Origin: Candidatus Poribacteria bacterium
GTDB taxonomy: Bacteria; Poribacteria; WGA-4E; WGA-3G
Length of the DNA: 64,000 nt
Reading direction: 5' to 3'
NCBI GenBank assembly: GCA_965205025.1
Contig: CBDBFU010000028.1
Coordinates: 96,001 to 160,000, forward strand
Shown: piece by piece, positions 1-64,000 of the stretch
How the letters are laid out: each line of letters begins with the position of its first letter
How positions within the stretch are numbered: position 1 is the first letter of the stretch
Notes under the pieces: generated by a model
Told to the model about the DNA's origin: nothing
What the model saw: the letters and a program-made list of their open reading frames with translations, nothing else
Databases searched by the model: none
Translations under genes and position numbers: made by a program

Positions 1-1
1 G

Positions 2-1240
2 AGTATTCTGGTTAGTGCAACAAGATCAGGAGAAGTGAATCTATGGGATCTAAATTCATCTCTCCTGCTTAGAACATGCGATATGAAGGATTTTGGTAAT
101 GTAGTTATCAACAGTATAGAGTTCTCTCCTGATGGAAACACAGTTGTTGGTGGTGTCTATGGAGAAGCTTTATGTGTTTGGGATGTCTCCACTGGTGAAC
201 TCAAAAAGGAAATTAATCCTATTGACTCTGTAACTGTATTTACACTTTCTCCAGATGGAAAAACTATAGCAATTGCAATGGAAGAGGGTCTCATACAGTT
301 TTGGGATTTAACCACTAAAACACTAAATAAGACTATTCTTGGACATATACCAAGTGCTACATCTGTTGTTTGTTCTCCTAATAACAACATACTGGCATGT
401 GGGAACAGTCTATATATAAACTTCTTTGATTTTGAAACAGGAAAACACATTAATAAAATTAGTGGACCTAATTCTACGCTTAGGTCAGTTGCATATTCAC
501 CTAACGGAAAGATTATGGCAAGTGGTGGTGATTCAAATTATGTGCGTTTATGGGATGTCAAATCAGGAAGATTCCTTGGTTCTTTTAAAGGACATACACG
601 AGATGTAAGCTCTATTGCTTTCTCACCTGATGGAAAGATACTTGCAAGTGCAAGTCAAGATAGAACTATAAGATTATGGGAAATTCGTTATGATGAACTC
701 CTTATAATAGGTGATGAAATGAATAATCTTAAGGGACATACAGATTTTGTCTCTTGTGTTACTTTTTCGCCTAATGGACAGATACTTGCAAGTGGAGGTG
801 AGGACAGTACAGTAAAGCTATGGGAGGTAAGCACTGGTAGACTCATAGATACCCTTGTTGGACATCCGGGTGATGTACGGAGTTTAGTGTTTACCCCAGA
901 TGGACAGAAAATTGTGAGTGGAAGTTGGAGTACTAATTGGGATGGAACAGTTTGTTTGTGGGATAGCAAATCTGGTGAACTTCTTTCCTCACTACGTGGA
1001 GATATACCAAATATAGGTGTTGTCGCAGTTTCTCAAGATGGTTCTATGGTTTTCTATGGGAATGACGATACAATTGTCATTATGAATATGTCTAATGGTG
1101 ACATATTAAATACAATAAAGGGACATACGGATGTTATAAACAGTTTGGCTTTTTCAATAGATGGTCAGAAACTGGCAAGTGGGTGTAATGATGGTACGAT
1201 TCTAATTTGGGACTTATCACATTTTCTACTGAGTAAGTAA
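2..1240 (+). CDS. WD40 repeat beta-propeller protein (5'-truncated by window edge)
   Basis: Frame open from base 2; repeated GH...SPDG...LWD blades; paralog of 18913..20808 (shared RLWDxKxGRFLGSFKGHT...RLWEIR segment). Confidence 0.9.
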   Translation, partial: SILVSATRSGEVNLWDLNSSLLLRTCDMKDFGNVVINSIEFSPDGNTVVGGVYGEALCVWDVSTGELKKEINPIDSVTVFTLSPDGKTIAIAMEEGLIQFWDLTTKTLNKTILGHIPSATSVVCSPNNNILACGNSLYINFFDFETGKHINKISGPNSTLRSVAYSPNGKIMASGGDSNYVRLWDVKSGRFLGSFKGHTRDVSSIAFSPDGKILASASQDRTIRLWEIRYDELLIIGDEMNNLKGHTDFVSCVTFSPNGQILASGGEDSTVKLWEVSTGRLIDTLVGHPGDVRSLVFTPDGQKIVSGSWSTNWDGTVCLWDSKSGELLSSLRGDIPNIGVVAVSQDGSMVFYGNDDTIVIMNMSNGDILNTIKGHTDVINSLAFSIDGQKLASGCNDGTILIWDLSHFLLSK

Positions 1241-1336
1241 GATCGAATTATTGTAGAACTGTTGCTCAGTTTCTCTCGTGGATTGTTAGGCCTATTATTA
1301 AATGAATATAAATGAATTCGAAAAACGGAGATTAAA

Positions 1337-2071
1337 ATGAAGATACTTTACTTCATCACATTCCTGATTGCAATGCTGAATATGATATGTGGTAGTAATG
1401 ATAGAAACAATAATATTAATCAAAATAACAATCAGAATGTTGAAAATAAACCTAAAGAACTTCCTGCAGTTAAAGTACAAAACCCTCCTGTTATAGATGG
1501 AAAATTAACTGATGCTGCATGGAGAGATGCCCCACAAGGAACAGATTTTTTTGATAGAAATGCTGGTAATATCCAGGCGAAGGATCAGACAACCATAATG
1601 ATGGTATACACGGATGAAGCAATCTATGTTGCCTGGTATCTCTTCGATGAGAACCCAGATGAAATCGCTGCAAATGTTGAGCAGGACCAAGTACGTCCAT
1701 TCAATGAAGATTGGATTTCTTTCACTTTTGATCCGCTTCACACGCATCTATTTGATGACAGGATCTTTTTCATGTCCAACCCAAACGGAATCAAATTTGT
1801 AAGTCACCCACCTTTTGGTGTTCCTATGCAGGAAGTCGCTGAACTTTGGGATGTTGGCGCATCAATTGTCGCAGATGGTTGGATTGTTGAAATGGAAATT
1901 CCTTGGACAATGGTGCCTTATCCAAAAACAGATCAACCAATTACAATGGGGATAAATTTCGATAGAGGACATCATAGAACAGGTGCAAACACTTGGTGGT
2001 CAAAGGTCGAATTTAGAGAAGATGGTAGAAACGATGGACACTGGGTAAATGTCCTTCCTCCACAAGAATGA
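1337..2071 (+). CDS. Secreted CBM9/DOMON-like carbohydrate-binding protein
   Basis: GGAG SD; hydrophobic N-terminus then Cys and Asn-rich linker; PVIDGKLTDAAW, YVAW, GWIVEMEIPW motifs typical of CBM9-like domains. Confidence 0.75.
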   Translation: MKILYFITFLIAMLNMICGSNDRNNNINQNNNQNVENKPKELPAVKVQNPPVIDGKLTDAAWRDAPQGTDFFDRNAGNIQAKDQTTIMMVYTDEAIYVAWYLFDENPDEIAANVEQDQVRPFNEDWISFTFDPLHTHLFDDRIFFMSNPNGIKFVSHPPFGVPMQEVAELWDVGASIVADGWIVEMEIPWTMVPYPKTDQPITMGINFDRGHHRTGANTWWSKVEFREDGRNDGHWVNVLPPQE

Positions 2072-2202
2072 TCCTGTCTTCACAATAAAATGTGAGTATA
2101 AAGGCATCTGCAGAAAGAATACATACTCATTACACAATAGTAAGACTGATTGAAACAATGCCTAACAATCAGAAGTTCAAAAAATAATATGGAGCAGTCT
2201 TG

Positions 2203-4029
2203 ATGAAAGGAATTTGTAGGATAACATATACCTCACTTACCATATTAATATTATCCATTTCAACTGCATATACATACAATGGAATAGAAGGTTATATTCC
2301 AGATGGTGCAATACAACGATTTGGAAAAGGATATGTATTCGATTTCGATTATTCTCCTGATGGTTCTCAACTTGCTGTAGCAAGTACGATCGGTATATGG
2401 CTATATGATGTGAAAACAAGAAAAGAGATAAGTTTTCTATCAAGACATACACATTTCGTAAACTCAATAGCCTTTAGTCCAAATGGTAACAATCTTGCCA
2501 GTGGTAGTAGTGGCAATACTATATTAGTTTGGAATGTGGAAGAAGGTGAAGTTATTACTACATTAAAAGGACATACTGATGAGGTATATTCCTTGGCTTT
2601 CACTCCTGATGGGAACATCTTAGTAAGTGGGGGTGAAGATGAGTTAATCAAAATATGGAATCTAAAAGACCGTAAAGCACCAATTACAATCCCGGGACAT
2701 ATTGATGGAGTTACATCTATTGCTATCTCTCCAGATGGGAATCTGTTTGCAAGTTCAGGTAGGTCTGTTCATCGTATTTCATTATGGAATTTGAAGAATG
2801 GGAAATTCATTAGATTTCTCTCAGGACATACAAAAGATATTAACTCAATTGCCTTTTTGTCTGATGGAACTACGCTTCTGAGTGGTAGTGACGATGGAAC
2901 TATTCGTTTTTGGAATACTATAGACGGAAATCAGTTGAAGACTTACGATGGGATCTCAGCAATTTTATCACCTGATGAAAATAGAATCGCAAGTTACACA
3001 AGTGACGGTTTTATAAAAATCTGGGATATTCAATCTGGTAATCTATTAGGTACAACGAAACCTGCCACCGAAAATGTCTATGATATGATGTTCTCACCTG
3101 ATGGACGCACAATTACAGCAAGTACAGGTTTGGAAATACATTTTTGGAATGTTGAAACCGGACACCTCATTGATACTATTAGCGGTTATTCCCAAGGAAT
3201 TGATTCCTTAAAATATACACATAACGGACAAACTCTTGTGACTGTTGATGACTATATTAAAATATGGGATCTTACAAATTCCAAACTACAGAAAAGCCTT
3301 TCCTTTCAAGAATCCGTTTCATCTATTTCGTTGGTACCAGATAACGACACACTTGCAATAGGAGATTATGACAATCTAATTTACCTATGGGATATGAATA
3401 CTGACATGAATAAAATCATTCTTAAAGGACATAAGGCAGGGATTGCATCAGTAGCTTTCAGTCCTGATGGAAAAATACTGGCAAGTTCCAGTTGGGATGA
3501 TTCAATTCGTTTATGGGATTCTATCACTGGTGAACACATTACTACTGTCACAGAAGAAGCGTTTAGTAGTAGAAATATAGAATTCTCAAAGGATGGAAAT
3601 AGTTTGGTATTTGTAAATAGAAATAGTAGTATAATATTTTGGAATTTAGATACTTGGAATATAGAAAAAGAAATAGATTTAGAGGATAATTACCCTTATT
3701 CTATGGCTCTTTCTGACAATGGTAAAACACTTGCTATTGGCTATGACAATGAGGAAGTCCATTTATTGGATGTATTAACGAATGAAATACTAAGAACAAT
3801 ACATACAACAGGACGGACTGATAAACTTGATTTCTCTCCAGATGGAAAAATACTTGCAGGGTGTGGTAGAGAAGTCTATTTATGGGATGTAAAAACAGGA
3901 AAATTAATTGATACACTAACAGGCCATACTAATCAAATCTTTACTATAGCATTTTCACCTGATGGAAAAACACTCGCCAGTGGTGGTTGGGATAGTACAA
4001 TAATCATTTGGGAAATCAAATTTAAATAA
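2203..4029 (+). CDS. Secreted WD40 repeat protein
   Basis: Signal-peptide-like N-terminus, IPDGAIQRFGKG motif, about 14 WD blades; paralog of 16855..18828. Confidence 0.9.
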   Translation: MKGICRITYTSLTILILSISTAYTYNGIEGYIPDGAIQRFGKGYVFDFDYSPDGSQLAVASTIGIWLYDVKTRKEISFLSRHTHFVNSIAFSPNGNNLASGSSGNTILVWNVEEGEVITTLKGHTDEVYSLAFTPDGNILVSGGEDELIKIWNLKDRKAPITIPGHIDGVTSIAISPDGNLFASSGRSVHRISLWNLKNGKFIRFLSGHTKDINSIAFLSDGTTLLSGSDDGTIRFWNTIDGNQLKTYDGISAILSPDENRIASYTSDGFIKIWDIQSGNLLGTTKPATENVYDMMFSPDGRTITASTGLEIHFWNVETGHLIDTISGYSQGIDSLKYTHNGQTLVTVDDYIKIWDLTNSKLQKSLSFQESVSSISLVPDNDTLAIGDYDNLIYLWDMNTDMNKIILKGHKAGIASVAFSPDGKILASSSWDDSIRLWDSITGEHITTVTEEAFSSRNIEFSKDGNSLVFVNRNSSIIFWNLDTWNIEKEIDLEDNYPYSMALSDNGKTLAIGYDNEEVHLLDVLTNEILRTIHTTGRTDKLDFSPDGKILAGCGREVYLWDVKTGKLIDTLTGHTNQIFTIAFSPDGKTLASGGWDSTIIIWEIKFK

Positions 4030-4071
4030 CACCTATATTCTAACGAAATAGCATAGGTAAGAAAACAACTT

Positions 4072-6156
4072 ATGGAAAACGTAAAAGATAAATCACTTCA
4101 GCAAAACAGTAAAGACATCCCTGGTACAACTGTGCTCTTTGAATTGGAATATGAAAACGAGAACTATAGGGCAAAAGCAAGAGGAAGCGGCTTTTTCATC
4201 GAATCTGACAAAATTGTGACGAATGTGCATGTTCTGGCAGGTGCTACAAAAATAACCACAAGACGCGTTGACACAGAACTATTTTACACCATTGAAGGGA
4301 TTGTAGCCTTTGACGATAAAAACGACCTTGCTATCCTTAAAATTGCAGAAGAAGATAAACCATTTATTATTGGTGACAGCAACACAGTTCGGAAAAGGGA
4401 CAAAGTATATGTGATTGGTTATCCAAACGGAAAAGAAACTTGTGTTGAGAGAACTGTTCACAGCATCCGAAATATTGGCAAACGTATCATATTTGACAAC
4501 AAACTTTCCGAAGGGAATAGTGGAGGTCCTGCACTAAACAATGATGGTGAAGTCATAGGGGTGGCAGAATCTGTAAGAATATCAATTGATAACAGCGGAC
4601 CGACTAAAGGTACAGCTATTTCCTCTAATGTACTTAAACTGCTACTGGACGAGGTAAGACAAGTGGAATCTATTGATGTGTGGCAAAAACGACCACATAT
4701 TCAAGCTTATACAATTGCTGATATGGGAAATGAAAAACGGGAAGAAGGTAAATATAAGGAAGCAATAGAACACTATAATACAGCCCTCAACCTCAACCCA
4801 CATTTAGGTGAAATATACCAGAATCGAGCAGTAGTTAAGATGACGTTAGGGAGATATAATGAAGCATTCGCTGATAGACGAACAAGTATCAGACTTAATC
4901 CTGAACAATTTAGTCTTACTGGCTATGGGGCATTTCTACAGCAGAAATGGGAGATACTTAAAGCCTATGGTTTTAGTCTTTTCCTGAGTATGTTATGTGG
5001 CGTATTTGGCAGGGTTAAATGGATAAACATCCAGGCTGTTTCAAAAGCTGCAACTGCTCAAATAAAAGTTGAACAAGGAAATATAAATGAAGCTCGAAAT
5101 CTCTACCAAATGGCGATTGAGGACAGTACTGAGGCAATCAAACTGAAACCGAAGTGGAGCAAAGCCTATAATTCACGAGGTTGGATAAAGTATCTTTTTG
5201 GAGAATTTGAAATTGAACATGGGAACTCATCCAAGGCACAAAAATTATTCAAAGATGCAGTAGTCGACGCTGATGAGGCACTTCAATTAGAATTAATAAA
5301 AGAAAAATTACGGTCTGCTTACTATCATACGCGGGGTGCTGCAAGAGATAGTCTTGGTGAGTATAGCGAAGCAATAGAAGATTTCAAAGAATCTATACGC
5401 TTAAATCCAAAGAAGGCTTTATTATACCGAGATCGGGGTTTAGCCAAAAACGCTCTCAAGCAATACGAAGATGCTCTCAAGGATTTTCAGAAAGCTATCC
5501 AATTGAGATCAAAAGAAGCTATTAACTACTATCATAGAGGTGTTACGCTAAATAGAATCGGACACTATAAAGAGGCTATTGAAGACTTAAATACTGCAAT
5601 TCAACTTGATCAAACGAATGCTAATTCCTACTATCAACGCGGTTTTGCCAAAGAAATGCTTGGGCAACAGGATAAAGCAAAAACTGACTATAAAGAAGTA
5701 TTAAAAATAAATCCAAATGAACCGAGTAAATCTCATAAATTGGGTATAGCCAAATGTAAAATACGCCAATACGAACAGGCGATTGACTATTTAAATAAAT
5801 CAATAAAGCTTGATCCGAAATTTTACAAGGGATATCTATGTCGAGGATGTATGAAACAGACCCTCGGACAAGACCAAGACGCGATAAAAGATTTTGATAT
5901 AGTACTCAGTCATAATCCAAAGAATGCAACCGCTTACAGAAATCGCGGAGTGGCAAAACGTAAACTCGGGGCGTATGAGGACGCCCTTGAGGATTTGAAT
6001 GAAGCTATCTGTCTTAAACCTGATGACGGTAAGGCTTACAACGCGCGGGGAAATACCTATAAAGCATTACAACTACATTCCGAAGCGGAAACTGACTTTG
6101 CAAAGGCAAAAGAACTTAAAGTTAAAGGAGAGATCTGTTTTTCATACAAAGTATAA
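4072..6156 (+). CDS. Trypsin-like serine protease with C-terminal TPR array
   Basis: Catalytic triad motifs TNVHVL, NDLAILKI, GNSGGP followed by many TPR repeats (AYxNRG..A...LNP). Confidence 0.9.
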   Translation: MENVKDKSLQQNSKDIPGTTVLFELEYENENYRAKARGSGFFIESDKIVTNVHVLAGATKITTRRVDTELFYTIEGIVAFDDKNDLAILKIAEEDKPFIIGDSNTVRKRDKVYVIGYPNGKETCVERTVHSIRNIGKRIIFDNKLSEGNSGGPALNNDGEVIGVAESVRISIDNSGPTKGTAISSNVLKLLLDEVRQVESIDVWQKRPHIQAYTIADMGNEKREEGKYKEAIEHYNTALNLNPHLGEIYQNRAVVKMTLGRYNEAFADRRTSIRLNPEQFSLTGYGAFLQQKWEILKAYGFSLFLSMLCGVFGRVKWINIQAVSKAATAQIKVEQGNINEARNLYQMAIEDSTEAIKLKPKWSKAYNSRGWIKYLFGEFEIEHGNSSKAQKLFKDAVVDADEALQLELIKEKLRSAYYHTRGAARDSLGEYSEAIEDFKESIRLNPKKALLYRDRGLAKNALKQYEDALKDFQKAIQLRSKEAINYYHRGVTLNRIGHYKEAIEDLNTAIQLDQTNANSYYQRGFAKEMLGQQDKAKTDYKEVLKINPNEPSKSHKLGIAKCKIRQYEQAIDYLNKSIKLDPKFYKGYLCRGCMKQTLGQDQDAIKDFDIVLSHNPKNATAYRNRGVAKRKLGAYEDALEDLNEAICLKPDDGKAYNARGNTYKALQLHSEAETDFAKAKELKVKGEICFSYKV

Positions 6157-6226
6157 CCCACCGAAAACAGAACGAAAGCTGAATAATCTACCTAAGAAAT
6201 TCTCTGAATCAACGGTATGAATGACA

Positions 6227-6567
6227 TATGAAGATTAATTTTTAAATTCGGTAATTTTGAAAAATATCCAGTGCGGTTGGGAAACCGCACTATAGGCGTC
6301 AATTTAAGGAGAAGTACGCTATAAATTTCAAGTCGGTAGGTTCGGTTTCCCGGGGAACGCCTAAAGGTGTTCATACCGTTGATTCACCGAACCGGGTTTG
6401 TTCCAATTGCGTTCATAAAGTTTTTCGCTAAGGATCCAGTGCGATTAGGAAATCGCACCTACCGGCCTGGGAAAACCACTAAATTGACGCCTATGGTGCG
6501 GTTGGGAAACCGCACCTACCGGGTTTGGGAAAATTAGAATTACCGATATATTTTCTTAAAATTCATA
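6227..6567. mobile_element. Composite nested MITE/REP-like element
   Basis: Imperfect outer TIR TATGAAGATTAA..TTCGGTAATT / AATTACCGA..TTAAAATTCATA; inner TIR TAGGCGTCAATTTA / TAAATTGACGCCTA (about 6290-6495); three GTGCG(G/A)TT(G/A)GGAAA(C/T)CGCAC hairpins. Confidence 0.7.
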
Positions 6568-6646
6568 AGTCATTCCCCGCCTACCGGTGCTATAAGAATA
6601 TTTATTTTGGAAGAATGAAGATAAAATACCTATTATCAAACTCCCG

Positions 6647-6806
6647 TTAGATGTATGGATAATGTAAATGAAAAAAATGTTAATATTTATTGTTCTGAGA
6701 TGATTGTACTTTCACGGAAACCTTCACGGAGCAATTTTACGAACCCTTATTCTATAAGGGTTTATAATTTTAATGATACCAATTCTTCGTGAATCACGAA
6801 TGTTAA
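6647..6806. repeat. Dispersed ~160 bp repeat, copy A (inverted relative to 37344..37505)
   Basis: CTTTCACGGAAACCTTCACGGAGCAATTTTACGAA-CCTTATTCTATAAGGGTTTATAATT matches the reverse complement of the 37.4 kb copy. Confidence 0.8.
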
Positions 6807-6991
6807 TATATTATTAACTAAGTATAAACTAAATGTATCTTTGGTTTTCCTCTGGTACCATTTCTATGAAGGTAAACAGACCATCGACAGAAATACACAG
6901 AACCCAAAATCCCTTCCTACCCGCACAGATTTTTAAACCTTTTTCCCCTATATCATACTCTATATATTAAAACCAACTCAGGATTCTAATC

Positions 6992-9745
6992 ATGCGGAAA
7001 AATATTGTTGCTATGAGTAAACTCACAGATGAAGAATTGATTCGACACGTCCAGAATAGAGATCAGGATGCATTTTCTGAACTCATTACACGATGGACAC
7101 CACGGATAAAGGGTGTAGTCAGATCGAATTCCAGACAAAGACTCGACGCAGAAGAAATACACACCGACATCTGGATCGCTGTATGGCAAAATATAATTCA
7201 TCTTAGAAATATAGAGAGTTTCGGGGCATGGCTACATCGTATCGCCCATAACGCATGTAAACGATATTACACATTAACAAGACAATCTCGAAATGAAATC
7301 CCACATGAACATTCTGTGATTGTTGAACAGATGGAACAACAGGCTGCAGCACGATATAGAGAGAGACAACTGATGACAGATATAAAAGAAGCGGTACATC
7401 ATCTACCACAAAAGGTACGTTCAGTTGCTGAATTGTACTACTTAGAATCGTGGCACATCAAAGAAATTGCTGTCGAGTGTAATTTACCTATTGGAACTGT
7501 TAAGACCAAATTAAAGGAAATCCGAACACTTCTACGAAAGGAATTTGATGCGGAAGTCATAAAAGGAGCACCTATGACATCAAAAATAGAGCAACCGAAA
7601 AACACACCTACAAAGACTCACACAGGTAAAACGTCAAAAAACAGAATACCTGCGATTTTTAATGTTAATCCGAATGATCCGACTGGTGAAAGTTGGGGAG
7701 CACCTGAAGGGTTGTTTGCACGGTTCGGCAAAGGGGAGTCTAAAAGTGTTAAACTTTCTCCCGATGGGTCATATTTTGCAATGTCGACTGTATTCGGTCT
7801 GTGGTGGTATGATGTCTCTACAATGAAACCGATCTCTCTATGGGATCACATTGGAAGATTTGCCGTTAATATCGACTTTTCTCCAGATGGCAAGTGGGTT
7901 ATCCTAAGTACTGTAGCTCCATCTGTCAAGGTTTTGGAGGTCGAAACGGGTGAAACCGTGTTTGAAATAGATGTTCAGAAATCGTATGCTCGTTTCGCTT
8001 GTTCGTCAAATGGGAAATGGCTGGCGGTTGCTGATCAGGAAGGACCTATCAGGGTGTTAGATGTCCATACGGGGGAACAGATCGCTCAGATGGATTGTGG
8101 AGAACACAAGTGGAAAACGAATGACATTAAGCAACTTACTTTCACACCGGATGGAACGATGCTTGCTGCAATAGTTGTGCATCACAAGAAATACTCAGAA
8201 GACAATGAAGTTTTGAAACCAGATGACGAAGATACTCAAATCTATGTTTGGGATCCGGAAACAGGCAAGCCAATTGTGAAGTTTTCAGGAAAAACGTTTG
8301 AGATTTCACAGGACAGTCGTCTCATAGCGGGTGCATCAACTGATGGCACCTTGATCGATGATGAATTACTTTATAGCGATGTAGTTGTGTGGGATATCGC
8401 CACCAGTGAACGAATTACCTACTTCACGGAACATAGTAATTGGATAAACTCAATCGCTTTTTCACCTTGCGGAAAATACATCGCATCAGTTGACGAAATT
8501 TTACTGGTTTGGGAGATCGCTACAGGTACAGTACAGAAGCTAATTCCCAATGTGGAGGATCCATTCTATTCAAACACCGGACAACTATTCGCTATAGAAT
8601 ACCCCAATAAAACAGACGAAGCACCAGGATTTACCAACTATACTTTGGATGTGTGGAATGTTGAGACAAACGAAAAAACACTTGAGGTCTGTTCGGGTGT
8701 TGGGGGTTATTGGTTTGCCTACGACATAGCGAAAGCATACACAAACCAATTGATTGCGTTGCCTGCTGATGAAAGCATTACCAATAAAAAAGTTAAAGAC
8801 AAAGCTACAACTAATACTCCTATTTTAAATGTGGTGCATGAGCTCGATTTCTATGACCCTGGACCTGAGATTGACTGGATTGATGACCATACCCTTGTAG
8901 CACTTTCTTATGATGGATTAGAATTCTTTGATATTGATAAGGTCCGTCATAAAAACACACACTATTTTTATGATTTTGTTAGCGGTTTTGTTGTAATGCC
9001 TTCAGGTGAGATCCGGGTTATACTTTGTCATCATGAGGAGCGTTATAAAACGTGGCGTGTTCGGACACACGATAAACTTATCACAAAAATCCCTTTGCCA
9101 GATGAAATCTATGATAGGAATTGTGGTCCCGAATTTTCACCGATGGGGGATCGGATTGCGGTTGGATGTGAGATGGGGAATATCTATGTATGGAATATTG
9201 CCGATCCTGAAAATCCGTTAGTGCTGAAGGGACATAAAGCTGATAGTGGTGTATCAACGTTTTCTCCAGATGGACAAAGGCTGATAAGTTATGCTCGGGA
9301 TGAGTCTCGGCGTGTGTGGGATTTAGAGTCTTGTCAGGAAATCAATAGGTTGGAAATAGACAATGCTATTGATCCTGTTGGGCTTGTCTACTCTCCGTGT
9401 GGTAAATTCATTGCTGCTGAGTTGAGTACTGAGATCCGCATTTGGGATGCAGAAAAGCTGACATCGTTGCGTTCTATCCCGCAACCGAAACCGCATTACT
9501 GGCGTACAACTCCGCTTGTGTTCTCTCCTTGTAGTCAATTCATTGCTGGTACGACGTGGTGGGAGGAAGGTTATGAAAATTTGGCTGTCCGTGTCTGGGA
9601 TGTAGAGACGTGTGAACAGGTCGCAGATTTACGTGGACATGGTGATTTGTTGGTGAGTCTTGCCTTTTCTCCGAACGGCAAACTGTTGTCTGCTGGCTGT
9701 ATAGATAAAACAATTGTGTTGTGGGACTTAAAACCGTATCTATAG
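6992..9745 (+). CDS. ECF sigma-70 factor fused to WD40 propellers (no TM helix)
   Basis: Region 2 (DAEEIHTDIW..FGAWLHRIA) and region 4 (LPQKVRSV..KEIA..LPIGTVKTKL) followed by WD blades; ends WDLKPYL. Confidence 0.9.
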   Translation: MRKNIVAMSKLTDEELIRHVQNRDQDAFSELITRWTPRIKGVVRSNSRQRLDAEEIHTDIWIAVWQNIIHLRNIESFGAWLHRIAHNACKRYYTLTRQSRNEIPHEHSVIVEQMEQQAAARYRERQLMTDIKEAVHHLPQKVRSVAELYYLESWHIKEIAVECNLPIGTVKTKLKEIRTLLRKEFDAEVIKGAPMTSKIEQPKNTPTKTHTGKTSKNRIPAIFNVNPNDPTGESWGAPEGLFARFGKGESKSVKLSPDGSYFAMSTVFGLWWYDVSTMKPISLWDHIGRFAVNIDFSPDGKWVILSTVAPSVKVLEVETGETVFEIDVQKSYARFACSSNGKWLAVADQEGPIRVLDVHTGEQIAQMDCGEHKWKTNDIKQLTFTPDGTMLAAIVVHHKKYSEDNEVLKPDDEDTQIYVWDPETGKPIVKFSGKTFEISQDSRLIAGASTDGTLIDDELLYSDVVVWDIATSERITYFTEHSNWINSIAFSPCGKYIASVDEILLVWEIATGTVQKLIPNVEDPFYSNTGQLFAIEYPNKTDEAPGFTNYTLDVWNVETNEKTLEVCSGVGGYWFAYDIAKAYTNQLIALPADESITNKKVKDKATTNTPILNVVHELDFYDPGPEIDWIDDHTLVALSYDGLEFFDIDKVRHKNTHYFYDFVSGFVVMPSGEIRVILCHHEERYKTWRVRTHDKLITKIPLPDEIYDRNCGPEFSPMGDRIAVGCEMGNIYVWNIADPENPLVLKGHKADSGVSTFSPDGQRLISYARDESRRVWDLESCQEINRLEIDNAIDPVGLVYSPCGKFIAAELSTEIRIWDAEKLTSLRSIPQPKPHYWRTTPLVFSPCSQFIAGTTWWEEGYENLAVRVWDVETCEQVADLRGHGDLLVSLAFSPNGKLLSAGCIDKTIVLWDLKPYL

Positions 9746-9764
9746 AAAATAAGGAGGAAACATA

Positions 9765-11825
9765 ATGCAAAACCGAAAACCTACACAGTTGAATGTTGTC
9801 TCGGACGACCCTACAGGGAATACTTGGGCGTTGCCAAATGGGGCAATTGTGCGATTTGGAAAAGGTGATCTGGGTGGTGTTAAACTTTCCCTTGATAACA
9901 CGTATTTTGCCGTTGGCACTGGATCAGGTCTATGGTGGTATGATGTCCCTTCAATGATACCGATCTCACTATGGGAAACGGAAAAAGGATTGATTAATTC
10001 CATAGTTTTCTCTCCTGAGGGTAAGTGGATCGTTACAAACAATTGGAGTGGTACCCTTAAGGTGTTAGACATTCAAACTGGGAAGTGTGTTTATAAAATG
10101 GAAGATCAATGGGCATGGGACGGAATTGCCTTTTCGCCTAACGGAGGGCGAATTGCAATTGCAGGAGAAGACATTAAGGTGCTGGATATGCAGCGCGGCG
10201 TGTGCATTGCACAGATGGTTGAAGAGACACATGAAGATGTGTCAAGTCATATTGATCAACTTACCTTTTCGCCTAATGGACAATATGTTGCAGCTGAAGT
10301 TATAAATTCTGAGGTATATTCGGATGATGGCGAACTTCTTAATCCTGGAGCAGCGGGGAATCAAATTTATATCTGGGATTCAGGAACAGGAACACAGTTG
10401 GCAAAGTTCCCGAGTGAAAGATTTGCTTTTTCTCCTGATAGTCGTTTAGTAGCGTATGCAGCACCTGACGATAACGATCCTGACAGCGTTGACTGCTGCG
10501 TATCGGTATGGGATATAGCAGCAAAGGAACGGATTGCTCACTTTATAGGACATAGTGATTATATTAATGATATTATCTTTTCACCTTGCGGGAAGTTCAT
10601 CGTATCAAGTCGAAAAACGCTACGGGTATGGGATCTGGCAACGGGAAAACAGAAATCCGTTTTTTCAATGTCAACTGACGACGAGATCGAGTTTGTCCGT
10701 CCAAGACCGGTCTACTCACCAGAAGGTGTGCTACATGCAGAAGTGACTAACTATGACAAGCGGCTTATTGAAGTGTGGGATATAGAAAGCAACAAAAAAT
10801 TACAGATACTTGAGTGGCCCCATGGCATTGGAAGCGAGTGTTTTGCCTTATGTCCTGATTTGGTTATCATCTACGCATTATCTTCTGATTGCACGGATGG
10901 AAAAACGCACACATTTCCGGCACTTCGTGAGCCTCGTTTTCCGTGGCCGGAAGCGATGGCTGTTTGGTTGGATGATCAAACGCTTGCAAGCAGAAGCATT
11001 AGGCAAGGTATCGTTTTATGGGATATTCCGCAAAAACGGGTACGGGAAACATTGATGGATGACAAAAATTTTGACTATTTTACTATTTCGATTCACGGGA
11101 GTATATTGGCAATGGAAATTGGGGACACAATCAAAATATGGGATGCTGGTGTATCGCGTAAACCAATCGTGGAGTTTACCATACCGCCTGAGGAGTTGAT
11201 ACTTCACAGAGGCAGGTTCGCTCCTACAGGTGACCAGTTTGCCACTGCAAATAGAAATGGTGCATTCTATGTGTGGCATTTCGAATCACCGGAATATCCT
11301 ACAAAGTTTGCAGGTCATACAGACCGCGTTGATTCGCTTGTGTTTTCACCAGACGGCAAACAGCTGGTAAGTGGCTCATCAGATAAAACTGTCCGATTGT
11401 GGGATGTTGAAGCATGCGGGGAGATTGCTATATTGCCCATGGACGAACCTCGTATACCAATGGGAGTAACGTTTTCACCGTGTGGCAACCTAATTGCTGG
11501 TGGAATGGACAACAAAATCCGTTTGTGGTGTGCTAAGCAACTGACAATACTACACACAATACCGCAATCTGAGAATAACATGCGGACTTATGCTCTTGCT
11601 TTTTCACCTTGTGGAAAGTATCTGGCATCTGGCACTTGGTGGCAGCCAGGGATGGAGAAGATGGCTATTCGGATATGGGATGTTGCTACAGGTGAGAATA
11701 TTCATACATTTTGGGGGCATAACTCAGATGTGCAATCACTTGCCTTTTCACCAAACGGTACAATGCTGGCGAGTAGTGGTTTTGATGGTACAATTTTAGT
11801 GTGGGATTTGAAACCGTATCTATAG
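9765..11825 (+). CDS. Cytoplasmic WD40 repeat protein (WDLKPYL subfamily)
   Basis: AAGGAGG SD; LPNGAIVRFGKG motif; homologous to the propeller part of 6992..9745. Confidence 0.9.
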   Translation: MQNRKPTQLNVVSDDPTGNTWALPNGAIVRFGKGDLGGVKLSLDNTYFAVGTGSGLWWYDVPSMIPISLWETEKGLINSIVFSPEGKWIVTNNWSGTLKVLDIQTGKCVYKMEDQWAWDGIAFSPNGGRIAIAGEDIKVLDMQRGVCIAQMVEETHEDVSSHIDQLTFSPNGQYVAAEVINSEVYSDDGELLNPGAAGNQIYIWDSGTGTQLAKFPSERFAFSPDSRLVAYAAPDDNDPDSVDCCVSVWDIAAKERIAHFIGHSDYINDIIFSPCGKFIVSSRKTLRVWDLATGKQKSVFSMSTDDEIEFVRPRPVYSPEGVLHAEVTNYDKRLIEVWDIESNKKLQILEWPHGIGSECFALCPDLVIIYALSSDCTDGKTHTFPALREPRFPWPEAMAVWLDDQTLASRSIRQGIVLWDIPQKRVRETLMDDKNFDYFTISIHGSILAMEIGDTIKIWDAGVSRKPIVEFTIPPEELILHRGRFAPTGDQFATANRNGAFYVWHFESPEYPTKFAGHTDRVDSLVFSPDGKQLVSGSSDKTVRLWDVEACGEIAILPMDEPRIPMGVTFSPCGNLIAGGMDNKIRLWCAKQLTILHTIPQSENNMRTYALAFSPCGKYLASGTWWQPGMEKMAIRIWDVATGENIHTFWGHNSDVQSLAFSPNGTMLASSGFDGTILVWDLKPYL

Positions 11826-11874
11826 TTGTTAGCCTTTACAACAAACAAATCGAGTGCCTCAAAAATTGTGGATG

Positions 11875-12040
11875 TTTTAACTCCACGATCAACTTATGGG
11901 ATGTTGATACTGGTGAAAAAATGAAAACACTTATTGGACATACAAGTCATGTGACAGGTGTCGAGTTTAGTCCTGATGGGAAAACTCTTGTAAGTGGTAG
12001 TAGAGATGGCGCTGTGTTTATCTGGGAAATAAACATCTAA
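11875..12040 (+). pseudogene. Orphan C-terminal WD40 blade fragment
   Basis: Translates NSTINLWDVDTGEKMKTLIGH...GAVFIWEINI*; last ~65 nt near-identical to 3' end and downstream flank of 15271..16203. Confidence 0.75.
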
Positions 12041-12078
12041 TGTTTCATTACTTGATATGTGCAATATTAAAAGTTTTT

Positions 12079-12130
12079 CTCAATTATGACGATTCTGCAA
12101 CTAATTCCTATTCATATCGCGTCACCTATA
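12079..12130 (+). promoter_or_regulatory. Putative ECF sigma promoter
   Basis: CTCAATTATGAC..TGCAAC(12096)-N17-GCGTC(12119)ACCTATA; same motif upstream of other array genes. Confidence 0.65.
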
Positions 12131-12164
12131 AATGAAAACAGCAATTTGTTTATGGAGGGCTCTG

Positions 12165-14672
12165 ATGGAAAGAGACGACACACAATTGATTCATAGTATA
12201 TTGTCAGGTGATGAGGATGCTTTTAGTGAATTAGTTAGGAAACATGAAAAAAGTGTCCACGCACATGCATGGCGTAAAACAAAAGATTACCATATTGCAG
12301 AAGAAATAACACAAGATGCTTTTCTGCAAGCATATAAAAAACTTGCATCGCTGAGAAACCCAGATCAGTTCGGTGGATGGATATGTGTAATCACGGATCG
12401 CCTTTGCACAGCATGGTTACGCAAGAAAAAACTATATATGCAATCGTTGGAATCTGTCAGTAATGAGGTTCTGGAGAAAACAGCGTATACCTCCTATATT
12501 GCTGAACAACATGAAGAAGAAGTCGCTGAGCGTCGCCGTGAAATCATTGAAAGCCTTATGGCAATGCTGCCAGCGAATGAGCGCACAGCGATGGTTCTCT
12601 ATTACCTTGGAGAGATGTCTTGTGAAGAAGTTGGCAAGTATTTAGGTGTATCTACGAACACGGTGAAAAGTCGTCTTAGCCGTGCTCGAAATCGTTTAAA
12701 AGCTGTCAAATTTGATGCAAAACCCGATATCTTATACCAGGTTGAACACGATTCAATCCCCGCTAAAAGTAGAAAAAGCGGACGCATAATAGGAGTTAAA
12801 TCGATGCAGAACAATTTAGTACAAGAGCCGACACAATGGAACTTACCAGAAACTGCAAAAACCCGTCTCGGTAGAGGGAAAATACGTGAAATACAGTATT
12901 CTCCCGACGGAACAATTCTTGCAGTGGCAAGCAGTATCGGTATATGGCTCTATGATATGAAAACATATCAAGAAATTGCACTACTTACCGAACATCCAAG
13001 TCAAGTTTCCAGCGTGGCATTCAGTCCAGATGGATGCACTTTAGCAAGTGGAAGTATGGATGGAACCATTCATCTATGGGATATAAAAACAAGTTCGTAC
13101 AAAAACATCTTAGAATCCTCGGATAGAACCTTAAGTCCTTTTACTGTCAGGGCACCGAGTTTGGCATTTAGTCCAGATGGAAAAACGCTTGTATGTGGAT
13201 ATAAAAAAACTATCCATATTTTCAATGCAATCACAGGTGAACTTAAGAATTCACTGATTACAGATACTTCTGGAGTAATCACACACATCGAATTCAGTCC
13301 AGATAGTGAAACGATTATTTGTGGTAGTATATACGGTGAAATCTCGCTGTGGGATGCGATCACAGGAAAACACAAGAACACAATTCCAGAACCGAGTGAT
13401 TGTGAGCATGCCATTGCATTTAATACTATTGGGCAAACATACGCTGTGAGTAATGTTATATCGGAACAAGATTGTGGTATTTACATCAACGACTTAAATA
13501 CAGGTGAGCTCAAGAACAAACTCACTGGAGATTCAATGCGAGTTGACTGTTTGGCATTTAATCCCTCGGACAATACCATCGCTACAAGTACGGAGGAAGG
13601 AATCTATCTTTGGGATGCACACACTGGTAAACACAGATTCACACTCAATGACGACTCACCTGACATGGAATTTAGATCTGACTTGGAATTTAGTCCGGAT
13701 GGGAAAACACTCGCGAGTGAAAGATGTGATGGTATTATCCGCTTCTGGGATGCGCACACAGGTAATCCAAAATATGATACTTTCAATGGGCATAACGGGT
13801 TTACGGAATCTTTTGCTTTTACTTCAAATGGAAAGACTGTTACAATTGCTTATGGCTATGGTACAATCCGTGTATGGGACACTAACACAGGACACCTCAT
13901 TAAAACACACAATGAGTTTAGAGATCCGATGTTAAACTATGAAATAGAAAATTTAATGTGTATTCCTGATGGAAAAATATTGGCATGGGGAGCTGGTGGT
14001 GAATCGGGTGAGTCCCGCATGCAATTATGGGATACAGTCACAGGTGAACACATAAACATAAATCTACCAGCGAAATATGAATGGAAAAACCATAACTTGG
14101 AACTCAGTCCCGTCGGAAATACACTTGCAATTGTATTTGATGACAATCTGCTCAGATTATGCAATATGTTTACGGGTGAAGAAAAGTTTGTCCTATCCAA
14201 CCCTAACAAAGATTTTTTTGATATGGCATTTAGTCCTGATGGTAAAACCCTCGCAAGTGGGAGTGACGACAATACCGTCCGTCTTTGGGATATTGACATA
14301 GGTGAACACAAGAAAACACTTACAGGACATACAGATGGGGTGTGTGACTTAGCGTTCAGTCCTGATGGGAAAACACTTGCATGTGGAGGCGGTGAAATCA
14401 TCTTCTTATGGGATATAGATACAGGAGATAACACCAAGAAGTTAATAAAACCTACACATCGCGTGTGTGACTTAGCGTTCAGTCCAGATGGAAAAACGCT
14501 CGCAAGTGGAGGATTTGAGAGTAACATTAACTTGTGGGATCCACACACCGGTGAGCACATTAAAACATTGACAGGTCATACAGCCTGGGTAAGAAGTATT
14601 AAGTTCAGTCCAGATGGAAAATTTCTTGGAAGTAGAAGTGACGATGGGACTGTACTTATTTGGAATATATAG
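12165..14672 (+). CDS. ECF sigma-70 factor fused to WD40 propellers (no TM helix)
   Basis: GGAGG SD before ATG 12165 (track start 12132); IAEEITQDAFLQAY, FGGW, GVSTNTVKSRLSRAR; WD blades follow LPETAKTRLGRG. Confidence 0.9.
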   Translation: MERDDTQLIHSILSGDEDAFSELVRKHEKSVHAHAWRKTKDYHIAEEITQDAFLQAYKKLASLRNPDQFGGWICVITDRLCTAWLRKKKLYMQSLESVSNEVLEKTAYTSYIAEQHEEEVAERRREIIESLMAMLPANERTAMVLYYLGEMSCEEVGKYLGVSTNTVKSRLSRARNRLKAVKFDAKPDILYQVEHDSIPAKSRKSGRIIGVKSMQNNLVQEPTQWNLPETAKTRLGRGKIREIQYSPDGTILAVASSIGIWLYDMKTYQEIALLTEHPSQVSSVAFSPDGCTLASGSMDGTIHLWDIKTSSYKNILESSDRTLSPFTVRAPSLAFSPDGKTLVCGYKKTIHIFNAITGELKNSLITDTSGVITHIEFSPDSETIICGSIYGEISLWDAITGKHKNTIPEPSDCEHAIAFNTIGQTYAVSNVISEQDCGIYINDLNTGELKNKLTGDSMRVDCLAFNPSDNTIATSTEEGIYLWDAHTGKHRFTLNDDSPDMEFRSDLEFSPDGKTLASERCDGIIRFWDAHTGNPKYDTFNGHNGFTESFAFTSNGKTVTIAYGYGTIRVWDTNTGHLIKTHNEFRDPMLNYEIENLMCIPDGKILAWGAGGESGESRMQLWDTVTGEHININLPAKYEWKNHNLELSPVGNTLAIVFDDNLLRLCNMFTGEEKFVLSNPNKDFFDMAFSPDGKTLASGSDDNTVRLWDIDIGEHKKTLTGHTDGVCDLAFSPDGKTLACGGGEIIFLWDIDTGDNTKKLIKPTHRVCDLAFSPDGKTLASGGFESNINLWDPHTGEHIKTLTGHTAWVRSIKFSPDGKFLGSRSDDGTVLIWNI

Positions 14673-14845
14673 AAACGTCTAAGAATATATGCACATATTC
14701 TTAGATTTTACAATTATAGTGAAATCTGAAAATATGTGCACACTCCCTGGTAGATGCGGTTGCTAACCAATGCAGAGGATCACACGGGGAATCATGGCGA
14801 ATACCATACGCGTATTCACCAAAAGGCATTGCCAGATGGCAACCC

Positions 14846-14915
14846 CCTTGCAAGAGGCAGTAGAGATGGCACTGTCCTATTGTGGGATCTTACTACCTCA
14901 GTCCTTAATCAATAG
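14846..14915 (+). pseudogene. Orphan C-terminal WD40 blade fragment
   Basis: Translates LARGSRDGTVLLWDLTTSVLNQ* with no upstream gene body. Confidence 0.6.
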
Positions 14916-15039
14916 ACATATTATCTATTTTTAAAAGAAACAGCCTTAAAGTGCATCCATGAATGTGTATATAGTGGCAGACATTGTGTTTCAATAATTC
15001 TAACAAGTAGCCTTCGTTATATCAACCCTGATAGACATC

Positions 15040-15083
15040 ATTAAGAGATCATAGTCAGTATTATTCAACTATGATCTCTTAAT
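15040..15083. repeat. Perfect 16-bp inverted repeat (hairpin or operator)
   Basis: ATTAAGAGATCATAGT-N12-ACTATGATCTCTTAAT. Confidence 0.85.
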
Positions 15084-15129
15084 TGTGACAATCTTGCACC
15101 CAACTCGCTCAGAAAACGCGTCCCCTATA
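15079..15129 (+). promoter_or_regulatory. Putative ECF sigma promoter
   Basis: TTAATTGTGAC..TGCACC(15095)-N17-GCGTC(15118)CCCTATA. Confidence 0.6.
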
Positions 15130-15270
15130 TTGGAAACTAAAATAGACCGATATTCATTTAATAGGACACTTTTGAGTTGTAAGGGACCTCCGATTCCCGG
15201 TTATTAAATGCAGTTCGTCGCGATTCGGAGATAGTTCCTTGATAACACAGCAATTTAAGGAGAGAAAACT

Positions 15271-16203
15271 ATGGAGATAACGAGTGCGGACTACGCACTT
15301 TATTTAACATTAGAAGGACATCAGGAAGGAGTCAATAGTGTTGTATTCAATCGGGATGGTAATACACTCGCAGCAGACATGGATAACACTATCAGGTTAT
15401 GGGATATTTTCACAGGGCAAGAAAAGAAGATGTACTGGGTGGATATAGGGGAGCATTCCACAAGTAGTGTTAGAAGTGTTGCAATTAGTCCGAATGGATG
15501 TATTATCGCTGGGGGTGTCAACGAAAGCGAGACAATCTGTCTTTGGGATTTAGAAACAACGAGACAGACCCATTTATTGCGTGAGAGGACAAGTAAAGCT
15601 ATGCATTGGGTCAATACTGTGGCATTTAGTGTTGATGGTAAGATGCTCGCAAGTGGAAGTGAGGATGGGAACCTATACTTGTGGAATGTAAGGACAGGTG
15701 AAAAACTAAAAGCACTTACTGAGGGTACAGAGAATATCTTTAGTATTGCATTTTGTCCTGATGGTAAAACGTTAGTGAGTGGAAATGCTGGCAACACTAT
15801 CCGTCTGTGGGATATTGGTTCAGGTAAAAACATCGCGACGTTGGATGGGCATGCTGATTGGGTCTTTTCTGTAGCAGTTAGCCATGATGGCAAAACACTT
15901 GCCAGCGGAAGTAAGGATAAAACTATCCGTATATGGGATACGAACACAAAACAAGAATTAAAATCACTTATCGGACATAAGCACATCGTCTGGAGTGTCG
16001 CAATTAGTCCTGATGGTAAAACACTTGCAAGTGGAAGTGAAGACAACACCATACGTCTGTGGGATATTGCTACAGGAGAACAACTTACAACCATAACAGG
16101 ACACACCGCACCAGTGAAATGTGTCACCTTTAGTCCAGATGGCACAAAAGTGGCAAGTAGTACTGACGATGGCGCTGTGTTTATATGGGAAATAAACATC
16201 TAA
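15271..16203 (+). CDS. Single 7-blade WD40 protein
   Basis: AAGGAG SD; seven canonical WD repeats. Confidence 0.9.
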   Translation: MEITSADYALYLTLEGHQEGVNSVVFNRDGNTLAADMDNTIRLWDIFTGQEKKMYWVDIGEHSTSSVRSVAISPNGCIIAGGVNESETICLWDLETTRQTHLLRERTSKAMHWVNTVAFSVDGKMLASGSEDGNLYLWNVRTGEKLKALTEGTENIFSIAFCPDGKTLVSGNAGNTIRLWDIGSGKNIATLDGHADWVFSVAVSHDGKTLASGSKDKTIRIWDTNTKQELKSLIGHKHIVWSVAISPDGKTLASGSEDNTIRLWDIATGEQLTTITGHTAPVKCVTFSPDGTKVASSTDDGAVFIWEINI

Positions 16204-16232
16204 TGTTTTATTACTTGATATGTGCAATATTA

Positions 16233-16345
16233 CAAGACCTATGCATTTTTACGTGATAACGGATGTCCGATGCACTGCAGAGTTTTTACTGGGATATTTC
16301 TTCAGGGTTTTGAACCCCACCAGCGAGGGGGCTGCGTAAGTCGTT
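16233..16345. mobile_element. Degenerate MITE (CAGGACTTACGCA-type ends)
   Basis: CAAGACCTATGCA ... TGCGTAAGTCGTT; same right end at 27220. Confidence 0.45.
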
Positions 16346-16480
16346 CTAAATTTATGACAATTTACGAGCGATTTAAGTAAACCTCATAAAAGAAAGAATA
16401 TGCTAAAATGTATACAAGGATATGGATTTCACAGATATGGATGACTCAAAATGAAAAAGACGTAGTTTTCATTCTTCTTA

Positions 16481-16639
16481 GACATAAAAAGTGGAGAAGT
16501 ATTGAAAACAATTAAAGGTCATAATGGTAGATTGCTCGGATTGTCTTTTTCTAAAGATGGGAATCTACTTGCAAGTGTATGCAATAGTCGGAATATAATA
16601 ATATGGGATTTACCAACATTGTTTCTACAAGAACAGTAA
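16481..16639 (+). pseudogene. Orphan C-terminal WD40 blade fragment
   Basis: Translates DIKSGEVLKTIKGHNG...NIIIWDLPTLFLQEQ*. Confidence 0.65.
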
Positions 16640-16755
16640 TACCATTTCTATTTAAATAGTTCACATCACGAGCACTCTTAGTAGTCCCCCTGATAAGGGG
16701 GATTTAGGGGGTTTCTTCAATCAGTAATGAGCAATCATCATTTAGAAATGGTATA
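16638..16755. mobile_element. MITE, TACCATTT..AAATGGTA TIR family
   Basis: ATACCATTTCTA / TAGAAATGGTAT ends; internal CCCCCTGATAAGGGGG hairpin; related ends at 23748 and 54896. Confidence 0.65.
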
Positions 16756-16854
16756 ATATACTTTGTGAATAAGAATTAAATTGTATGTATATTTGCAAAC
16801 GATAATTTAAAATAAATGCATAAATTAACTACCATGAAATGAGAGGATGAGGGC

Positions 16855-18828
16855 ATGAAGACCCAAATTATATTGATTCTACCAATTATCTCTTTTTGCT
16901 TTGCAATGAGTGCAATTTGTTATGCAAGAGAATATATAGAAAATTATTTACCTGAAGGTGCAATCGCTCGTTTTGGTAAGGGTTATGTATTTCACTTTGC
17001 ATATTCACCTGACGGCTCAAAATTTGCTGTAGCCAGCACTATCGGTGTATGGTTATACGATACTGAGTCCTATGAAGAAATAAAACTATTTACCGGTAAT
17101 ACGGATTATCTCAATTTTGTAGAATTTAGTCCTGACGGAAATACACTCATTCAGGTATTTTATGAGTACGAAACATCATCACACATAATTCAGATATGGG
17201 ATGTTTTAAATGGGGATCTTGTCTCTACCCTTAAAGGGGATTTCAATGAAATTGCCAACATTATCTTTAATCATAACAGTAAAACTGTTGCAATTAGTGG
17301 GAGAAATGGTAGTTTCATACATATTTGGAATCTAATCACAGAGAATTTAATAGAACTTAGGGGCCATACTGATGAAGTGCAGAGAACAGCCTTCAGTCCA
17401 GATGGAAAAACATTGGCAAGTGGAGGAAAAGATGAAGTAATTCGTCTATGGGATGTAGAATCCGGTGAACTTAAACATACTTTTGCTGGACATGCACTTT
17501 CAATTGATTTCCTAAAATATGCATCCGATGGAGAAATGATTGTCAGTCACGGCGGTGACAACAACGTTTGTCTATGGAATGCAGAGTCGGGTGAATTAAT
17601 ACACATCATTTCAGATTTTAAAGATGAAATTACAGATCTTGATTTTGCTGCGGATGGGAAGACTCTGGTGACTGCTAATTCAAATGGTCTTATACAGACG
17701 TGGAATATGCCTACGGGAAGAAAACTTGATGAATTTAAATGGAATACACATGTAGAATTCGTTCAGTTTTCATTTGATATGAATACCATTGCAGCCTACG
17801 ATGATAAAGGATCTATTCTCCTGTTCTCATCAAACGGCTTAGAATTACGCCATACCTTAAAAATGATAGGTAGGGAATCTATAAATGACTTAGCATTCTC
17901 TCCTGATGGAAGTATGATTGCAGCATCAAATGGATTCGACATTAACTTCTGGAATATTGAAACTGGTGATTTAGTAGACGCAATTACAGGTTATTATGAA
18001 GTTGTCGGTGAAGCATTGTTTATTCCAGATCGTGATTTGTTAGTAAGCGTTGATAGGGGTGTAAGAATTTGGGATTTGAATACCTTAAAATTACAGAGAA
18101 CCTTGCCATCTACAGAATCAGTTAGACGTATTCAATTATCACCAGATGGGAATACCTTGGCATGTGGAAATTCGGACAATCTTGTTCTACTATTCGATGT
18201 AAATACTTGGTTGAATAAATATACCCATAAGGGACATATTAATGGTATATCTTCGGTTGCCTTCAGTCCAGATGGAAACACTCTTGTTAGTAGCAGTTGG
18301 GATAATACAATACGATTATGGAATGTCCACACTGGAAAATACATGTCTACATTAAAAGGGGAGACCTCTGAACCTGAGTATGTGACCTTTACACCAAATG
18401 GCAAGAGAGTGGTGAGTATTGATGATGAAAAGATACGATTTTGGGATATTAATACAGGTATTCTTGAAAAAACAATTGATTCAGAAGAAGATGAAGTATA
18501 CTCTTTTGTATTTTCTCCAGATGGTAGGATGGTTGTCAGTAGTGTGGGCAAAAAGATACTTTTTTGGGATATTGATTCTGGGGAACTAAAGAAGAGTATC
18601 CCTGTTGAAACCTGGGTAAACTCTTTAGCATATTCTCCAGATGGAAAAACGATTGCATGTGCTGGGTATAATACTGTTTCTCTCCATAATTCTAATACAG
18701 GAGAACTCAAAAAGACATTTACCGGACATATTGGTCCAGTAAATTCAGTCTCCTTTTCTGCAGATGGAAAGACACTCGCCTCAGGCAGTCGGGATAGCAC
18801 AGTAATCCTATGGGATTTAAGTAAATAA
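16855..18828 (+). CDS. Secreted WD40 repeat protein
   Basis: Signal peptide, LPEGAIARFGKG, multiple WD blades. Confidence 0.9.
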   Translation: MKTQIILILPIISFCFAMSAICYAREYIENYLPEGAIARFGKGYVFHFAYSPDGSKFAVASTIGVWLYDTESYEEIKLFTGNTDYLNFVEFSPDGNTLIQVFYEYETSSHIIQIWDVLNGDLVSTLKGDFNEIANIIFNHNSKTVAISGRNGSFIHIWNLITENLIELRGHTDEVQRTAFSPDGKTLASGGKDEVIRLWDVESGELKHTFAGHALSIDFLKYASDGEMIVSHGGDNNVCLWNAESGELIHIISDFKDEITDLDFAADGKTLVTANSNGLIQTWNMPTGRKLDEFKWNTHVEFVQFSFDMNTIAAYDDKGSILLFSSNGLELRHTLKMIGRESINDLAFSPDGSMIAASNGFDINFWNIETGDLVDAITGYYEVVGEALFIPDRDLLVSVDRGVRIWDLNTLKLQRTLPSTESVRRIQLSPDGNTLACGNSDNLVLLFDVNTWLNKYTHKGHINGISSVAFSPDGNTLVSSSWDNTIRLWNVHTGKYMSTLKGETSEPEYVTFTPNGKRVVSIDDEKIRFWDINTGILEKTIDSEEDEVYSFVFSPDGRMVVSSVGKKILFWDIDSGELKKSIPVETWVNSLAYSPDGKTIACAGYNTVSLHNSNTGELKKTFTGHIGPVNSVSFSADGKTLASGSRDSTVILWDLSK

Positions 18829-18912
18829 ATCCAAGTATTACTCCATTATTGAGATAAATTATATACTTGTTTGAAATTGAGATAAAATTATAATCATTTG
18901 TGAGATAGAAAT

Positions 18913-20808
18913 ATGAAGATAATAAGGACATTAATAATTACTTTTACACTAATTCCTATGTTATATTGTATCTGTGTCTATGCTCAAGGATTAGAAGAGA
19001 TCAGTTTACCTGATGGTGCCAAAGCAAGAATTGGCAATGGTAGAGCAATGAAGGTCAAATACTTTCCGGATGGTACTCGAATTGCAATCGCATGTTCTAT
19101 AGGTATATGGATTTATGATTTACAAACGGAAGAAACGATAGATCTTCTCACAGGTCACACAGGTCCTGTCAATTCATTAGTTTTCAACCCTGATGGGAGT
19201 ATGTTTGCTACTGCCAGTGACGATAATACCGTTGTGTTATGGGATTCGAATACAGGAGAAAATTTACGAAGACTTAGGGGGCATGGTGATGACGTTAATG
19301 ATGTTTCTTTTAACCCTGACGGACAGATACTTGCAACAGCAAGTGATGATAACTCGGTCGGATTATGGAATATAAAAACAGGAGAAAAGATTAAGGATAT
19401 ACGAGGACATTCAGATAACGTACTTGCACTGATGTATTCAATGGATGGATCTATAATTGCAAGTGGTTCTTATGGGAACGGTGATACTGTTTGTATATCA
19501 AATCCAACTTCAGCTGAAGTTTTACACCAAATTTCTGACGAACAATATGGTATACAAGATGTTGAATCGGTGGATTTCTTAAAGGGCAGTACTCTATTTG
19601 CAGTAGCAAGTTATGAGAAAATAAGTCTAATAGATGGAATTACAGGAAAACTGATGAGTACTTGTCACGTGGAAAGTTGGATGGATCAAATATATTCAGT
19701 TGAGTTTGCTCCTGACGGAAAGACACTTGCAAGTGGTACTGGCAACAATGGAGTATGTATTTGGGATGTTGCCACAGGAGAATTATTACAAGAACTTGGA
19801 ACAGACGATTCAGTTATTTCTGTGACCTATTCTGCAGATGGAAATACGCTTATAAGTGTAACCGAAGATGGGATCATACACTTTTGGGATTTGAATAATG
19901 AAAAACTCACGAATACGATTACAGATTTTTCGTTTTATATATATTCAATGGTGTTTTCATCCGATGGAAAAACACTTGTCTGTGGAAATAAGTCAAAGAT
20001 ATCTATCTGGAATCCTGAAACATTAGAAATTATAAAAACTATTCGCGGACAAAAAGGTCAAGTCACATCACTTGCATTTTTACCAGATGAAAAAGTACTG
20101 GCTTCATCAGATTCTAACAATAGTCGTTTATGGGATATAAAAACTGGAAGATTCCTCGGGAGTTTTAAAGGTCATACAAACACAGTTAAATCAATCGCAA
20201 TTTCTCCTGATGGAAAAATGTTAGCAAGCGGGAGTCAAGATAGCTCAATTAGACTATGGGAGATTCGCACCAATAATCAATATATGATTGGGGATCAAAT
20301 AGCAATATTGAAAGACCATACAAGGAGAATTACCTCCGTAACATTGTCACCAGATGGCAGTACACTTCTAAGTGGGAGTTTTGATAATTCTCTTATGTTA
20401 TGGGATGTTGAAAATAGAAAACTCTTAAAAACATTGAATGAACACAAAGATATAGTCGATTCAGTAGCATTCTCACCAGATGGAAATACATTTGCAAGTG
20501 GGGATCGAGGCGGACGGGTGTGTTTATGGGATAGTAAGACACAAGAACTCATAAGGACTATTAGGGCACCAACCTATTGGGTAGATTGCATTACATATTC
20601 ACCTGATGGAATGTTTCTCTCATTTGGGAGTGATGACCTTGTAAATGTGTATGACTTGAAGTTAGAAGTAATTATAAACACCTTCCGTGGACATACCAAT
20701 TTGGTGAATAGTCTCGTCTATTCCCCAGATGGAAGAATACTTGCCAGTAGCTGCCGGGATGGAAGCATACTGTTATGGGATCTATCAAAATTGGTTGATG
20801 ATAAGTAG
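18913..20808 (+). CDS. Secreted WD40 repeat protein
   Basis: Signal peptide ending VYA-Q, LPDGAKARIGNG, multiple WD blades. Confidence 0.9.
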   Translation: MKIIRTLIITFTLIPMLYCICVYAQGLEEISLPDGAKARIGNGRAMKVKYFPDGTRIAIACSIGIWIYDLQTEETIDLLTGHTGPVNSLVFNPDGSMFATASDDNTVVLWDSNTGENLRRLRGHGDDVNDVSFNPDGQILATASDDNSVGLWNIKTGEKIKDIRGHSDNVLALMYSMDGSIIASGSYGNGDTVCISNPTSAEVLHQISDEQYGIQDVESVDFLKGSTLFAVASYEKISLIDGITGKLMSTCHVESWMDQIYSVEFAPDGKTLASGTGNNGVCIWDVATGELLQELGTDDSVISVTYSADGNTLISVTEDGIIHFWDLNNEKLTNTITDFSFYIYSMVFSSDGKTLVCGNKSKISIWNPETLEIIKTIRGQKGQVTSLAFLPDEKVLASSDSNNSRLWDIKTGRFLGSFKGHTNTVKSIAISPDGKMLASGSQDSSIRLWEIRTNNQYMIGDQIAILKDHTRRITSVTLSPDGSTLLSGSFDNSLMLWDVENRKLLKTLNEHKDIVDSVAFSPDGNTFASGDRGGRVCLWDSKTQELIRTIRAPTYWVDCITYSPDGMFLSFGSDDLVNVYDLKLEVIINTFRGHTNLVNSLVYSPDGRILASSCRDGSILLWDLSKLVDDK

Positions 20809-20864
20809 GGATAGTCCACGTTTAGAATTCACTTTTTCCAAAACCTGCAATTTTTTTTATTTTT

Positions 20865-20898
20865 TGCACCCTTTTTTGTCCTTAATTGTATCTTTATA
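20865..20898 (+). promoter_or_regulatory. Putative ECF sigma promoter (variant -10)
   Basis: TGCACC(20865)-N17-GTATC(20888)TTTATA upstream of a sigma fusion gene. Confidence 0.45.
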
Positions 20899-20987
20899 CT
20901 TTTAAAGAGTAAGTTTGGCTACAATTAACAAATTTCGGTCTATTTATTCATAATTGACTTTATACCAGATCTAATGGAGTTTTTCTG

Positions 20988-23713
20988 ATGGTAGATGAAG
21001 ATGTTCAACTAATTAATAGAATTTTATCAGGTGATGACGACGCTTTTTCCACATTAGTTGAAAAGTATCAAAAAGGAATTCATGCTTTTGCATGGCGGAG
21101 GATTGGGGATTATCACTATGCTGAAGAAATTACTCAAGATACTTTCGTGCAAGTCTATAAAAACCTTTCGTCACTCAGAAATCCTTATCAGTTTGCGGGA
21201 TGGTTATATGTGATTGCTAATCGCCTATGTCTTAAGTGGTTACAAAAGAAAAAAATGAACGTTCAATCGTTAGAGGACACACCCATGGCAGAAATAGAAC
21301 AATATTCATATAACAAGTATATATTGGAAGAGCGAAAGACGAATGCCAGAGAAAGTGGTCTTGAGATAGTTAAGAAACTTCTGGATAAACTTCCTGAAAG
21401 TGAACAAACTGTCACAACCCTTTACTATTTAGGTGAAATGACAGCAAAAGAGATAAGTAAGTTCTTAGGCGTGTCGGTAAACACGATTAAGAGTAGACTT
21501 CGCCGAGCGCGCATTCGTTTACAGGAAGAAGAACTACCGTCTGAAGAAATATTGAACTCTGTTCAATTCTCTACCAATCTTAGTGAAAACATCCTACAGC
21601 GAGTTGTTGATATAAAACCGACTCCGATTCCAAGTGCAAAGCCAACACTTCCATGGGTAGTTTTCAGTGTTGCTACCTTTTTAGTTATGTTATTAGGTGT
21701 TTCCAATCAATACTTTGATCATTTCCAAAAACCTTATAGTTTTGACACACAATCTGAACAGACAGTTGAAATTACTGATGCCCATGTTTTTCTTGACACA
21801 GATGTAAGACCCTCTAATCTAAATCAAGTAGGACGAACTGATACTGATGGCAATAACAGTGGTATCAGTGTTCAAGATTCTGACTCGGTTATAGCGTCTG
21901 ATGAACAGGATTGGCACTTGCGAGGCTTACCCGTAGGTGTGAAAGCACGGATCGGTAAAGGCTTCATAACTGGAAGAATCTCGATTTCAACTGATGAAAA
22001 ACGTATGGCGATACCGTGTAGTATCGGTATTTGGATATATGACACAGAAACAGATAAAGTACTTGATCTAATCACAGGACATTCTAATTGGTATAGGAAC
22101 GTTGCGTTTAGTCCAGACGATATCCTGTTGGCGAGTGTGCGGGGGATAAAGTAGTACATATGTGGGATGCACGCACAGGTACTGAACTTTGGACCATGCA
22201 AGGTCATAAGGACATAACAAAGGACGTGGTATTCAGTCCGGATGGTTCACTATTAGCAAGTGGAAGTGAAGACGAAACCATCCGTCTATGGGATGTGCGA
22301 ACCGGCACACATATTAGGACGTTAATTGGACACATTAGAGGTGTAACAAGCATTGCATTCAGTTCAAACGGTGAAACGTTAGCGAGTGGCAGTGACGACA
22401 AAACTTTACGGTTGTGGGATGTGCATACAGGGGCATTAGTGCAGACAATCAGGGGATATGAAACTGCTGGAATAAATTCCGTTGCGTTTAGTCCGGATGG
22501 TAGGACAATTGCGAGTGCAAGTGATCACAATACCTTTCATCTATATGACGTACAGACAGGTAAATTACGCTACAAGTTGGTAGGAAATAATGGCTCAGAT
22601 GTCCATACGGGTATTGATTTTGTTAACTTTAGTCCAGATGGGTCAAAATTGGCAACTGCAAATCGAGATCGTACAATACGTCTGTGGGATGCACATACGG
22701 GGGATTTGATACAGGTGCTCAATGGACACAGGTCACATGTTCTCAGCGTTGTATTTAGTCAAGACGGTAAAACGTTGATAAGCAGTAGCAGAGACAACAC
22801 CGTGCGGTTGTGGGATGTAGATACTGGAGAAGAACTACGTAAGATGGTAGATCATATGCGGGGTTTACGTAATGTAGCGTTCAGTCCGGATGGGAAAACA
22901 CTTGCAAGCTGTACTTGGGGCAATAACGTTCGGTTATGGGATGTGCAAACGTGTTCACTGCTTCAGTCACTGGAGGGACATACCAAGTCTGTAACAAACG
23001 TTGCGTTCAGTCCGGATGGACAGACATTAGCGAGTAGCAGTTGGGACAATACCGTTCGTTTATGGGATATAAAAACGGGCATTTCGCTTCCACCTCTGGT
23101 TGGACATAATAAAGGGGTCATGAGCATTAACTTTAGTCCGAATAGCAATACTCTTGCAAGTGGCAATTATGATGGCACCATCTATTTGTGGGATACGCAA
23201 ACAGGTAAACGGAAGTATACGATGACAGCGAGAAATTGGGTCAATAGCGTTGCGTTCAGTCCAGATGGTTCTGTACTTGCAAGTGGTAGCTGGGACAATA
23301 CTGTGCGTACGTGGGATGTGAATACCGGCACATCGCTTTTGACATTGGATACAAATCAGAATGTCAATTCTGTCGTGTTTAGTCCGGACGGGAAGATGCT
23401 TGCATCTGGAGATCATAACAGCACCTTGCATCTATGGGACGCTTTATCGGGTGAACCGCTTTGGACGTTGGCGGAACAACGAGGAAGGATCAATAGTATA
23501 GATTTCAGTCCGAATGGAAAAATACTGGCAAGTGGAGGTGATGATGGCACTGTGCTGTTGTGTGATGTACTCACTGGCACTCCTTTTCGGACACTTAATA
23601 AACATCGAGGTCCTGTTGATAGCGTTATGTTCAGTCCGGATGGTAAAACATTGGCGAGTGCAAGTGGTTGCACCGTATTGCTGTGGGAAATTAGATCTGA
23701 TACGGTGAATTAG
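20988..23713 (+). pseudogene. ECF sigma-TM-WD40 fusion split by a frameshift near 22140
   Basis: 20988..22154 (sigma regions 2/4, TM LPWVVFSVATFLVMLLGV, first blades) continues in another frame as 22160..23713; removing GT from GAGTGTGCGGGGGAT restores ASAGDKVVHMWD. Confidence 0.8.
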
Positions 23714-23747
23714 GTTTGTTGGACAGATTCGCCACTACTACTCATCT

Positions 23748-24022
23748 AATACCATTTATAGTAATTAAGTCTCATTAATTGAATTTCTTTAATGTAGCAC
23801 AAACTTCATGAAGATTAAGTAAATATTTCGGTAATTCTAATTTTCCCAAACCCGGTAGGTGCGGTTTCCTAACCACGGGGAATGCTAAATAGCATTCATA
23901 CCGTTGATTCGAATTTCTAACACATTACCGAATTATTATTTTAATCTTCATCCAGTTTGTGTAGGATTTTAAGACATAAATAACACCTAATCATGGAAGA
24001 ATCATTTATAGAGATGGTATAA
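23748..24022. mobile_element. Nested MITEs: outer TACCAT..ATGGTA element with inner ATGAAG..CTTCAT element (23808..23951)
   Basis: Both TIR pairs visible; inner element shares TIR and GGTAGGTGCGGTTTCC core with 6227..6567. Confidence 0.7.
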
Positions 24023-24246
24023 GTTGACAGATTACAAGATTTGGACGAATAAGCATAGCAAAACTGATTTTTGACATTCTGCAAGTTGTCTACACCGAAA
24101 TTGTATTCATAAAGAGAATAATCGCTGGCTATGACTACATTCGAGTTTGAAAGTATTATTATTTCTTATCGCAACAAATATAGAAAAACTATATAGTGAT
24201 AAGTAGCAACTTAGGTTACCATACATCCAAATGGAGGAATTCAACT

Positions 24247-25099
24247 ATGAAAAACTCTTTATTCGTTATCATACTAACCATATTATTCTCTATAGTAATA
24301 TCCAATCTAACCTCAGCAGAGATTGTCATAGACGGACTCGTAAGCTATTGGACATTTGACAAAAACGATATAATCAATAGAACATTAAAAGACGTATGGG
24401 GTGAAAACAACGCAACAATACACGGAGACCCTAATACCGCTACAGGCATAGCTGGAGAAGCACTCAAATTCGATGGCAGAGGCGATTACATTGATCTAAC
24501 AACACTCGGTGATTTTGGAGGGCAGTTAGGGAAATCCACCTTTGAAGCTTGGATAAAAACTACCAACACAACTGATTGGATGACGCTTATAAATACAAAT
24601 GGACATCTGTGTCCTAATTGGGGAATTCAAATAAACGCGAGAAAAACTAAAAATGCTCTTTGTTAGGGCGGAAAGGATGCTTTCCTTCAACCATAGTCTA
24701 ACAGATGGAAAACAGTGCTTTCCAATTGTTCTCGGTGATTATTCACCTGTATTCGATGGGAAATGGCATCATATCGTCTACATACTGGATTTTGAGATAA
24801 ATGAAGCAGGTGGACGCGGGAACGAAAGGGTCTATATTGATTCTATCCGAAGACCAAGGTCAACAGCAAATGTTCAGGAAGAATTTGGCTTTTTCCCCTT
24901 CACTGCTCCTGTCTATCTTGGTGCAAGAAAAATCGATGATACAGCATACAGTTTCTTTAAGGGATACATAGATGAAGTCCGTTTATATGATCGTCCTCTC
25001 ACAGAAAATCAAGTCATCAAAAACTACAATTCAAGAACACCTTACAACGTCGAACCTAAAGAGAAATTGACAATCCTTTGGGGCAAACTCAAACAGTAA
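24247..25099 (+). pseudogene. Secreted LamG-like jellyroll protein, +1 frameshift near 24650
   Basis: GGAGG SD, signal peptide, GLVSYWTFD, ALKFDG, DGKWHHI, FKGYIDEVRLY; ends VEPKEKLTILWGKLKQ. Confidence 0.85.
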
Positions 25100-25193
25100 T
25101 CAGAAATATTTAGTAGTGTAAACTGTTAATTTGCGTGCTAAGATTCACAAAATGTAATATTAAAAAACTTCAATTTGGAGAATATATTTTATT

Positions 25194-26034
25194 ATGAAAA
25201 TATTGAAAAGATGTATTATTTTTGTCCACATAACTATTTTGACATTACTAATGTCTATAAGTATATCTATATGTTCCTTTGCACAAGGAAAGGTAAATGT
25301 TAAAGGGGGACCTATTCCCGAAGTAGAATGGATGGTAAATGTCGCTGGAGAGTCCGTTAAACGAGGATCATTCTAATGTTGACACTTGGATTACCAAGTG
25401 GTATGGACCGGATGGTAATTATGAAAACAACGGAGGATTTATTAAGAGTGCCCCATTAGACCTAATTGAAGAAGGGACTGATGGAAAATTAGACCAACTT
25501 ATACTTTCCACAGTTACAGGATTGAATAAAACCAAATCTGTTGATATCAATTGGCCACTTAATGGCGGAAAACGAGATTGGACAGTCTTCGAAATTAACC
25601 CCGATAGTGCAAATAATATTTGGAAAGAAGGTGGCGGAGCCAATAATTTTGACACATACGCAATTTGTGTTATAGACGCACCGAAAAATATGAAATCTGT
25701 TATGTCTCCTGCTCATGATGATCATGCACAAATATGGATAAATGGTGAAAAATGGTATAATCATTCGCAATGGACTGGTGGAACGACACGAGTTAACTAC
25801 AATATTGAAGTTGAATTGAATAAGGGTGCAAATATACTCTTATTTAGGTGTGGAGAAGGAGGGGGTAGTGCATACCTAAACCTTCACTTTGACGACGCAA
25901 CTCACGATGCCGTTGATATTTACCCAGATCAGGCAGATGACAAAATTAGTTTCTTCAAAGAGATATTTGGAGCATTATCAATTGAACCAATTGATAAACT
26001 AACAACAATATGGGCAGATATTAAACGGAGATAA
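25194..26034 (+). pseudogene. Secreted beta-sandwich (galactose-binding/PA14-like) protein, +1 frameshift near 25360
   Basis: Signal peptide in 25194..25376; HDDHAQIWING..VELNKGANILLF in 25339..26034; ends IEPIDKLTTIWADIKRR. Confidence 0.75.
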
Positions 26035-26145
26035 ACTATATTAACCTGAGTTTGAAATAGAATTCAATTTTAAAATATTGTGTATACTATGTGATAATTA
26101 TGATACCATTTATCATAAATATCCAACTTTAGAAGGAGGTTATTG

Positions 26146-27061
26146 ATGTTTGTCAACTTTAAACTCTTATTAAGCGTAATGCTACTACTCAGCTACGTTG
26201 TCCCTGTCTTTGCTTTTGAGCCTTCTGGCGGTGTTTTGTTGCTGGATGGTGAGGATGACTATGCCATACTCCCCTTTGCGGAACATGGAATATATTATCC
26301 CTGAAGGTACCCGTGAGTTTACGGTGGAGGCTTGGGTCTATCCAAAAGCTGAACCGAAGGAAAAAGATAATGACCTCATTCTTAGTCAGCAAGTTGTCTT
26401 CAGGATGATCGCAAGGGACAGGTGCAGACCTAAAAAGAATCAATTTTGCAGTACTCGGTATGCATATCTTTCAAGAGAAGGGGCTCACGGAATCGCAGGA
26501 ATAGATGATGCAATAGAGAAAGATCAATGGAACTATATAGCAATCATCTTCAAGAATAGCACACTTTATCATGTGACAAACGATCAAATTACTGGAGGCA
26601 GACAATTGGTTTTTGCAAATAGAGTGTCTTCAAATATTCGTAGACCTGAAGGGGTTGAAGCCTTTGTCGTAGGCGGATTTGATGAAGATAAGGAAATGTT
26701 TGATCGTCATGGACAATTGTTATTTCAAGTGAGTTGGTTTCAAGGGGCAATTGATGCTATAAGGTTTTCAAATATCGCCCGATATGATTTACCTAATGAG
26801 CCTGGAATCCATCCGTTTATTCCACCGCAACGCCTCTTTAGTGATCCGCACACGTTAGCATTTTGGGACTTCAATGACAAAGAAGGTGAAACGGTCTTTC
26901 AAGATGAATCGGGAAATGGAAATACGTTAGTTGGCATGAATGGTGCTATGACGATTGGTGGAGCTGGTGTTAATCTTATTCGTGATACCGATGATGGACT
27001 GGATGTTCGTCCAAACAACTCTTTAACAACGACATGGGGACAGATAAAATTGAGGGAATAG
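26146..27061 (+). pseudogene. Secreted LamG-like protein, +1 frameshift near 26290
   Basis: AAGGAGG SD, ATG 26146 gives MFVNFKLLLSVMLLLSYVVPVFAF..LDGEDDYA; continues FTVEAWVYP..FQGAIDAIRFS; ends VRPNNSLTTTWGQIKLRE. Confidence 0.85.
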
Positions 27062-27078
27062 TTATACTAAAACGAAAA

Positions 27079-27233
27079 CTAACGTGAGTTTGAAAAATAG
27101 TTAGACTTCCACATTTCCACTTAAAGTCCACCTGTTAAGGGGGACTTAGGGGTTAAAAGACAAATAAACTATTTAATTGTCAGATTTTTTGACTAAAATC
27201 TCCTATTTTCTACACAAACTGCGTAAGTCCTGA
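27079..27233. mobile_element. Hybrid/degenerate MITE
   Basis: Left end CTAACGTGAGTTTG (as 42982), right end TGCGTAAGTCCTG (as 16333), internal TAAGGGGGACTTAGGGG (as 16693). Confidence 0.5.
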
Positions 27234-27314
27234 TCATATTACATTCCAATTGCTGTGATAATACCGAATCAAATTACCTGAAAATCCACTATTCTAATTC
27301 ATATTAATCAATAA

Positions 27315-28133
27315 ATGAAGTATTTATTTTCTTTTATTTTATGCTTGATGCTTCTATCTCAAATTTCAATTTCTGGGACTTATGTTGATACATTTGAGGA
27401 TCGTAGATTGTCAGATTGGAAAGAGATTAACGTAAATGACTCTCGACCTGTCAACTGGAAAGTATCCAATGGAGAAGTCCGTGTAGAAAGTAAAGATAGC
27501 AATACTCGGATACTCGTTCTAAAAGATATAGAATGGACAAATTATGAGGTGGGAGTTGAGTGTGATGCCTCTTAAAAGACATGGACACGGACACATTGTT
27601 CTGGCTTCAAGAGTCACACCAACCAGAGCCATTGTTTTTACTATAGGCGATATATTCTGGAACGCTCCAATATCAATCGCTACAGGAACGATTCTCAACT
27701 TGGAAAATGGAGGATTAGAGGGAACTCCGTTGCAGTTCGCTAAGATACGGAATCTTCAAAATGGCAATAAGCAACAAGTAAAGATTGATGAACTATTACG
27801 GGTTGGGGTAGATCTGCCTTGTAATAATGTACATCCATATCCATTTCTAAAAACACATGAGTGGACACATCTAAAACTAATGGTCAGTGGCGACCTATTT
27901 ATGCTCTGGGTAAATGAGGAATTAGTTCTAAATACAAAATGTAATTTGCACATTTGGCATTTCTGAAAGGTGACCTTGTCACTGGAAGCATCGGTTTTGG
28001 CATAGCAGGATATACTGCTCTATTTGACAATTTTGTGGCTTCAGGTGAGGAAATACCCAACCAAGGTAGATTGTCCGTCCAACCACAAGAGAAACTTGGA
28101 CTCACATGGGGAAAATTAAAAGTGGGTCAATGA
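27315..28133 (+). pseudogene. Secreted DUF1080-like lectin-fold protein, frameshifts near 27551 and 27940
   Basis: Three consecutive frames join to signal peptide..WTNYEV-ELSVMP..WTHLKLMVSG..GSIGFG..FDNFVASG..VQPQEKLGLTWGKLKVGQ*. Confidence 0.75.
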
Positions 28134-28240
28134 TTATCTTTAATAACCTACCTATCTAATCTTACCTGACAGATATTATGTAGTCTATCAATCCAACGAT
28201 GGACTGGAATCCTATATTTGCCATTTATTTATAGAAGGTG

Positions 28241-28380
28241 TCAACAGCAGAGAATCTCGTCACTTTCTGAGAACACACCACATGTGCTATAATGTTAGGT
28301 GTATTTAACAGGATAGCACTCAATTAACCAGCGGTGGACATATAGGTACGATCTGCCTTTGGGATTTGAAATAGTTTATT
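28241..28380 (+). pseudogene. Degraded C-terminal WD40 fragment (WDLKPYL subfamily)
   Basis: QDSTQLTSGGHIGTICLWDLK* resembles QDSTLLASGGHDGTIYLWDLKPYL at the end of 28510..30507. Confidence 0.6.
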
Positions 28381-28509
28381 AGTTCTGTACTTTACTCTCG
28401 CGAATCATCTATAGCATTTTAATCCTACATGTATTGCCAAACTCCAAAAGTCAATTTCGCATAACATATCTGAGTGCAAAGTTACTAAGACAATTTCCTT
28501 ATGTCATAA

Positions 28510-30507
28510 ATGGACAAAATATTGAAAAACAAAACTACTTCCAATCTTAGTTCACTTGATAACAGAGATGTGACAACTTGGGCACTTCCTGAAGGTGCAC
28601 ATGCGAGATTAGGACGCGGACGTGCCAACGATATGGCATTTTCACCTAACGAACAATATTTGGTTATCGGCACAGCAATTGGACTTTGGTTATATGATCT
28701 ACCGACTTTATCTCCAATTGCTCTTTGGGATACCGAACGTGGAATGATTAGTTCTGTTATAGTTTCACCAGATAATCAACGGATTGTCACACATACTTTT
28801 TCCGAATCCATAAAGATATGGGATATTCGAGAAGGCATCTGTATAACTCAGATCGAGAAGCAAAACGAACGAGATATAACCAATCCTATCTTTTCTCAAG
28901 ACGGAGAGTACATTGCTACAATTAGTAATGAAAGAAATTGGAAAATTTACTTCTGGTGTTCTCATACAGGTAGGAAACTGAAAGAAACAGTAATTAAGCC
29001 GCCTCGTGAAGTTTATCCTATCTGTTTTTCACTTGATTTGAATTTGTTAGCAGGTAAGACCAATGATCCAGATAATGTGGACAGAAATAACGGGAATGAT
29101 TCAATTATAATTTGGAATGTAAATTCTGGAGAACAAATTACCATCATTGAGAATTATCCAGAACCAGTGCGAAGGTTCTGCTTTTCTCCATGCGGACAAT
29201 ACCTTGCAGCAGGTAATTACCATGGTAAAATACATGTATGGGACATCACACGCGAACAACTGGAAGCTACTTATTCTGAATATGGAAACGCACAGATGTA
29301 TCCATATTATCTTACAGATGGTGAATTAATTGCTTGTGCTGTTTCTGATCGCGTAGCTGAGATTTGGAATGTAAGAAAGCATGAGAAAATAAATGAATTT
29401 GCGCATCGTGGTAATACTGGAATAGTTAGTTTTTCGGACAGTGGTACACAAATGGCACATGCAAGTCCGAGCGAAATCAAAATCTGGAGGAAAAGTAATA
29501 ATTCTGATATTCATACTGTTTCATCTCTCCATGGACATCTCACAACGATGGACACAATAGTTTTTTCAAAGAACGAGAAGACGCTTGCTGCCGGATTTTG
29601 GAATGACAATGTCCTTCTATGGGATCTTGCCAGTAGACGGTCATACCGACCAGACAGTGAAAAACTACCTGGGACTTCGCATAATGTTTATAGATCTCCT
29701 AACGATACTATTATTACTACCAACAGATTAAAAGAAAAAATAATTGTATATGAGCTTGGTAAGAATGAACCGATTGCAGAATTGGTTGGTCCAAAAGAGG
29801 GTTTAGGTCGCGCCCAAGCATACACTTCCACAGGAGCAAGGATAGCAAATGTCGACAGAGACGATAACATACATATCTGGGAACGATTATCAACCTTATA
29901 TGACAGGTCAAAAACCGAAACTTGGAAAAAGATCGCTACGATCCATAATGATGAAGAATTTACTTACGGATTAAGGTTTAGTCCGACTGGAATGGCGTTT
30001 AGTCCAGATGGAAAACAGCTCGCAACTATATCAAGATCACAGGATTGTAAAGCCTGTTTGTGGAATGTTGATACAGGGATACAGATTGCTGAGCTTCCTA
30101 TAACCCCACCATCAAGAAGGGGAATGTATCGTGATTATGATACTGGGATAGCATTTTCGCCAGATGGCAATATCATCGCAGGTGGAATGTGGCACGGGAT
30201 TGTCCTGTGGAATGCAATAGATGGAAAATCCATTAAATACATCCCACACTCGGAGGAATATCAACGACCTATCACATTATGCTTTTCGCCGTGCGGACAG
30301 TATTTGGCTTCTGGGGCATGGTGGACACCAGATTTACAAAAGGTGTCTATCCGAATATGGAAGGTTCCAACAGGTGAGAATCTCACCACTTTTTGGGGAC
30401 ATACCACAGATGTCCAATGTTTTGCATTTTCACAGGACAGCACTCTATTAGCAAGTGGTGGACACGATGGTACGATTTACCTGTGGGATCTGAAACCTTA
30501 TTTATAG
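28510..30507 (+). CDS. Cytoplasmic WD40 repeat protein (WDLKPYL subfamily)
   Basis: WALPEGAHARLGRG, FSPCG blades, ASGAWW, ends WDLKPYL. Confidence 0.9.
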   Translation: MDKILKNKTTSNLSSLDNRDVTTWALPEGAHARLGRGRANDMAFSPNEQYLVIGTAIGLWLYDLPTLSPIALWDTERGMISSVIVSPDNQRIVTHTFSESIKIWDIREGICITQIEKQNERDITNPIFSQDGEYIATISNERNWKIYFWCSHTGRKLKETVIKPPREVYPICFSLDLNLLAGKTNDPDNVDRNNGNDSIIIWNVNSGEQITIIENYPEPVRRFCFSPCGQYLAAGNYHGKIHVWDITREQLEATYSEYGNAQMYPYYLTDGELIACAVSDRVAEIWNVRKHEKINEFAHRGNTGIVSFSDSGTQMAHASPSEIKIWRKSNNSDIHTVSSLHGHLTTMDTIVFSKNEKTLAAGFWNDNVLLWDLASRRSYRPDSEKLPGTSHNVYRSPNDTIITTNRLKEKIIVYELGKNEPIAELVGPKEGLGRAQAYTSTGARIANVDRDDNIHIWERLSTLYDRSKTETWKKIATIHNDEEFTYGLRFSPTGMAFSPDGKQLATISRSQDCKACLWNVDTGIQIAELPITPPSRRGMYRDYDTGIAFSPDGNIIAGGMWHGIVLWNAIDGKSIKYIPHSEEYQRPITLCFSPCGQYLASGAWWTPDLQKVSIRIWKVPTGENLTTFWGHTTDVQCFAFSQDSTLLASGGHDGTIYLWDLKPYL

Positions 30508-30532
30508 AATTTAGAGAACATCTCTAATAATT

Positions 30533-30766
30533 CTATAGTTTGGACAATTAGTTTGGACAATTTCTGAGAGGTGCTTCACCTTTTTTCAAAGGGTTTCTGG
30601 TTTTTCGCCACGTGTCTCACGCTAATCCAACTCTAAGAAAAATAAACTCGGATGGACTAAAGCGTAGCCCCAGCGGGGCGAAATGTGTGTAGAAACGTCA
30701 TATCTCCTCAAGATCCAAGCCCCAGAGGGGCGAAATGTATATCGCTTCAAACTGTCCAAATTATAG
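30533..30766. mobile_element. MITE with CTATAGTTTGGACA TIRs
   Basis: CTATAGTTTGGACA / TGTCCAAATTATAG ends; two internal GCCCCAG(C/A)GGGGCGAAATGT hairpin units. Confidence 0.7.
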
Positions 30767-30849
30767 TAATAATGTAGTACTTCCATTTTTTTCTAGATAA
30801 TCTTGAAAGGAGAATCTGAAATTGTTAGGAGAAAATGGATCCGTAACTC

Positions 30850-30900
30850 CTCAATTATGACACTCATGCAACCCACCAATCACAAAAAAGCGTCACCCAA
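30850..30900 (+). promoter_or_regulatory. Putative ECF sigma promoter
   Basis: CTCAATTATGAC..TGCAAC(30867)-N17-GCGTC(30890). Confidence 0.65.
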
Positions 30901-30930
30901 TTGTAACACCTATATTATGCCGAGGTAAAA

Positions 30931-33141
30931 ATGGAAGTAAACTATTCTAAACTAATCCAAAAGATCTTAGCTGAAGATGAAACTGCTTTTACAGTATTAG
31001 TCCACAAATTCCAAAAAGGGATTCACGCACTCGCATGGAAGAAAATAGGGGATTATCAGATAGCCGAAGAGATAACTCAAGTTTTACCATGGGGTATTGT
31101 TGCCACATCTACAATTATTATGATTCTGTTATTTGGCATAGGTAATCAACTCATCAGTCCATATCAGAACCCATATAATGTTGAAGCACAATCTGAGTCG
31201 TCAATTGAGATTGTTGATGCTACAAGAGTACAAGATATAATACCGCAGCAAAAAGTACAAAATCGAAATGGAAAGAATATTCAGGAAGGTCAAAATCAGA
31301 ATGAAGGTTTATCAGAAAAAGGAGAAAACATGCAGAACGACTCCATAGATGATACTATGCAATGGTACTTACCCAAGAATGCAATTGCGCGTTTTGGTAA
31401 GGGCGGTATAAGAGATATATTGTATTCTTCCGATGGATCAACGTTAGCTGTCGCAGGAAAAATTGGTCTTTGGCTTTACGATACATCCACTTATGAAGCT
31501 ATCGACATGATACCGTCTGAATCTACTGAATTTAATTGCTTAGCTTACAGTGTTGATGGAAATTTCTTTGCAGCAGGCGATAGGCAAGGAACTATACATT
31601 TATTAAATAAAAAGACTGGAGAGAAAATCGAGATAAATGCTCATACAAGTTGGGTGAATGGACTATCCTTCAATCCTAAGGGTACAATCCTGGCAAGTGC
31701 TGGTCGGGATTTTCTTCTTCAACTTTGGGATGTTAACACCGGTAAACAAATAAAAACTCTAAAAGAAACAAACTCAGAAATTCAATGTATTACCTTTAGT
31801 CCAGATGGCAACACTTTGGCAAGTGGAGAGGGTAATGTTATTCGTTTCTTCGATATCCATAGTGGCAATGAAAAACCCCTTAATGCTCACACCAGCTGGG
31901 TTGATGATTTAGCTTACAGTCCTGATGGAAAATCAATACTAAGCATCAGTGATGATAACCAAATTTTTCTTTGGGATGTCAATACACTTCAAAAGAAGAT
32001 ATTCGATGGACCAACAGAAGGCTACCCTACATCTGTGGATTTTAATCCAGATGGGAGGATTATCGCATCCGGAGGAATGGATAATAAGGTTCATTTATGG
32101 CATGCACCTACAGGTGAATACATTACAGCGTTTTCTGGTCACACATGGTATATCGTGAGTGTTGTGTTTAGTCCGGATGGAAAATCTATAGCAAGTGCTG
32201 CAGAAGATGGTACAATACGATTTTGGGATGTAGAAACGGGGACACTGAAGAACTCACTCACTGGACACCACAATATCTATTCAGTTGCATTCTATCCGAA
32301 TGGTACTCAATTAATAAGTGCTAATGAAGATGGAACACTAAATGTTTGGAGTATTAAATCCAGAAGTCTTGTGAGGAGCATTACAAGTGAATATGAGGAG
32401 TTAAATAGAGTTGTTTTTAATGAAAATGGTGATATTATTGCTTGTGGTATTGAAGAAATCGTAATCATAAATAAAGATAATCCGGAACAACAGAGAGTAC
32501 TCTCAAAAATTAAAAAAGGTCTTCGCAGTTTGGAAATTACATCAGATGGAAAAACCTATGCAGCTGTTCATGAAAACAAGAATATTTATCTATTGAATTC
32601 AAAAACAGGCAAACTCAAGAATACACTATCTGGTCATACTGATTATATCTATAGTACTGCATTCAATCCCGATAATACTCTATTAGCAAGTTGTAGTTAT
32701 GATAATACTGTCAGACTTTGGGATGTTGAAGCCGGAAAGCAAAAGAGGATTCTCATGGGACATAAAACACGGGTTAAGACCGTTACGTTTAGTCCTGACG
32801 GGAAAACACTTGCAGGTGGAGATGGTGATAAGAACAGTGATAAGAACATATATCTGTGGGATATTAATACTGGTGAGATAAAGATAACACTTATCGGTCA
32901 TTCGGAGTGGGTCTCCTGTTTAGCTTACAGTCCTAATGGTAATATAATCGCAAGTGCTGGTAGGGACAAGATAATCAATCTGTGGAATCCTATTACTGGG
33001 GAGAAACTTAAAACTCTTTCTGGACATACTGCTTGGATTAGAGATATTGCATTTAGTCCTGATGGTGGAATATTAGCAAGTACAGGTGATGATGGAACAG
33101 TACTTCTTTGGGAAATAAATTATTCAGAACTGATACCATAA
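30931..33141 (+). CDS. Membrane-anchored WD40 protein; sigma-deleted tandem copy of 33240..35945
   Basis: First 50 aa match the neighbouring sigma fusion, then the sequence jumps in frame to the TM helix. Confidence 0.85.
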   Translation: MEVNYSKLIQKILAEDETAFTVLVHKFQKGIHALAWKKIGDYQIAEEITQVLPWGIVATSTIIMILLFGIGNQLISPYQNPYNVEAQSESSIEIVDATRVQDIIPQQKVQNRNGKNIQEGQNQNEGLSEKGENMQNDSIDDTMQWYLPKNAIARFGKGGIRDILYSSDGSTLAVAGKIGLWLYDTSTYEAIDMIPSESTEFNCLAYSVDGNFFAAGDRQGTIHLLNKKTGEKIEINAHTSWVNGLSFNPKGTILASAGRDFLLQLWDVNTGKQIKTLKETNSEIQCITFSPDGNTLASGEGNVIRFFDIHSGNEKPLNAHTSWVDDLAYSPDGKSILSISDDNQIFLWDVNTLQKKIFDGPTEGYPTSVDFNPDGRIIASGGMDNKVHLWHAPTGEYITAFSGHTWYIVSVVFSPDGKSIASAAEDGTIRFWDVETGTLKNSLTGHHNIYSVAFYPNGTQLISANEDGTLNVWSIKSRSLVRSITSEYEELNRVVFNENGDIIACGIEEIVIINKDNPEQQRVLSKIKKGLRSLEITSDGKTYAAVHENKNIYLLNSKTGKLKNTLSGHTDYIYSTAFNPDNTLLASCSYDNTVRLWDVEAGKQKRILMGHKTRVKTVTFSPDGKTLAGGDGDKNSDKNIYLWDINTGEIKITLIGHSEWVSCLAYSPNGNIIASAGRDKIINLWNPITGEKLKTLSGHTAWIRDIAFSPDGGILASTGDDGTVLLWEINYSELIP

Positions 33142-33163
33142 GAACTATGAATCAACTGCACCT

Positions 33164-33210
33164 TTATGACACTCTTGCAACCCACCAATCACAAAAAAGC
33201 GTCACCCAAT
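33164..33210 (+). promoter_or_regulatory. Putative ECF sigma promoter
   Basis: TTATGAC..TGCAAC(33176)-N17-GCGTC(33199). Confidence 0.65.
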
Positions 33211-33239
33211 TGTAACACCTATATTATGCCGAGGTAAAA

Positions 33240-35945
33240 ATGGAAGTAAACTATTCTAAACTAATCCAAAAGATCTTAGCTGGGGATGAAACTGCTTTTA
33301 CAGTATTAGTCCACAAATTCCAAAAAAGTATTCATGCACTCGCATGGAAGAAAATAGGGGATTATCAGATAGCCGAAGAGATAACTCAAGACACATTCCT
33401 AAAGGCATACAAAAAACTTGATACACTAAAGAATCCAGATCAATTCCCGGGTTGGTTATATGTAATTGCAAACCGACATTGTAATTCATGGTTAAGAAAC
33501 CAATCTAAAAGGAAACAATCCCTTGAAATCACTGATGAAATAATAGAAGAAACCTCATATTCAAAATATATTAGTGATGAAAAAGAATATGAAGCAATTG
33601 AGCACAGACGACATATAGTACAAAAACTTATGGAAAAACTACCTGAGAGTGAACGTACAGTTATGGTTCTTCACTATCTGGGAGAAATGAGTTGTGAAGC
33701 AATTAGCAGATTCTTAGGTGTATCACCGAACACTGTAAAAAGTAGACTTACCCGGGCAAGGAATCGTTTAAAGTATGAAGAAACACTATTTCAGGATACC
33801 TTTGGAAGTGTTCAACTATCTCATAATCTTTCTGAAACAATCAGTAAACAGATTGAGAAGATAAGCCATAATACACCTAACCATTTCAAACCTTTACCAT
33901 GGGGTATTGTCGCCACATCTACAATTATTATGATTCTGTTGTTTGGCATAGGTAATCAGCTCATCAGTCCATATCAGAATCCATATAATGTTGAAGCACA
34001 ATCTGAGTCGTCAATAGAGATTGTTGATGCTCCAAGAGTACAAGATATACTACCGCAGCCAAAGGTACAAAATCGAAATGGAAAGAATATTCAGGAAGGT
34101 CAAAATCAGAATGAAGGTTTATCGGAAGAGGGAGAAAACATGCAGAACGACTCCATAGATGATACTATGCAATGGAACTTACCCAAGGATGCAATAGCGC
34201 GTTTTGGTAAGGGTGGTATAAGAGATATATTGTATACGCCAGATGGATCAACGTTAGTTGTCGCAGGAAAAATTGGTCTTTGGCTTTACGATACATCCAC
34301 TTATGAAGTAATAGATATGATACCGTTAGAATCTACTGAATTTAATTGCTTAGCTTACAGTGCTGATGGAAATCTCTTTGCAGCAGGCGATAGGCTGGGA
34401 ACTATACATTTAACAAATAAAGAGACAGGGAATAAAACTGAGATAAATGCTCATACCAGTTGGGTGAATGGACTATCCTTCAATCCTGATGGTACAATCC
34501 TGGCAAGTGCTGGCCGTGACTTTATTATTCAACTTTGGGATGTTAAAACCGGTAAACATATAAAAACTCTCAAAGAAACGAAATCAGAAATTCAATGTAT
34601 TACCTTTAGTCCAGATGGCAACACTTTGGCAAGTGGAGAGGATAATGTTATTCGTTTCTTCGATATCCATAGTGGCAATGAAAAATCCCTTAATGCACAT
34701 TCCAGCTGGGTTGATGATTTATCTTACAGTCCTGATGGAAAATCAATACTTAGTATCAGTGATGATAACTCTATTTTTCTTTGGGATGTCAATACACATG
34801 AAAATATGATGATATTTGCTGGACCAGTTGAAGGTTATCTTACATCTGTGGATTTTAATCCAGATGGAAGGATTATAGCATCTGGAGGGATGGATAATAA
34901 GGTTCATTTATGGCATGGACCTACAGGTGAATACATTACAGCGTTTTCTGGTCACACATCATATATCACCAGTGTTGTGTTTAGTCCGGATGGAAAATCT
35001 GTAGCAAGTGCTGCAGAAGATGGTACAATACGATTTTGGGATGTAGAAACGGCGACACTGAAGAACTCACTCACTGGACACATAGACAATATCTATTCAG
35101 TTACATTCTTTCCCAATGGTACACAATTAATAAGTGGGAATGCTGATGGAACACTAAATGTTTGGAATATAAAATCCAAAAGTCTTGTGAAGAGCATTAC
35201 GAGTGATTATAAAGAGTTAGATAGAGTTATTTTTAATGAAAATGGTGATATTATTGCTTGTGGTACAGAAGAAATCGTAATCATAAATAAAGATAATCCG
35301 GAACAACAGAGAGTACTCTCAAAAATTAAAAAAGGTCTTCACAGTTTTGAAATTACATCAGATGGAAAAACCTATGCGACTGGTCATGAAGACAAGAATA
35401 TTTATCTCTGGGATTCAAAAACAGGTAAACTCAAGAATACACTATCTGGTCATACTGATTATGTCTATAGTACTGCATTCAATCCCGATAATACCCTATT
35501 AGCAAGTGGTAATGATGATAATACTGTCAGACTTTGGGATGTTGAATCTGGAAAGGAAAAGATGATTCTCACGGGACATACAAAAGGGGTTAAGACTGTT
35601 ACGTTTAGTCCTGACGGGAAAACACTTGCAAGTGGAGATGGTAATAAGAACATATTTCTTTGGGATATTAATACTGGTGAGAAAAAGATGACACTCATCG
35701 GTCATTCGGAGTGGGTGCACTGTTTAGCTTACAGTCCAAATGGTAATATACTCGCAAGTGCTGGTATTGACAAGGGAATCAATCTGTGGAATCCTATTAC
35801 TGGGGAAAAACTTAAAACGCTTTCTGGGCATACTGCTTGGATTAGAGATATTGCATTTAGTCCTGATGGTGGAATATTAGCAAGTACAGGTGATGATGGA
35901 ACAGTACTTCTTTGGGAAATAAATTATTCAGAACTGATACCATAA
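33240..35945 (+). CDS. ECF sigma-70 factor - TM helix - WD40 propellers
   Basis: IAEEITQDTFLKAY, FPGWLYVIA, GVSPNTVKSRLTRAR; TM LPWGIVATSTIIMILLFGIG; about 14 WD blades. Confidence 0.92.
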   Translation: MEVNYSKLIQKILAGDETAFTVLVHKFQKSIHALAWKKIGDYQIAEEITQDTFLKAYKKLDTLKNPDQFPGWLYVIANRHCNSWLRNQSKRKQSLEITDEIIEETSYSKYISDEKEYEAIEHRRHIVQKLMEKLPESERTVMVLHYLGEMSCEAISRFLGVSPNTVKSRLTRARNRLKYEETLFQDTFGSVQLSHNLSETISKQIEKISHNTPNHFKPLPWGIVATSTIIMILLFGIGNQLISPYQNPYNVEAQSESSIEIVDAPRVQDILPQPKVQNRNGKNIQEGQNQNEGLSEEGENMQNDSIDDTMQWNLPKDAIARFGKGGIRDILYTPDGSTLVVAGKIGLWLYDTSTYEVIDMIPLESTEFNCLAYSADGNLFAAGDRLGTIHLTNKETGNKTEINAHTSWVNGLSFNPDGTILASAGRDFIIQLWDVKTGKHIKTLKETKSEIQCITFSPDGNTLASGEDNVIRFFDIHSGNEKSLNAHSSWVDDLSYSPDGKSILSISDDNSIFLWDVNTHENMMIFAGPVEGYLTSVDFNPDGRIIASGGMDNKVHLWHGPTGEYITAFSGHTSYITSVVFSPDGKSVASAAEDGTIRFWDVETATLKNSLTGHIDNIYSVTFFPNGTQLISGNADGTLNVWNIKSKSLVKSITSDYKELDRVIFNENGDIIACGTEEIVIINKDNPEQQRVLSKIKKGLHSFEITSDGKTYATGHEDKNIYLWDSKTGKLKNTLSGHTDYVYSTAFNPDNTLLASGNDDNTVRLWDVESGKEKMILTGHTKGVKTVTFSPDGKTLASGDGNKNIFLWDINTGEKKMTLIGHSEWVHCLAYSPNGNILASAGIDKGINLWNPITGEKLKTLSGHTAWIRDIAFSPDGGILASTGDDGTVLLWEINYSELIP

Positions 35946-36425
35946 TCGCTACTTATACTTTCTAAATAAAAAAATAAATGAAGAAAACATAAACATCTAA
36001 CAACTAACACATATATATCACAATAACATAAAATAAATTAAATATATTTGTCAAAATATAAAAAAATGTTATAATACTATATCGTTCACTAATCATAAAC
36101 TAATGCTAACACATTACTTGGAAGATACGAAATATTGTTTATGCCGTGAAAGTGTAACTATTTTCTAATTATTTAGGCTTCTAAACTTTATGCCAAATTC
36201 AACTAAATCCACTATCTGGGAAATAGGAAAATCCATGTTAGAAGTACAACGAAAACATTCAGAATTATCACCTTATAAGCAGATACAGAGGAATATCAAT
36301 GCGAATTCAACCGAATATTTTTTTAGTTTTTCTAATTTTAAAATTTTACACCTATTAATCAAATCCTTTGTTATCCTAACCCCCAACAGGGTTTACGGTT
36401 CATTAAAAAATCATTTCTTAAAAAG

Positions 36426-36470
36426 CAACTCGAAAAACTCGAAAAACTTGAAAAACTCAAAAAACTTGAA
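36426..36470. repeat. 9-bp tandem repeat (AAAAACTYG-like, 5 units)
   Basis: CAACTCGAAAAACTCGAAAAACTTGAAAAACTCAAAAAACTTGAAC. Confidence 0.8.
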
Positions 36471-37210
36471 CATAGACCGACTTCAAACAAAACAGACTAT
36501 CATACACACCAGAAAACTACAGTGTATCTCATTACTACGAATCGTCCATACAGATATAATTCTCTTCATAGAATTCGGATTTCCCAGTCCGTTGGTTGAA
36601 AATATAGCAAATGGCACATACAAAGAATCCTCCAAATCTATGATTTATCGAATATATTCTAATACCATGTCAAAATGGAAACACAAAATATTTCACATTC
36701 AAACAATCCAAAATCAATGGATCAAAAGAAGAGTAAAAGATACAAAATTCAACCCAACTTTATAATTGGGGCAAATTCTTGTAACCTTAAAAAAGTGTCT
36801 CTAAACCCAGTTTAGTACTGACGGGAGAGGAGTTTTACCAATGTCACACCATGTGACAAAAAGTGTAACAATTATAAACATATAGAAAATATAAATATAA
36901 CTATTGTGAATATTAAAAACAGCAAATTTACAGTAAAATTACCCTCGGTTCAGTATAATAAATGTGAAAAAAGAACACTATGATTCCGTAATATTCATGC
37001 CAAAAACTTTACACACCCCTTACGTTTGGGTATGTAAAATAATTGTCACTTTTACTTAACACCAATGAAATCTCAAATCCAATTTATCCAGTCTGAATTT
37101 CGAGATTTACAGCTTATTCTTCACTACTATAATTTTGACAATTCTATTTCAGGGTAACTGAGAATCTAATGATAAGTCTATTTTGTCGAGTTTTCTATAT
37201 CAAAAATACC

Positions 37211-37282
37211 GTACTCCAGCGGAGTACTATGTCTATAGAAAACAATATCGGAATAGTCTAGCACTCCAGCGGAGTGCTATGT
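37211..37282. repeat. Tandem REP-like hairpins
   Basis: GTACTCCAGCGGAGTAC-TATGT and GCACTCCAGCGGAGTGC-TATGT with compensatory stem changes. Confidence 0.75.
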
Positions 37283-37343
37283 GCCAATACACTGCGTATG
37301 AAAAACATATAAGTACTTAATACATACTTAAGTTATAGTGTAA

Positions 37344-37505
37344 TTAACGTGTGTGATTCACGGAGAATTGGTCTACTTTAATTATAAACCCTTATAGAAT
37401 AAGGCTTCGTAAAATTGCTCCGTGAAGGTTTCCGTGAAAGTGTAAGCATTTCAAGACGACAAATATTAACAGTTTTTTACAATACACAGTATCCATAGAT
37501 CTAAC
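37344..37505. repeat. Dispersed ~160 bp repeat, copy B
   Basis: Reverse complement of 6647..6806. Confidence 0.8.
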
Positions 37506-37625
37506 ATAACTGGGGTTGAGATGTATGCTAAAGAATGAAACTTGGGATAATCATTGGTATCCAGATGCAATAGCAGCATAATGTTTAGTGACAAAAACTT
37601 TACACACCCCTTACGTTTTATACAC

Positions 37626-37654
37626 TTGCAAATATTAACTTATGCTGCTATAAT
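37626..37654 (+). promoter_or_regulatory. Sigma70-type promoter of ABC operon
   Basis: TTGCAA-N17-TATAAT with TG extended -10. Confidence 0.6.
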
Positions 37655-37732
37655 CGCAACAAAAATTCGTAAAATCCGTGCATTAGAATCTTATTTAATG
37701 TCCGGTACAGATCGAAAGGAGTAGTTATCTAA

Positions 37733-39046
37733 ATGAAACAGTTTTCCATAATTACTTTGCTTATTATATCAGTGGTGATGATATGTATTCCTTTCACTGC
37801 TGAAGCACAAGAGACCTTAACTATTGTTTGGGCAGAATGGGATCCTGCAAACTATTTGCAAGAGTTATCAAAGGATTTTACAGCAGAAACTGGAATAAAT
37901 GTTGATGTTGTACAGATACCGTGGGGTAATTTTCAGGATAAAGTTTTTACAGCATTTGTTGGTAAGAGTAAGTTATACGATATCGTAATTGGGGATAGCC
38001 AATGGCTTGGTAGAAATTCAGTTGGTGGCCATTATATTGATCTCACAGATTGGATCAATGATAACATTGATGTTGATAAGATCTACGGTCCTGCAATGAC
38101 CGCTTTTGCCGAATATCCGAAAGGTAGTAAAAAATACTGGGCACTACCAGCAGAGGTAGATGCAGCAGGATATGTGTATAGAAAAGATCTTTTTGAAGAT
38201 CCAAAAGAGATGAAAGCCTTTTCAGATAAGTATGGATATGACCTGGCACCCCCTAAGACATATTCACAACTACGTGATGTTGCCGAATTCTTTACACGTC
38301 CCGAACAAGATTTATATGGGATAGCGACATGGTACAGTAAAGAATACGATGGAATATCAATGGGATTCCAGCAAGTCATGTGGAGTTTTGGCGCTTCCTA
38401 TGGTGATTCAGAAAAATATAAAGTGGATGGTCATATCAATAGTAAGGATGCCGAAAAAGCTCTCGACTATTACACAGACTTGTTAAAATTTGCACCACCA
38501 GATGCCCCTAATTACTATTGGCAAGAAACGCTTAATGCCTATATTTCTGGAAAAGTGGCTATGGGAATGAACTACTTTGCATTCTTCCCAGGTGTTGTAA
38601 ATAAAGAAACCAATCCTATTTCTCATGACAAGAGTGGCTTCTTCATAGCTCCCGCAGGTCCAAAAGGACACTATATTAGTATTGGTGGACAAGGAATGTC
38701 CATTTCCGAATATTCTGAAAATAAGGATATTGCCAAACAATATATGAAATGGTTTATGCAGAAACCTGTACAGGAAAAATGGGCAAAACTGGGTGGTTTT
38801 ACACCTCACAAAGAAGTTCTTCAATCAGAGACATTTAAGACTGCAACACCATTTAATGAAGCATTTGCTGCAAGTTTCCCTTATCTCCGTGATTTCTGGG
38901 CTGTTCCAGAATATGCAGAGTTATTGGAAGTTTGTCAGACCAACTGGAGTGAAGCTATTTCAAAGATAAAGTCTGCTAAAGAAGCACTGAACACCATTGC
39001 CAGAAAACATGAAGAGATCTTCGAAGATGCGGGGTACTACGATTAG
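37733..39046 (+). CDS. Sugar ABC transporter substrate-binding protein (family 1)
   Basis: Signal peptide; FTAETGINVDV, YVYRKDLF, GKVAMG, GGQGMSI motifs. Confidence 0.92.
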   Translation: MKQFSIITLLIISVVMICIPFTAEAQETLTIVWAEWDPANYLQELSKDFTAETGINVDVVQIPWGNFQDKVFTAFVGKSKLYDIVIGDSQWLGRNSVGGHYIDLTDWINDNIDVDKIYGPAMTAFAEYPKGSKKYWALPAEVDAAGYVYRKDLFEDPKEMKAFSDKYGYDLAPPKTYSQLRDVAEFFTRPEQDLYGIATWYSKEYDGISMGFQQVMWSFGASYGDSEKYKVDGHINSKDAEKALDYYTDLLKFAPPDAPNYYWQETLNAYISGKVAMGMNYFAFFPGVVNKETNPISHDKSGFFIAPAGPKGHYISIGGQGMSISEYSENKDIAKQYMKWFMQKPVQEKWAKLGGFTPHKEVLQSETFKTATPFNEAFAASFPYLRDFWAVPEYAELLEVCQTNWSEAISKIKSAKEALNTIARKHEEIFEDAGYYD

Positions 39047-39107
39047 AAGATATTAGAATAGCAGGCAATATGTACTTACTAAACGAAATAGGGTATAATC
39101 CGATAAT

Positions 39108-39139
39108 TAGGTAGGCGCGCTCTTCGCGCGCACTACCTA
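39108..39139 (+). repeat. Intercistronic hairpin after SBP gene
   Basis: TAGGTAGGCGCG..CGCGCACTACCTA. Confidence 0.6.
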
Positions 39140-39161
39140 TGTTATTGCATAGATTGACTAT

Positions 39162-40064
39162 ATGCAGACCAACCGTTTTACTCGCGGAATGAGCGACTAC
39201 CAACTTAAGATGGCATTCATCATGCCTACGATGATATTGCTCATCTTAATGAATATCTTTCCTCTTCTCTGGTCGCTTTTTCTAAGTTTTCATCGTTATA
39301 AGGCTTCAATGCCTACAGCACCAAAGTATATAGGTGTTCGAAATTATACACGACTCCTCTCGGATCCAGAAGTATGGGGTTATTTTCGTACGACTGCATA
39401 TTTTGTTGTATTGGCTGTGACCGCACAATTTTTTATCGGTTTTGGACTTGCTCTTCTACTAAATCGTAAATTCCCTGCCAAAGGTTTTGTAACAACATTA
39501 CTCCTTCTTCCAATGATGTTGTCTCCAGTAGTAGTGGGTCTTTTCTGGCGATTTATACTGGCATCAGATAATTCTGGTATATTAAACTATTTTCTTGATA
39601 TATTTCTAAAATCACCTATACGATGGACAACGGATCCTAATATAGCAATGATAGCAGTTGTCATTGTTGATACATGGATGTGGTCACCATTTATGATGCT
39701 CATATCACTGGCAGGATTAAGTGCTGTACCAAAATCATTATATGAAGCAGCAGATGTTGACAGGGCATCTGGATGGTTCAAATTTAGAAGGATAACTTTA
39801 CCATTAGTTTCTCCTCTGCTACTCATTGCATTACTGTTTAGGACTATGGACGCATTTAAGATGTTTGATATTGTGTATGTATTGACACGTGAAGGGGGAC
39901 CAGGAACTGTAACTGAGACTGTTTCAATGAATCTTTATAAATTGGCATTTCGTAATTTCAACACTGGAAAAGCCTGTGCAATGGCTTATATTCTGCTTAT
40001 CATCATTGTCGCTCTGAGTAATATCTATGTGAAATACCTAAATAAAGTTAAGGCAGATGCATAA
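39162..40064 (+). CDS. Sugar ABC transporter permease (MalF/UgpA-like)
   Basis: Six TM segments; EAA loop LYEAADVDRAS..FRRITLPL. Confidence 0.92.
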   Translation: MQTNRFTRGMSDYQLKMAFIMPTMILLILMNIFPLLWSLFLSFHRYKASMPTAPKYIGVRNYTRLLSDPEVWGYFRTTAYFVVLAVTAQFFIGFGLALLLNRKFPAKGFVTTLLLLPMMLSPVVVGLFWRFILASDNSGILNYFLDIFLKSPIRWTTDPNIAMIAVVIVDTWMWSPFMMLISLAGLSAVPKSLYEAADVDRASGWFKFRRITLPLVSPLLLIALLFRTMDAFKMFDIVYVLTREGGPGTVTETVSMNLYKLAFRNFNTGKACAMAYILLIIIVALSNIYVKYLNKVKADA

Positions 40065-40082
40065 CCAAAGGTCAACACTGGA

Positions 40083-41405
40083 ATGATCCCATCTATATTC
40101 TTCAATCTGTTTATAATTACTTACTTATTAGGAGTATTGTTTCTATTAATAATAATATACAAACAATACAATTCTGTCTGGAGAAAAATTGTCTTCTTCT
40201 CTATATTGATAGTTATCGGCATCATGGTAATTGTTTATATTATGCCAATATACTGGATTTTAGTCACATCGTTGAAATCGCCGGGAGATATAAATACCAA
40301 GATACCTAAGTTTTTCTTTAATATTTCCTTTGAAAATTATCGTAAACTCCTCCCTTCAGAAAATATGCCAATTGTTGGCTATTTTTTCATCATACAGGCT
40401 ATTTGTGGACTTTTTCTATTTTTATCGTTCTCTCTGATTAAACAACTTCAACAACGGGCAGGATTACTAAGAAAAACAGGTTTAGCTTGGAATATTCTGT
40501 TTATCATTACATGCTTATACGGATTCTATACCACTCAGACAATCTCCAGTCGAACACAAATTGATGTGCGTTATCACTTATTTACACTAATTATATGTAC
40601 TGTCATTATATATTTAATAGTTGTCCCTCGGAAAAAACAACAATCATTTGACACAACTACAAATATTGGCTTTCAAAATAAAAATAAAGAACGTTTCGCG
40701 TTTGTTACCCCAGTCATATTATCGATAATTGGTGTCTGTATTATCTTAGCTAATGGTGGTTCAAAGTATTTTTATCAACTTCTCAATAGCATAATTATCG
40801 GTGGTGGTAGTACTGTCCTTGCTGTTGGCTTAGGCACGTTTTCTGCCTATGCTTTTTCAAGGTTCAATATTGCAGGTAAAGATGATCTACTCTTCTTCAT
40901 CTTAAGTACAAGAATGCTGCCTCCTGTTGTAGTCGTAATTCCTATATATCTTATGTATAGTGCATTGGGGTTACGTGATACGCATTTCGGTTTAATTCTA
41001 CTATACACAACCTTTAATGTCTCGTTTGCAGTATGGTTGATGAAAGGGTTTATCGATGAGATACCTAAGGAATACGAAGATGCTGCCTTAGTGGACGGTT
41101 ATACAAGATTTCAAACTTTCATGAAGGTTGTCTTACCCCAATCCGTTACTGGAATTGCTGCTACAGCAGTTTTCTGCTTGATTACTGCATGGAACGAGTT
41201 TGCCTTTGCACTTGTACTCACAGAAACTGGTGGACGTGCTGTGACCGCACCACCCTCAATTACAAGTGCTACTGGTTCAGCAGGGATGGACTGGGGTAAA
41301 ATAGCAGCTTCAACCTTCGTATTTCTACTCCCTGTCGCTATATTCACATTCTTAATGCGGAATCATCTACTCCGCGGTGTCACTTTTGGTGCTGTAAAGA
41401 AATAA
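40083..41405 (+). CDS. Sugar ABC transporter permease (MalG-like) with extra TM insertion
   Basis: IPKEYEDAALVDG EAA loop, AWNEF, C-terminal LLRGVTFGAVK. Confidence 0.9.
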   Translation: MIPSIFFNLFIITYLLGVLFLLIIIYKQYNSVWRKIVFFSILIVIGIMVIVYIMPIYWILVTSLKSPGDINTKIPKFFFNISFENYRKLLPSENMPIVGYFFIIQAICGLFLFLSFSLIKQLQQRAGLLRKTGLAWNILFIITCLYGFYTTQTISSRTQIDVRYHLFTLIICTVIIYLIVVPRKKQQSFDTTTNIGFQNKNKERFAFVTPVILSIIGVCIILANGGSKYFYQLLNSIIIGGGSTVLAVGLGTFSAYAFSRFNIAGKDDLLFFILSTRMLPPVVVVIPIYLMYSALGLRDTHFGLILLYTTFNVSFAVWLMKGFIDEIPKEYEDAALVDGYTRFQTFMKVVLPQSVTGIAATAVFCLITAWNEFAFALVLTETGGRAVTAPPSITSATGSAGMDWGKIAASTFVFLLPVAIFTFLMRNHLLRGVTFGAVKK

Positions 41406-41516
41406 GTTCTCTTACTTATAACTAACTTTGTAATCTTCAACAAACATATTTAATGCGATGCATATATCCCTGGTGTGTAAATATGCATCCAAAATTGGTT
41501 AAATTGGAGGAGACGG

Positions 41517-42956
41517 ATGGCACAAAAAAGAAAAGTAAATCCACGCAAAATTGATGTCAACACTCTACCAGGTGCAATGAAAAGACATATCGAACAACTT
41601 GGTATATCTTCAATAGATGAATATAAGAGTTGGTGTAAGAAGAATAACTTTAGTGCGGGTTTAAATAAAGATTCTCAACAACGACGTAATGAACTAAGTA
41701 AAATTGCCATACAGAAAATTGACGGTTTAATGTCAAATGAGAAAAGGTCTCGTAATCTGAAGGATGTCATACCAAAGATATATAATGGAGAATTAACACC
41801 TGATAAACTTAGAAATGATATTACCAAAGAAATCGCACAGATATTTCAAAATCAGGAACAATCAGAAAATCTTCTCAACCTATTATTGAATATTGAAGAA
41901 AAGTCTGAATTGTTAAATGATATAAGATTTGTTAAAGCAATACATACTATATCTAAGTATTCTAATAGATGGATCCGTCCTATACAAACATGGAAGGTGA
42001 AAAAACATAATCGAAATAGACAGTTCGCTAATTTACTACGTCACCTGTTTGTTGCCTATGATATGCCTGCATTTATGGATAATGTGTGGTTTACAGATAA
42101 TTCATCCCATCATGGATGGTATATTCACATTGGATCTGGGCAGAATATTAGATCAGCACCTGATTTTCCAGTGCCTCTAACAAAGAAAATGGCACATCAT
42201 TTTCTTAAGGCACCAAAACAGTATTCTATAGAGGAAGCAATCCGATGGGGACAGGTTCAGGCACTTGGTGGGGATAAACGACTGACGGATGCACTGCGAG
42301 AAACACACCTAATTACTAATTTTTCTAACGACGATTTTTGGTTAAGTGTTATTCGGTTTTTTATAGCGAATCCTATGTTAGATGTAAGTCATGTTAATCC
42401 AATTGTTGATTTCATTCAGAATCAAAAATTTACTATCAGACAGATTATAGTTAATAGAGGTGAAGCAGAAGAGATTGATCCTCCCCAACCCAATTTTACA
42501 ATGAAAGGTAGAACTGCTGAAACACTTTTACATCAAGTGAATGAATGGCATCGACAACTCGGTAGAGAAACACGGGGTGGACATTTTCAGTGGACACGAT
42601 CCAATATCGGCGAGGTACAGATAATACAAGGAAGTAAGGAGAAGGAGAGAATTTGGGAAATTCGAGAACTTCTAAGCTCTAACGAGTTAATAGACGAAGG
42701 ACGAAGAATGAATCATTGTGTTAGCACCTATGGAAAATCTTGCCACGCTGGAAAAACATCAATTTGGACATTAGAAGTAAATGAGAAAGATAAAATTAGA
42801 AAGGCCTTAACTATTGAAGTATTATTGGCAACTAAACTGATTCGTCAAATTCGGGGGAAAAGTAACAGGTTACCAACATTGAGTGAAAAGAATATTATTT
42901 TGCAATGGGCAGCAAGTGAAGACCTTAAAATTGCTGAATATGTAAGATTTGTGTAG
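41517..42956 (+). CDS. PcfJ-like domain protein (paralog 1)
   Basis: GGAGG SD; C-terminal ELIDEGRRMNHCVSTY..SIWTL..TIEV..QIRGKSNR signature. Confidence 0.8.
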   Translation: MAQKRKVNPRKIDVNTLPGAMKRHIEQLGISSIDEYKSWCKKNNFSAGLNKDSQQRRNELSKIAIQKIDGLMSNEKRSRNLKDVIPKIYNGELTPDKLRNDITKEIAQIFQNQEQSENLLNLLLNIEEKSELLNDIRFVKAIHTISKYSNRWIRPIQTWKVKKHNRNRQFANLLRHLFVAYDMPAFMDNVWFTDNSSHHGWYIHIGSGQNIRSAPDFPVPLTKKMAHHFLKAPKQYSIEEAIRWGQVQALGGDKRLTDALRETHLITNFSNDDFWLSVIRFFIANPMLDVSHVNPIVDFIQNQKFTIRQIIVNRGEAEEIDPPQPNFTMKGRTAETLLHQVNEWHRQLGRETRGGHFQWTRSNIGEVQIIQGSKEKERIWEIRELLSSNELIDEGRRMNHCVSTYGKSCHAGKTSIWTLEVNEKDKIRKALTIEVLLATKLIRQIRGKSNRLPTLSEKNIILQWAASEDLKIAEYVRFV

Positions 42957-42981
42957 TATAATTTCTATATTATTAGAATAA

Positions 42982-43137
42982 TAACGTGAGTTTGGTAAAA
43001 GTCCATTGTAGCGTAAACTTTCCAGTTTGCGCACATAGACCACAAACTGCAAAGTTTGTGGTACAAGAACAGTAAGGTGTGCCTTCCAAGAAAGGACATG
43101 TTTTGAGCTGATGCCATTTATTATCAAACTGGCGTTA
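42982..43137. mobile_element. MITE with TAACGTGAGTTTG TIRs carrying paired GTAG-type REP hairpins
   Basis: TAACGTGAGTTTGGTAA / TTATCAAACTGGCGTTA; internal GTAGCGTAAACT..AGTTTGCGC and CACAAACT..AGTTTGTGGTAC. Confidence 0.65.
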
Positions 43138-43246
43138 GAATAGTGTCAAAAGTTTAGTATGATTTTAAAACTAAGATATTTATGTAACGGACTATATTGT
43201 TGCACATAAGATGCATCAACAGTCATGTTTAATTCGGAGGAATAGA

Positions 43247-44692
43247 ATGGCAAAAAGAAGAAAATTGGATCCTCGAAAGACAGATATAAATACCTTACGA
43301 AGTGGCATGAAAAGACATTTCGAACAACTCGGACTGTTTTCAATAGAGGAATATAAGATGTGGTGTCGTGAACATAACCTTAGTTGTGGTTTAAATAAAA
43401 GTTCACGACAACTTCGTGATGAACGAGACCTGATTACTACAAAAAAATTAGATGGGTTAATGACGGCTGAGAAGAAATCACGTAATTTGAAGGAAATCAT
43501 ACCAAAAATACATAATGGTGAATTAACTGCTGATGAAATAAGGAATGATATTGCCAGGGAAATTGCACAAGTATTTCAAAATAATGGACAAAGTGATGTA
43601 CTTGTCAACTTGATGATGTACCTTGAAGAAAACTCTGAGTTATTTGAAGATAGAACATATATTAGAGCAATACATTCAATTTCAAAGTATGCCGATAGAT
43701 GGATCCGTCCACTTGAGACATGGCGTGTTAAAAGACATAATCGAAATAGACAGTTTTCTGATCTACTAAGACATCTATTTGCTGTTTATGATATTCCATT
43801 ATTTATGGATAGTGTTTGGTTAACGGATAATTCCTCCCATCATGAATGGTATATTCACATCGGATCTGGTCAAAATATAAGATCTGCTCCTGATCTTCCA
43901 GTAACCCTTACCAAAAAGATGTCACATCACTTCCTATCGGCACCAAAACACTATACTGTTGAAGAGGCAATTCGTTTGGGACAGGTTCATGCTCTCGGTG
44001 GGGATAAACGACTGATGGAAGCGCTCCGAGGAACACACCTTATACCGGATTTTACTAACGACGAATTTTGGTTGAGTGTAATACGATTCTTTATAGCGAA
44101 TCCTATGTTGGACCTAAATCAGGTGAATCCAATACTTGATTTTATTTGGAATCAGAAATTTGAGAACCAGCAGGTATTTGTTGAGAGAGGCGTTGTAGAG
44201 GAAATTGTTCCTCCGCAACCAAACTTTACTATGAAAGGTAGAACAGTTAAGACTCTCTTACATCAAATGAACGATTGGCATCGTCAACTTGGTAAAGAAA
44301 CCCGTGAAGGAGAATTTCAATGGAAACGGTCTGATATTGAGGAGTTATATCGAATAAAAGGAAAGAAAAAGAAAAAGGATATGAAAATTTGGAAAATACG
44401 GGAACTCCTTAGTACACAAGAGCTTAGATACGAAAGTCGTAAATTAAATCATTGTGTTAGTTCCTACGGAAAGTCCTGTCATGCAGGGAAGACATCAATT
44501 TGGACATTAGAAAAAGAAGAAAATGATGAACTTAATAAGTTATTGACTATAGAGGTGTCATTACCTGATAAGGTGATACGTCAAGTGCGTGGCAATCGGA
44601 ACAGACTACCTACATTGAGTGAAAAGAGTATACTAACACAGTGGGCAACAAAGGAAAATCTCAGAATGTCTGGTTATGTAAGATTTGAATAG
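43247..44692 (+). CDS. PcfJ-like domain protein (paralog 2)
   Basis: GGAGG SD before ATG 43247; colinear with 41517..42956; NHCVSSY..TIEV..QVRGNRNR. Confidence 0.8.
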   Translation: MAKRRKLDPRKTDINTLRSGMKRHFEQLGLFSIEEYKMWCREHNLSCGLNKSSRQLRDERDLITTKKLDGLMTAEKKSRNLKEIIPKIHNGELTADEIRNDIAREIAQVFQNNGQSDVLVNLMMYLEENSELFEDRTYIRAIHSISKYADRWIRPLETWRVKRHNRNRQFSDLLRHLFAVYDIPLFMDSVWLTDNSSHHEWYIHIGSGQNIRSAPDLPVTLTKKMSHHFLSAPKHYTVEEAIRLGQVHALGGDKRLMEALRGTHLIPDFTNDEFWLSVIRFFIANPMLDLNQVNPILDFIWNQKFENQQVFVERGVVEEIVPPQPNFTMKGRTVKTLLHQMNDWHRQLGKETREGEFQWKRSDIEELYRIKGKKKKKDMKIWKIRELLSTQELRYESRKLNHCVSSYGKSCHAGKTSIWTLEKEENDELNKLLTIEVSLPDKVIRQVRGNRNRLPTLSEKSILTQWATKENLRMSGYVRFE

Positions 44693-44839
44693 TCTATTTT
44701 TAGATGGTAGATTCTACATCTCAACATTAAGTTATCAGAACAATAGTTATACAATGTTGATTTTACAAAAGGGTTATGGTAAACTTCTAAACACAATCTT
44801 CAGGTGAGAAGAAATTGATTTTTACAAGGAGGATACATA

Positions 44840-45070
44840 ATGGAACATTCTAACACAATGCAGGAAATTGTAGAACGATTAGGAAAACTAACACCATTAC
44901 AACAGAAGCAAATTCTGAATAATATACTCACACTTTTAGGAGAACCCATTAAAGGTACTACTGGTGAGGAATTGCTTAAATTTGTTGGTTTGATTTCAAA
45001 AGAGGACTTAAAACTAATGAAGCGTGCTATTGAGAAGGATTGCCGACAGATTGATGTCTCAGAATGGTAA
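44840..45070 (+). CDS. Putative antitoxin of PIN toxin
   Basis: AAGGAGG SD; 76 aa; overlaps the start of downstream PIN gene; TTGATT-N17-TAAACT upstream at 44757. Confidence 0.7.
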   Translation: MEHSNTMQEIVERLGKLTPLQQKQILNNILTLLGEPIKGTTGEELLKFVGLISKEDLKLMKRAIEKDCRQIDVSEW

Positions 45071-45449
45071 TTATCTCTTGGATACAAATATTGTTATAGA
45101 ATTATTCAATGGCAACAATACAATTCTCCATAAAATGCAAAATGGGGGTAACTTCTTTTTAGCTTCACCAATGATTGGGGAACTTTATTATGGTGTACAG
45201 AAATCGGATAAAATCACAGAAAACCTAAATAGAGTTGACAGTTTTATTGAAAATCATATGATTCTATCTTGTGATTTGGTTACTGCACAATGGTATGGAA
45301 TCATTAAAAACGAATTACGTATAAAAGGCACTCCAATTCCAAATAATGACATTTGGATCGCTTCTGTGGCAATGCAGCATGAATTAATCTTGGTGACACG
45401 TGATTCACATTTTGATGAAGTGGAATCTCTACAAACGGAACGCTGGTAG
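45054..45449 (+). CDS. vapC: VapC family PIN-domain toxin
   Basis: YLLDTNIVI, GELYYG, GTPIPNNDIWIA, LVTRDSHF. Confidence 0.92.
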   Translation: MSQNGNYLLDTNIVIELFNGNNTILHKMQNGGNFFLASPMIGELYYGVQKSDKITENLNRVDSFIENHMILSCDLVTAQWYGIIKNELRIKGTPIPNNDIWIASVAMQHELILVTRDSHFDEVESLQTERW

Positions 45450-45605
45450 ATTTTAGAATGAATTAGACAGAAGTTATACATACCATAAAAGACAATAATA
45501 TATATATATAGAGTTTAATCAACACCATTAATAAAAAATAAGGTAAGAATTATACTTTTCTGTTGGTTTCAATTATAGGTTGGGATGTAAAAAAATCTGG
45601 AAAAC

Positions 45606-45655
45606 AATACTAATGGAGCAAACGAGAAAAGAAATCCGTCTTCTCCATTAGTATT
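45606..45655. terminator. Hairpin between convergent genes (putative bidirectional terminator)
   Basis: AATACTAATGGAG..CTCCATTAGTATT. Confidence 0.55.
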
Positions 45656-45670
45656 ATCAATATTACTAAT

Positions 45671-46705
45671 CTACTTCTTACTTCTATATTCCATCAACAA
45701 CTTATTGATCTTATCAAGAAACTCCTGAGAATAGATTTCACCTACAAGAGCATTGTGGGTTTCAACGGAATATGTATCCCATGCTTCTATTGAATCCTCT
45801 TCAAATTCCACAACTTGTATTCCAGCCTTCTTCTTGAGTGCTTCAATAGCTTTTTCATTATCTGCCCTAATATCCTGAATCAAACCAGCCTGGAATTTAT
45901 CTCCAACTTCAAGTATGACTTTCTGTTGATTAGGTGTTAATTTATCGAACTTTTCCTTTGTAACTACTGTTGCACCAACTCCAACACTTACAGGAAAGTT
46001 TGTCATATACTTAAACTGTGGATACCATTGAAGTGCAACTGTAACATAAGGAGAAGCAGTAAGCGTATTAATCTGTCCAGAATTAAGAGCAGAGATAACC
46101 TGTGTTACCTCCCTTGGTACAGTTGCAATATTTGCTCTCTTATAAAATTCAAGACCAATTCTATCGCTTGTCCGTACCCACATCTTCACATCTGAGGCTT
46201 GTAAGTCTTTAATATTTCTAATCGGCTGGTTACTAAATATATAATAGAAACCTATGTCTCCCATCCCAATTAGAACATAACCTTTTTCTAAGAAGACATT
46301 ATATAAGTCATCCCGTAGGTGATCACGTACGTAATCCAATTCTTCATAGGTCTTGAAAAGACGAGGTAACTGGAAAATAAGCACTTCTTGATTTATCTCA
46401 CCAAGTCCGGTCGCTGTCATAGCCCCCGAGTGAAGTGCACCGACACGCATTTTACTGATGACATCCAGTTCATCTCCCATCACACCATTTGCATAAAAAC
46501 GGAATTTGATTTCACCATCTGTGTTCTGTGTAATCTCTTTACCCATTGCAGCAAAGTTGTTCATCCACGTTGACCCTTTTGGAGCAAGCGTGGCGAACTT
46601 AATAGATTCAACAGCGTATACATCTATACATACACTACATAAAAATAGAATGATATAAAGGAAAGATGTGATACGCGTTTTCTTATTCAAGTATTGATAA
46701 TTCAT
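45671..46705 (-). CDS. dctP: TRAP transporter substrate-binding protein DctP (TatP-type)
   Basis: IKFATLAPKGSTW, GVMGDE..KMRVG motifs; signal peptide. Confidence 0.88.
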   Translation of the reverse strand: MNYQYLNKKTRITSFLYIILFLCSVCIDVYAVESIKFATLAPKGSTWMNNFAAMGKEITQNTDGEIKFRFYANGVMGDELDVISKMRVGALHSGAMTATGLGEINQEVLIFQLPRLFKTYEELDYVRDHLRDDLYNVFLEKGYVLIGMGDIGFYYIFSNQPIRNIKDLQASDVKMWVRTSDRIGLEFYKRANIATVPREVTQVISALNSGQINTLTASPYVTVALQWYPQFKYMTNFPVSVGVGATVVTKEKFDKLTPNQQKVILEVGDKFQAGLIQDIRADNEKAIEALKKKAGIQVVEFEEDSIEAWDTYSVETHNALVGEIYSQEFLDKINKLLMEYRSKK

Positions 46706-46719
46706 TAGTTAATTACTCC

Positions 46720-47613
46720 TTATTCAATTTCAGAATCAAACAGTTCATCAATTTGTGATAGCCAACGTTTTGATCGAGATTTTGCAAGAGATGTTGCTGC
46801 ATTTTCTCCAGGATATATATCGTCGGGGGCATCAATGACAGCCTGCAATGATTTCCTGTAAAGTTCTTCATCCAATTTAGGATATGCATAATATCGTGCA
46901 AGATAGAACTTACTCATAAGGAATTTTCCATCATTGATTTCATCTACTCGGTCAATATGTTCCTTTGCTTTATTCAGATCACCGCCAATAGAAGGGGGAC
47001 GATCTCCATAGTAGACGGCATAGAATAGATGTGCACTCCCGAAATAAAAGGACTCATCTAATTCTAAAACACGTCGCATCATCATTTCCACACGAGCAAG
47101 GTCGATCACTTGCATGGGGTCATCTTTTTGGAGACTGATTCCTCTGGCGATAGAATAGGCTAACCAGAACATTGGTTCAACATCCTTCTTCTTTACCCTT
47201 TGGATTGCGCTTTCAAGCAATTCCAAATCGACAGTTCTGACATCCTTAAAGGTCTTATCAGATTTACGCAATGCTTTGATAGCATACATTTCTGATTTCT
47301 TGTAGTTTTCAATTGCTTGTTCGCGCATATCTTCTGCTGTATCATAATCACCTGCAATTTCTGCATCCTCCATTTTATCTTCAAGAAATCCGCTATAAGA
47401 AGAGAATGCACGTGATGTTTTTACAATTAGTGACTTGTTCCCTGTTTTGGCTAATCCTTCGAGGGTCCCTAAGTTTTTCTCAAGGGTAGATTCAACAACC
47501 ATCAAGTCACCCTCCTGTTGGATTTTTGATAATTTACTCAAACCACACCCAGTGACTAAGAATGGTATAATAAACAATAGAGATATACGATAAAAAATAA
47601 AATTGTTTTTCAT
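46720..47613 (-). CDS. TRAP transporter TatT component lipoprotein (TPAT)
   Basis: Lipobox VTGC; ELDESFYFGSAHLFYAVYY..GG..AKEH..A motif; directly upstream of dctP. Confidence 0.8.
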   Translation of the reverse strand: MKNNFIFYRISLLFIIPFLVTGCGLSKLSKIQQEGDLMVVESTLEKNLGTLEGLAKTGNKSLIVKTSRAFSSYSGFLEDKMEDAEIAGDYDTAEDMREQAIENYKKSEMYAIKALRKSDKTFKDVRTVDLELLESAIQRVKKKDVEPMFWLAYSIARGISLQKDDPMQVIDLARVEMMMRRVLELDESFYFGSAHLFYAVYYGDRPPSIGGDLNKAKEHIDRVDEINDGKFLMSKFYLARYYAYPKLDEELYRKSLQAVIDAPDDIYPGENAATSLAKSRSKRWLSQIDELFDSEIE

Positions 47614-47775
47614 AGGTTTATATTTATCTCCTATACTTTTTAAATTAAAGAAAATCATTTGAACTCGCTATATTATATAAATTAATGGAATAAAAAGAGA
47701 GGAATATCGGTGTCCTGAATTAGATAATGTAATTTTACTTCAAGATTAAGAATCTATAAATTACAGATTGTTTTC

Positions 47776-48852
47776 TCAAGATAGAAAAGGTAACACAGCA
47801 ATTGTTCCAGTTATATGACCATCTGATACTTCAAGTTGTACTACACATCCTTGATCAGTATACGCCATACGAACATACCCAAGTGCAATCTGTTTTTCAA
47901 GGGATGGAGAATAAGTAGAACTGGTTACCCAACCAATTTCTTTATCAGCATCATATATTTTTGTATTTTCAGGTATTAGTGATTCAGATTTAATTTCAAT
48001 TCCACGTAATAATCTATTTGGATGACCACGATATTTCATTCTGGCAACTATTTCTTGTCCTATATAGCATCCTTTCTCAAAATCAATAGCATAGTCTAAT
48101 TCCGCTTCCAATGGGATTACTGAATCAGTTAATTCCTTTGAATACAGAGGGGTTCCAGCTTCAATTCGTAAAGATTCTTGGGTCTGATATCCAAACGGAG
48201 TGACATTAGATCTATTCGAAGTCAACGAATTCCAAAGTTCCTCTAAATTGCCAGATGAAGTAATAATTTGGAATCCCATTCCACCGAAAAAATCTGATCT
48301 TATGCAAAGTATCCTATCAGTATTGAATTCAACACTAACTGAGCCATATTCAGTTAAACTATCCAAATTTTCAGTATTTAACACAGATTCAACTAATTCA
48401 CTTGCCTTCGGACCCACAACTCCGATAATACCAACATCTGTTACCTTTTTCAATTCTACATCATCAGCAATGATATACTTGTCTAATTCTGTGAAAAGAC
48501 TGTCAATTGCTTGTGGAGCAGTAATTAAATAGATAGACTCTTCAAGATTATAGACGTTGATATCTGCTATTATTTTACCACGATGTGTTAAAAGTGTGGC
48601 ATAATTCCCATCACCAACACTTAGATTCTCGACGTCGTTGGATATAAGTCTATGAAGAAAACTTGCTCTATCCTCCCCCGTCAATTCTAACACACCTTGG
48701 AATGAAATATCAGTAATCCCAACATCACTTCTTACTGCTAAATGCTCGGCTATAGGATCAGAATAATGTAAAGGTAATGTCCAACCATCAAGACTTTCTG
48801 CAAAAGTAGCGTCAAGTTTACTGTGAAGGTTATACAAGGGTGTCGTTTTCAT
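47776..48852 (-). CDS. ygfZ: YgfZ/GcvT-family folate-binding protein
   Basis: GcvT-like N-terminus (TPLY..H) with YgfZ signature KGCYIGQEIVAR. Confidence 0.8.
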   Translation of the reverse strand: MKTTPLYNLHSKLDATFAESLDGWTLPLHYSDPIAEHLAVRSDVGITDISFQGVLELTGEDRASFLHRLISNDVENLSVGDGNYATLLTHRGKIIADINVYNLEESIYLITAPQAIDSLFTELDKYIIADDVELKKVTDVGIIGVVGPKASELVESVLNTENLDSLTEYGSVSVEFNTDRILCIRSDFFGGMGFQIITSSGNLEELWNSLTSNRSNVTPFGYQTQESLRIEAGTPLYSKELTDSVIPLEAELDYAIDFEKGCYIGQEIVARMKYRGHPNRLLRGIEIKSESLIPENTKIYDADKEIGWVTSSTYSPSLEKQIALGYVRMAYTDQGCVVQLEVSDGHITGTIAVLPFLS

Positions 48853-48905
48853 CAATCTCCTAAATTCAACTACTACTTTAAGTAGGATATTATATTACAA
48901 TTATA

Positions 48906-51900
48906 CTAAAACATGCGTTCTAAACGTAATATAATTGGATATGCTTTTAAATAATAAGACTTGTTGACAGGAAAGGCAAATTCAATAGCAGCACTAAATG
49001 GGTTAAAACCTTTCGGGGGACTAATATAACATGATAATCCTAAACCGATTGATGTATAAAAATTCCTCAGAGAAGAATCTGGGAAAGGATTTTCTCCATA
49101 CTCCCAAGTTTTTCCTGAATCCATAAACACACATAGAGACATACCAATTGCTGCATCAGAACTGGGGTCTATGAGAATTTCATTAAGTAGTCGGTATTCA
49201 ACATTCAATAGAACTCTATTGTCTCCAGCAAATGCATTGAGTGGATATCCGCGTAGGGTGGTAAAACCTCCAAGATAGAGAATTCGTTGTCTTGGTAATA
49301 TATTATCTGAAAAATCACCTGCAATTCTGATATTGATGTTATGAGGTCCAGATACCTTGGTGTATTTATTCACTTCAAAACTGTAAAGTCTATATGAGAA
49401 ATCTCCACCAAGCGATTTTCCTGCAGTCTGAACTCCTATATTACCACGCCAACCACGACGATTACGTTCATTTGGCCATAGAATCAACTCCCCACCAAAT
49501 TGATCTGTTCTACCAGTGAGTGATTTCCTGTCCCGTGTATCAAAGGTATAACTCAACGATAATATACTTTGTTGTCCATCTTCAATACGTAAATTTCCGT
49601 TTTTCACTCGACTTCTAAAGAAATAACTCCAATCAGTCGTTTTTGCAAGATTGTCATGTTGCTCATGCCGATACCCTAAACGGAATTGCGATATATTTCC
49701 AATTGGTTTAGAGAACCAATATTGTGTCCCCATACGTTCATAATAGTTTTCAGAGGAAGATCCATAAAGAGCACCCAAAAGATCAATATCTGCTGGTCTT
49801 AACCTAAATACTTGTGTACTTGAATCTGTTAATCTATATAGACCTATACCAAATTTCATAGGAAAAAAATCAAACACTTCATCTTCAATTCCAAATCGAT
49901 AATTCCATTTCTCACTTGTAAAACCTCGTCTAACTGAAACGAAGAGTTGTTCATTACCCCAAACTTGTGTAGACAGAGTACCACCTGCACCAAGCGTAAT
50001 TCCATGAACTCGGTTAAACCCAAAAATAGGAAACCAACCAGGTTGAAATCTCGGTTGTTCTTCTATATCAATTATTAGTAGATTCTTACCACCTTCACGT
50101 TGCACATACCAATCTCGAATTGACTTAAACTCATCATTGTCCTTACTCAACTTTTTCTTAAGGTCATTTATTTTTGACTGTCCCAGAGAGTGAAAGAAGA
50201 CTTCATCCTTATCGAATTCAAAAGCTTCTTTCAAATCGTATTGTGATATACGACGATTTCCAGTAAAACGAATTTCATCTACATAACCTTCCTTAATATT
50301 TAAGATAAATTCATCATTCTTAATCTGATCGGTTACCTTGGCAAAAGGAAATCCTCTATTAATATAAAAATCCTCAACCATTTGCTTCTTTAAGTTGATA
50401 CTTGAATCAACAAGATATCCATCCCTAATGTTAAACCAATTCATGATAAAACTGGATGGAAAATACTTATTACCATCTATGTTAATTTTTCTAATATATT
50501 TTATATGAGCTTCAGTTATATCTAATTGTAGATTCACCTTTAATGAGGAACTATTTTGATGATTGAAATCTTTCCCATTTGTGTTGGCTGTATCAGCTCT
50601 ATTATTAGATAAATCCTGTTCTGAATTCACTTGTTCTTTATTTTCTTTATTCTCTACAAGTGTCGATTGTAATCTTACCCCTTTAAACCAGTCAATAGTA
50701 GATAATTCATCTAACATCCAACTGAGTTGTACATTAGAGATTATATTTCCAGTAGAATAGGGTAGACGTTTCATTATGATATCAGGTGGAATTGTATTGT
50801 TTCCCTTTATGTCAATAGAAGAAATTTCCAAATTATTAGCATAAGTGTATGATTCATCTATATTTTCATTCTTATCGAAAATCAGTATACCCATAACTTC
50901 TCTCGAATGAGGCCACCAAGGATGTTCTTCATTGTGTATTGGAAGCCAATAACTATATTCTCTTTGAGTTATTCTATCTATACTTTGATTATCTTTCAGA
51001 CTTCCTTGTGCCTTTCGGTGGATATTTAATAGCCAGGTATTTGAGTCTATGTCATCTTCAGGTCTCCGTTTTATGGCAAGTTCCAAACTCCAAAAGCTGG
51101 AATTAATCTTGGTTTCCGCAATAACATCTGAATTCCATGAACTATCACCTTTAAAATTCACATAGTTATGTTTAAGATTAATTTTTCTTGTATTATTTGG
51201 ATGGAATTTAATAGTAGGATAACCTACTTTTTCAACCAATTGATCAAATACTGCCCCAATAGGATTGATTACAATATGTTGATACCTCTCTGTATCTGGA
51301 TTCATATCAAGGAGTATCTCTATGCATTCATCTTCCCATATAGGAGAATCCAATTGTGTTTGTGATACTCTGGGGATTATATTGTTTTGAATGTATATTT
51401 TAGCCCCAATATAAAAGAACTTTTCATCGTACATTAATGACACATCTGTTTGAGAATCAATTCCTTCTTTACCATCATGACTTTGGAATGGAGTTAATTG
51501 AGTAGAATAAAACCATGCTTTCTCAGATAAATTCCCATCAATTTTAGGACGAATTGATGTCTTAGGAATGTTGATATTTATAATTGAGGACATGTCATCT
51601 AAAATATCAGATTGAGAATCATCGGTAGTTCCTTGAAGGGTTGGAGCTGGTAGAATAGAAATCATTCCTGTCGAAGTCAAATTGAGTAATGGTCCACCAT
51701 CATTTATAAGACCCGAATTATCGTCAATTTCTGCTGGCACGTTAACTACAATTTGTTCTTTAACACTATTATATGAAAGATCAGCAGGGTAATCTTTAGG
51801 AAGTAGTAAACGGATCCCCCCACCAAGTGCAGTTAATTTTAATGGTGCAGCAAGGTTATCAAGGACGATGAGTTCAATTGAACCGTTTCTTGTTGTAATA

Positions 51901-52559
51901 TTAGATTGATCCGGAGTTAACAATATACTTCCCTTGATATATCCGTCTGATAAAATGATGTTATATGTTCCTAAAGTCTCAAAAAGGTTGATATTTCCCT
52001 CATCAACTGTAATCTCAAGGTTTCCTCTAATATTGTAGACGTTAATATTTCCTTTGGTTGCTGTTATCTTTAGGGAAACATCTGGGGGTGTAATAATTGA
52101 GTATGTTAAATGAGATCTGTCGTAATTATCTTTAGGAATATATAATATCTGAGTGTTCAGTCGAAGTGTTCCTTCGTTTAATACACCATCTAATATTATA
52201 CTATCAGTAGGGAGTTCTGTATACTCTTCAGAATCTCCAACTGGATTCTGTATAATGTCTACCTTAATTGAGTTTGATTGTAAGTTATTATCCTGATTCG
52301 TTGTGATGTCAATATTTGCTGGAAAGTCAAGGTTAAGTTCAATTGCAAAGATCCCAATGTAATCAAAGGACTGGGTGGTAATTGTCTTGCTTTCTTGTGT
52401 ATTTTGAGGAGTTGATTGTGTAGTGTCTTTTGTTGTTTCAGGAGATATAACTTGATGGCCGAATGCACCAATTGAATTAATAGAGAGAAATAACATTGAC
52501 AACAAGAGACAAAAATGAAAAGGAATTGGAGATATATTGATGGTAGACATGGAAGCCAA
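48906..52559 (-). CDS. Omp85/BamA-TamA family outer-membrane protein with DUF4097-like and CBM9-like N-terminal domains and POTRA repeats
   Basis: Signal peptide; beta-strand repeats (TKGNI, DEGNI, RNGSI); PKIDGNLSEKAW..WSLELAI; POTRA (IDIKGN, INIDGN, EIRFTGN); barrel with GGFTTLRGY and terminal Phe. Confidence 0.78.
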   Translation of the reverse strand: MASMSTINISPIPFHFCLLLSMLFLSINSIGAFGHQVISPETTKDTTQSTPQNTQESKTITTQSFDYIGIFAIELNLDFPANIDITTNQDNNLQSNSIKVDIIQNPVGDSEEYTELPTDSIILDGVLNEGTLRLNTQILYIPKDNYDRSHLTYSIITPPDVSLKITATKGNINVYNIRGNLEITVDEGNINLFETLGTYNIILSDGYIKGSILLTPDQSNITTRNGSIELIVLDNLAAPLKLTALGGGIRLLLPKDYPADLSYNSVKEQIVVNVPAEIDDNSGLINDGGPLLNLTSTGMISILPAPTLQGTTDDSQSDILDDMSSIININIPKTSIRPKIDGNLSEKAWFYSTQLTPFQSHDGKEGIDSQTDVSLMYDEKFFYIGAKIYIQNNIIPRVSQTQLDSPIWEDECIEILLDMNPDTERYQHIVINPIGAVFDQLVEKVGYPTIKFHPNNTRKINLKHNYVNFKGDSSWNSDVIAETKINSSFWSLELAIKRRPEDDIDSNTWLLNIHRKAQGSLKDNQSIDRITQREYSYWLPIHNEEHPWWPHSREVMGILIFDKNENIDESYTYANNLEISSIDIKGNNTIPPDIIMKRLPYSTGNIISNVQLSWMLDELSTIDWFKGVRLQSTLVENKENKEQVNSEQDLSNNRADTANTNGKDFNHQNSSSLKVNLQLDITEAHIKYIRKINIDGNKYFPSSFIMNWFNIRDGYLVDSSINLKKQMVEDFYINRGFPFAKVTDQIKNDEFILNIKEGYVDEIRFTGNRRISQYDLKEAFEFDKDEVFFHSLGQSKINDLKKKLSKDNDEFKSIRDWYVQREGGKNLLIIDIEEQPRFQPGWFPIFGFNRVHGITLGAGGTLSTQVWGNEQLFVSVRRGFTSEKWNYRFGIEDEVFDFFPMKFGIGLYRLTDSSTQVFRLRPADIDLLGALYGSSSENYYERMGTQYWFSKPIGNISQFRLGYRHEQHDNLAKTTDWSYFFRSRVKNGNLRIEDGQQSILSLSYTFDTRDRKSLTGRTDQFGGELILWPNERNRRGWRGNIGVQTAGKSLGGDFSYRLYSFEVNKYTKVSGPHNINIRIAGDFSDNILPRQRILYLGGFTTLRGYPLNAFAGDNRVLLNVEYRLLNEILIDPSSDAAIGMSLCVFMDSGKTWEYGENPFPDSSLRNFYTSIGLGLSCYISPPKGFNPFSAAIEFAFPVNKSYYLKAYPIILRLERMF

Positions 52560-52851
52560 TACAGATTAATTTCTTCGTGATTTTCTTCGTTTTATGAAAC
52601 GAGTGTAATAATGATATATTTATATAATGGCATGATTATGAATTTCTTAGTTAGTCAAAAGAATATAATTGTCTATGGTACAACATAGACAAACAGGGAA
52701 ATTGAAAATAGAATCATATTAGAGTGAGAAATCGAATAGGGTAGATAGGGGAATAATACGACTGATAGTCAATCAATATAACCATTAGGTGGTCAATTAA
52801 TGGTAGTTGGCATCCCAACAAACCCCATTATTACTCTCGCAATAAAAGGAC

Positions 52852-52880
52852 TTGACACTTTTTAGATAATACTTTATACT
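52852..52880 (+). promoter_or_regulatory. Sigma70-type promoter
   Basis: TTGACA-N17-TATACT upstream of xylose isomerase. Confidence 0.65.
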
Positions 52881-53007
52881 TAAAAAAAAGTCAAGCAGTT
52901 TCCAAATATAATGGTAACTTATTCGTTGACAGAATCGTTAACGTTAGGATAAGTTGCCGTTGTTTTGTTGGGAACATATTTATTTTTGTTTTACATCGGA
53001 GTGTTTG

Positions 53008-54054
53008 ATGTCCAGTTCGCAAACAGAATACCGTTTTTCCTTTGGACCATGGAATATTCATGAAGGGGCAGATCCGTTCGGACCACCCGTTAGAGAATCA
53101 TACAGTTTTGATGAGAAAGTAGAATTCTATAGAGACCTTGGTTTTGTAGGTATTCAGTTCCATGATGATGATGTTGTACCTGATATTGATGAGAAAAACC
53201 ATACCCAATTAATATCCCGTGCCAAAGAGGTTAAAGCACAAATTGATAATCACGGATTGATTGCTGAGGTAGTTGCTCCACGACTCTGGGAATCTCCTTT
53301 AACTATTGATGGGGCATTTACATCTAATTCAGAAAAAGAAAGACAGTACGCAATTGATCGGTCAAAACGATGTATTGATGTAGCAAATGAACTTGAGTGT
53401 AGGAATTTTGTTCTGTGGCTTGCCCGTGAAGGAACATATATTCGGGAATCAAAAAACTCTTCAGATGCTGTAGGACAGATATTAGATGCAATAAATGTCT
53501 TGCTTGAATATGATTCGAATATACGTATTCTGATTGAACCAAAACCCAATGAGCCGATGGATATAGCCTATATTCCAACAATAGGTCATGCTATTGGGTT
53601 AGCCTATGCCAGTAAGGCTCCAGATCGAGTAGGTGGGTTGATTGAAAGCGCTCATGCTATTCTTGCTGGGTTGGAACCCTCCGATGAAATGGGATACGCG
53701 CTCCAACATAAAAAACTGTGGAGCGTCCACCTAAATGATCAAAACGGTTTAAAATTCGATCAAGACAAAGCATTTGGTTCTGCAAACTTGCGGCGAGCAT
53801 TTAATCAGGTGAGAGTCCTTGAAGAGAACGGTTATGGTAGTCGTGGAGAATTCGTCGGTTTAGATGTTAAGGTTATGCGTACACAACCCCGTGAGATTTC
53901 AACCAAACATCTTTTGAATAGTCGTAGGACATTTCTTAACCTACTTGATAAGGTACGTAGTTTGGATAGGAAAGTAGAGCAGGAATTTATTTCAGCACAG
54001 GATTACGAAGGATTAGATTACTATATTCTCGAACACTTACTTGGAAAGAAATAA
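53008..54054 (+). CDS. xylA: Xylose isomerase (class I-like)
   Basis: GADPFG, QFHDDD, IEPKPNEP, HLNDQ motifs; GGAG SD before ATG 53008. Confidence 0.85.
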   Translation: MSSSQTEYRFSFGPWNIHEGADPFGPPVRESYSFDEKVEFYRDLGFVGIQFHDDDVVPDIDEKNHTQLISRAKEVKAQIDNHGLIAEVVAPRLWESPLTIDGAFTSNSEKERQYAIDRSKRCIDVANELECRNFVLWLAREGTYIRESKNSSDAVGQILDAINVLLEYDSNIRILIEPKPNEPMDIAYIPTIGHAIGLAYASKAPDRVGGLIESAHAILAGLEPSDEMGYALQHKKLWSVHLNDQNGLKFDQDKAFGSANLRRAFNQVRVLEENGYGSRGEFVGLDVKVMRTQPREISTKHLLNSRRTFLNLLDKVRSLDRKVEQEFISAQDYEGLDYYILEHLLGKK

Positions 54055-54142
54055 TAGTGTAAGTATTGACTAAAACACCTCCTACCAGAATGAATAAAAC
54101 TCCCCTAAAAAATATAATACTATCAATGAGGATATTTTATAT

Positions 54143-54811
54143 ATGTCAGTAGATAAGGATCACCTATCTCCTGAAAAGATTATGTCTGAGGAATTAGAAC
54201 CACGTTATAGATCAGTAGTTCTGGTCGGTCCACCTGGTGTAGGTAAAGGAACACAAGGCAAATTACTTGCCTCTATCCCCGGGATTTTCCATCTATCCAG
54301 CGGAGATATGTTCCGTGAACTTGATGATGAATCTGATTTTGGACAACTCTTTCATGAATACGCAACACGCGGAGACTTGGTCCCAGATGATATAACTGTT
54401 AAGATATGGTTGCAATATGTAAAGAATAAAGTTAATCAAGGTGTATATGACCCTGAGTCCGATTTACTGATTCTTGATGGAATTCCTCGTAACCTTGCAC
54501 AAGCGGAATTATTGTCTCCTTATGTTAAAATCCTGAAAATCCTATTTATGGTTTGTGAAGATCGCGAAGTAATGTTTGAACGGATTCGGGGGCGTGCCTT
54601 AAAAGAGAAACGTCGTGATGATGCAGACGAATTGGTTGTTCGATATAGATGGGATTTATACAAACGCGATACTGAACCGATGATAGACCACTTCACCCAA
54701 GAAATGGTCCGTATTATTGATGCAGACATGATTCCTGCAGGTGTTCTACATCAGATATTATCCGCATTAGTTCCAATTCAGAAAAGCTGCTTCTCCCCTC
54801 CACACATATAA
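54143..54811 (+). CDS. adk: Adenylate kinase family protein
   Basis: P-loop GPPGVGKGTQ, HLSSGDMFR, GDLVPD, ILDGIPR, RRDD. Confidence 0.88.
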   Translation: MSVDKDHLSPEKIMSEELEPRYRSVVLVGPPGVGKGTQGKLLASIPGIFHLSSGDMFRELDDESDFGQLFHEYATRGDLVPDDITVKIWLQYVKNKVNQGVYDPESDLLILDGIPRNLAQAELLSPYVKILKILFMVCEDREVMFERIRGRALKEKRRDDADELVVRYRWDLYKRDTEPMIDHFTQEMVRIIDADMIPAGVLHQILSALVPIQKSCFSPPHI

Positions 54812-54895
54812 TATATATCCTATCGTATAATTTCCACCCTTGGTAGATTGGTTTATTGATAAGAATTTTACGTTCATTTGGTTGATGGCCGTATG

Positions 54896-55115
54896 TTATA
54901 CCAATTTTACTTAATTAGTTTACGTTAATAGCAAATCGGAGAAGGTAATTTTGTTCAAAGGGATTCTATAAACATTCCGTCCCTATGGGACTCAAGATAG
55001 CGGACAAATACCTTTTCTATAGACATTTCGTCCCTACGGGACTCATTTATCTGTATATGATTGTCCCTGTTTTACTTAAATCATAATGTAGGTATATCAA
55101 TTGAAAATGGTATAA
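54896..55115. mobile_element. MITE, TATACCA..TGGTATA TIR family
   Basis: TTATACCAATTTT / AAAATGGTATAA; two internal ACATT(C/T)CGTCCCTA(T/C)GGGACT hairpin units. Confidence 0.7.
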
Positions 55116-55179
55116 CATACTTTTCTGGCACTCACTGTTGTGGAATGTATATAACCTACAATATCTGTAACTATTCTCA

Positions 55180-56823
55180 TTAATCCAATCTTTTATATAG
55201 ACGTATTTCTGGATGGATAAGTGAATTCACAGGAAACGGAGCAGCACTATCAGAAAATTCTATACCAAGAAAACTTGGTTTCCTATGAAAAGTCTTAACA
55301 AGTTGATATCTACTATCCTCTTTCCATATCAATCTATAAAATTCTAATGTTTCTTCTATATTTACATCCTCATGTGGGAACCAGTCAATAGGTTTAAAAT
55401 CCTGTGGTTTCTCATAGTATTTCCGAAAAATATCGTTATCAGTTCGGGTAATTAGTATCCATTCAGATTCAACCTGAGTCATATCTCTATCTAATTCAGG
55501 CATCAACCAATCACATAAAACTTCTGGTGGACGCATTATTCCGCTATCTACTGGGATATTCTCTGATATCCATTCAGATGCTTCTTGTCCAGTAGGTTGA
55601 GTCCACATGACGGATGCAAAAGCACATGTATAGAGTAACGATGCAACCCATACAATACAACCCCAAAACAATACGATGCGTCTGTGAAATGAATATAAGA
55701 AAACAGAGGCAAAGATCATAAGAACAGGATAAAGGATGATAAGATGACGAGTGAAGGTGACCTTGTAGGAACCGATAAAAAGTAGATAAGTGATTATGAA
55801 GATAACTATCCCAAATCCCATCCTGGTATTGTTTTCTGGATTATAATCCGTCTGCAGTCTTTTATTATATATTCGTGAAAAGAAATTACGAATGCCTGGT
55901 ATAGATTTGACATACTTTTCAAACTCCCATATTAATCCGCATCCAACGAGTAGTGCTAAAGGAAATCCCATACCCCATTTTATTAATGTCCCTAAATGTA
56001 AGAAACGATACATGAATCCAGTTTCACCGGTTGTGAATAATCCGAAATGTCCTTTATTATAATGACTTGACTCGTACCAAAAATCATTGAAGAAGTGATT
56101 CCACTCGGTTGAAAAAAGATCAATTATCCAATATGGACAGATGGCTGTAAATACTAAGACAGTCATACTTAGAATCAATAATAATTTTCGAAAAAAATGT
56201 TCTTCTTTTATAAAGGTGAGGATAGAGAAAAGAGCAAATATTGCAGGAAATTTTACGGCAATTCCTACTCCTACTACTAATCCCAATTTCAGGCATGTGG
56301 ATATTTTTAGATTTGATTCTCGAGATAGTATATAAAAAAATGAAGTAATACAAAATGTTGCAGGTATATCTACGATGGCAAAACGGGATTCGTTTGTCGC
56401 ATGTAGCATGGTAACTGCAAGAAATGCAGCAGAAATTATACCGACCTGTCTGTTGTATAGTGATTTTCCAAGTTTGTATGTTAGCCAAATTGTTCCTATT
56501 CCTAATAGGACATTTAGAAAACGTCCTATCAATATAACATTACTATTTGTTAGGGTAAAACCAAAGATAGAGAGTAGTTTTCCAACTATGGCAATCAGGT
56601 AGAACCAAGCTGTACCGGGCCAGTTATAAATTGTCGGAGGAGAGTCTAACCTGATGAGATTAAGGACATCTTCTGCAATTAGAACTTCACGTGGGTCAGG
56701 TGTATAGGGTAAACCTACTCCAATTCCAGGAAGACGGATAAGAAGTGCTATGAATATAATAGTAGGAAGGAGGAATTGTTTAGGTTTTAGTCGATAATGT
56801 TGGACTAGGGTAATCGACTTCAT
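55180..56823 (-). CDS. ArnT/PMT-like glycosyltransferase (GT39/GT83)
   Basis: Polytopic; N-terminal IR..PDPRE loop; AIVD and VKF motifs. Confidence 0.8.
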   Translation of the reverse strand: MKSITLVQHYRLKPKQFLLPTIIFIALLIRLPGIGVGLPYTPDPREVLIAEDVLNLIRLDSPPTIYNWPGTAWFYLIAIVGKLLSIFGFTLTNSNVILIGRFLNVLLGIGTIWLTYKLGKSLYNRQVGIISAAFLAVTMLHATNESRFAIVDIPATFCITSFFYILSRESNLKISTCLKLGLVVGVGIAVKFPAIFALFSILTFIKEEHFFRKLLLILSMTVLVFTAICPYWIIDLFSTEWNHFFNDFWYESSHYNKGHFGLFTTGETGFMYRFLHLGTLIKWGMGFPLALLVGCGLIWEFEKYVKSIPGIRNFFSRIYNKRLQTDYNPENNTRMGFGIVIFIITYLLFIGSYKVTFTRHLIILYPVLMIFASVFLYSFHRRIVLFWGCIVWVASLLYTCAFASVMWTQPTGQEASEWISENIPVDSGIMRPPEVLCDWLMPELDRDMTQVESEWILITRTDNDIFRKYYEKPQDFKPIDWFPHEDVNIEETLEFYRLIWKEDSRYQLVKTFHRKPSFLGIEFSDSAAPFPVNSLIHPEIRLYKRLD

Positions 56824-56831
56824 CTATGCAA

Positions 56832-57428
56832 TTACCGAGATGTTTTTTCCCACAATTCCGGGGAAAGTAAATTACGAAGTTGTTGAATCTCATAATCCAT
56901 AAATGGGAGATCTAAAGTTTCGAAAATCTGTTTCCAACGAGAATGTTGTGTAGCCTCAACATATAATGGAATAAATCCTAAATTGAGATAGGTTTTAATG
57001 GCTGGAATACGAAAATCATCAGTATCAAGCATTGAACAAATGAAACCGTTATCACGAAAATAATACAATACTGCAAGAGAAACCCATTTCCCAAGTTTGT
57101 GTCCAGTGTGTTTACTATCTACTCCGACCATATGGACATACCCCACTTCGGTTTCGTCAACAGACTGTCTCCAAGCACATGCTGTTCCCACAGGTATATC
57201 TTCATACGTTGTAAAAAAGAGTCCATCCGGTACAAAAACATCACGCTCAATAATTTCCTTGCGTGTGTCCTCAGCAGTCCGTTTTGATCCGCCAAAAGAA
57301 TCTGTAATTATATTTGCCCAATGAATTTCATCCCCTTTGATATAACTTCGTAAACCGTATTCTTCTGGGATTATAATTTCCGGTAAATCCTCAAGATTCG
57401 GGCGAACCATCCTAAGTTGTCTGGACAT
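56832..57428 (-). CDS. GNAT family N-acetyltransferase
   Basis: VGVDSKHTGHKLGK motif A; AIKTYLNLGF motif B. Confidence 0.88.
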   Translation of the reverse strand: MSRQLRMVRPNLEDLPEIIIPEEYGLRSYIKGDEIHWANIITDSFGGSKRTAEDTRKEIIERDVFVPDGLFFTTYEDIPVGTACAWRQSVDETEVGYVHMVGVDSKHTGHKLGKWVSLAVLYYFRDNGFICSMLDTDDFRIPAIKTYLNLGFIPLYVEATQHSRWKQIFETLDLPFMDYEIQQLRNLLSPELWEKTSR

Positions 57429-57522
57429 CGTATATACTCCATGTTATTAATCCTACATTTAAGTATATTATAACATAGTGGGAAATCTTAGACAAAACTG
57501 CAAGTGAGATAAGAAGGTCATT

Positions 57523-57671
57523 TATAGTAAACAATAAAATGAATACTACATTTTCTATTGGCTCAACTTACGTTCGCGTCCCACACCTCTTCTGTAGGAG
57601 CGACCTCCCGGTCGCGACCAGGAGGTCGCTCCTACAAGTAAAGTGTCTAATTAAATCTAAAGTTTACTATA
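57523..57671. mobile_element. MITE with TATAGTAAAC TIRs carrying a GTAG REP doublet
   Basis: TATAGTAAAC / GTTTACTATA; internal palindrome TGTAGGAGCGACCTCC..GGAGGTCGCTCCTACA (57593..57636). Confidence 0.75.
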
Positions 57672-57760
57672 GTTCTTGGGTTGACGTTCCCCGGGGTTAC
57701 AAACCACACTTACCGGGGTGAGGAAATATTTTTGTATCATCTAATGTGTTCTATGACTTT

Positions 57761-60487
57761 TTAATGACTTCTTAAGACTGTATCTGTATTTCTTGTTTTA
57801 AGGGGTAAGTGGCTATTGTTCTCATGGGATAGTATAGTAAAAAATTGTCTTGCATCTTTATACTGATTGACAGAGATATTTCTCTGTTTTAATTTAAAAA
57901 ATAAATGGTAAGAAACTGAATTGTTAAATTGGTTATATCTTCTCTCCATTTCCGCAAATTCTGTATTCTTCCTGATATCTTTTGGTAATGTTGCAATCCA
58001 CTCATCGGGTAGGTGTATTTTAATGGTCTTTTCAATTAGCATGGGATAACTTAAGTCAAGAGGAAAACTGCGTTCTGGTGCGGAAAATGAGTCTGCGAAA
58101 CCTGTAAATTCATCTATGGGTAGGGGTAGTAAAATCTGATTTTTGATTCTTCTGATGTAATTATTTACACCAAAATTCAAAGTTATCCCTAATGGTTGTT
58201 CTATATTGTTCAAGTTCTCAAATTTCACTGATTCTATAGAGATATTTGGAAACAGTTGACTAAGTTCAGCAGCGAATGTATTGTTCCAATTCGATGGTGG
58301 AATCTGTTGATAATTCCATCTGGGATTAATGGTGTTTTGACCAAACATTGTCACCCGTATAATACCCTTTACTGAACCATCAGGATTTAACCACAATTCA
58401 GTATTAGATAAAAGCTTATTGTTTTCAGCCGGAAACACAGGGATTTCAACAAATATTCCTTGGAAGTCACCAATTAAGAATCCTATTCGTCCTTGGTCAC
58501 TATAGGGTAAATCCTCATAACTGCAGGTTGACGAGGTTGGATCTAACCATATATAACTGTCCTTCTCCTTTGGTATGGCGACAATCATATGGTTGAATTG
58601 GCTTAAGGAAGGAAGTGATGTATCAATTTTCCCATAGGGAGATGTACTAAGCATTACAGGATATGCTCTGATACCGACAAGATCAAGCATGGAGATGAGA
58701 AGTGTAGTTTTATCCTTACAGTCTCCATATTGTTTTTTTAGCACTTCAACTGCAGGTGAGGGTTGATATGCACTCTGTCCCAACTCAATACCAACATATC
58801 GAATCTGCCGTGCTACATAATCGTAAATTGCTCTAATCTTAGATTCGTCTGTAGTGAAATACTGGGTTAAATCTTCAACAGTTTGCATTATCTGTTCATC
58901 CGGTGTATATCTATCTTTAGCCAGATTCTTATACCAATCATATACTCTTTCCCAAGACTGTATTGAGGAGTATGTTAATCGTGGGGTAACATCATTTATA
59001 TTTGGCATTCCATCTTCTATTTTTAATGCTGGCATCTCCCCAACAGCCCAAATATATTCAATCGTACCATCTTGATTAGATGTTATCTGTGGTTCAATTT
59101 CGGAATTACGAACCTTCCACTGAATTGACCAATCTTGAGGTAACTTAAGTGCATAAGTAGTTGCAAGTGTTAGCTCTGAGGATTGGAAGTTATATCCTCC
59201 CGTGATCCAAGTTTCGTTGACTGACACGTTTTCTAATTTATCCTCAAGCGTGACCTGATATTCAATACACACACCGGGAGAGAGTCCAACCATAGAGATA
59301 ACCTTCCACATCAAATCTGAGTAAAGATTTCGTGATAACAGTCCTGGTGGTGTTACATCATTATATGCTTCATCTGGTGGGGTATGTATCGTACCATCAG
59401 GTGCAATTGTCCGTGCTATATTAATCCCGATATTCTGTGAATTTGGTTGATATGGAATCGCGATATCACCATATTTATTAATGCCTCTCTCAGTCAGTAT
59501 TTTTACAACCTGATGTGTAGTATATCGTGACTGCCCAGAAGGTAATACTTCATGTGAGAAATTGTTGAATAAAATTGCAACATCTGCATTTGGGTAATCG
59601 TCAGTAGTAGGTGCATCCGCTATAATTTGTAACACCTGTGGATTTAGGATTGTAACAGGTGGTACTGTTGCAGGTTGTGATCGATTTGGATCTAATTGTG
59701 ATAAGGCTTGTAATCTTGTTACCGCTAACAGATTATCTGGATCTATTTCCAATAATTGTTGATATTGTAGCTGTGCCTCAAAATATCGGTGGTTTTCCTC
59801 ATATAGTGATGCGAGTTGTTTTCTTGCCCAAACATCTTGCGGAAATAACCGTATGGATTCTCGAAATTCTGCGATTGCTTCACCAATATCTTCACGACTC
59901 AAATGAATTAATCCCAAGTAATTATGTAAGTTCTTGCTATCAGGACTTTTACATTTTGGATCAAGATCTAAAGCTTGTCTTAGAACATATTCAGCATTAT
60001 CAAGCTGATTTAACTGTATATAGACCAAACCGAGATGGTTTAAGGCATATAGATTGTCTTTAGAGATTGCTATTACTTGCTCATAGTATTGGGCTGCGTA
60101 TTCATAGTTACCCAGATTTTCAAATATATATCCAACATAGTTTAGAGAAACTATGTGATTTGGATGATGATGTAAATAATCAAGAAAAGCATCCTTTGCC
60201 TTTTCATATTCCTCAAGTTGAATTAATACCTCAGCAATCTTTACTTGTATATCACCATAGTTTGGTCGGATATTTATTGCATTTTGATATGCAGTAAGTG
60301 CATCTTGATAATGTCCGTTTTGTATTGCAGTCTTCGCTTTTGCAACCTCTTCACGCCATTGTTGATTTCTTATAATGAGAGGATCAACAATTTCTTCTCT
60401 GGTAGATTGTGATTTGGGTAAGAAAACACAACCTCCTAAGAACAATAGGAGCATTAACGATGAAAAATAGAAACATCTGTAAATCAT
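57761..60487 (-). CDS. Lipoprotein with TPR repeats, DUF3857 and transglutaminase-like domain
   Basis: Lipobox LGGC; TPR repeats; IRYVGIE, GDCKDK, FNHMI, WLDPT catalytic motifs. Confidence 0.9.
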   Translation of the reverse strand: MIYRCFYFSSLMLLLFLGGCVFLPKSQSTREEIVDPLIIRNQQWREEVAKAKTAIQNGHYQDALTAYQNAINIRPNYGDIQVKIAEVLIQLEEYEKAKDAFLDYLHHHPNHIVSLNYVGYIFENLGNYEYAAQYYEQVIAISKDNLYALNHLGLVYIQLNQLDNAEYVLRQALDLDPKCKSPDSKNLHNYLGLIHLSREDIGEAIAEFRESIRLFPQDVWARKQLASLYEENHRYFEAQLQYQQLLEIDPDNLLAVTRLQALSQLDPNRSQPATVPPVTILNPQVLQIIADAPTTDDYPNADVAILFNNFSHEVLPSGQSRYTTHQVVKILTERGINKYGDIAIPYQPNSQNIGINIARTIAPDGTIHTPPDEAYNDVTPPGLLSRNLYSDLMWKVISMVGLSPGVCIEYQVTLEDKLENVSVNETWITGGYNFQSSELTLATTYALKLPQDWSIQWKVRNSEIEPQITSNQDGTIEYIWAVGEMPALKIEDGMPNINDVTPRLTYSSIQSWERVYDWYKNLAKDRYTPDEQIMQTVEDLTQYFTTDESKIRAIYDYVARQIRYVGIELGQSAYQPSPAVEVLKKQYGDCKDKTTLLISMLDLVGIRAYPVMLSTSPYGKIDTSLPSLSQFNHMIVAIPKEKDSYIWLDPTSSTCSYEDLPYSDQGRIGFLIGDFQGIFVEIPVFPAENNKLLSNTELWLNPDGSVKGIIRVTMFGQNTINPRWNYQQIPPSNWNNTFAAELSQLFPNISIESVKFENLNNIEQPLGITLNFGVNNYIRRIKNQILLPLPIDEFTGFADSFSAPERSFPLDLSYPMLIEKTIKIHLPDEWIATLPKDIRKNTEFAEMERRYNQFNNSVSYHLFFKLKQRNISVNQYKDARQFFTILSHENNSHLPLKTRNTDTVLRSH

Positions 60488-60840
60488 TATTCTTTATCTT
60501 GATTTTGCTTTTGTAGTTTTGGATTATTGATATGTCGATTCTTATCCCGTTGTGTCTTTTTGTTCATAGATTGTATAAAAGCGTCTTCAAGTTGAACTCC
60601 TGTTTGGTTTGCGAGACAGATAAGAACAAACAGAATATCCGCCATCTCTTCTCCAATGTTTAGATCTTCCTCATTTTCTTTGAAACTTTGATCCCCGAAT
60701 TTACGCGCCATAATTCTTGCCAATTCACCGACCTCTTCCATGAGGATTGCGGTGTTAGTTAATTCTGAAAAATAACGGACACCAATTGTATTTACCCACT
60801 CATCAACTATTTTTTGACAACCTTCAAGTGTATATTCCAT
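60487..60840 (-). CDS. MazG-like nucleotide pyrophosphohydrolase
   Basis: EEVGELAR..EEMADILFVLICLANQTG. Confidence 0.92.
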   Translation of the reverse strand: MEYTLEGCQKIVDEWVNTIGVRYFSELTNTAILMEEVGELARIMARKFGDQSFKENEEDLNIGEEMADILFVLICLANQTGVQLEDAFIQSMNKKTQRDKNRHINNPKLQKQNQDKE

Positions 60841-60929
60841 TTATTAGTCCATTCCATTACGAACGTATATGGGTATTGTAGCAGCATAAGCAATTAGTAG
60901 TAAACTTTTTAATGGTCTATAGTTGTTGG

Positions 60930-61149
60930 TTATAGATAGTCTATCAATATCCGTAGACATCAGGTAAAGCACGCAAGGAAACACCTTCTTTAGTCAACCA
61001 GACAAGGATGGAGAGAAACCGTCTACAATCTTGTGTATCCCACACATAGACGTTGGGATACACCCGGAGAAATAGCAAGAGACTTTTACAAGCTGCGTCC
61101 CTGATGGAATGTGTGAGTTCTTGAGATTCTTCTGTTTTTCGTTTTTCAT
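60930..61149 (-). pseudogene. IS5-family transposase N-terminal remnant (DUF4096-like)
   Basis: Minus strand reads CRRFLSILVWLTKEGVSLRALPDVYGY**TIY, like RxxxxAILWxxRxGxxWRxLPxxYGxWxTVY; frameshift and stops. Confidence 0.65.
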
Positions 61150-61508
61150 ATATACAAAATACTATAATGTCTGTAAAATATCAATACAATTAAATGTAAA
61201 CACAACATAGTAACCATAAAAATGAAAAAGCAGTTTTACGAGGTACATGTAATTTCGTTGTCAGATTCCAGTGGACTGAAAACGGCATATAGTATTTTAC
61301 CAGATACGGAATTACCTAAATACTTCCTTAAACTTCATATACATTGTAACACGTAAATCAACGCTGAACATTTCTACATAAATTCGTTGTATTGACCTAT
61401 ATGATTCAATGTGATTAAAAATTGCACATACTTAGAAATAGTCCTACATAAATCAAAGCAGAATTTGATCACACGATTCGATTATCATAAATAATAATTG
61501 GAGTAATA

Positions 61509-64000
61509 ATGAAGATATTTCTAATTAGAACACCTATTCTGATTTTATTTCCTATATATATATGTCTTGTTTTCACGAGAATGAGTTACGGACAGGTAAA
61601 TCCTGCAGTAATCTCTGTGAATCCTGCTACAATTGAATCTCCAATGATCGGAGATGAATTAACAATCAGTCTTGATATTACTGGCGGAGTAAATGTCGCA
61701 GGATATCAAGTAACCGTTAACTTTGATTCCACTGCTCTCAGATTTATCTCAAGTGAGAATGCCGATTATCTTCCTGCGGGTGCATTGTCAGTACCACCAT
61801 TAGTCTTGGATGATTCAGTAACTGTTGCTGCTGTAGCTATAGGTGTATCCGCGCCAGAAGATGAAGGCACCCTTGCCAGAGTAACATTTGAAGTAGTGTC
61901 AGTAAAAGACTCAACACTTAAACTAACCAATGTCATACTGTCTGATACTAATAGTTCCGAACTGCCAAATTCAACTGCAGACGGTATAGTTACCGCACCG
62001 GTCTCTACTGAAGTATTCTCAATTGCAGACATAGTACTGATTATAGATAGTTCAGGGAGTATGGAGTGGAATGACCCGAATATCCTACGGAAGACTGCTA
62101 CGAAGTACTTTATAGATTTAATGGATCCTGGAATTCAAATTGCGATTGTAAATTTAAACGGAACAACAAAGACGTTTGCTGAACTCACTTTCGCGGATGG
62201 AACTGGAAAAGAACAATTAAAGAATGCTGTGGATAGAGTTGATTCTGATGGGGATACTGATATTGCTGCGAGTCTGCAGTTAGGATATGAGCTTTTATCT
62301 GCATCTTCCTCTCCAGATGCAAGAAAAGCAGCTGTGTTATTAACCGATGGTCAGGATTTGGAACCAAAGACTGCATCATCTTATGTTCAAAACTATATAC
62401 TCCAAGGTTGGGATGTATATACAATAGGATTAGGGCTTGAAGTTGATAAAGAGTTACTTGAGGACATAGCTACACTCACTCCAGAAGGTGACTATTTTCC
62501 CGCTTCTCTTGATAATATACAGAAAATATATAATGAGATCTTCGCAAGAGTAACGAGAAAGGAAATCCTTTTTAACAACATTGGATATATCAATCAAAAT
62601 CAACAAATTACCAAGAAGTTTCTCATTGATTCCTCAGTAGAACAGATGGTCCCTTCTGCGAATTGGCAGGGAAGTACAATAGAATTAATCCTCGTTGATC
62701 CGAACGGTTTGGAGATAACACCCCAAGATGCCCTCACGAACCCAAGAATAAAATATCAAGATGCCTCTACTTACGCTATCTATACCGTTGATGATCCGAT
62801 GCCAGGTGAATGGGGAATGAAAGCAACTGGTACAGATATTCCACCGGAGGGTGAACAATTTAACTTAATTGTTTCTGCATCGTCAGACATTGTCACCAAT
62901 TTCTTGAGTTTTGAACCGAGTTATAATATTGGAGATCCAGTACGTATTGGCATACGTGCCAGAACCAAAACAATCCAAAGTACTAACCCAGTATTAGGAG
63001 TACAAACCTCAGCCGAAATTGTTCGTCCGGACGGTGGTATTGACACCCTTGATTTGCTTGATACAGCAACAAACGGTGTTTATGTGAACGATTATTTCGG
63101 AGTAGATATAGAGGGAACATATCTCATCCGTGCGACAGTAGAGAATGGGTTTACTCGTGAAATACAAGAGCAAATTGTGGTTGGTGACATTTCTAATATA
63201 TTCATTGATGGGAGCACATTGACACCCGCTGCTGGTACGACGCTTGACGCATCACCGAGTGTTATCAGTGCGGTTATTTCAGGACCAGCAATTCAAATTA
63301 ATAGCGATACAATTGAACTACAAGTTAATGGATCAACTGTTTCCCATGGGTATGATAAGGTTAATCAACAGGTGTTATACCGTCCTCCCGGTCTATCTCC
63401 GGGTGAACACACCGTAAAACTGAATGTTAACAACGAACTTGAGACGACATGGACGTTTAATCTTGGGTTTTCTGAATCGCGTTTTGAATTGTTACTCGAC
63501 CCTGGTCTTAATGTAGTCTCCTTACCATTAAAACCGAGAGATCCCTACACTGCTAAATCATTCAGCGAATTACTGAATGCAACACTTGTTGTGAGACACG
63601 ATTCAACATCCCAGACATACATAGCGTATGTTGCTACAGATGACACAGATGAAGGTTTCATGATTGAAGGGGGCCGTGGATATATAGTCAATACCCCTGA
63701 GCCAACGACAGTTGATTTCATTGGTACAGCTTGGTCAAACCAACCGTCAATTGCAACCGCTCCAAGCAATACGACCACGACAACGACTTGGGCATTTGCA
63801 ATTAATAGTAAATTGCAAATGATGGAACCAGATAGACAATACACACTTACAGCGAAAAACCTTCGTACTGGTGCGGTTGTATCTGAAAGCATATCAACTA
63901 CCGGCAAAAGTTCCACAGCTGTATGGGCAGATATGAACCGTAATAGTGTCGTTCAATTAGGTGACATGCTTGAATTCACTGTAAACGATTCAACAGGAAA
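61509..64000 (+). CDS. Large secreted protein: cohesin + vWA + further beta domains (3'-truncated)
   Basis: Absent from ORF track (no stop in window). Signal peptide; NVAGYQVTVNFDSTAL..GTLARVTFEV cohesin; IIDSSGSM MIDAS and LLTDG; same frame at window end. Confidence 0.85.
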   Translation, partial: MKIFLIRTPILILFPIYICLVFTRMSYGQVNPAVISVNPATIESPMIGDELTISLDITGGVNVAGYQVTVNFDSTALRFISSENADYLPAGALSVPPLVLDDSVTVAAVAIGVSAPEDEGTLARVTFEVVSVKDSTLKLTNVILSDTNSSELPNSTADGIVTAPVSTEVFSIADIVLIIDSSGSMEWNDPNILRKTATKYFIDLMDPGIQIAIVNLNGTTKTFAELTFADGTGKEQLKNAVDRVDSDGDTDIAASLQLGYELLSASSSPDARKAAVLLTDGQDLEPKTASSYVQNYILQGWDVYTIGLGLEVDKELLEDIATLTPEGDYFPASLDNIQKIYNEIFARVTRKEILFNNIGYINQNQQITKKFLIDSSVEQMVPSANWQGSTIELILVDPNGLEITPQDALTNPRIKYQDASTYAIYTVDDPMPGEWGMKATGTDIPPEGEQFNLIVSASSDIVTNFLSFEPSYNIGDPVRIGIRARTKTIQSTNPVLGVQTSAEIVRPDGGIDTLDLLDTATNGVYVNDYFGVDIEGTYLIRATVENGFTREIQEQIVVGDISNIFIDGSTLTPAAGTTLDASPSVISAVISGPAIQINSDTIELQVNGSTVSHGYDKVNQQVLYRPPGLSPGEHTVKLNVNNELETTWTFNLGFSESRFELLLDPGLNVVSLPLKPRDPYTAKSFSELLNATLVVRHDSTSQTYIAYVATDDTDEGFMIEGGRGYIVNTPEPTTVDFIGTAWSNQPSIATAPSNTTTTTTWAFAINSKLQMMEPDRQYTLTAKNLRTGAVVSESISTTGKSSTAVWADMNRNSVVQLGDMLEFTVNDSTG

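Follow-up and report, generated by a model that had tools for sequence, protein, structure and literature searches.

Four genes within a 64,000-nucleotide stretch of a Candidatus Poribacteria genome (referred to below as the window) carry a Shine-Dalgarno (SD) motif followed by an in-frame ATG at the junction between the sigma factor region and a C-terminal WD40 propeller, and the comparative evidence makes it likely that these pairs are real internal translation starts which have been kept by selection. As the junction holds a conserved second ribosome binding site (RBS) with its own start codon, each fusion gene probably also makes the propeller alone. Confidence is highest for the two genes without a membrane helix (ATGs 7574 and 12804) and clearly lower for ATGs 31330 and 34140. 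The four pairs had been pointed out in an initial annotation of the window, and both their positions and their placement shortly before the propeller are borne out, with a distance to the propeller start of 10 residues for 12804, 31330 and 34140 and of about 39 residues (38-39) for 7574, which is in frame with the ORF 6992-9745. The same holds for the MQN start that three of the predicted products share with the free-standing propeller gene at 9765 (MQNRK). All features are collected in Table 1.

Table 1. Fusion genes, internal SD and start pairs, predicted short products and related genes in the window.
Feature	Coordinates	Strand	Basis
Gene 1: ECF sigma, disordered linker and double WD40 propeller, 917 aa	6992..9745	+	ORF, family matches, structure model
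Internal SD AAGGAG (7563-7568), N5, ATG 7574 (Met195), proposed internal start	7563..7576	+	Sequence, conservation
Predicted sigma-free product of gene 1: linker and double propeller, 723 aa	7574..9745	+	Inferred from internal start; frame open
Free-standing propeller paralogue, 686 aa, AAGGAGG-N7-ATG, MQNRK start	9765..11825	+	ORF list, own SD
Gene 2: ECF sigma, linker and WD40 propeller, without membrane helix	12132..14672	+	ORF list, family matches
Internal SD AGGAG (12791-12795), N8, ATG 12804	12791..12806	+	Sequence, orthologues
Predicted short product of gene 2, 622 aa, MQNN start	12804..14672	+	Inferred from internal start
Sigma-TM-propeller fusion, frameshifted	20988..23713	+	Reads as ORFs 20988-22154 and 22160-23713; G-run 22141-22145
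Free-standing cytoplasmic-type propeller paralogue, 665 aa	28510..30507	+	ORF list, WD40 families
Gene 3: tandem copy of gene 4 minus ~167 sigma residues	30931..33141	+	Translation, no sigma match
Internal SD AAGGAG (31319-31324), N5, ATG 31330	31319..31332	+	Sequence, homologous column
Predicted product of gene 3, 603 aa, MQND start	31330..33141	+	Inferred from internal start
Gene 4: ECF sigma, anti-sigma-like segment, one membrane helix, linker and WD40 propeller, 901 aa	33240..35945	+	ORF, family matches, hydropathy
Internal GGGAG (34130-34134), N5, ATG 34140	34130..34142	+	Sequence
Predicted product of gene 4, 601 aa, MQND start	34140..35945	+	Inferred from internal start

Setting and architecture of the fusion genes

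The source genome belongs to Candidatus Poribacteria, a sponge symbiont, and contains about 45 ECF-sigma fusions as well as 115 propeller genes which share one N-terminal cap with the motif W.LP.GA..R.GKG. Poribacteria are uncultured symbionts of sponges and have many WD40 proteins. The 16S tail of the genome contains CCTCC, and an SD-like motif precedes 1351 of the 3165 first ATGs of long ORFs (at least 5 nt long in 644 of 3165), which indicates that this organism uses SD motifs. Genome-wide, internal in-frame ATGs are preceded by an SD-like motif in 1269 of 21969 cases and by one of at least 5 nt in 183 of 21969.

Genes 1, 2 and 4 match Sigma70_r2 and Sigma70_r4_2 above the cut-offs and the sigma70-ECF family TIGR02937 with 72-96 bits (cut-off 42.9); the sigma matches span residues ~5-190, with no regions 1.1 or 3, and WD40 (PF00400) together with many propeller families matches the same three genes. 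By these profiles they are assigned to the ECF (group 4) sigma-70 factors with a WD40 C-terminal extension. A hydropathy scan found one helix between sigma region and propeller in gene 4 and most paralogues and none in genes 1 and 2; in gene 4 and most paralogues, a single polypeptide thus runs from sigma through a short conserved segment and the membrane helix to an outer domain. The sigma2 and sigma4 domains of gene 1 occupy residues 1-185, and its predicted structure has helices through residue 185, a pLDDT below 50 at residues 186-216 and strands from residue 243, so that Met195, the residue encoded by ATG 7574, is found 10 residues past the last sigma4 helix and within the stretch of pLDDT below 50.

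Gene 3 is a tandem copy of gene 4, in keeping with the earlier description of 31330 and 34140 as duplicates, with propellers that are 86% identical and an upstream stretch of 30 nt that is identical in both. It can no longer be counted as one of four sigma fusions: about 167 sigma residues have been lost, no Pfam sigma match was found in its residues 1-133, and what remains is an N-terminal stretch of 50 residues followed by membrane helix, linker and propeller. Recombination is frequent in the family, as seen from a mosaic sigma cassette, deletion derivatives and truncated copies. The two ORFs of the frameshifted fusion at 20988 were considered as a natural split of sigma and propeller, and this candidate was rejected, the G-run frameshift lying inside the first propeller blades.

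The internal SDs are equal to or stronger than those at the 5′ starts, of which 6992 carries AGGA-N8 and 12132 none. As 12132 has no SD, the true start of gene 2 is probably ATG 12165 (GGAGG-N6), which would give a full-length product of 835 aa. The internal SDs are canonical SDs, and the case is unusually testable; for gene 2, the short form is predicted to have an N-terminal peptide that begins with (M)QNNLVQEPTQWNLPETAK, distinct from the tryptic peptide of the full-length protein, which has an additional S in front.

Synonymous constraint at the proposed start within gene 1

The comparison at the gene 1 site covered about 40 genomes of the genus with 47 unique homologues, 46 of which keep ATG 7574, the start being absent in the remaining one (L102); these counts overstate independence because of the kinship of the homologues and the mosaic sigma cassette. 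The SD codons of 7574 are under purifying selection at synonymous sites, as several computations show. At codon -3 from the ATG, 46 of 47 homologues use GGA for Gly, with 0-88% GGA in the other 17 conserved Gly columns, and the Arg codon at -4 is AGA in all 31 sequences that have Arg there, at a regional usage of 30%. Codon -2 varies strongly in what it encodes, with G, A, E, V or D at 2.6 bits (1.6-2.9 bits in the flanking linker), and its first base is G in 40 of 47 homologues versus a background of 31%. Five-codon windows of synonymous identity at -5, -4 and -3 rank 1-3 of 452 (0.93 versus 0.56 ± 0.11), and the windows at +1 and +2 rank 4 and 6 of 452.

The tree of the gene 1 group leads to the same picture. 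The Gly codon of the SD has undergone 1 synonymous change, which is the minimum of 101 conserved four- or six-fold codons (1-17 changes, 9.6 on average). For the Arg codon the number is 0, versus 2-15 in others, and at position -2 the amino acid has changed 15 times and the first base 5 times. Neither G192 nor M195 varies among 20 full-length orthologues. The mRNA around 7574, when folded for 46 homologues, is weakly structured and not unusually open (rank 33 of 101 windows). Two paralogues of gene 1 within the genome were rejected as independent support, since the sigma cassette including the site is mosaic, with 92-96% identity to a paralogue until ~45 nt past the ATG and ~65% thereafter. 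Among propellers not fused to sigma, that of the gene at 9765 is closest to the gene 1 propeller, with 37-43% identity.

The shared column ten residues before the cap

ATGs 12804, 31330 and 34140, each 10 residues before the cap, belong to one homologous column, so that the window contains two independent sites and not the three independent cases which had been proposed. Of 48 homologues, 46 have ATG or GTG in this column. ATG 12804 is present in 14 of 14 orthologues of gene 2, preceded by AGGAG-N8 in 3 and AAGGA-N9 in 11, and the synonymous-identity windows at -9 to -7 rank 2-4 of 336; the tree codon test, which has little power in so small a group, gives 0 changes for the Gly codon, as it does for 10 of 66 columns.

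The 34 membrane-type homologues have ATG in 12, GTG in 20 and another codon in 2, with 8 changes of this start column on the tree and an SD that is mostly AAGGA or AGGA. Where the residue is Val, the codon is never GTT, GTA or GTC, at a GTG share of 18.6% of the Val codons in the membrane type; as two further Val columns of the membrane-type linker are also codon-invariant, the 20 of 20 GTG could partly be inheritance, and the Val-codon test was discarded as support on account of these confounding neighbours. For the -10 site, the synonymous-identity window at -6, just upstream of the column, ranks 1 of 273. In the tree codon test of the membrane type, again of little power, the Gly codon is within the lowest 11 of 58. 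Start 34140 is kept in the orthologue L032 (84%) and in gene 3, but L033, the closest diverged orthologue of gene 4 (79% identical), has no start in this column, and the support is therefore weakest for 31330 and 34140. Taken as a whole, the alignments argue with moderate strength for the -10 column as a kept start, under a constraint that appears weaker than at 7574.

Recurrence across the fusions of the genome

Enrichment was assessed over the stretch of 45 codons that precedes the cap in the 27 sigma-WD40 fusions of this genome. This zone contains 19 in-frame ATGs, of which 11 have an SD-like motif and 7 a strong one; codon shuffles of the zone gave means of 1.3 and 0.19, respectively, and 0 of 2000 reached the observed numbers. 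When GTG and TTG are included, an SD with a start is found in 13 of 27 fusions (null mean 3.0, maximum 11 in 1000 shuffles). The remaining 14 of the 27 fusions in the genome have no SD and start before the cap, so the feature is not obligatory in the family.

A third type of site, found elsewhere in the genome, begins with MENQK 20 residues before the cap; all 12 sequences have the ATG, and 11 of them an SD-like motif. Its synonymous-identity windows at 0 to +2 rank 1-3 of 364, and in the tree codon test of this small group, where the test has little power, the Gly codon ranks 27 of 107. Free-standing paralogues start with AAGGAG-N8-ATG GAA AAC, as far from the cap as this -20 site, and others with MNNDS and MNTDN starts 10 residues before the cap match the -10 site; in a sigma-less derivative copy on contig C26, the -20-type (MENQK) ATG is the only start. 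Peaks of synonymous conservation recur at three separate sites. The initial annotation had named conservation of SD and Met across homologues, and their enrichment over other in-frame Met codons, among the points to check: synonymous constraint turned out to be strong at the gene 1 site and moderate at the -10 and MENQK sites, and the 11 of 19 before the cap stand against 22 of 209 ATGs in propeller bodies (strong motifs in 3 of 209).

Alternative explanations

The pairs could be pure relics, that is, the leftover RBS and start of once independent propeller genes at which no useful initiation occurs now, and would owe their persistence to recency, to gene conversion between paralogues or to constraint on the amino acids. 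A fossil origin had been offered earlier as an alternative, and it looks right for how the -20 and -10 sites arose, as these match the true SD and start of free-standing paralogues. The patchy presence in 13 of 27 fusions, the Met or Val of the membrane-type column with its mostly AAGGA or AGGA motif, the start lost in L033, and the frequent recombination with its mosaic cassette, deletion derivatives and truncated copies would all suit a relic as well. It leaves the constraint unexplained, however: nowhere in the gene 1 alignment are synonymous sites as conserved as in the SD codons, which lie in a freely varying linker, and conservation peaks are present at three separate sites. It also fails for 7574, where the equivalent of the free-standing start has decayed among the gene 1 homologues (3 of 47 sequences have a start codon there, with no SD) and a different site, 38 residues before the cap, has been kept. 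A pure relic, though it deserves to be taken seriously, is an unlikely account of the pairs.

The conserved stretch might also have nothing to do with initiation, and be either a protein motif, [RK]-G-x-x-M, at the end of sigma region 4, for instance for docking or cleavage, or an SD-like ribosome pause that lets sigma fold before the propeller emerges. SD-like motifs within ORFs have been proposed to cause ribosome pausing, G192 and M195 do not vary, and the site is at a domain boundary. A protein motif, on the other hand, does not explain the exclusive use of GGA and AGA or a variable codon that begins with G, and pausing would require neither ATG nor GTG at a set distance of 4-9 nt, whereas the start is kept in 46 of 47, 14 of 14, 12 of 12 and 32 of 34 sequences, which renders both versions improbable. 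Finally, purine-rich linkers of Lys, Glu and Gly could by chance spell SD-like words near an occasional Met; the SDs are in fact spelled by K-G, R-G or Q-G codon pairs, and the SD-like motifs at 8 of the 45 in-frame internal ATGs of the four genes include, apart from that of 12165, three weak ones inside propellers. Chance was rejected as hardly credible, since codon shuffles that keep the composition of the linker yield 1.3 where 11 are observed (0 of 2000) and the site is conserved across ~40 genomes.

Relation to known systems

ECF sigma factors with fused regulatory domains have been described as one-component systems. The closest relatives in architecture are ECF57 and ECF01-Gob of Planctomycetes, ECF sigma factors with a C-terminal WD40 extension (PMC8999054, PMC5766207, PMC8567305, PMC7826278). 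The genes described here resemble them in the combination of sigma2 and sigma4, in a long WD40 extension presumed to be regulatory and in the many copies per genome; they differ in coming from Poribacteria, and the passages of these papers that were consulted mention no internal start. For ECF57, two conserved Cys have been proposed to link sigma2 and sigma4 (PMC8999054); in the sigma part of gene 1, C89 is the only Cys that is invariant among 20 orthologues. IutY-type (ECF243) sigma/anti-sigma hybrids, which are released by regulated proteolysis (PMC8999054), are similar to gene 4 and most paralogues in that a single chain links sigma to an outer domain by way of one membrane helix; in contrast, the outer domain of the gene 4 type is a WD40 propeller, and the same source, in the part consulted, reports no internal start for IutY. 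No description of an internal start in ECF sigma fusions was found in the literature as covered by titles, abstract openings and passages.

Outside the sigma factors, the proposed internal starts of the fusion genes may be compared with that of E. coli arcB, which yields ArcB-C as demonstrated by ribosome profiling, western blot and mutation (bioRxiv 10.1101/520783, Meydan et al.). In both cases an SD-like motif and a start (GUG in arcB) at a domain boundary of a signalling protein are conserved across species, and the C-terminal domain is yielded as a separate soluble protein, which for the fusions is a prediction. The host of the arcB start is a sensor kinase, unlike the ECF sigma fusions, in which sites of this kind occupy three different positions and are repeated across many paralogues of a genome. 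Further genes with two isoforms are infB, clpB and mrcB, through an in-frame internal start (bioRxiv 10.1101/520783), as well as SpaO with its long and short forms and V. cholerae Fha. In these, a C-terminal isoform is made from the same ORF as the full-length protein and acts together with it, but the proteins are unrelated to the fusions and their function has been demonstrated, while the fusions are known from sequence. What characterises starts of the arcB, infB and clpB type, an in-frame start with an SD-like motif at working distance in an SD-using organism, was found at all four sites.

Proposed model and implications

According to the preferred reading, that of kept internal starts, one mRNA would give rise to both the full sigma-linker-propeller protein and a sigma-free propeller (723, 622, 603 and 601 aa in genes 1 to 4). 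Ribosomes would then start at these sites and the short protein would accumulate. Among the sequencing runs listed, none of RNA contains the locus, and part of it is present in DNA runs at contig level. The suggestion of two isoforms per gene, made in the initial annotation, has gained strong comparative support for 7574 and moderate support for the -10 column, with 31330 and 34140 as its weakest part. The RBS and start most likely originated in free-standing propeller genes onto which a sigma cassette was fused, and would have been retained later. Our best guess for the function is that the free propeller would share the ligand or partner of its tethered counterpart and in this way tune the sigma response in threshold or gain, in a role like that of ArcB-C or CheA-S next to their long forms. 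Prediction of a complex between the sigma domain (residues 1-190) and the propeller isoform (residues 195-917) gave a score of 0.00, which allows no call either way. In the membrane-anchored pair, the short form would be cytoplasmic and the tethered propeller outside; such a cytoplasmic copy of an outward-facing domain would have no obvious role, and this counts against the reading for the membrane-anchored genes.

If the reading is correct, models for the regulation of ECF fusions must include a trans-acting partner from the same mRNA, and the fusions would be a natural example of a gene fusion that captured the RBS of the downstream gene and kept it under selection. A more far-reaching proposal, which we put forward tentatively and ourselves regard as rather doubtful, is that Poribacteria possess a large family of "two-in-one" sigma genes in which conserved internal starts, located at the module boundary behind sigma region 4 or at the one directly ahead of the propeller, would provide a sigma-free sensor that acts in trans on its own sigma fusion in the manner of a decoy or anti-sigma factor. 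If so, a single ORF would encode a complete pair of sigma factor and regulator at a fixed stoichiometry, and modules with their own RBS would stay expressible after recombination has cut or reshuffled them. Such a module-wise RBS would help to explain the explosive expansion of the family.

The propeller cluster and its sigma fusions

Candidatus Poribacteria are uncultured sponge symbionts, and the genome from which the window comes measures 5.66 Mb at about 38% G+C. WD40 propeller genes run along the plus strand from window position 2200 to 35945; a trypsin-like peptidase domain with a long TPR array (4072-6156) lies within this cluster, just upstream of gene 1. Of the four genes initially annotated as fusions, genes 1, 2 and 4 have an N-terminal ECF sigma domain, matched by regions 2 and 4 and by TIGR02937, while gene 3 is without any such match. 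Genes 3 and 4 are tandem duplicates with identical sequence in the 30 nt upstream of both starts, and the deletion in gene 3 is in frame, removing most of the sigma domain and keeping the membrane helix. This helix, between sigma and propeller, is single in gene 4 and absent from genes 1 and 2. The true start of gene 2 is probably ATG 12165, which has GGAGG-N6, because ATG 12132 lacks a Shine-Dalgarno (SD) sequence. A further fusion is broken in a run of G (22141-22145), as a pseudogene or through an assembly error.

Sigma70_r2 is matched 73 times in the genome, with about 45 of the matches falling in long fusions. The N-terminal propeller motif W.LP.GA..R.GKG, here called the cap, is present in 115 of its ORFs, preceded by a signal peptide, a short cytoplasmic N-terminus or a sigma domain.

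Table. Fusion genes and related ORFs (window positions unless another contig or locus is named)
Feature	Coordinates	Strand	Remark
Gene 1, sigma-propeller fusion	6992-9745	+	sigma family matches above cut-offs
Gene 2, sigma-propeller fusion	12132-14672	+	sigma family matches above cut-offs
Gene 3, tandem copy of gene 4	30931-33141	+	about 167 sigma residues gone; no sigma match left
Gene 4, sigma-propeller fusion	33240-35945	+	sigma family matches above cut-offs
Further sigma-TM-propeller fusion	20988-22154 plus 22160-23713	+	frameshifted at G-run
Examples with a putative start after sigma region 4, contig C2, same genome	344205-347208, 374068-377101, 377346-380094	+	
The same, locus L019 of a related genome		-	residue 189
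The same, loci L022 and L024 of related genomes			

Candidate internal starts and chance

The four internal SD+ATG pairs were all found, at 7574, 12804, 31330 and 34140 (genes 1 to 4), and all are in frame. The organism relies on SD sequences: its 16S tail reads CCTCC, and an SD-like motif precedes 1351 of 3165 first ATGs of long ORFs (644 with at least 5 nt) and 1269 of 21969 internal in-frame ATGs (183 with at least 5 nt). The four genes contain 45 in-frame internal ATGs, eight of them SD-like, namely the four sites, three weak ones inside propellers and 12165.

The 45 codons upstream of the cap, taken over the 27 sigma-WD40 fusions of this genome, contain 19 in-frame ATGs, 11 of them SD-like and seven strong. 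Shuffling the codons of the same stretch, with linker composition preserved, leaves 1.3 and 0.19, and the observed values are not reached in any of 2000 shuffles. The pair is also enriched here relative to other in-frame Met codons, as the propeller bodies of those fusions have 22 SD-like ATGs in 209 (three strong). When GTG and TTG are counted, 13 of the 27 fusions have an SD-linked start before the cap (null mean 3.0, maximum 11 in 1000 shuffles) and 14 have none. This enrichment and this count place the pairs beyond chance, yet in only about half of the fusions.

Constraint at the gene 1 site

Sigma-propeller fusions number dozens in each of the 40 genus genomes searched, and 38 of these, the present one included, match the gene 1 junction. 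Comparison used 47 unique fused homologues (loci L061-L106 of related genomes and two paralogues from this genome), without duplicates and without L085, which has a stop codon in its sigma part. The codon aligned with ATG 7574 is ATG in 46 of 47, a count among relatives, as the homologues are kin and the gene 1 cassette is mosaic with a paralogue on contig C14. The Gly codon at -3 is GGA in 46 of 47, against 0-88% in the 17 other conserved Gly columns; Arg at -4 is AGA in 31 of 31, with AAA in 12 more, while AGA makes up 30% of Arg codons around the site. The residue at -2 varies between G, A, E, V, D, K and T (2.6 bits), but the first base of its codon is G in 40 of 47 (31% nearby). The linker is variable on both sides (1.6-2.9 bits).

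The initial annotation had proposed synonymous constraint across homologous fusions as a check, and this is what a five-codon scan finds: windows -5, -4 and -3 rank 1-3 of 452 (identity 0.93 vs 0.56 +/- 0.11), and +1 and +2 rank 4 and 6. When changes were counted on a tree from which the site had been left out, the -3 Gly codon showed a single synonymous one, the minimum among 101 conserved 4- or 6-fold codons (range 1-17, mean 9.6). The -4 Arg codon showed none (2-15 in the others), and at -2 the residue changed 15 times and the first base only five. This codon pattern reflects selection on the RNA rather than on the encoded protein. Local mRNA folding around 7574 is unremarkable.

In an AlphaFold2 model of the gene 1 product (mean pLDDT 73.9) residue 185 closes the last sigma4 helix, residues 186-216 have pLDDT below 50 and the first strand begins at 243; Met195, encoded by ATG 7574, is therefore predicted to lie right where a disordered linker begins. 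G192 and M195 are unchanged in 20 full-length gene 1 orthologues.

The L085 orthologue (G009:C1:2295922-2299497), from a genome with few family members, has TAA in its sigma part; its propeller can still be read through 691 open codons, and an internal AAGGA-N6-ATG is kept. Compared over window positions 6900-7620, the gene 1 sigma cassette is 92-96% identical to the C14 paralogue (minus strand, oriented 462152-464876). High identity reaches about 60 nt upstream of the cassette (about 105 nt at lower identity) and falls to about 65% from some 45 nt past ATG 7574, in the propellers (48% as protein), which points to gene conversion or to an exchange of cassettes between paralogues.

Sites nearer the cap and after sigma region 4

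The view that 31330 and 34140 are duplicates, leaving three independent cases, holds for the tandem copies, but 12804 falls in the same homologous column, ten residues before the cap. All 14 gene 2 orthologues without a membrane helix have ATG in this column, preceded by AGGAG-N8 in three and AAGGA-N9 in 11. The 34 membrane-type homologues have ATG (12), GTG (20), GCG (1) or CAA (1), with eight changes on the tree and an SD-like motif at 8-9 nt in 30; Val is always GTG, never GTT, GTA or GTC, and GTG has an 18.6% share of the Val codons in that set. Of the gene 4 lineage, gene 3 and locus L032 (84%) keep the ATG and L033 (79%) lacks it. The synonymous scan peaks just upstream: in the pooled set window -6 takes rank 1 of 273, and the gene 2 set places windows -9 to -7 at ranks 2-4 of 336. 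The tree-aware Gly test is only suggestive of constraint, with the codon among the four lowest of 45 in the pooled set and the 11 lowest of 58 in the membrane type.

A third site, a Met 20 residues before the cap (MENQK), occurs in another helix-free group, a C26 copy in this genome and 11 orthologues. It is ATG in 12 of 12, with an SD-like motif in 11, and the top three of 364 scan windows fall on the start.

Other fusions have an in-frame AAGGAGG-N5-ATG right after sigma region 4 (..RLKKEE.M IREAL..), a kind of site found in none of the window's genes. SD and start co-vary there: the SD is strong in ten and weak in eight of 18 cases with ATG, strong in two of three with GTG, and weak in three and absent in 17 of 20 with a non-start codon. 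K-E-E reads AAG GAG GAA preceding ATG and AAA GAA GAA preceding GTC. The product would be a sigma-free protein with an anti-sigma-like part, membrane helix and sensor.

Origin of the sites

The pairs could be fossils of the fusion of sigma cassettes onto intact propeller genes. Free-standing cytoplasmic paralogues share their start signals and the distance from the cap with the fusions, beginning either with AAGGAG-N8-ATG GAA AAC at -20 or with MNNDS or MNTDN at -10. In a C26 gene (minus strand, oriented 87109-89248) sigma region 4 is reduced to roughly its final 15 residues, in frame ahead of the propeller, and the "internal" AAGGAG-N8-ATG (MENQK) is the sole start of this sigma-less derivative. 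These shared distances and signals, together with the C26 copy, suggest that the sites at -20 and -10 are starts captured from formerly independent genes. For gene 1 this origin fails on the comparative evidence. The nearest free-standing relatives of its propeller (9765 and a C4 gene) start at -19, where only three of 47 homologues have a start codon and none an SD; the 46 SD-linked starts all fall between -34 and -41, with four further ones at -46. A neutral relic would be expected to decay, as the -19 column has, and the conserved site has not.

Known relatives and possible role

ECF sigmas with WD40 extensions are known from Planctomycetes (ECF57 and ECF01-Gob; PMC8999054, PMC5766207, PMC7826278, PMC8567305). 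Also known are sigma/anti-sigma hybrids such as IutY (PMC8999054) and in-frame internal starts at domain boundaries, as in arcB, infB and clpB (10.1101/520783). The present sites are likewise at a domain boundary, but the host gene is an ECF sigma fusion, for which the titles, abstract openings and passages searched yielded no description of an internal start; it is this combination that is new relative to that literature.

We lean towards internal initiation yielding a sigma-free propeller alongside the fusion. The case is stronger still for 7574 and 12804, and for 31330 and 34140 such initiation is rather doubtful. In the membrane-anchored genes the short form is predicted to be cytoplasmic and the tethered propeller to face outward, and no good role is apparent. 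The extensions found in ECF41, ECF42 and ECF57 are believed to control their sigma through contact or partner binding (PMC8999054). A free propeller would carry the same binding surfaces as the fusion and could compete with it for a partner or ligand, or take part in the same assembly; by analogy with the role proposed for ArcB-C (10.1101/520783), it may thereby set the threshold of the sigma response.
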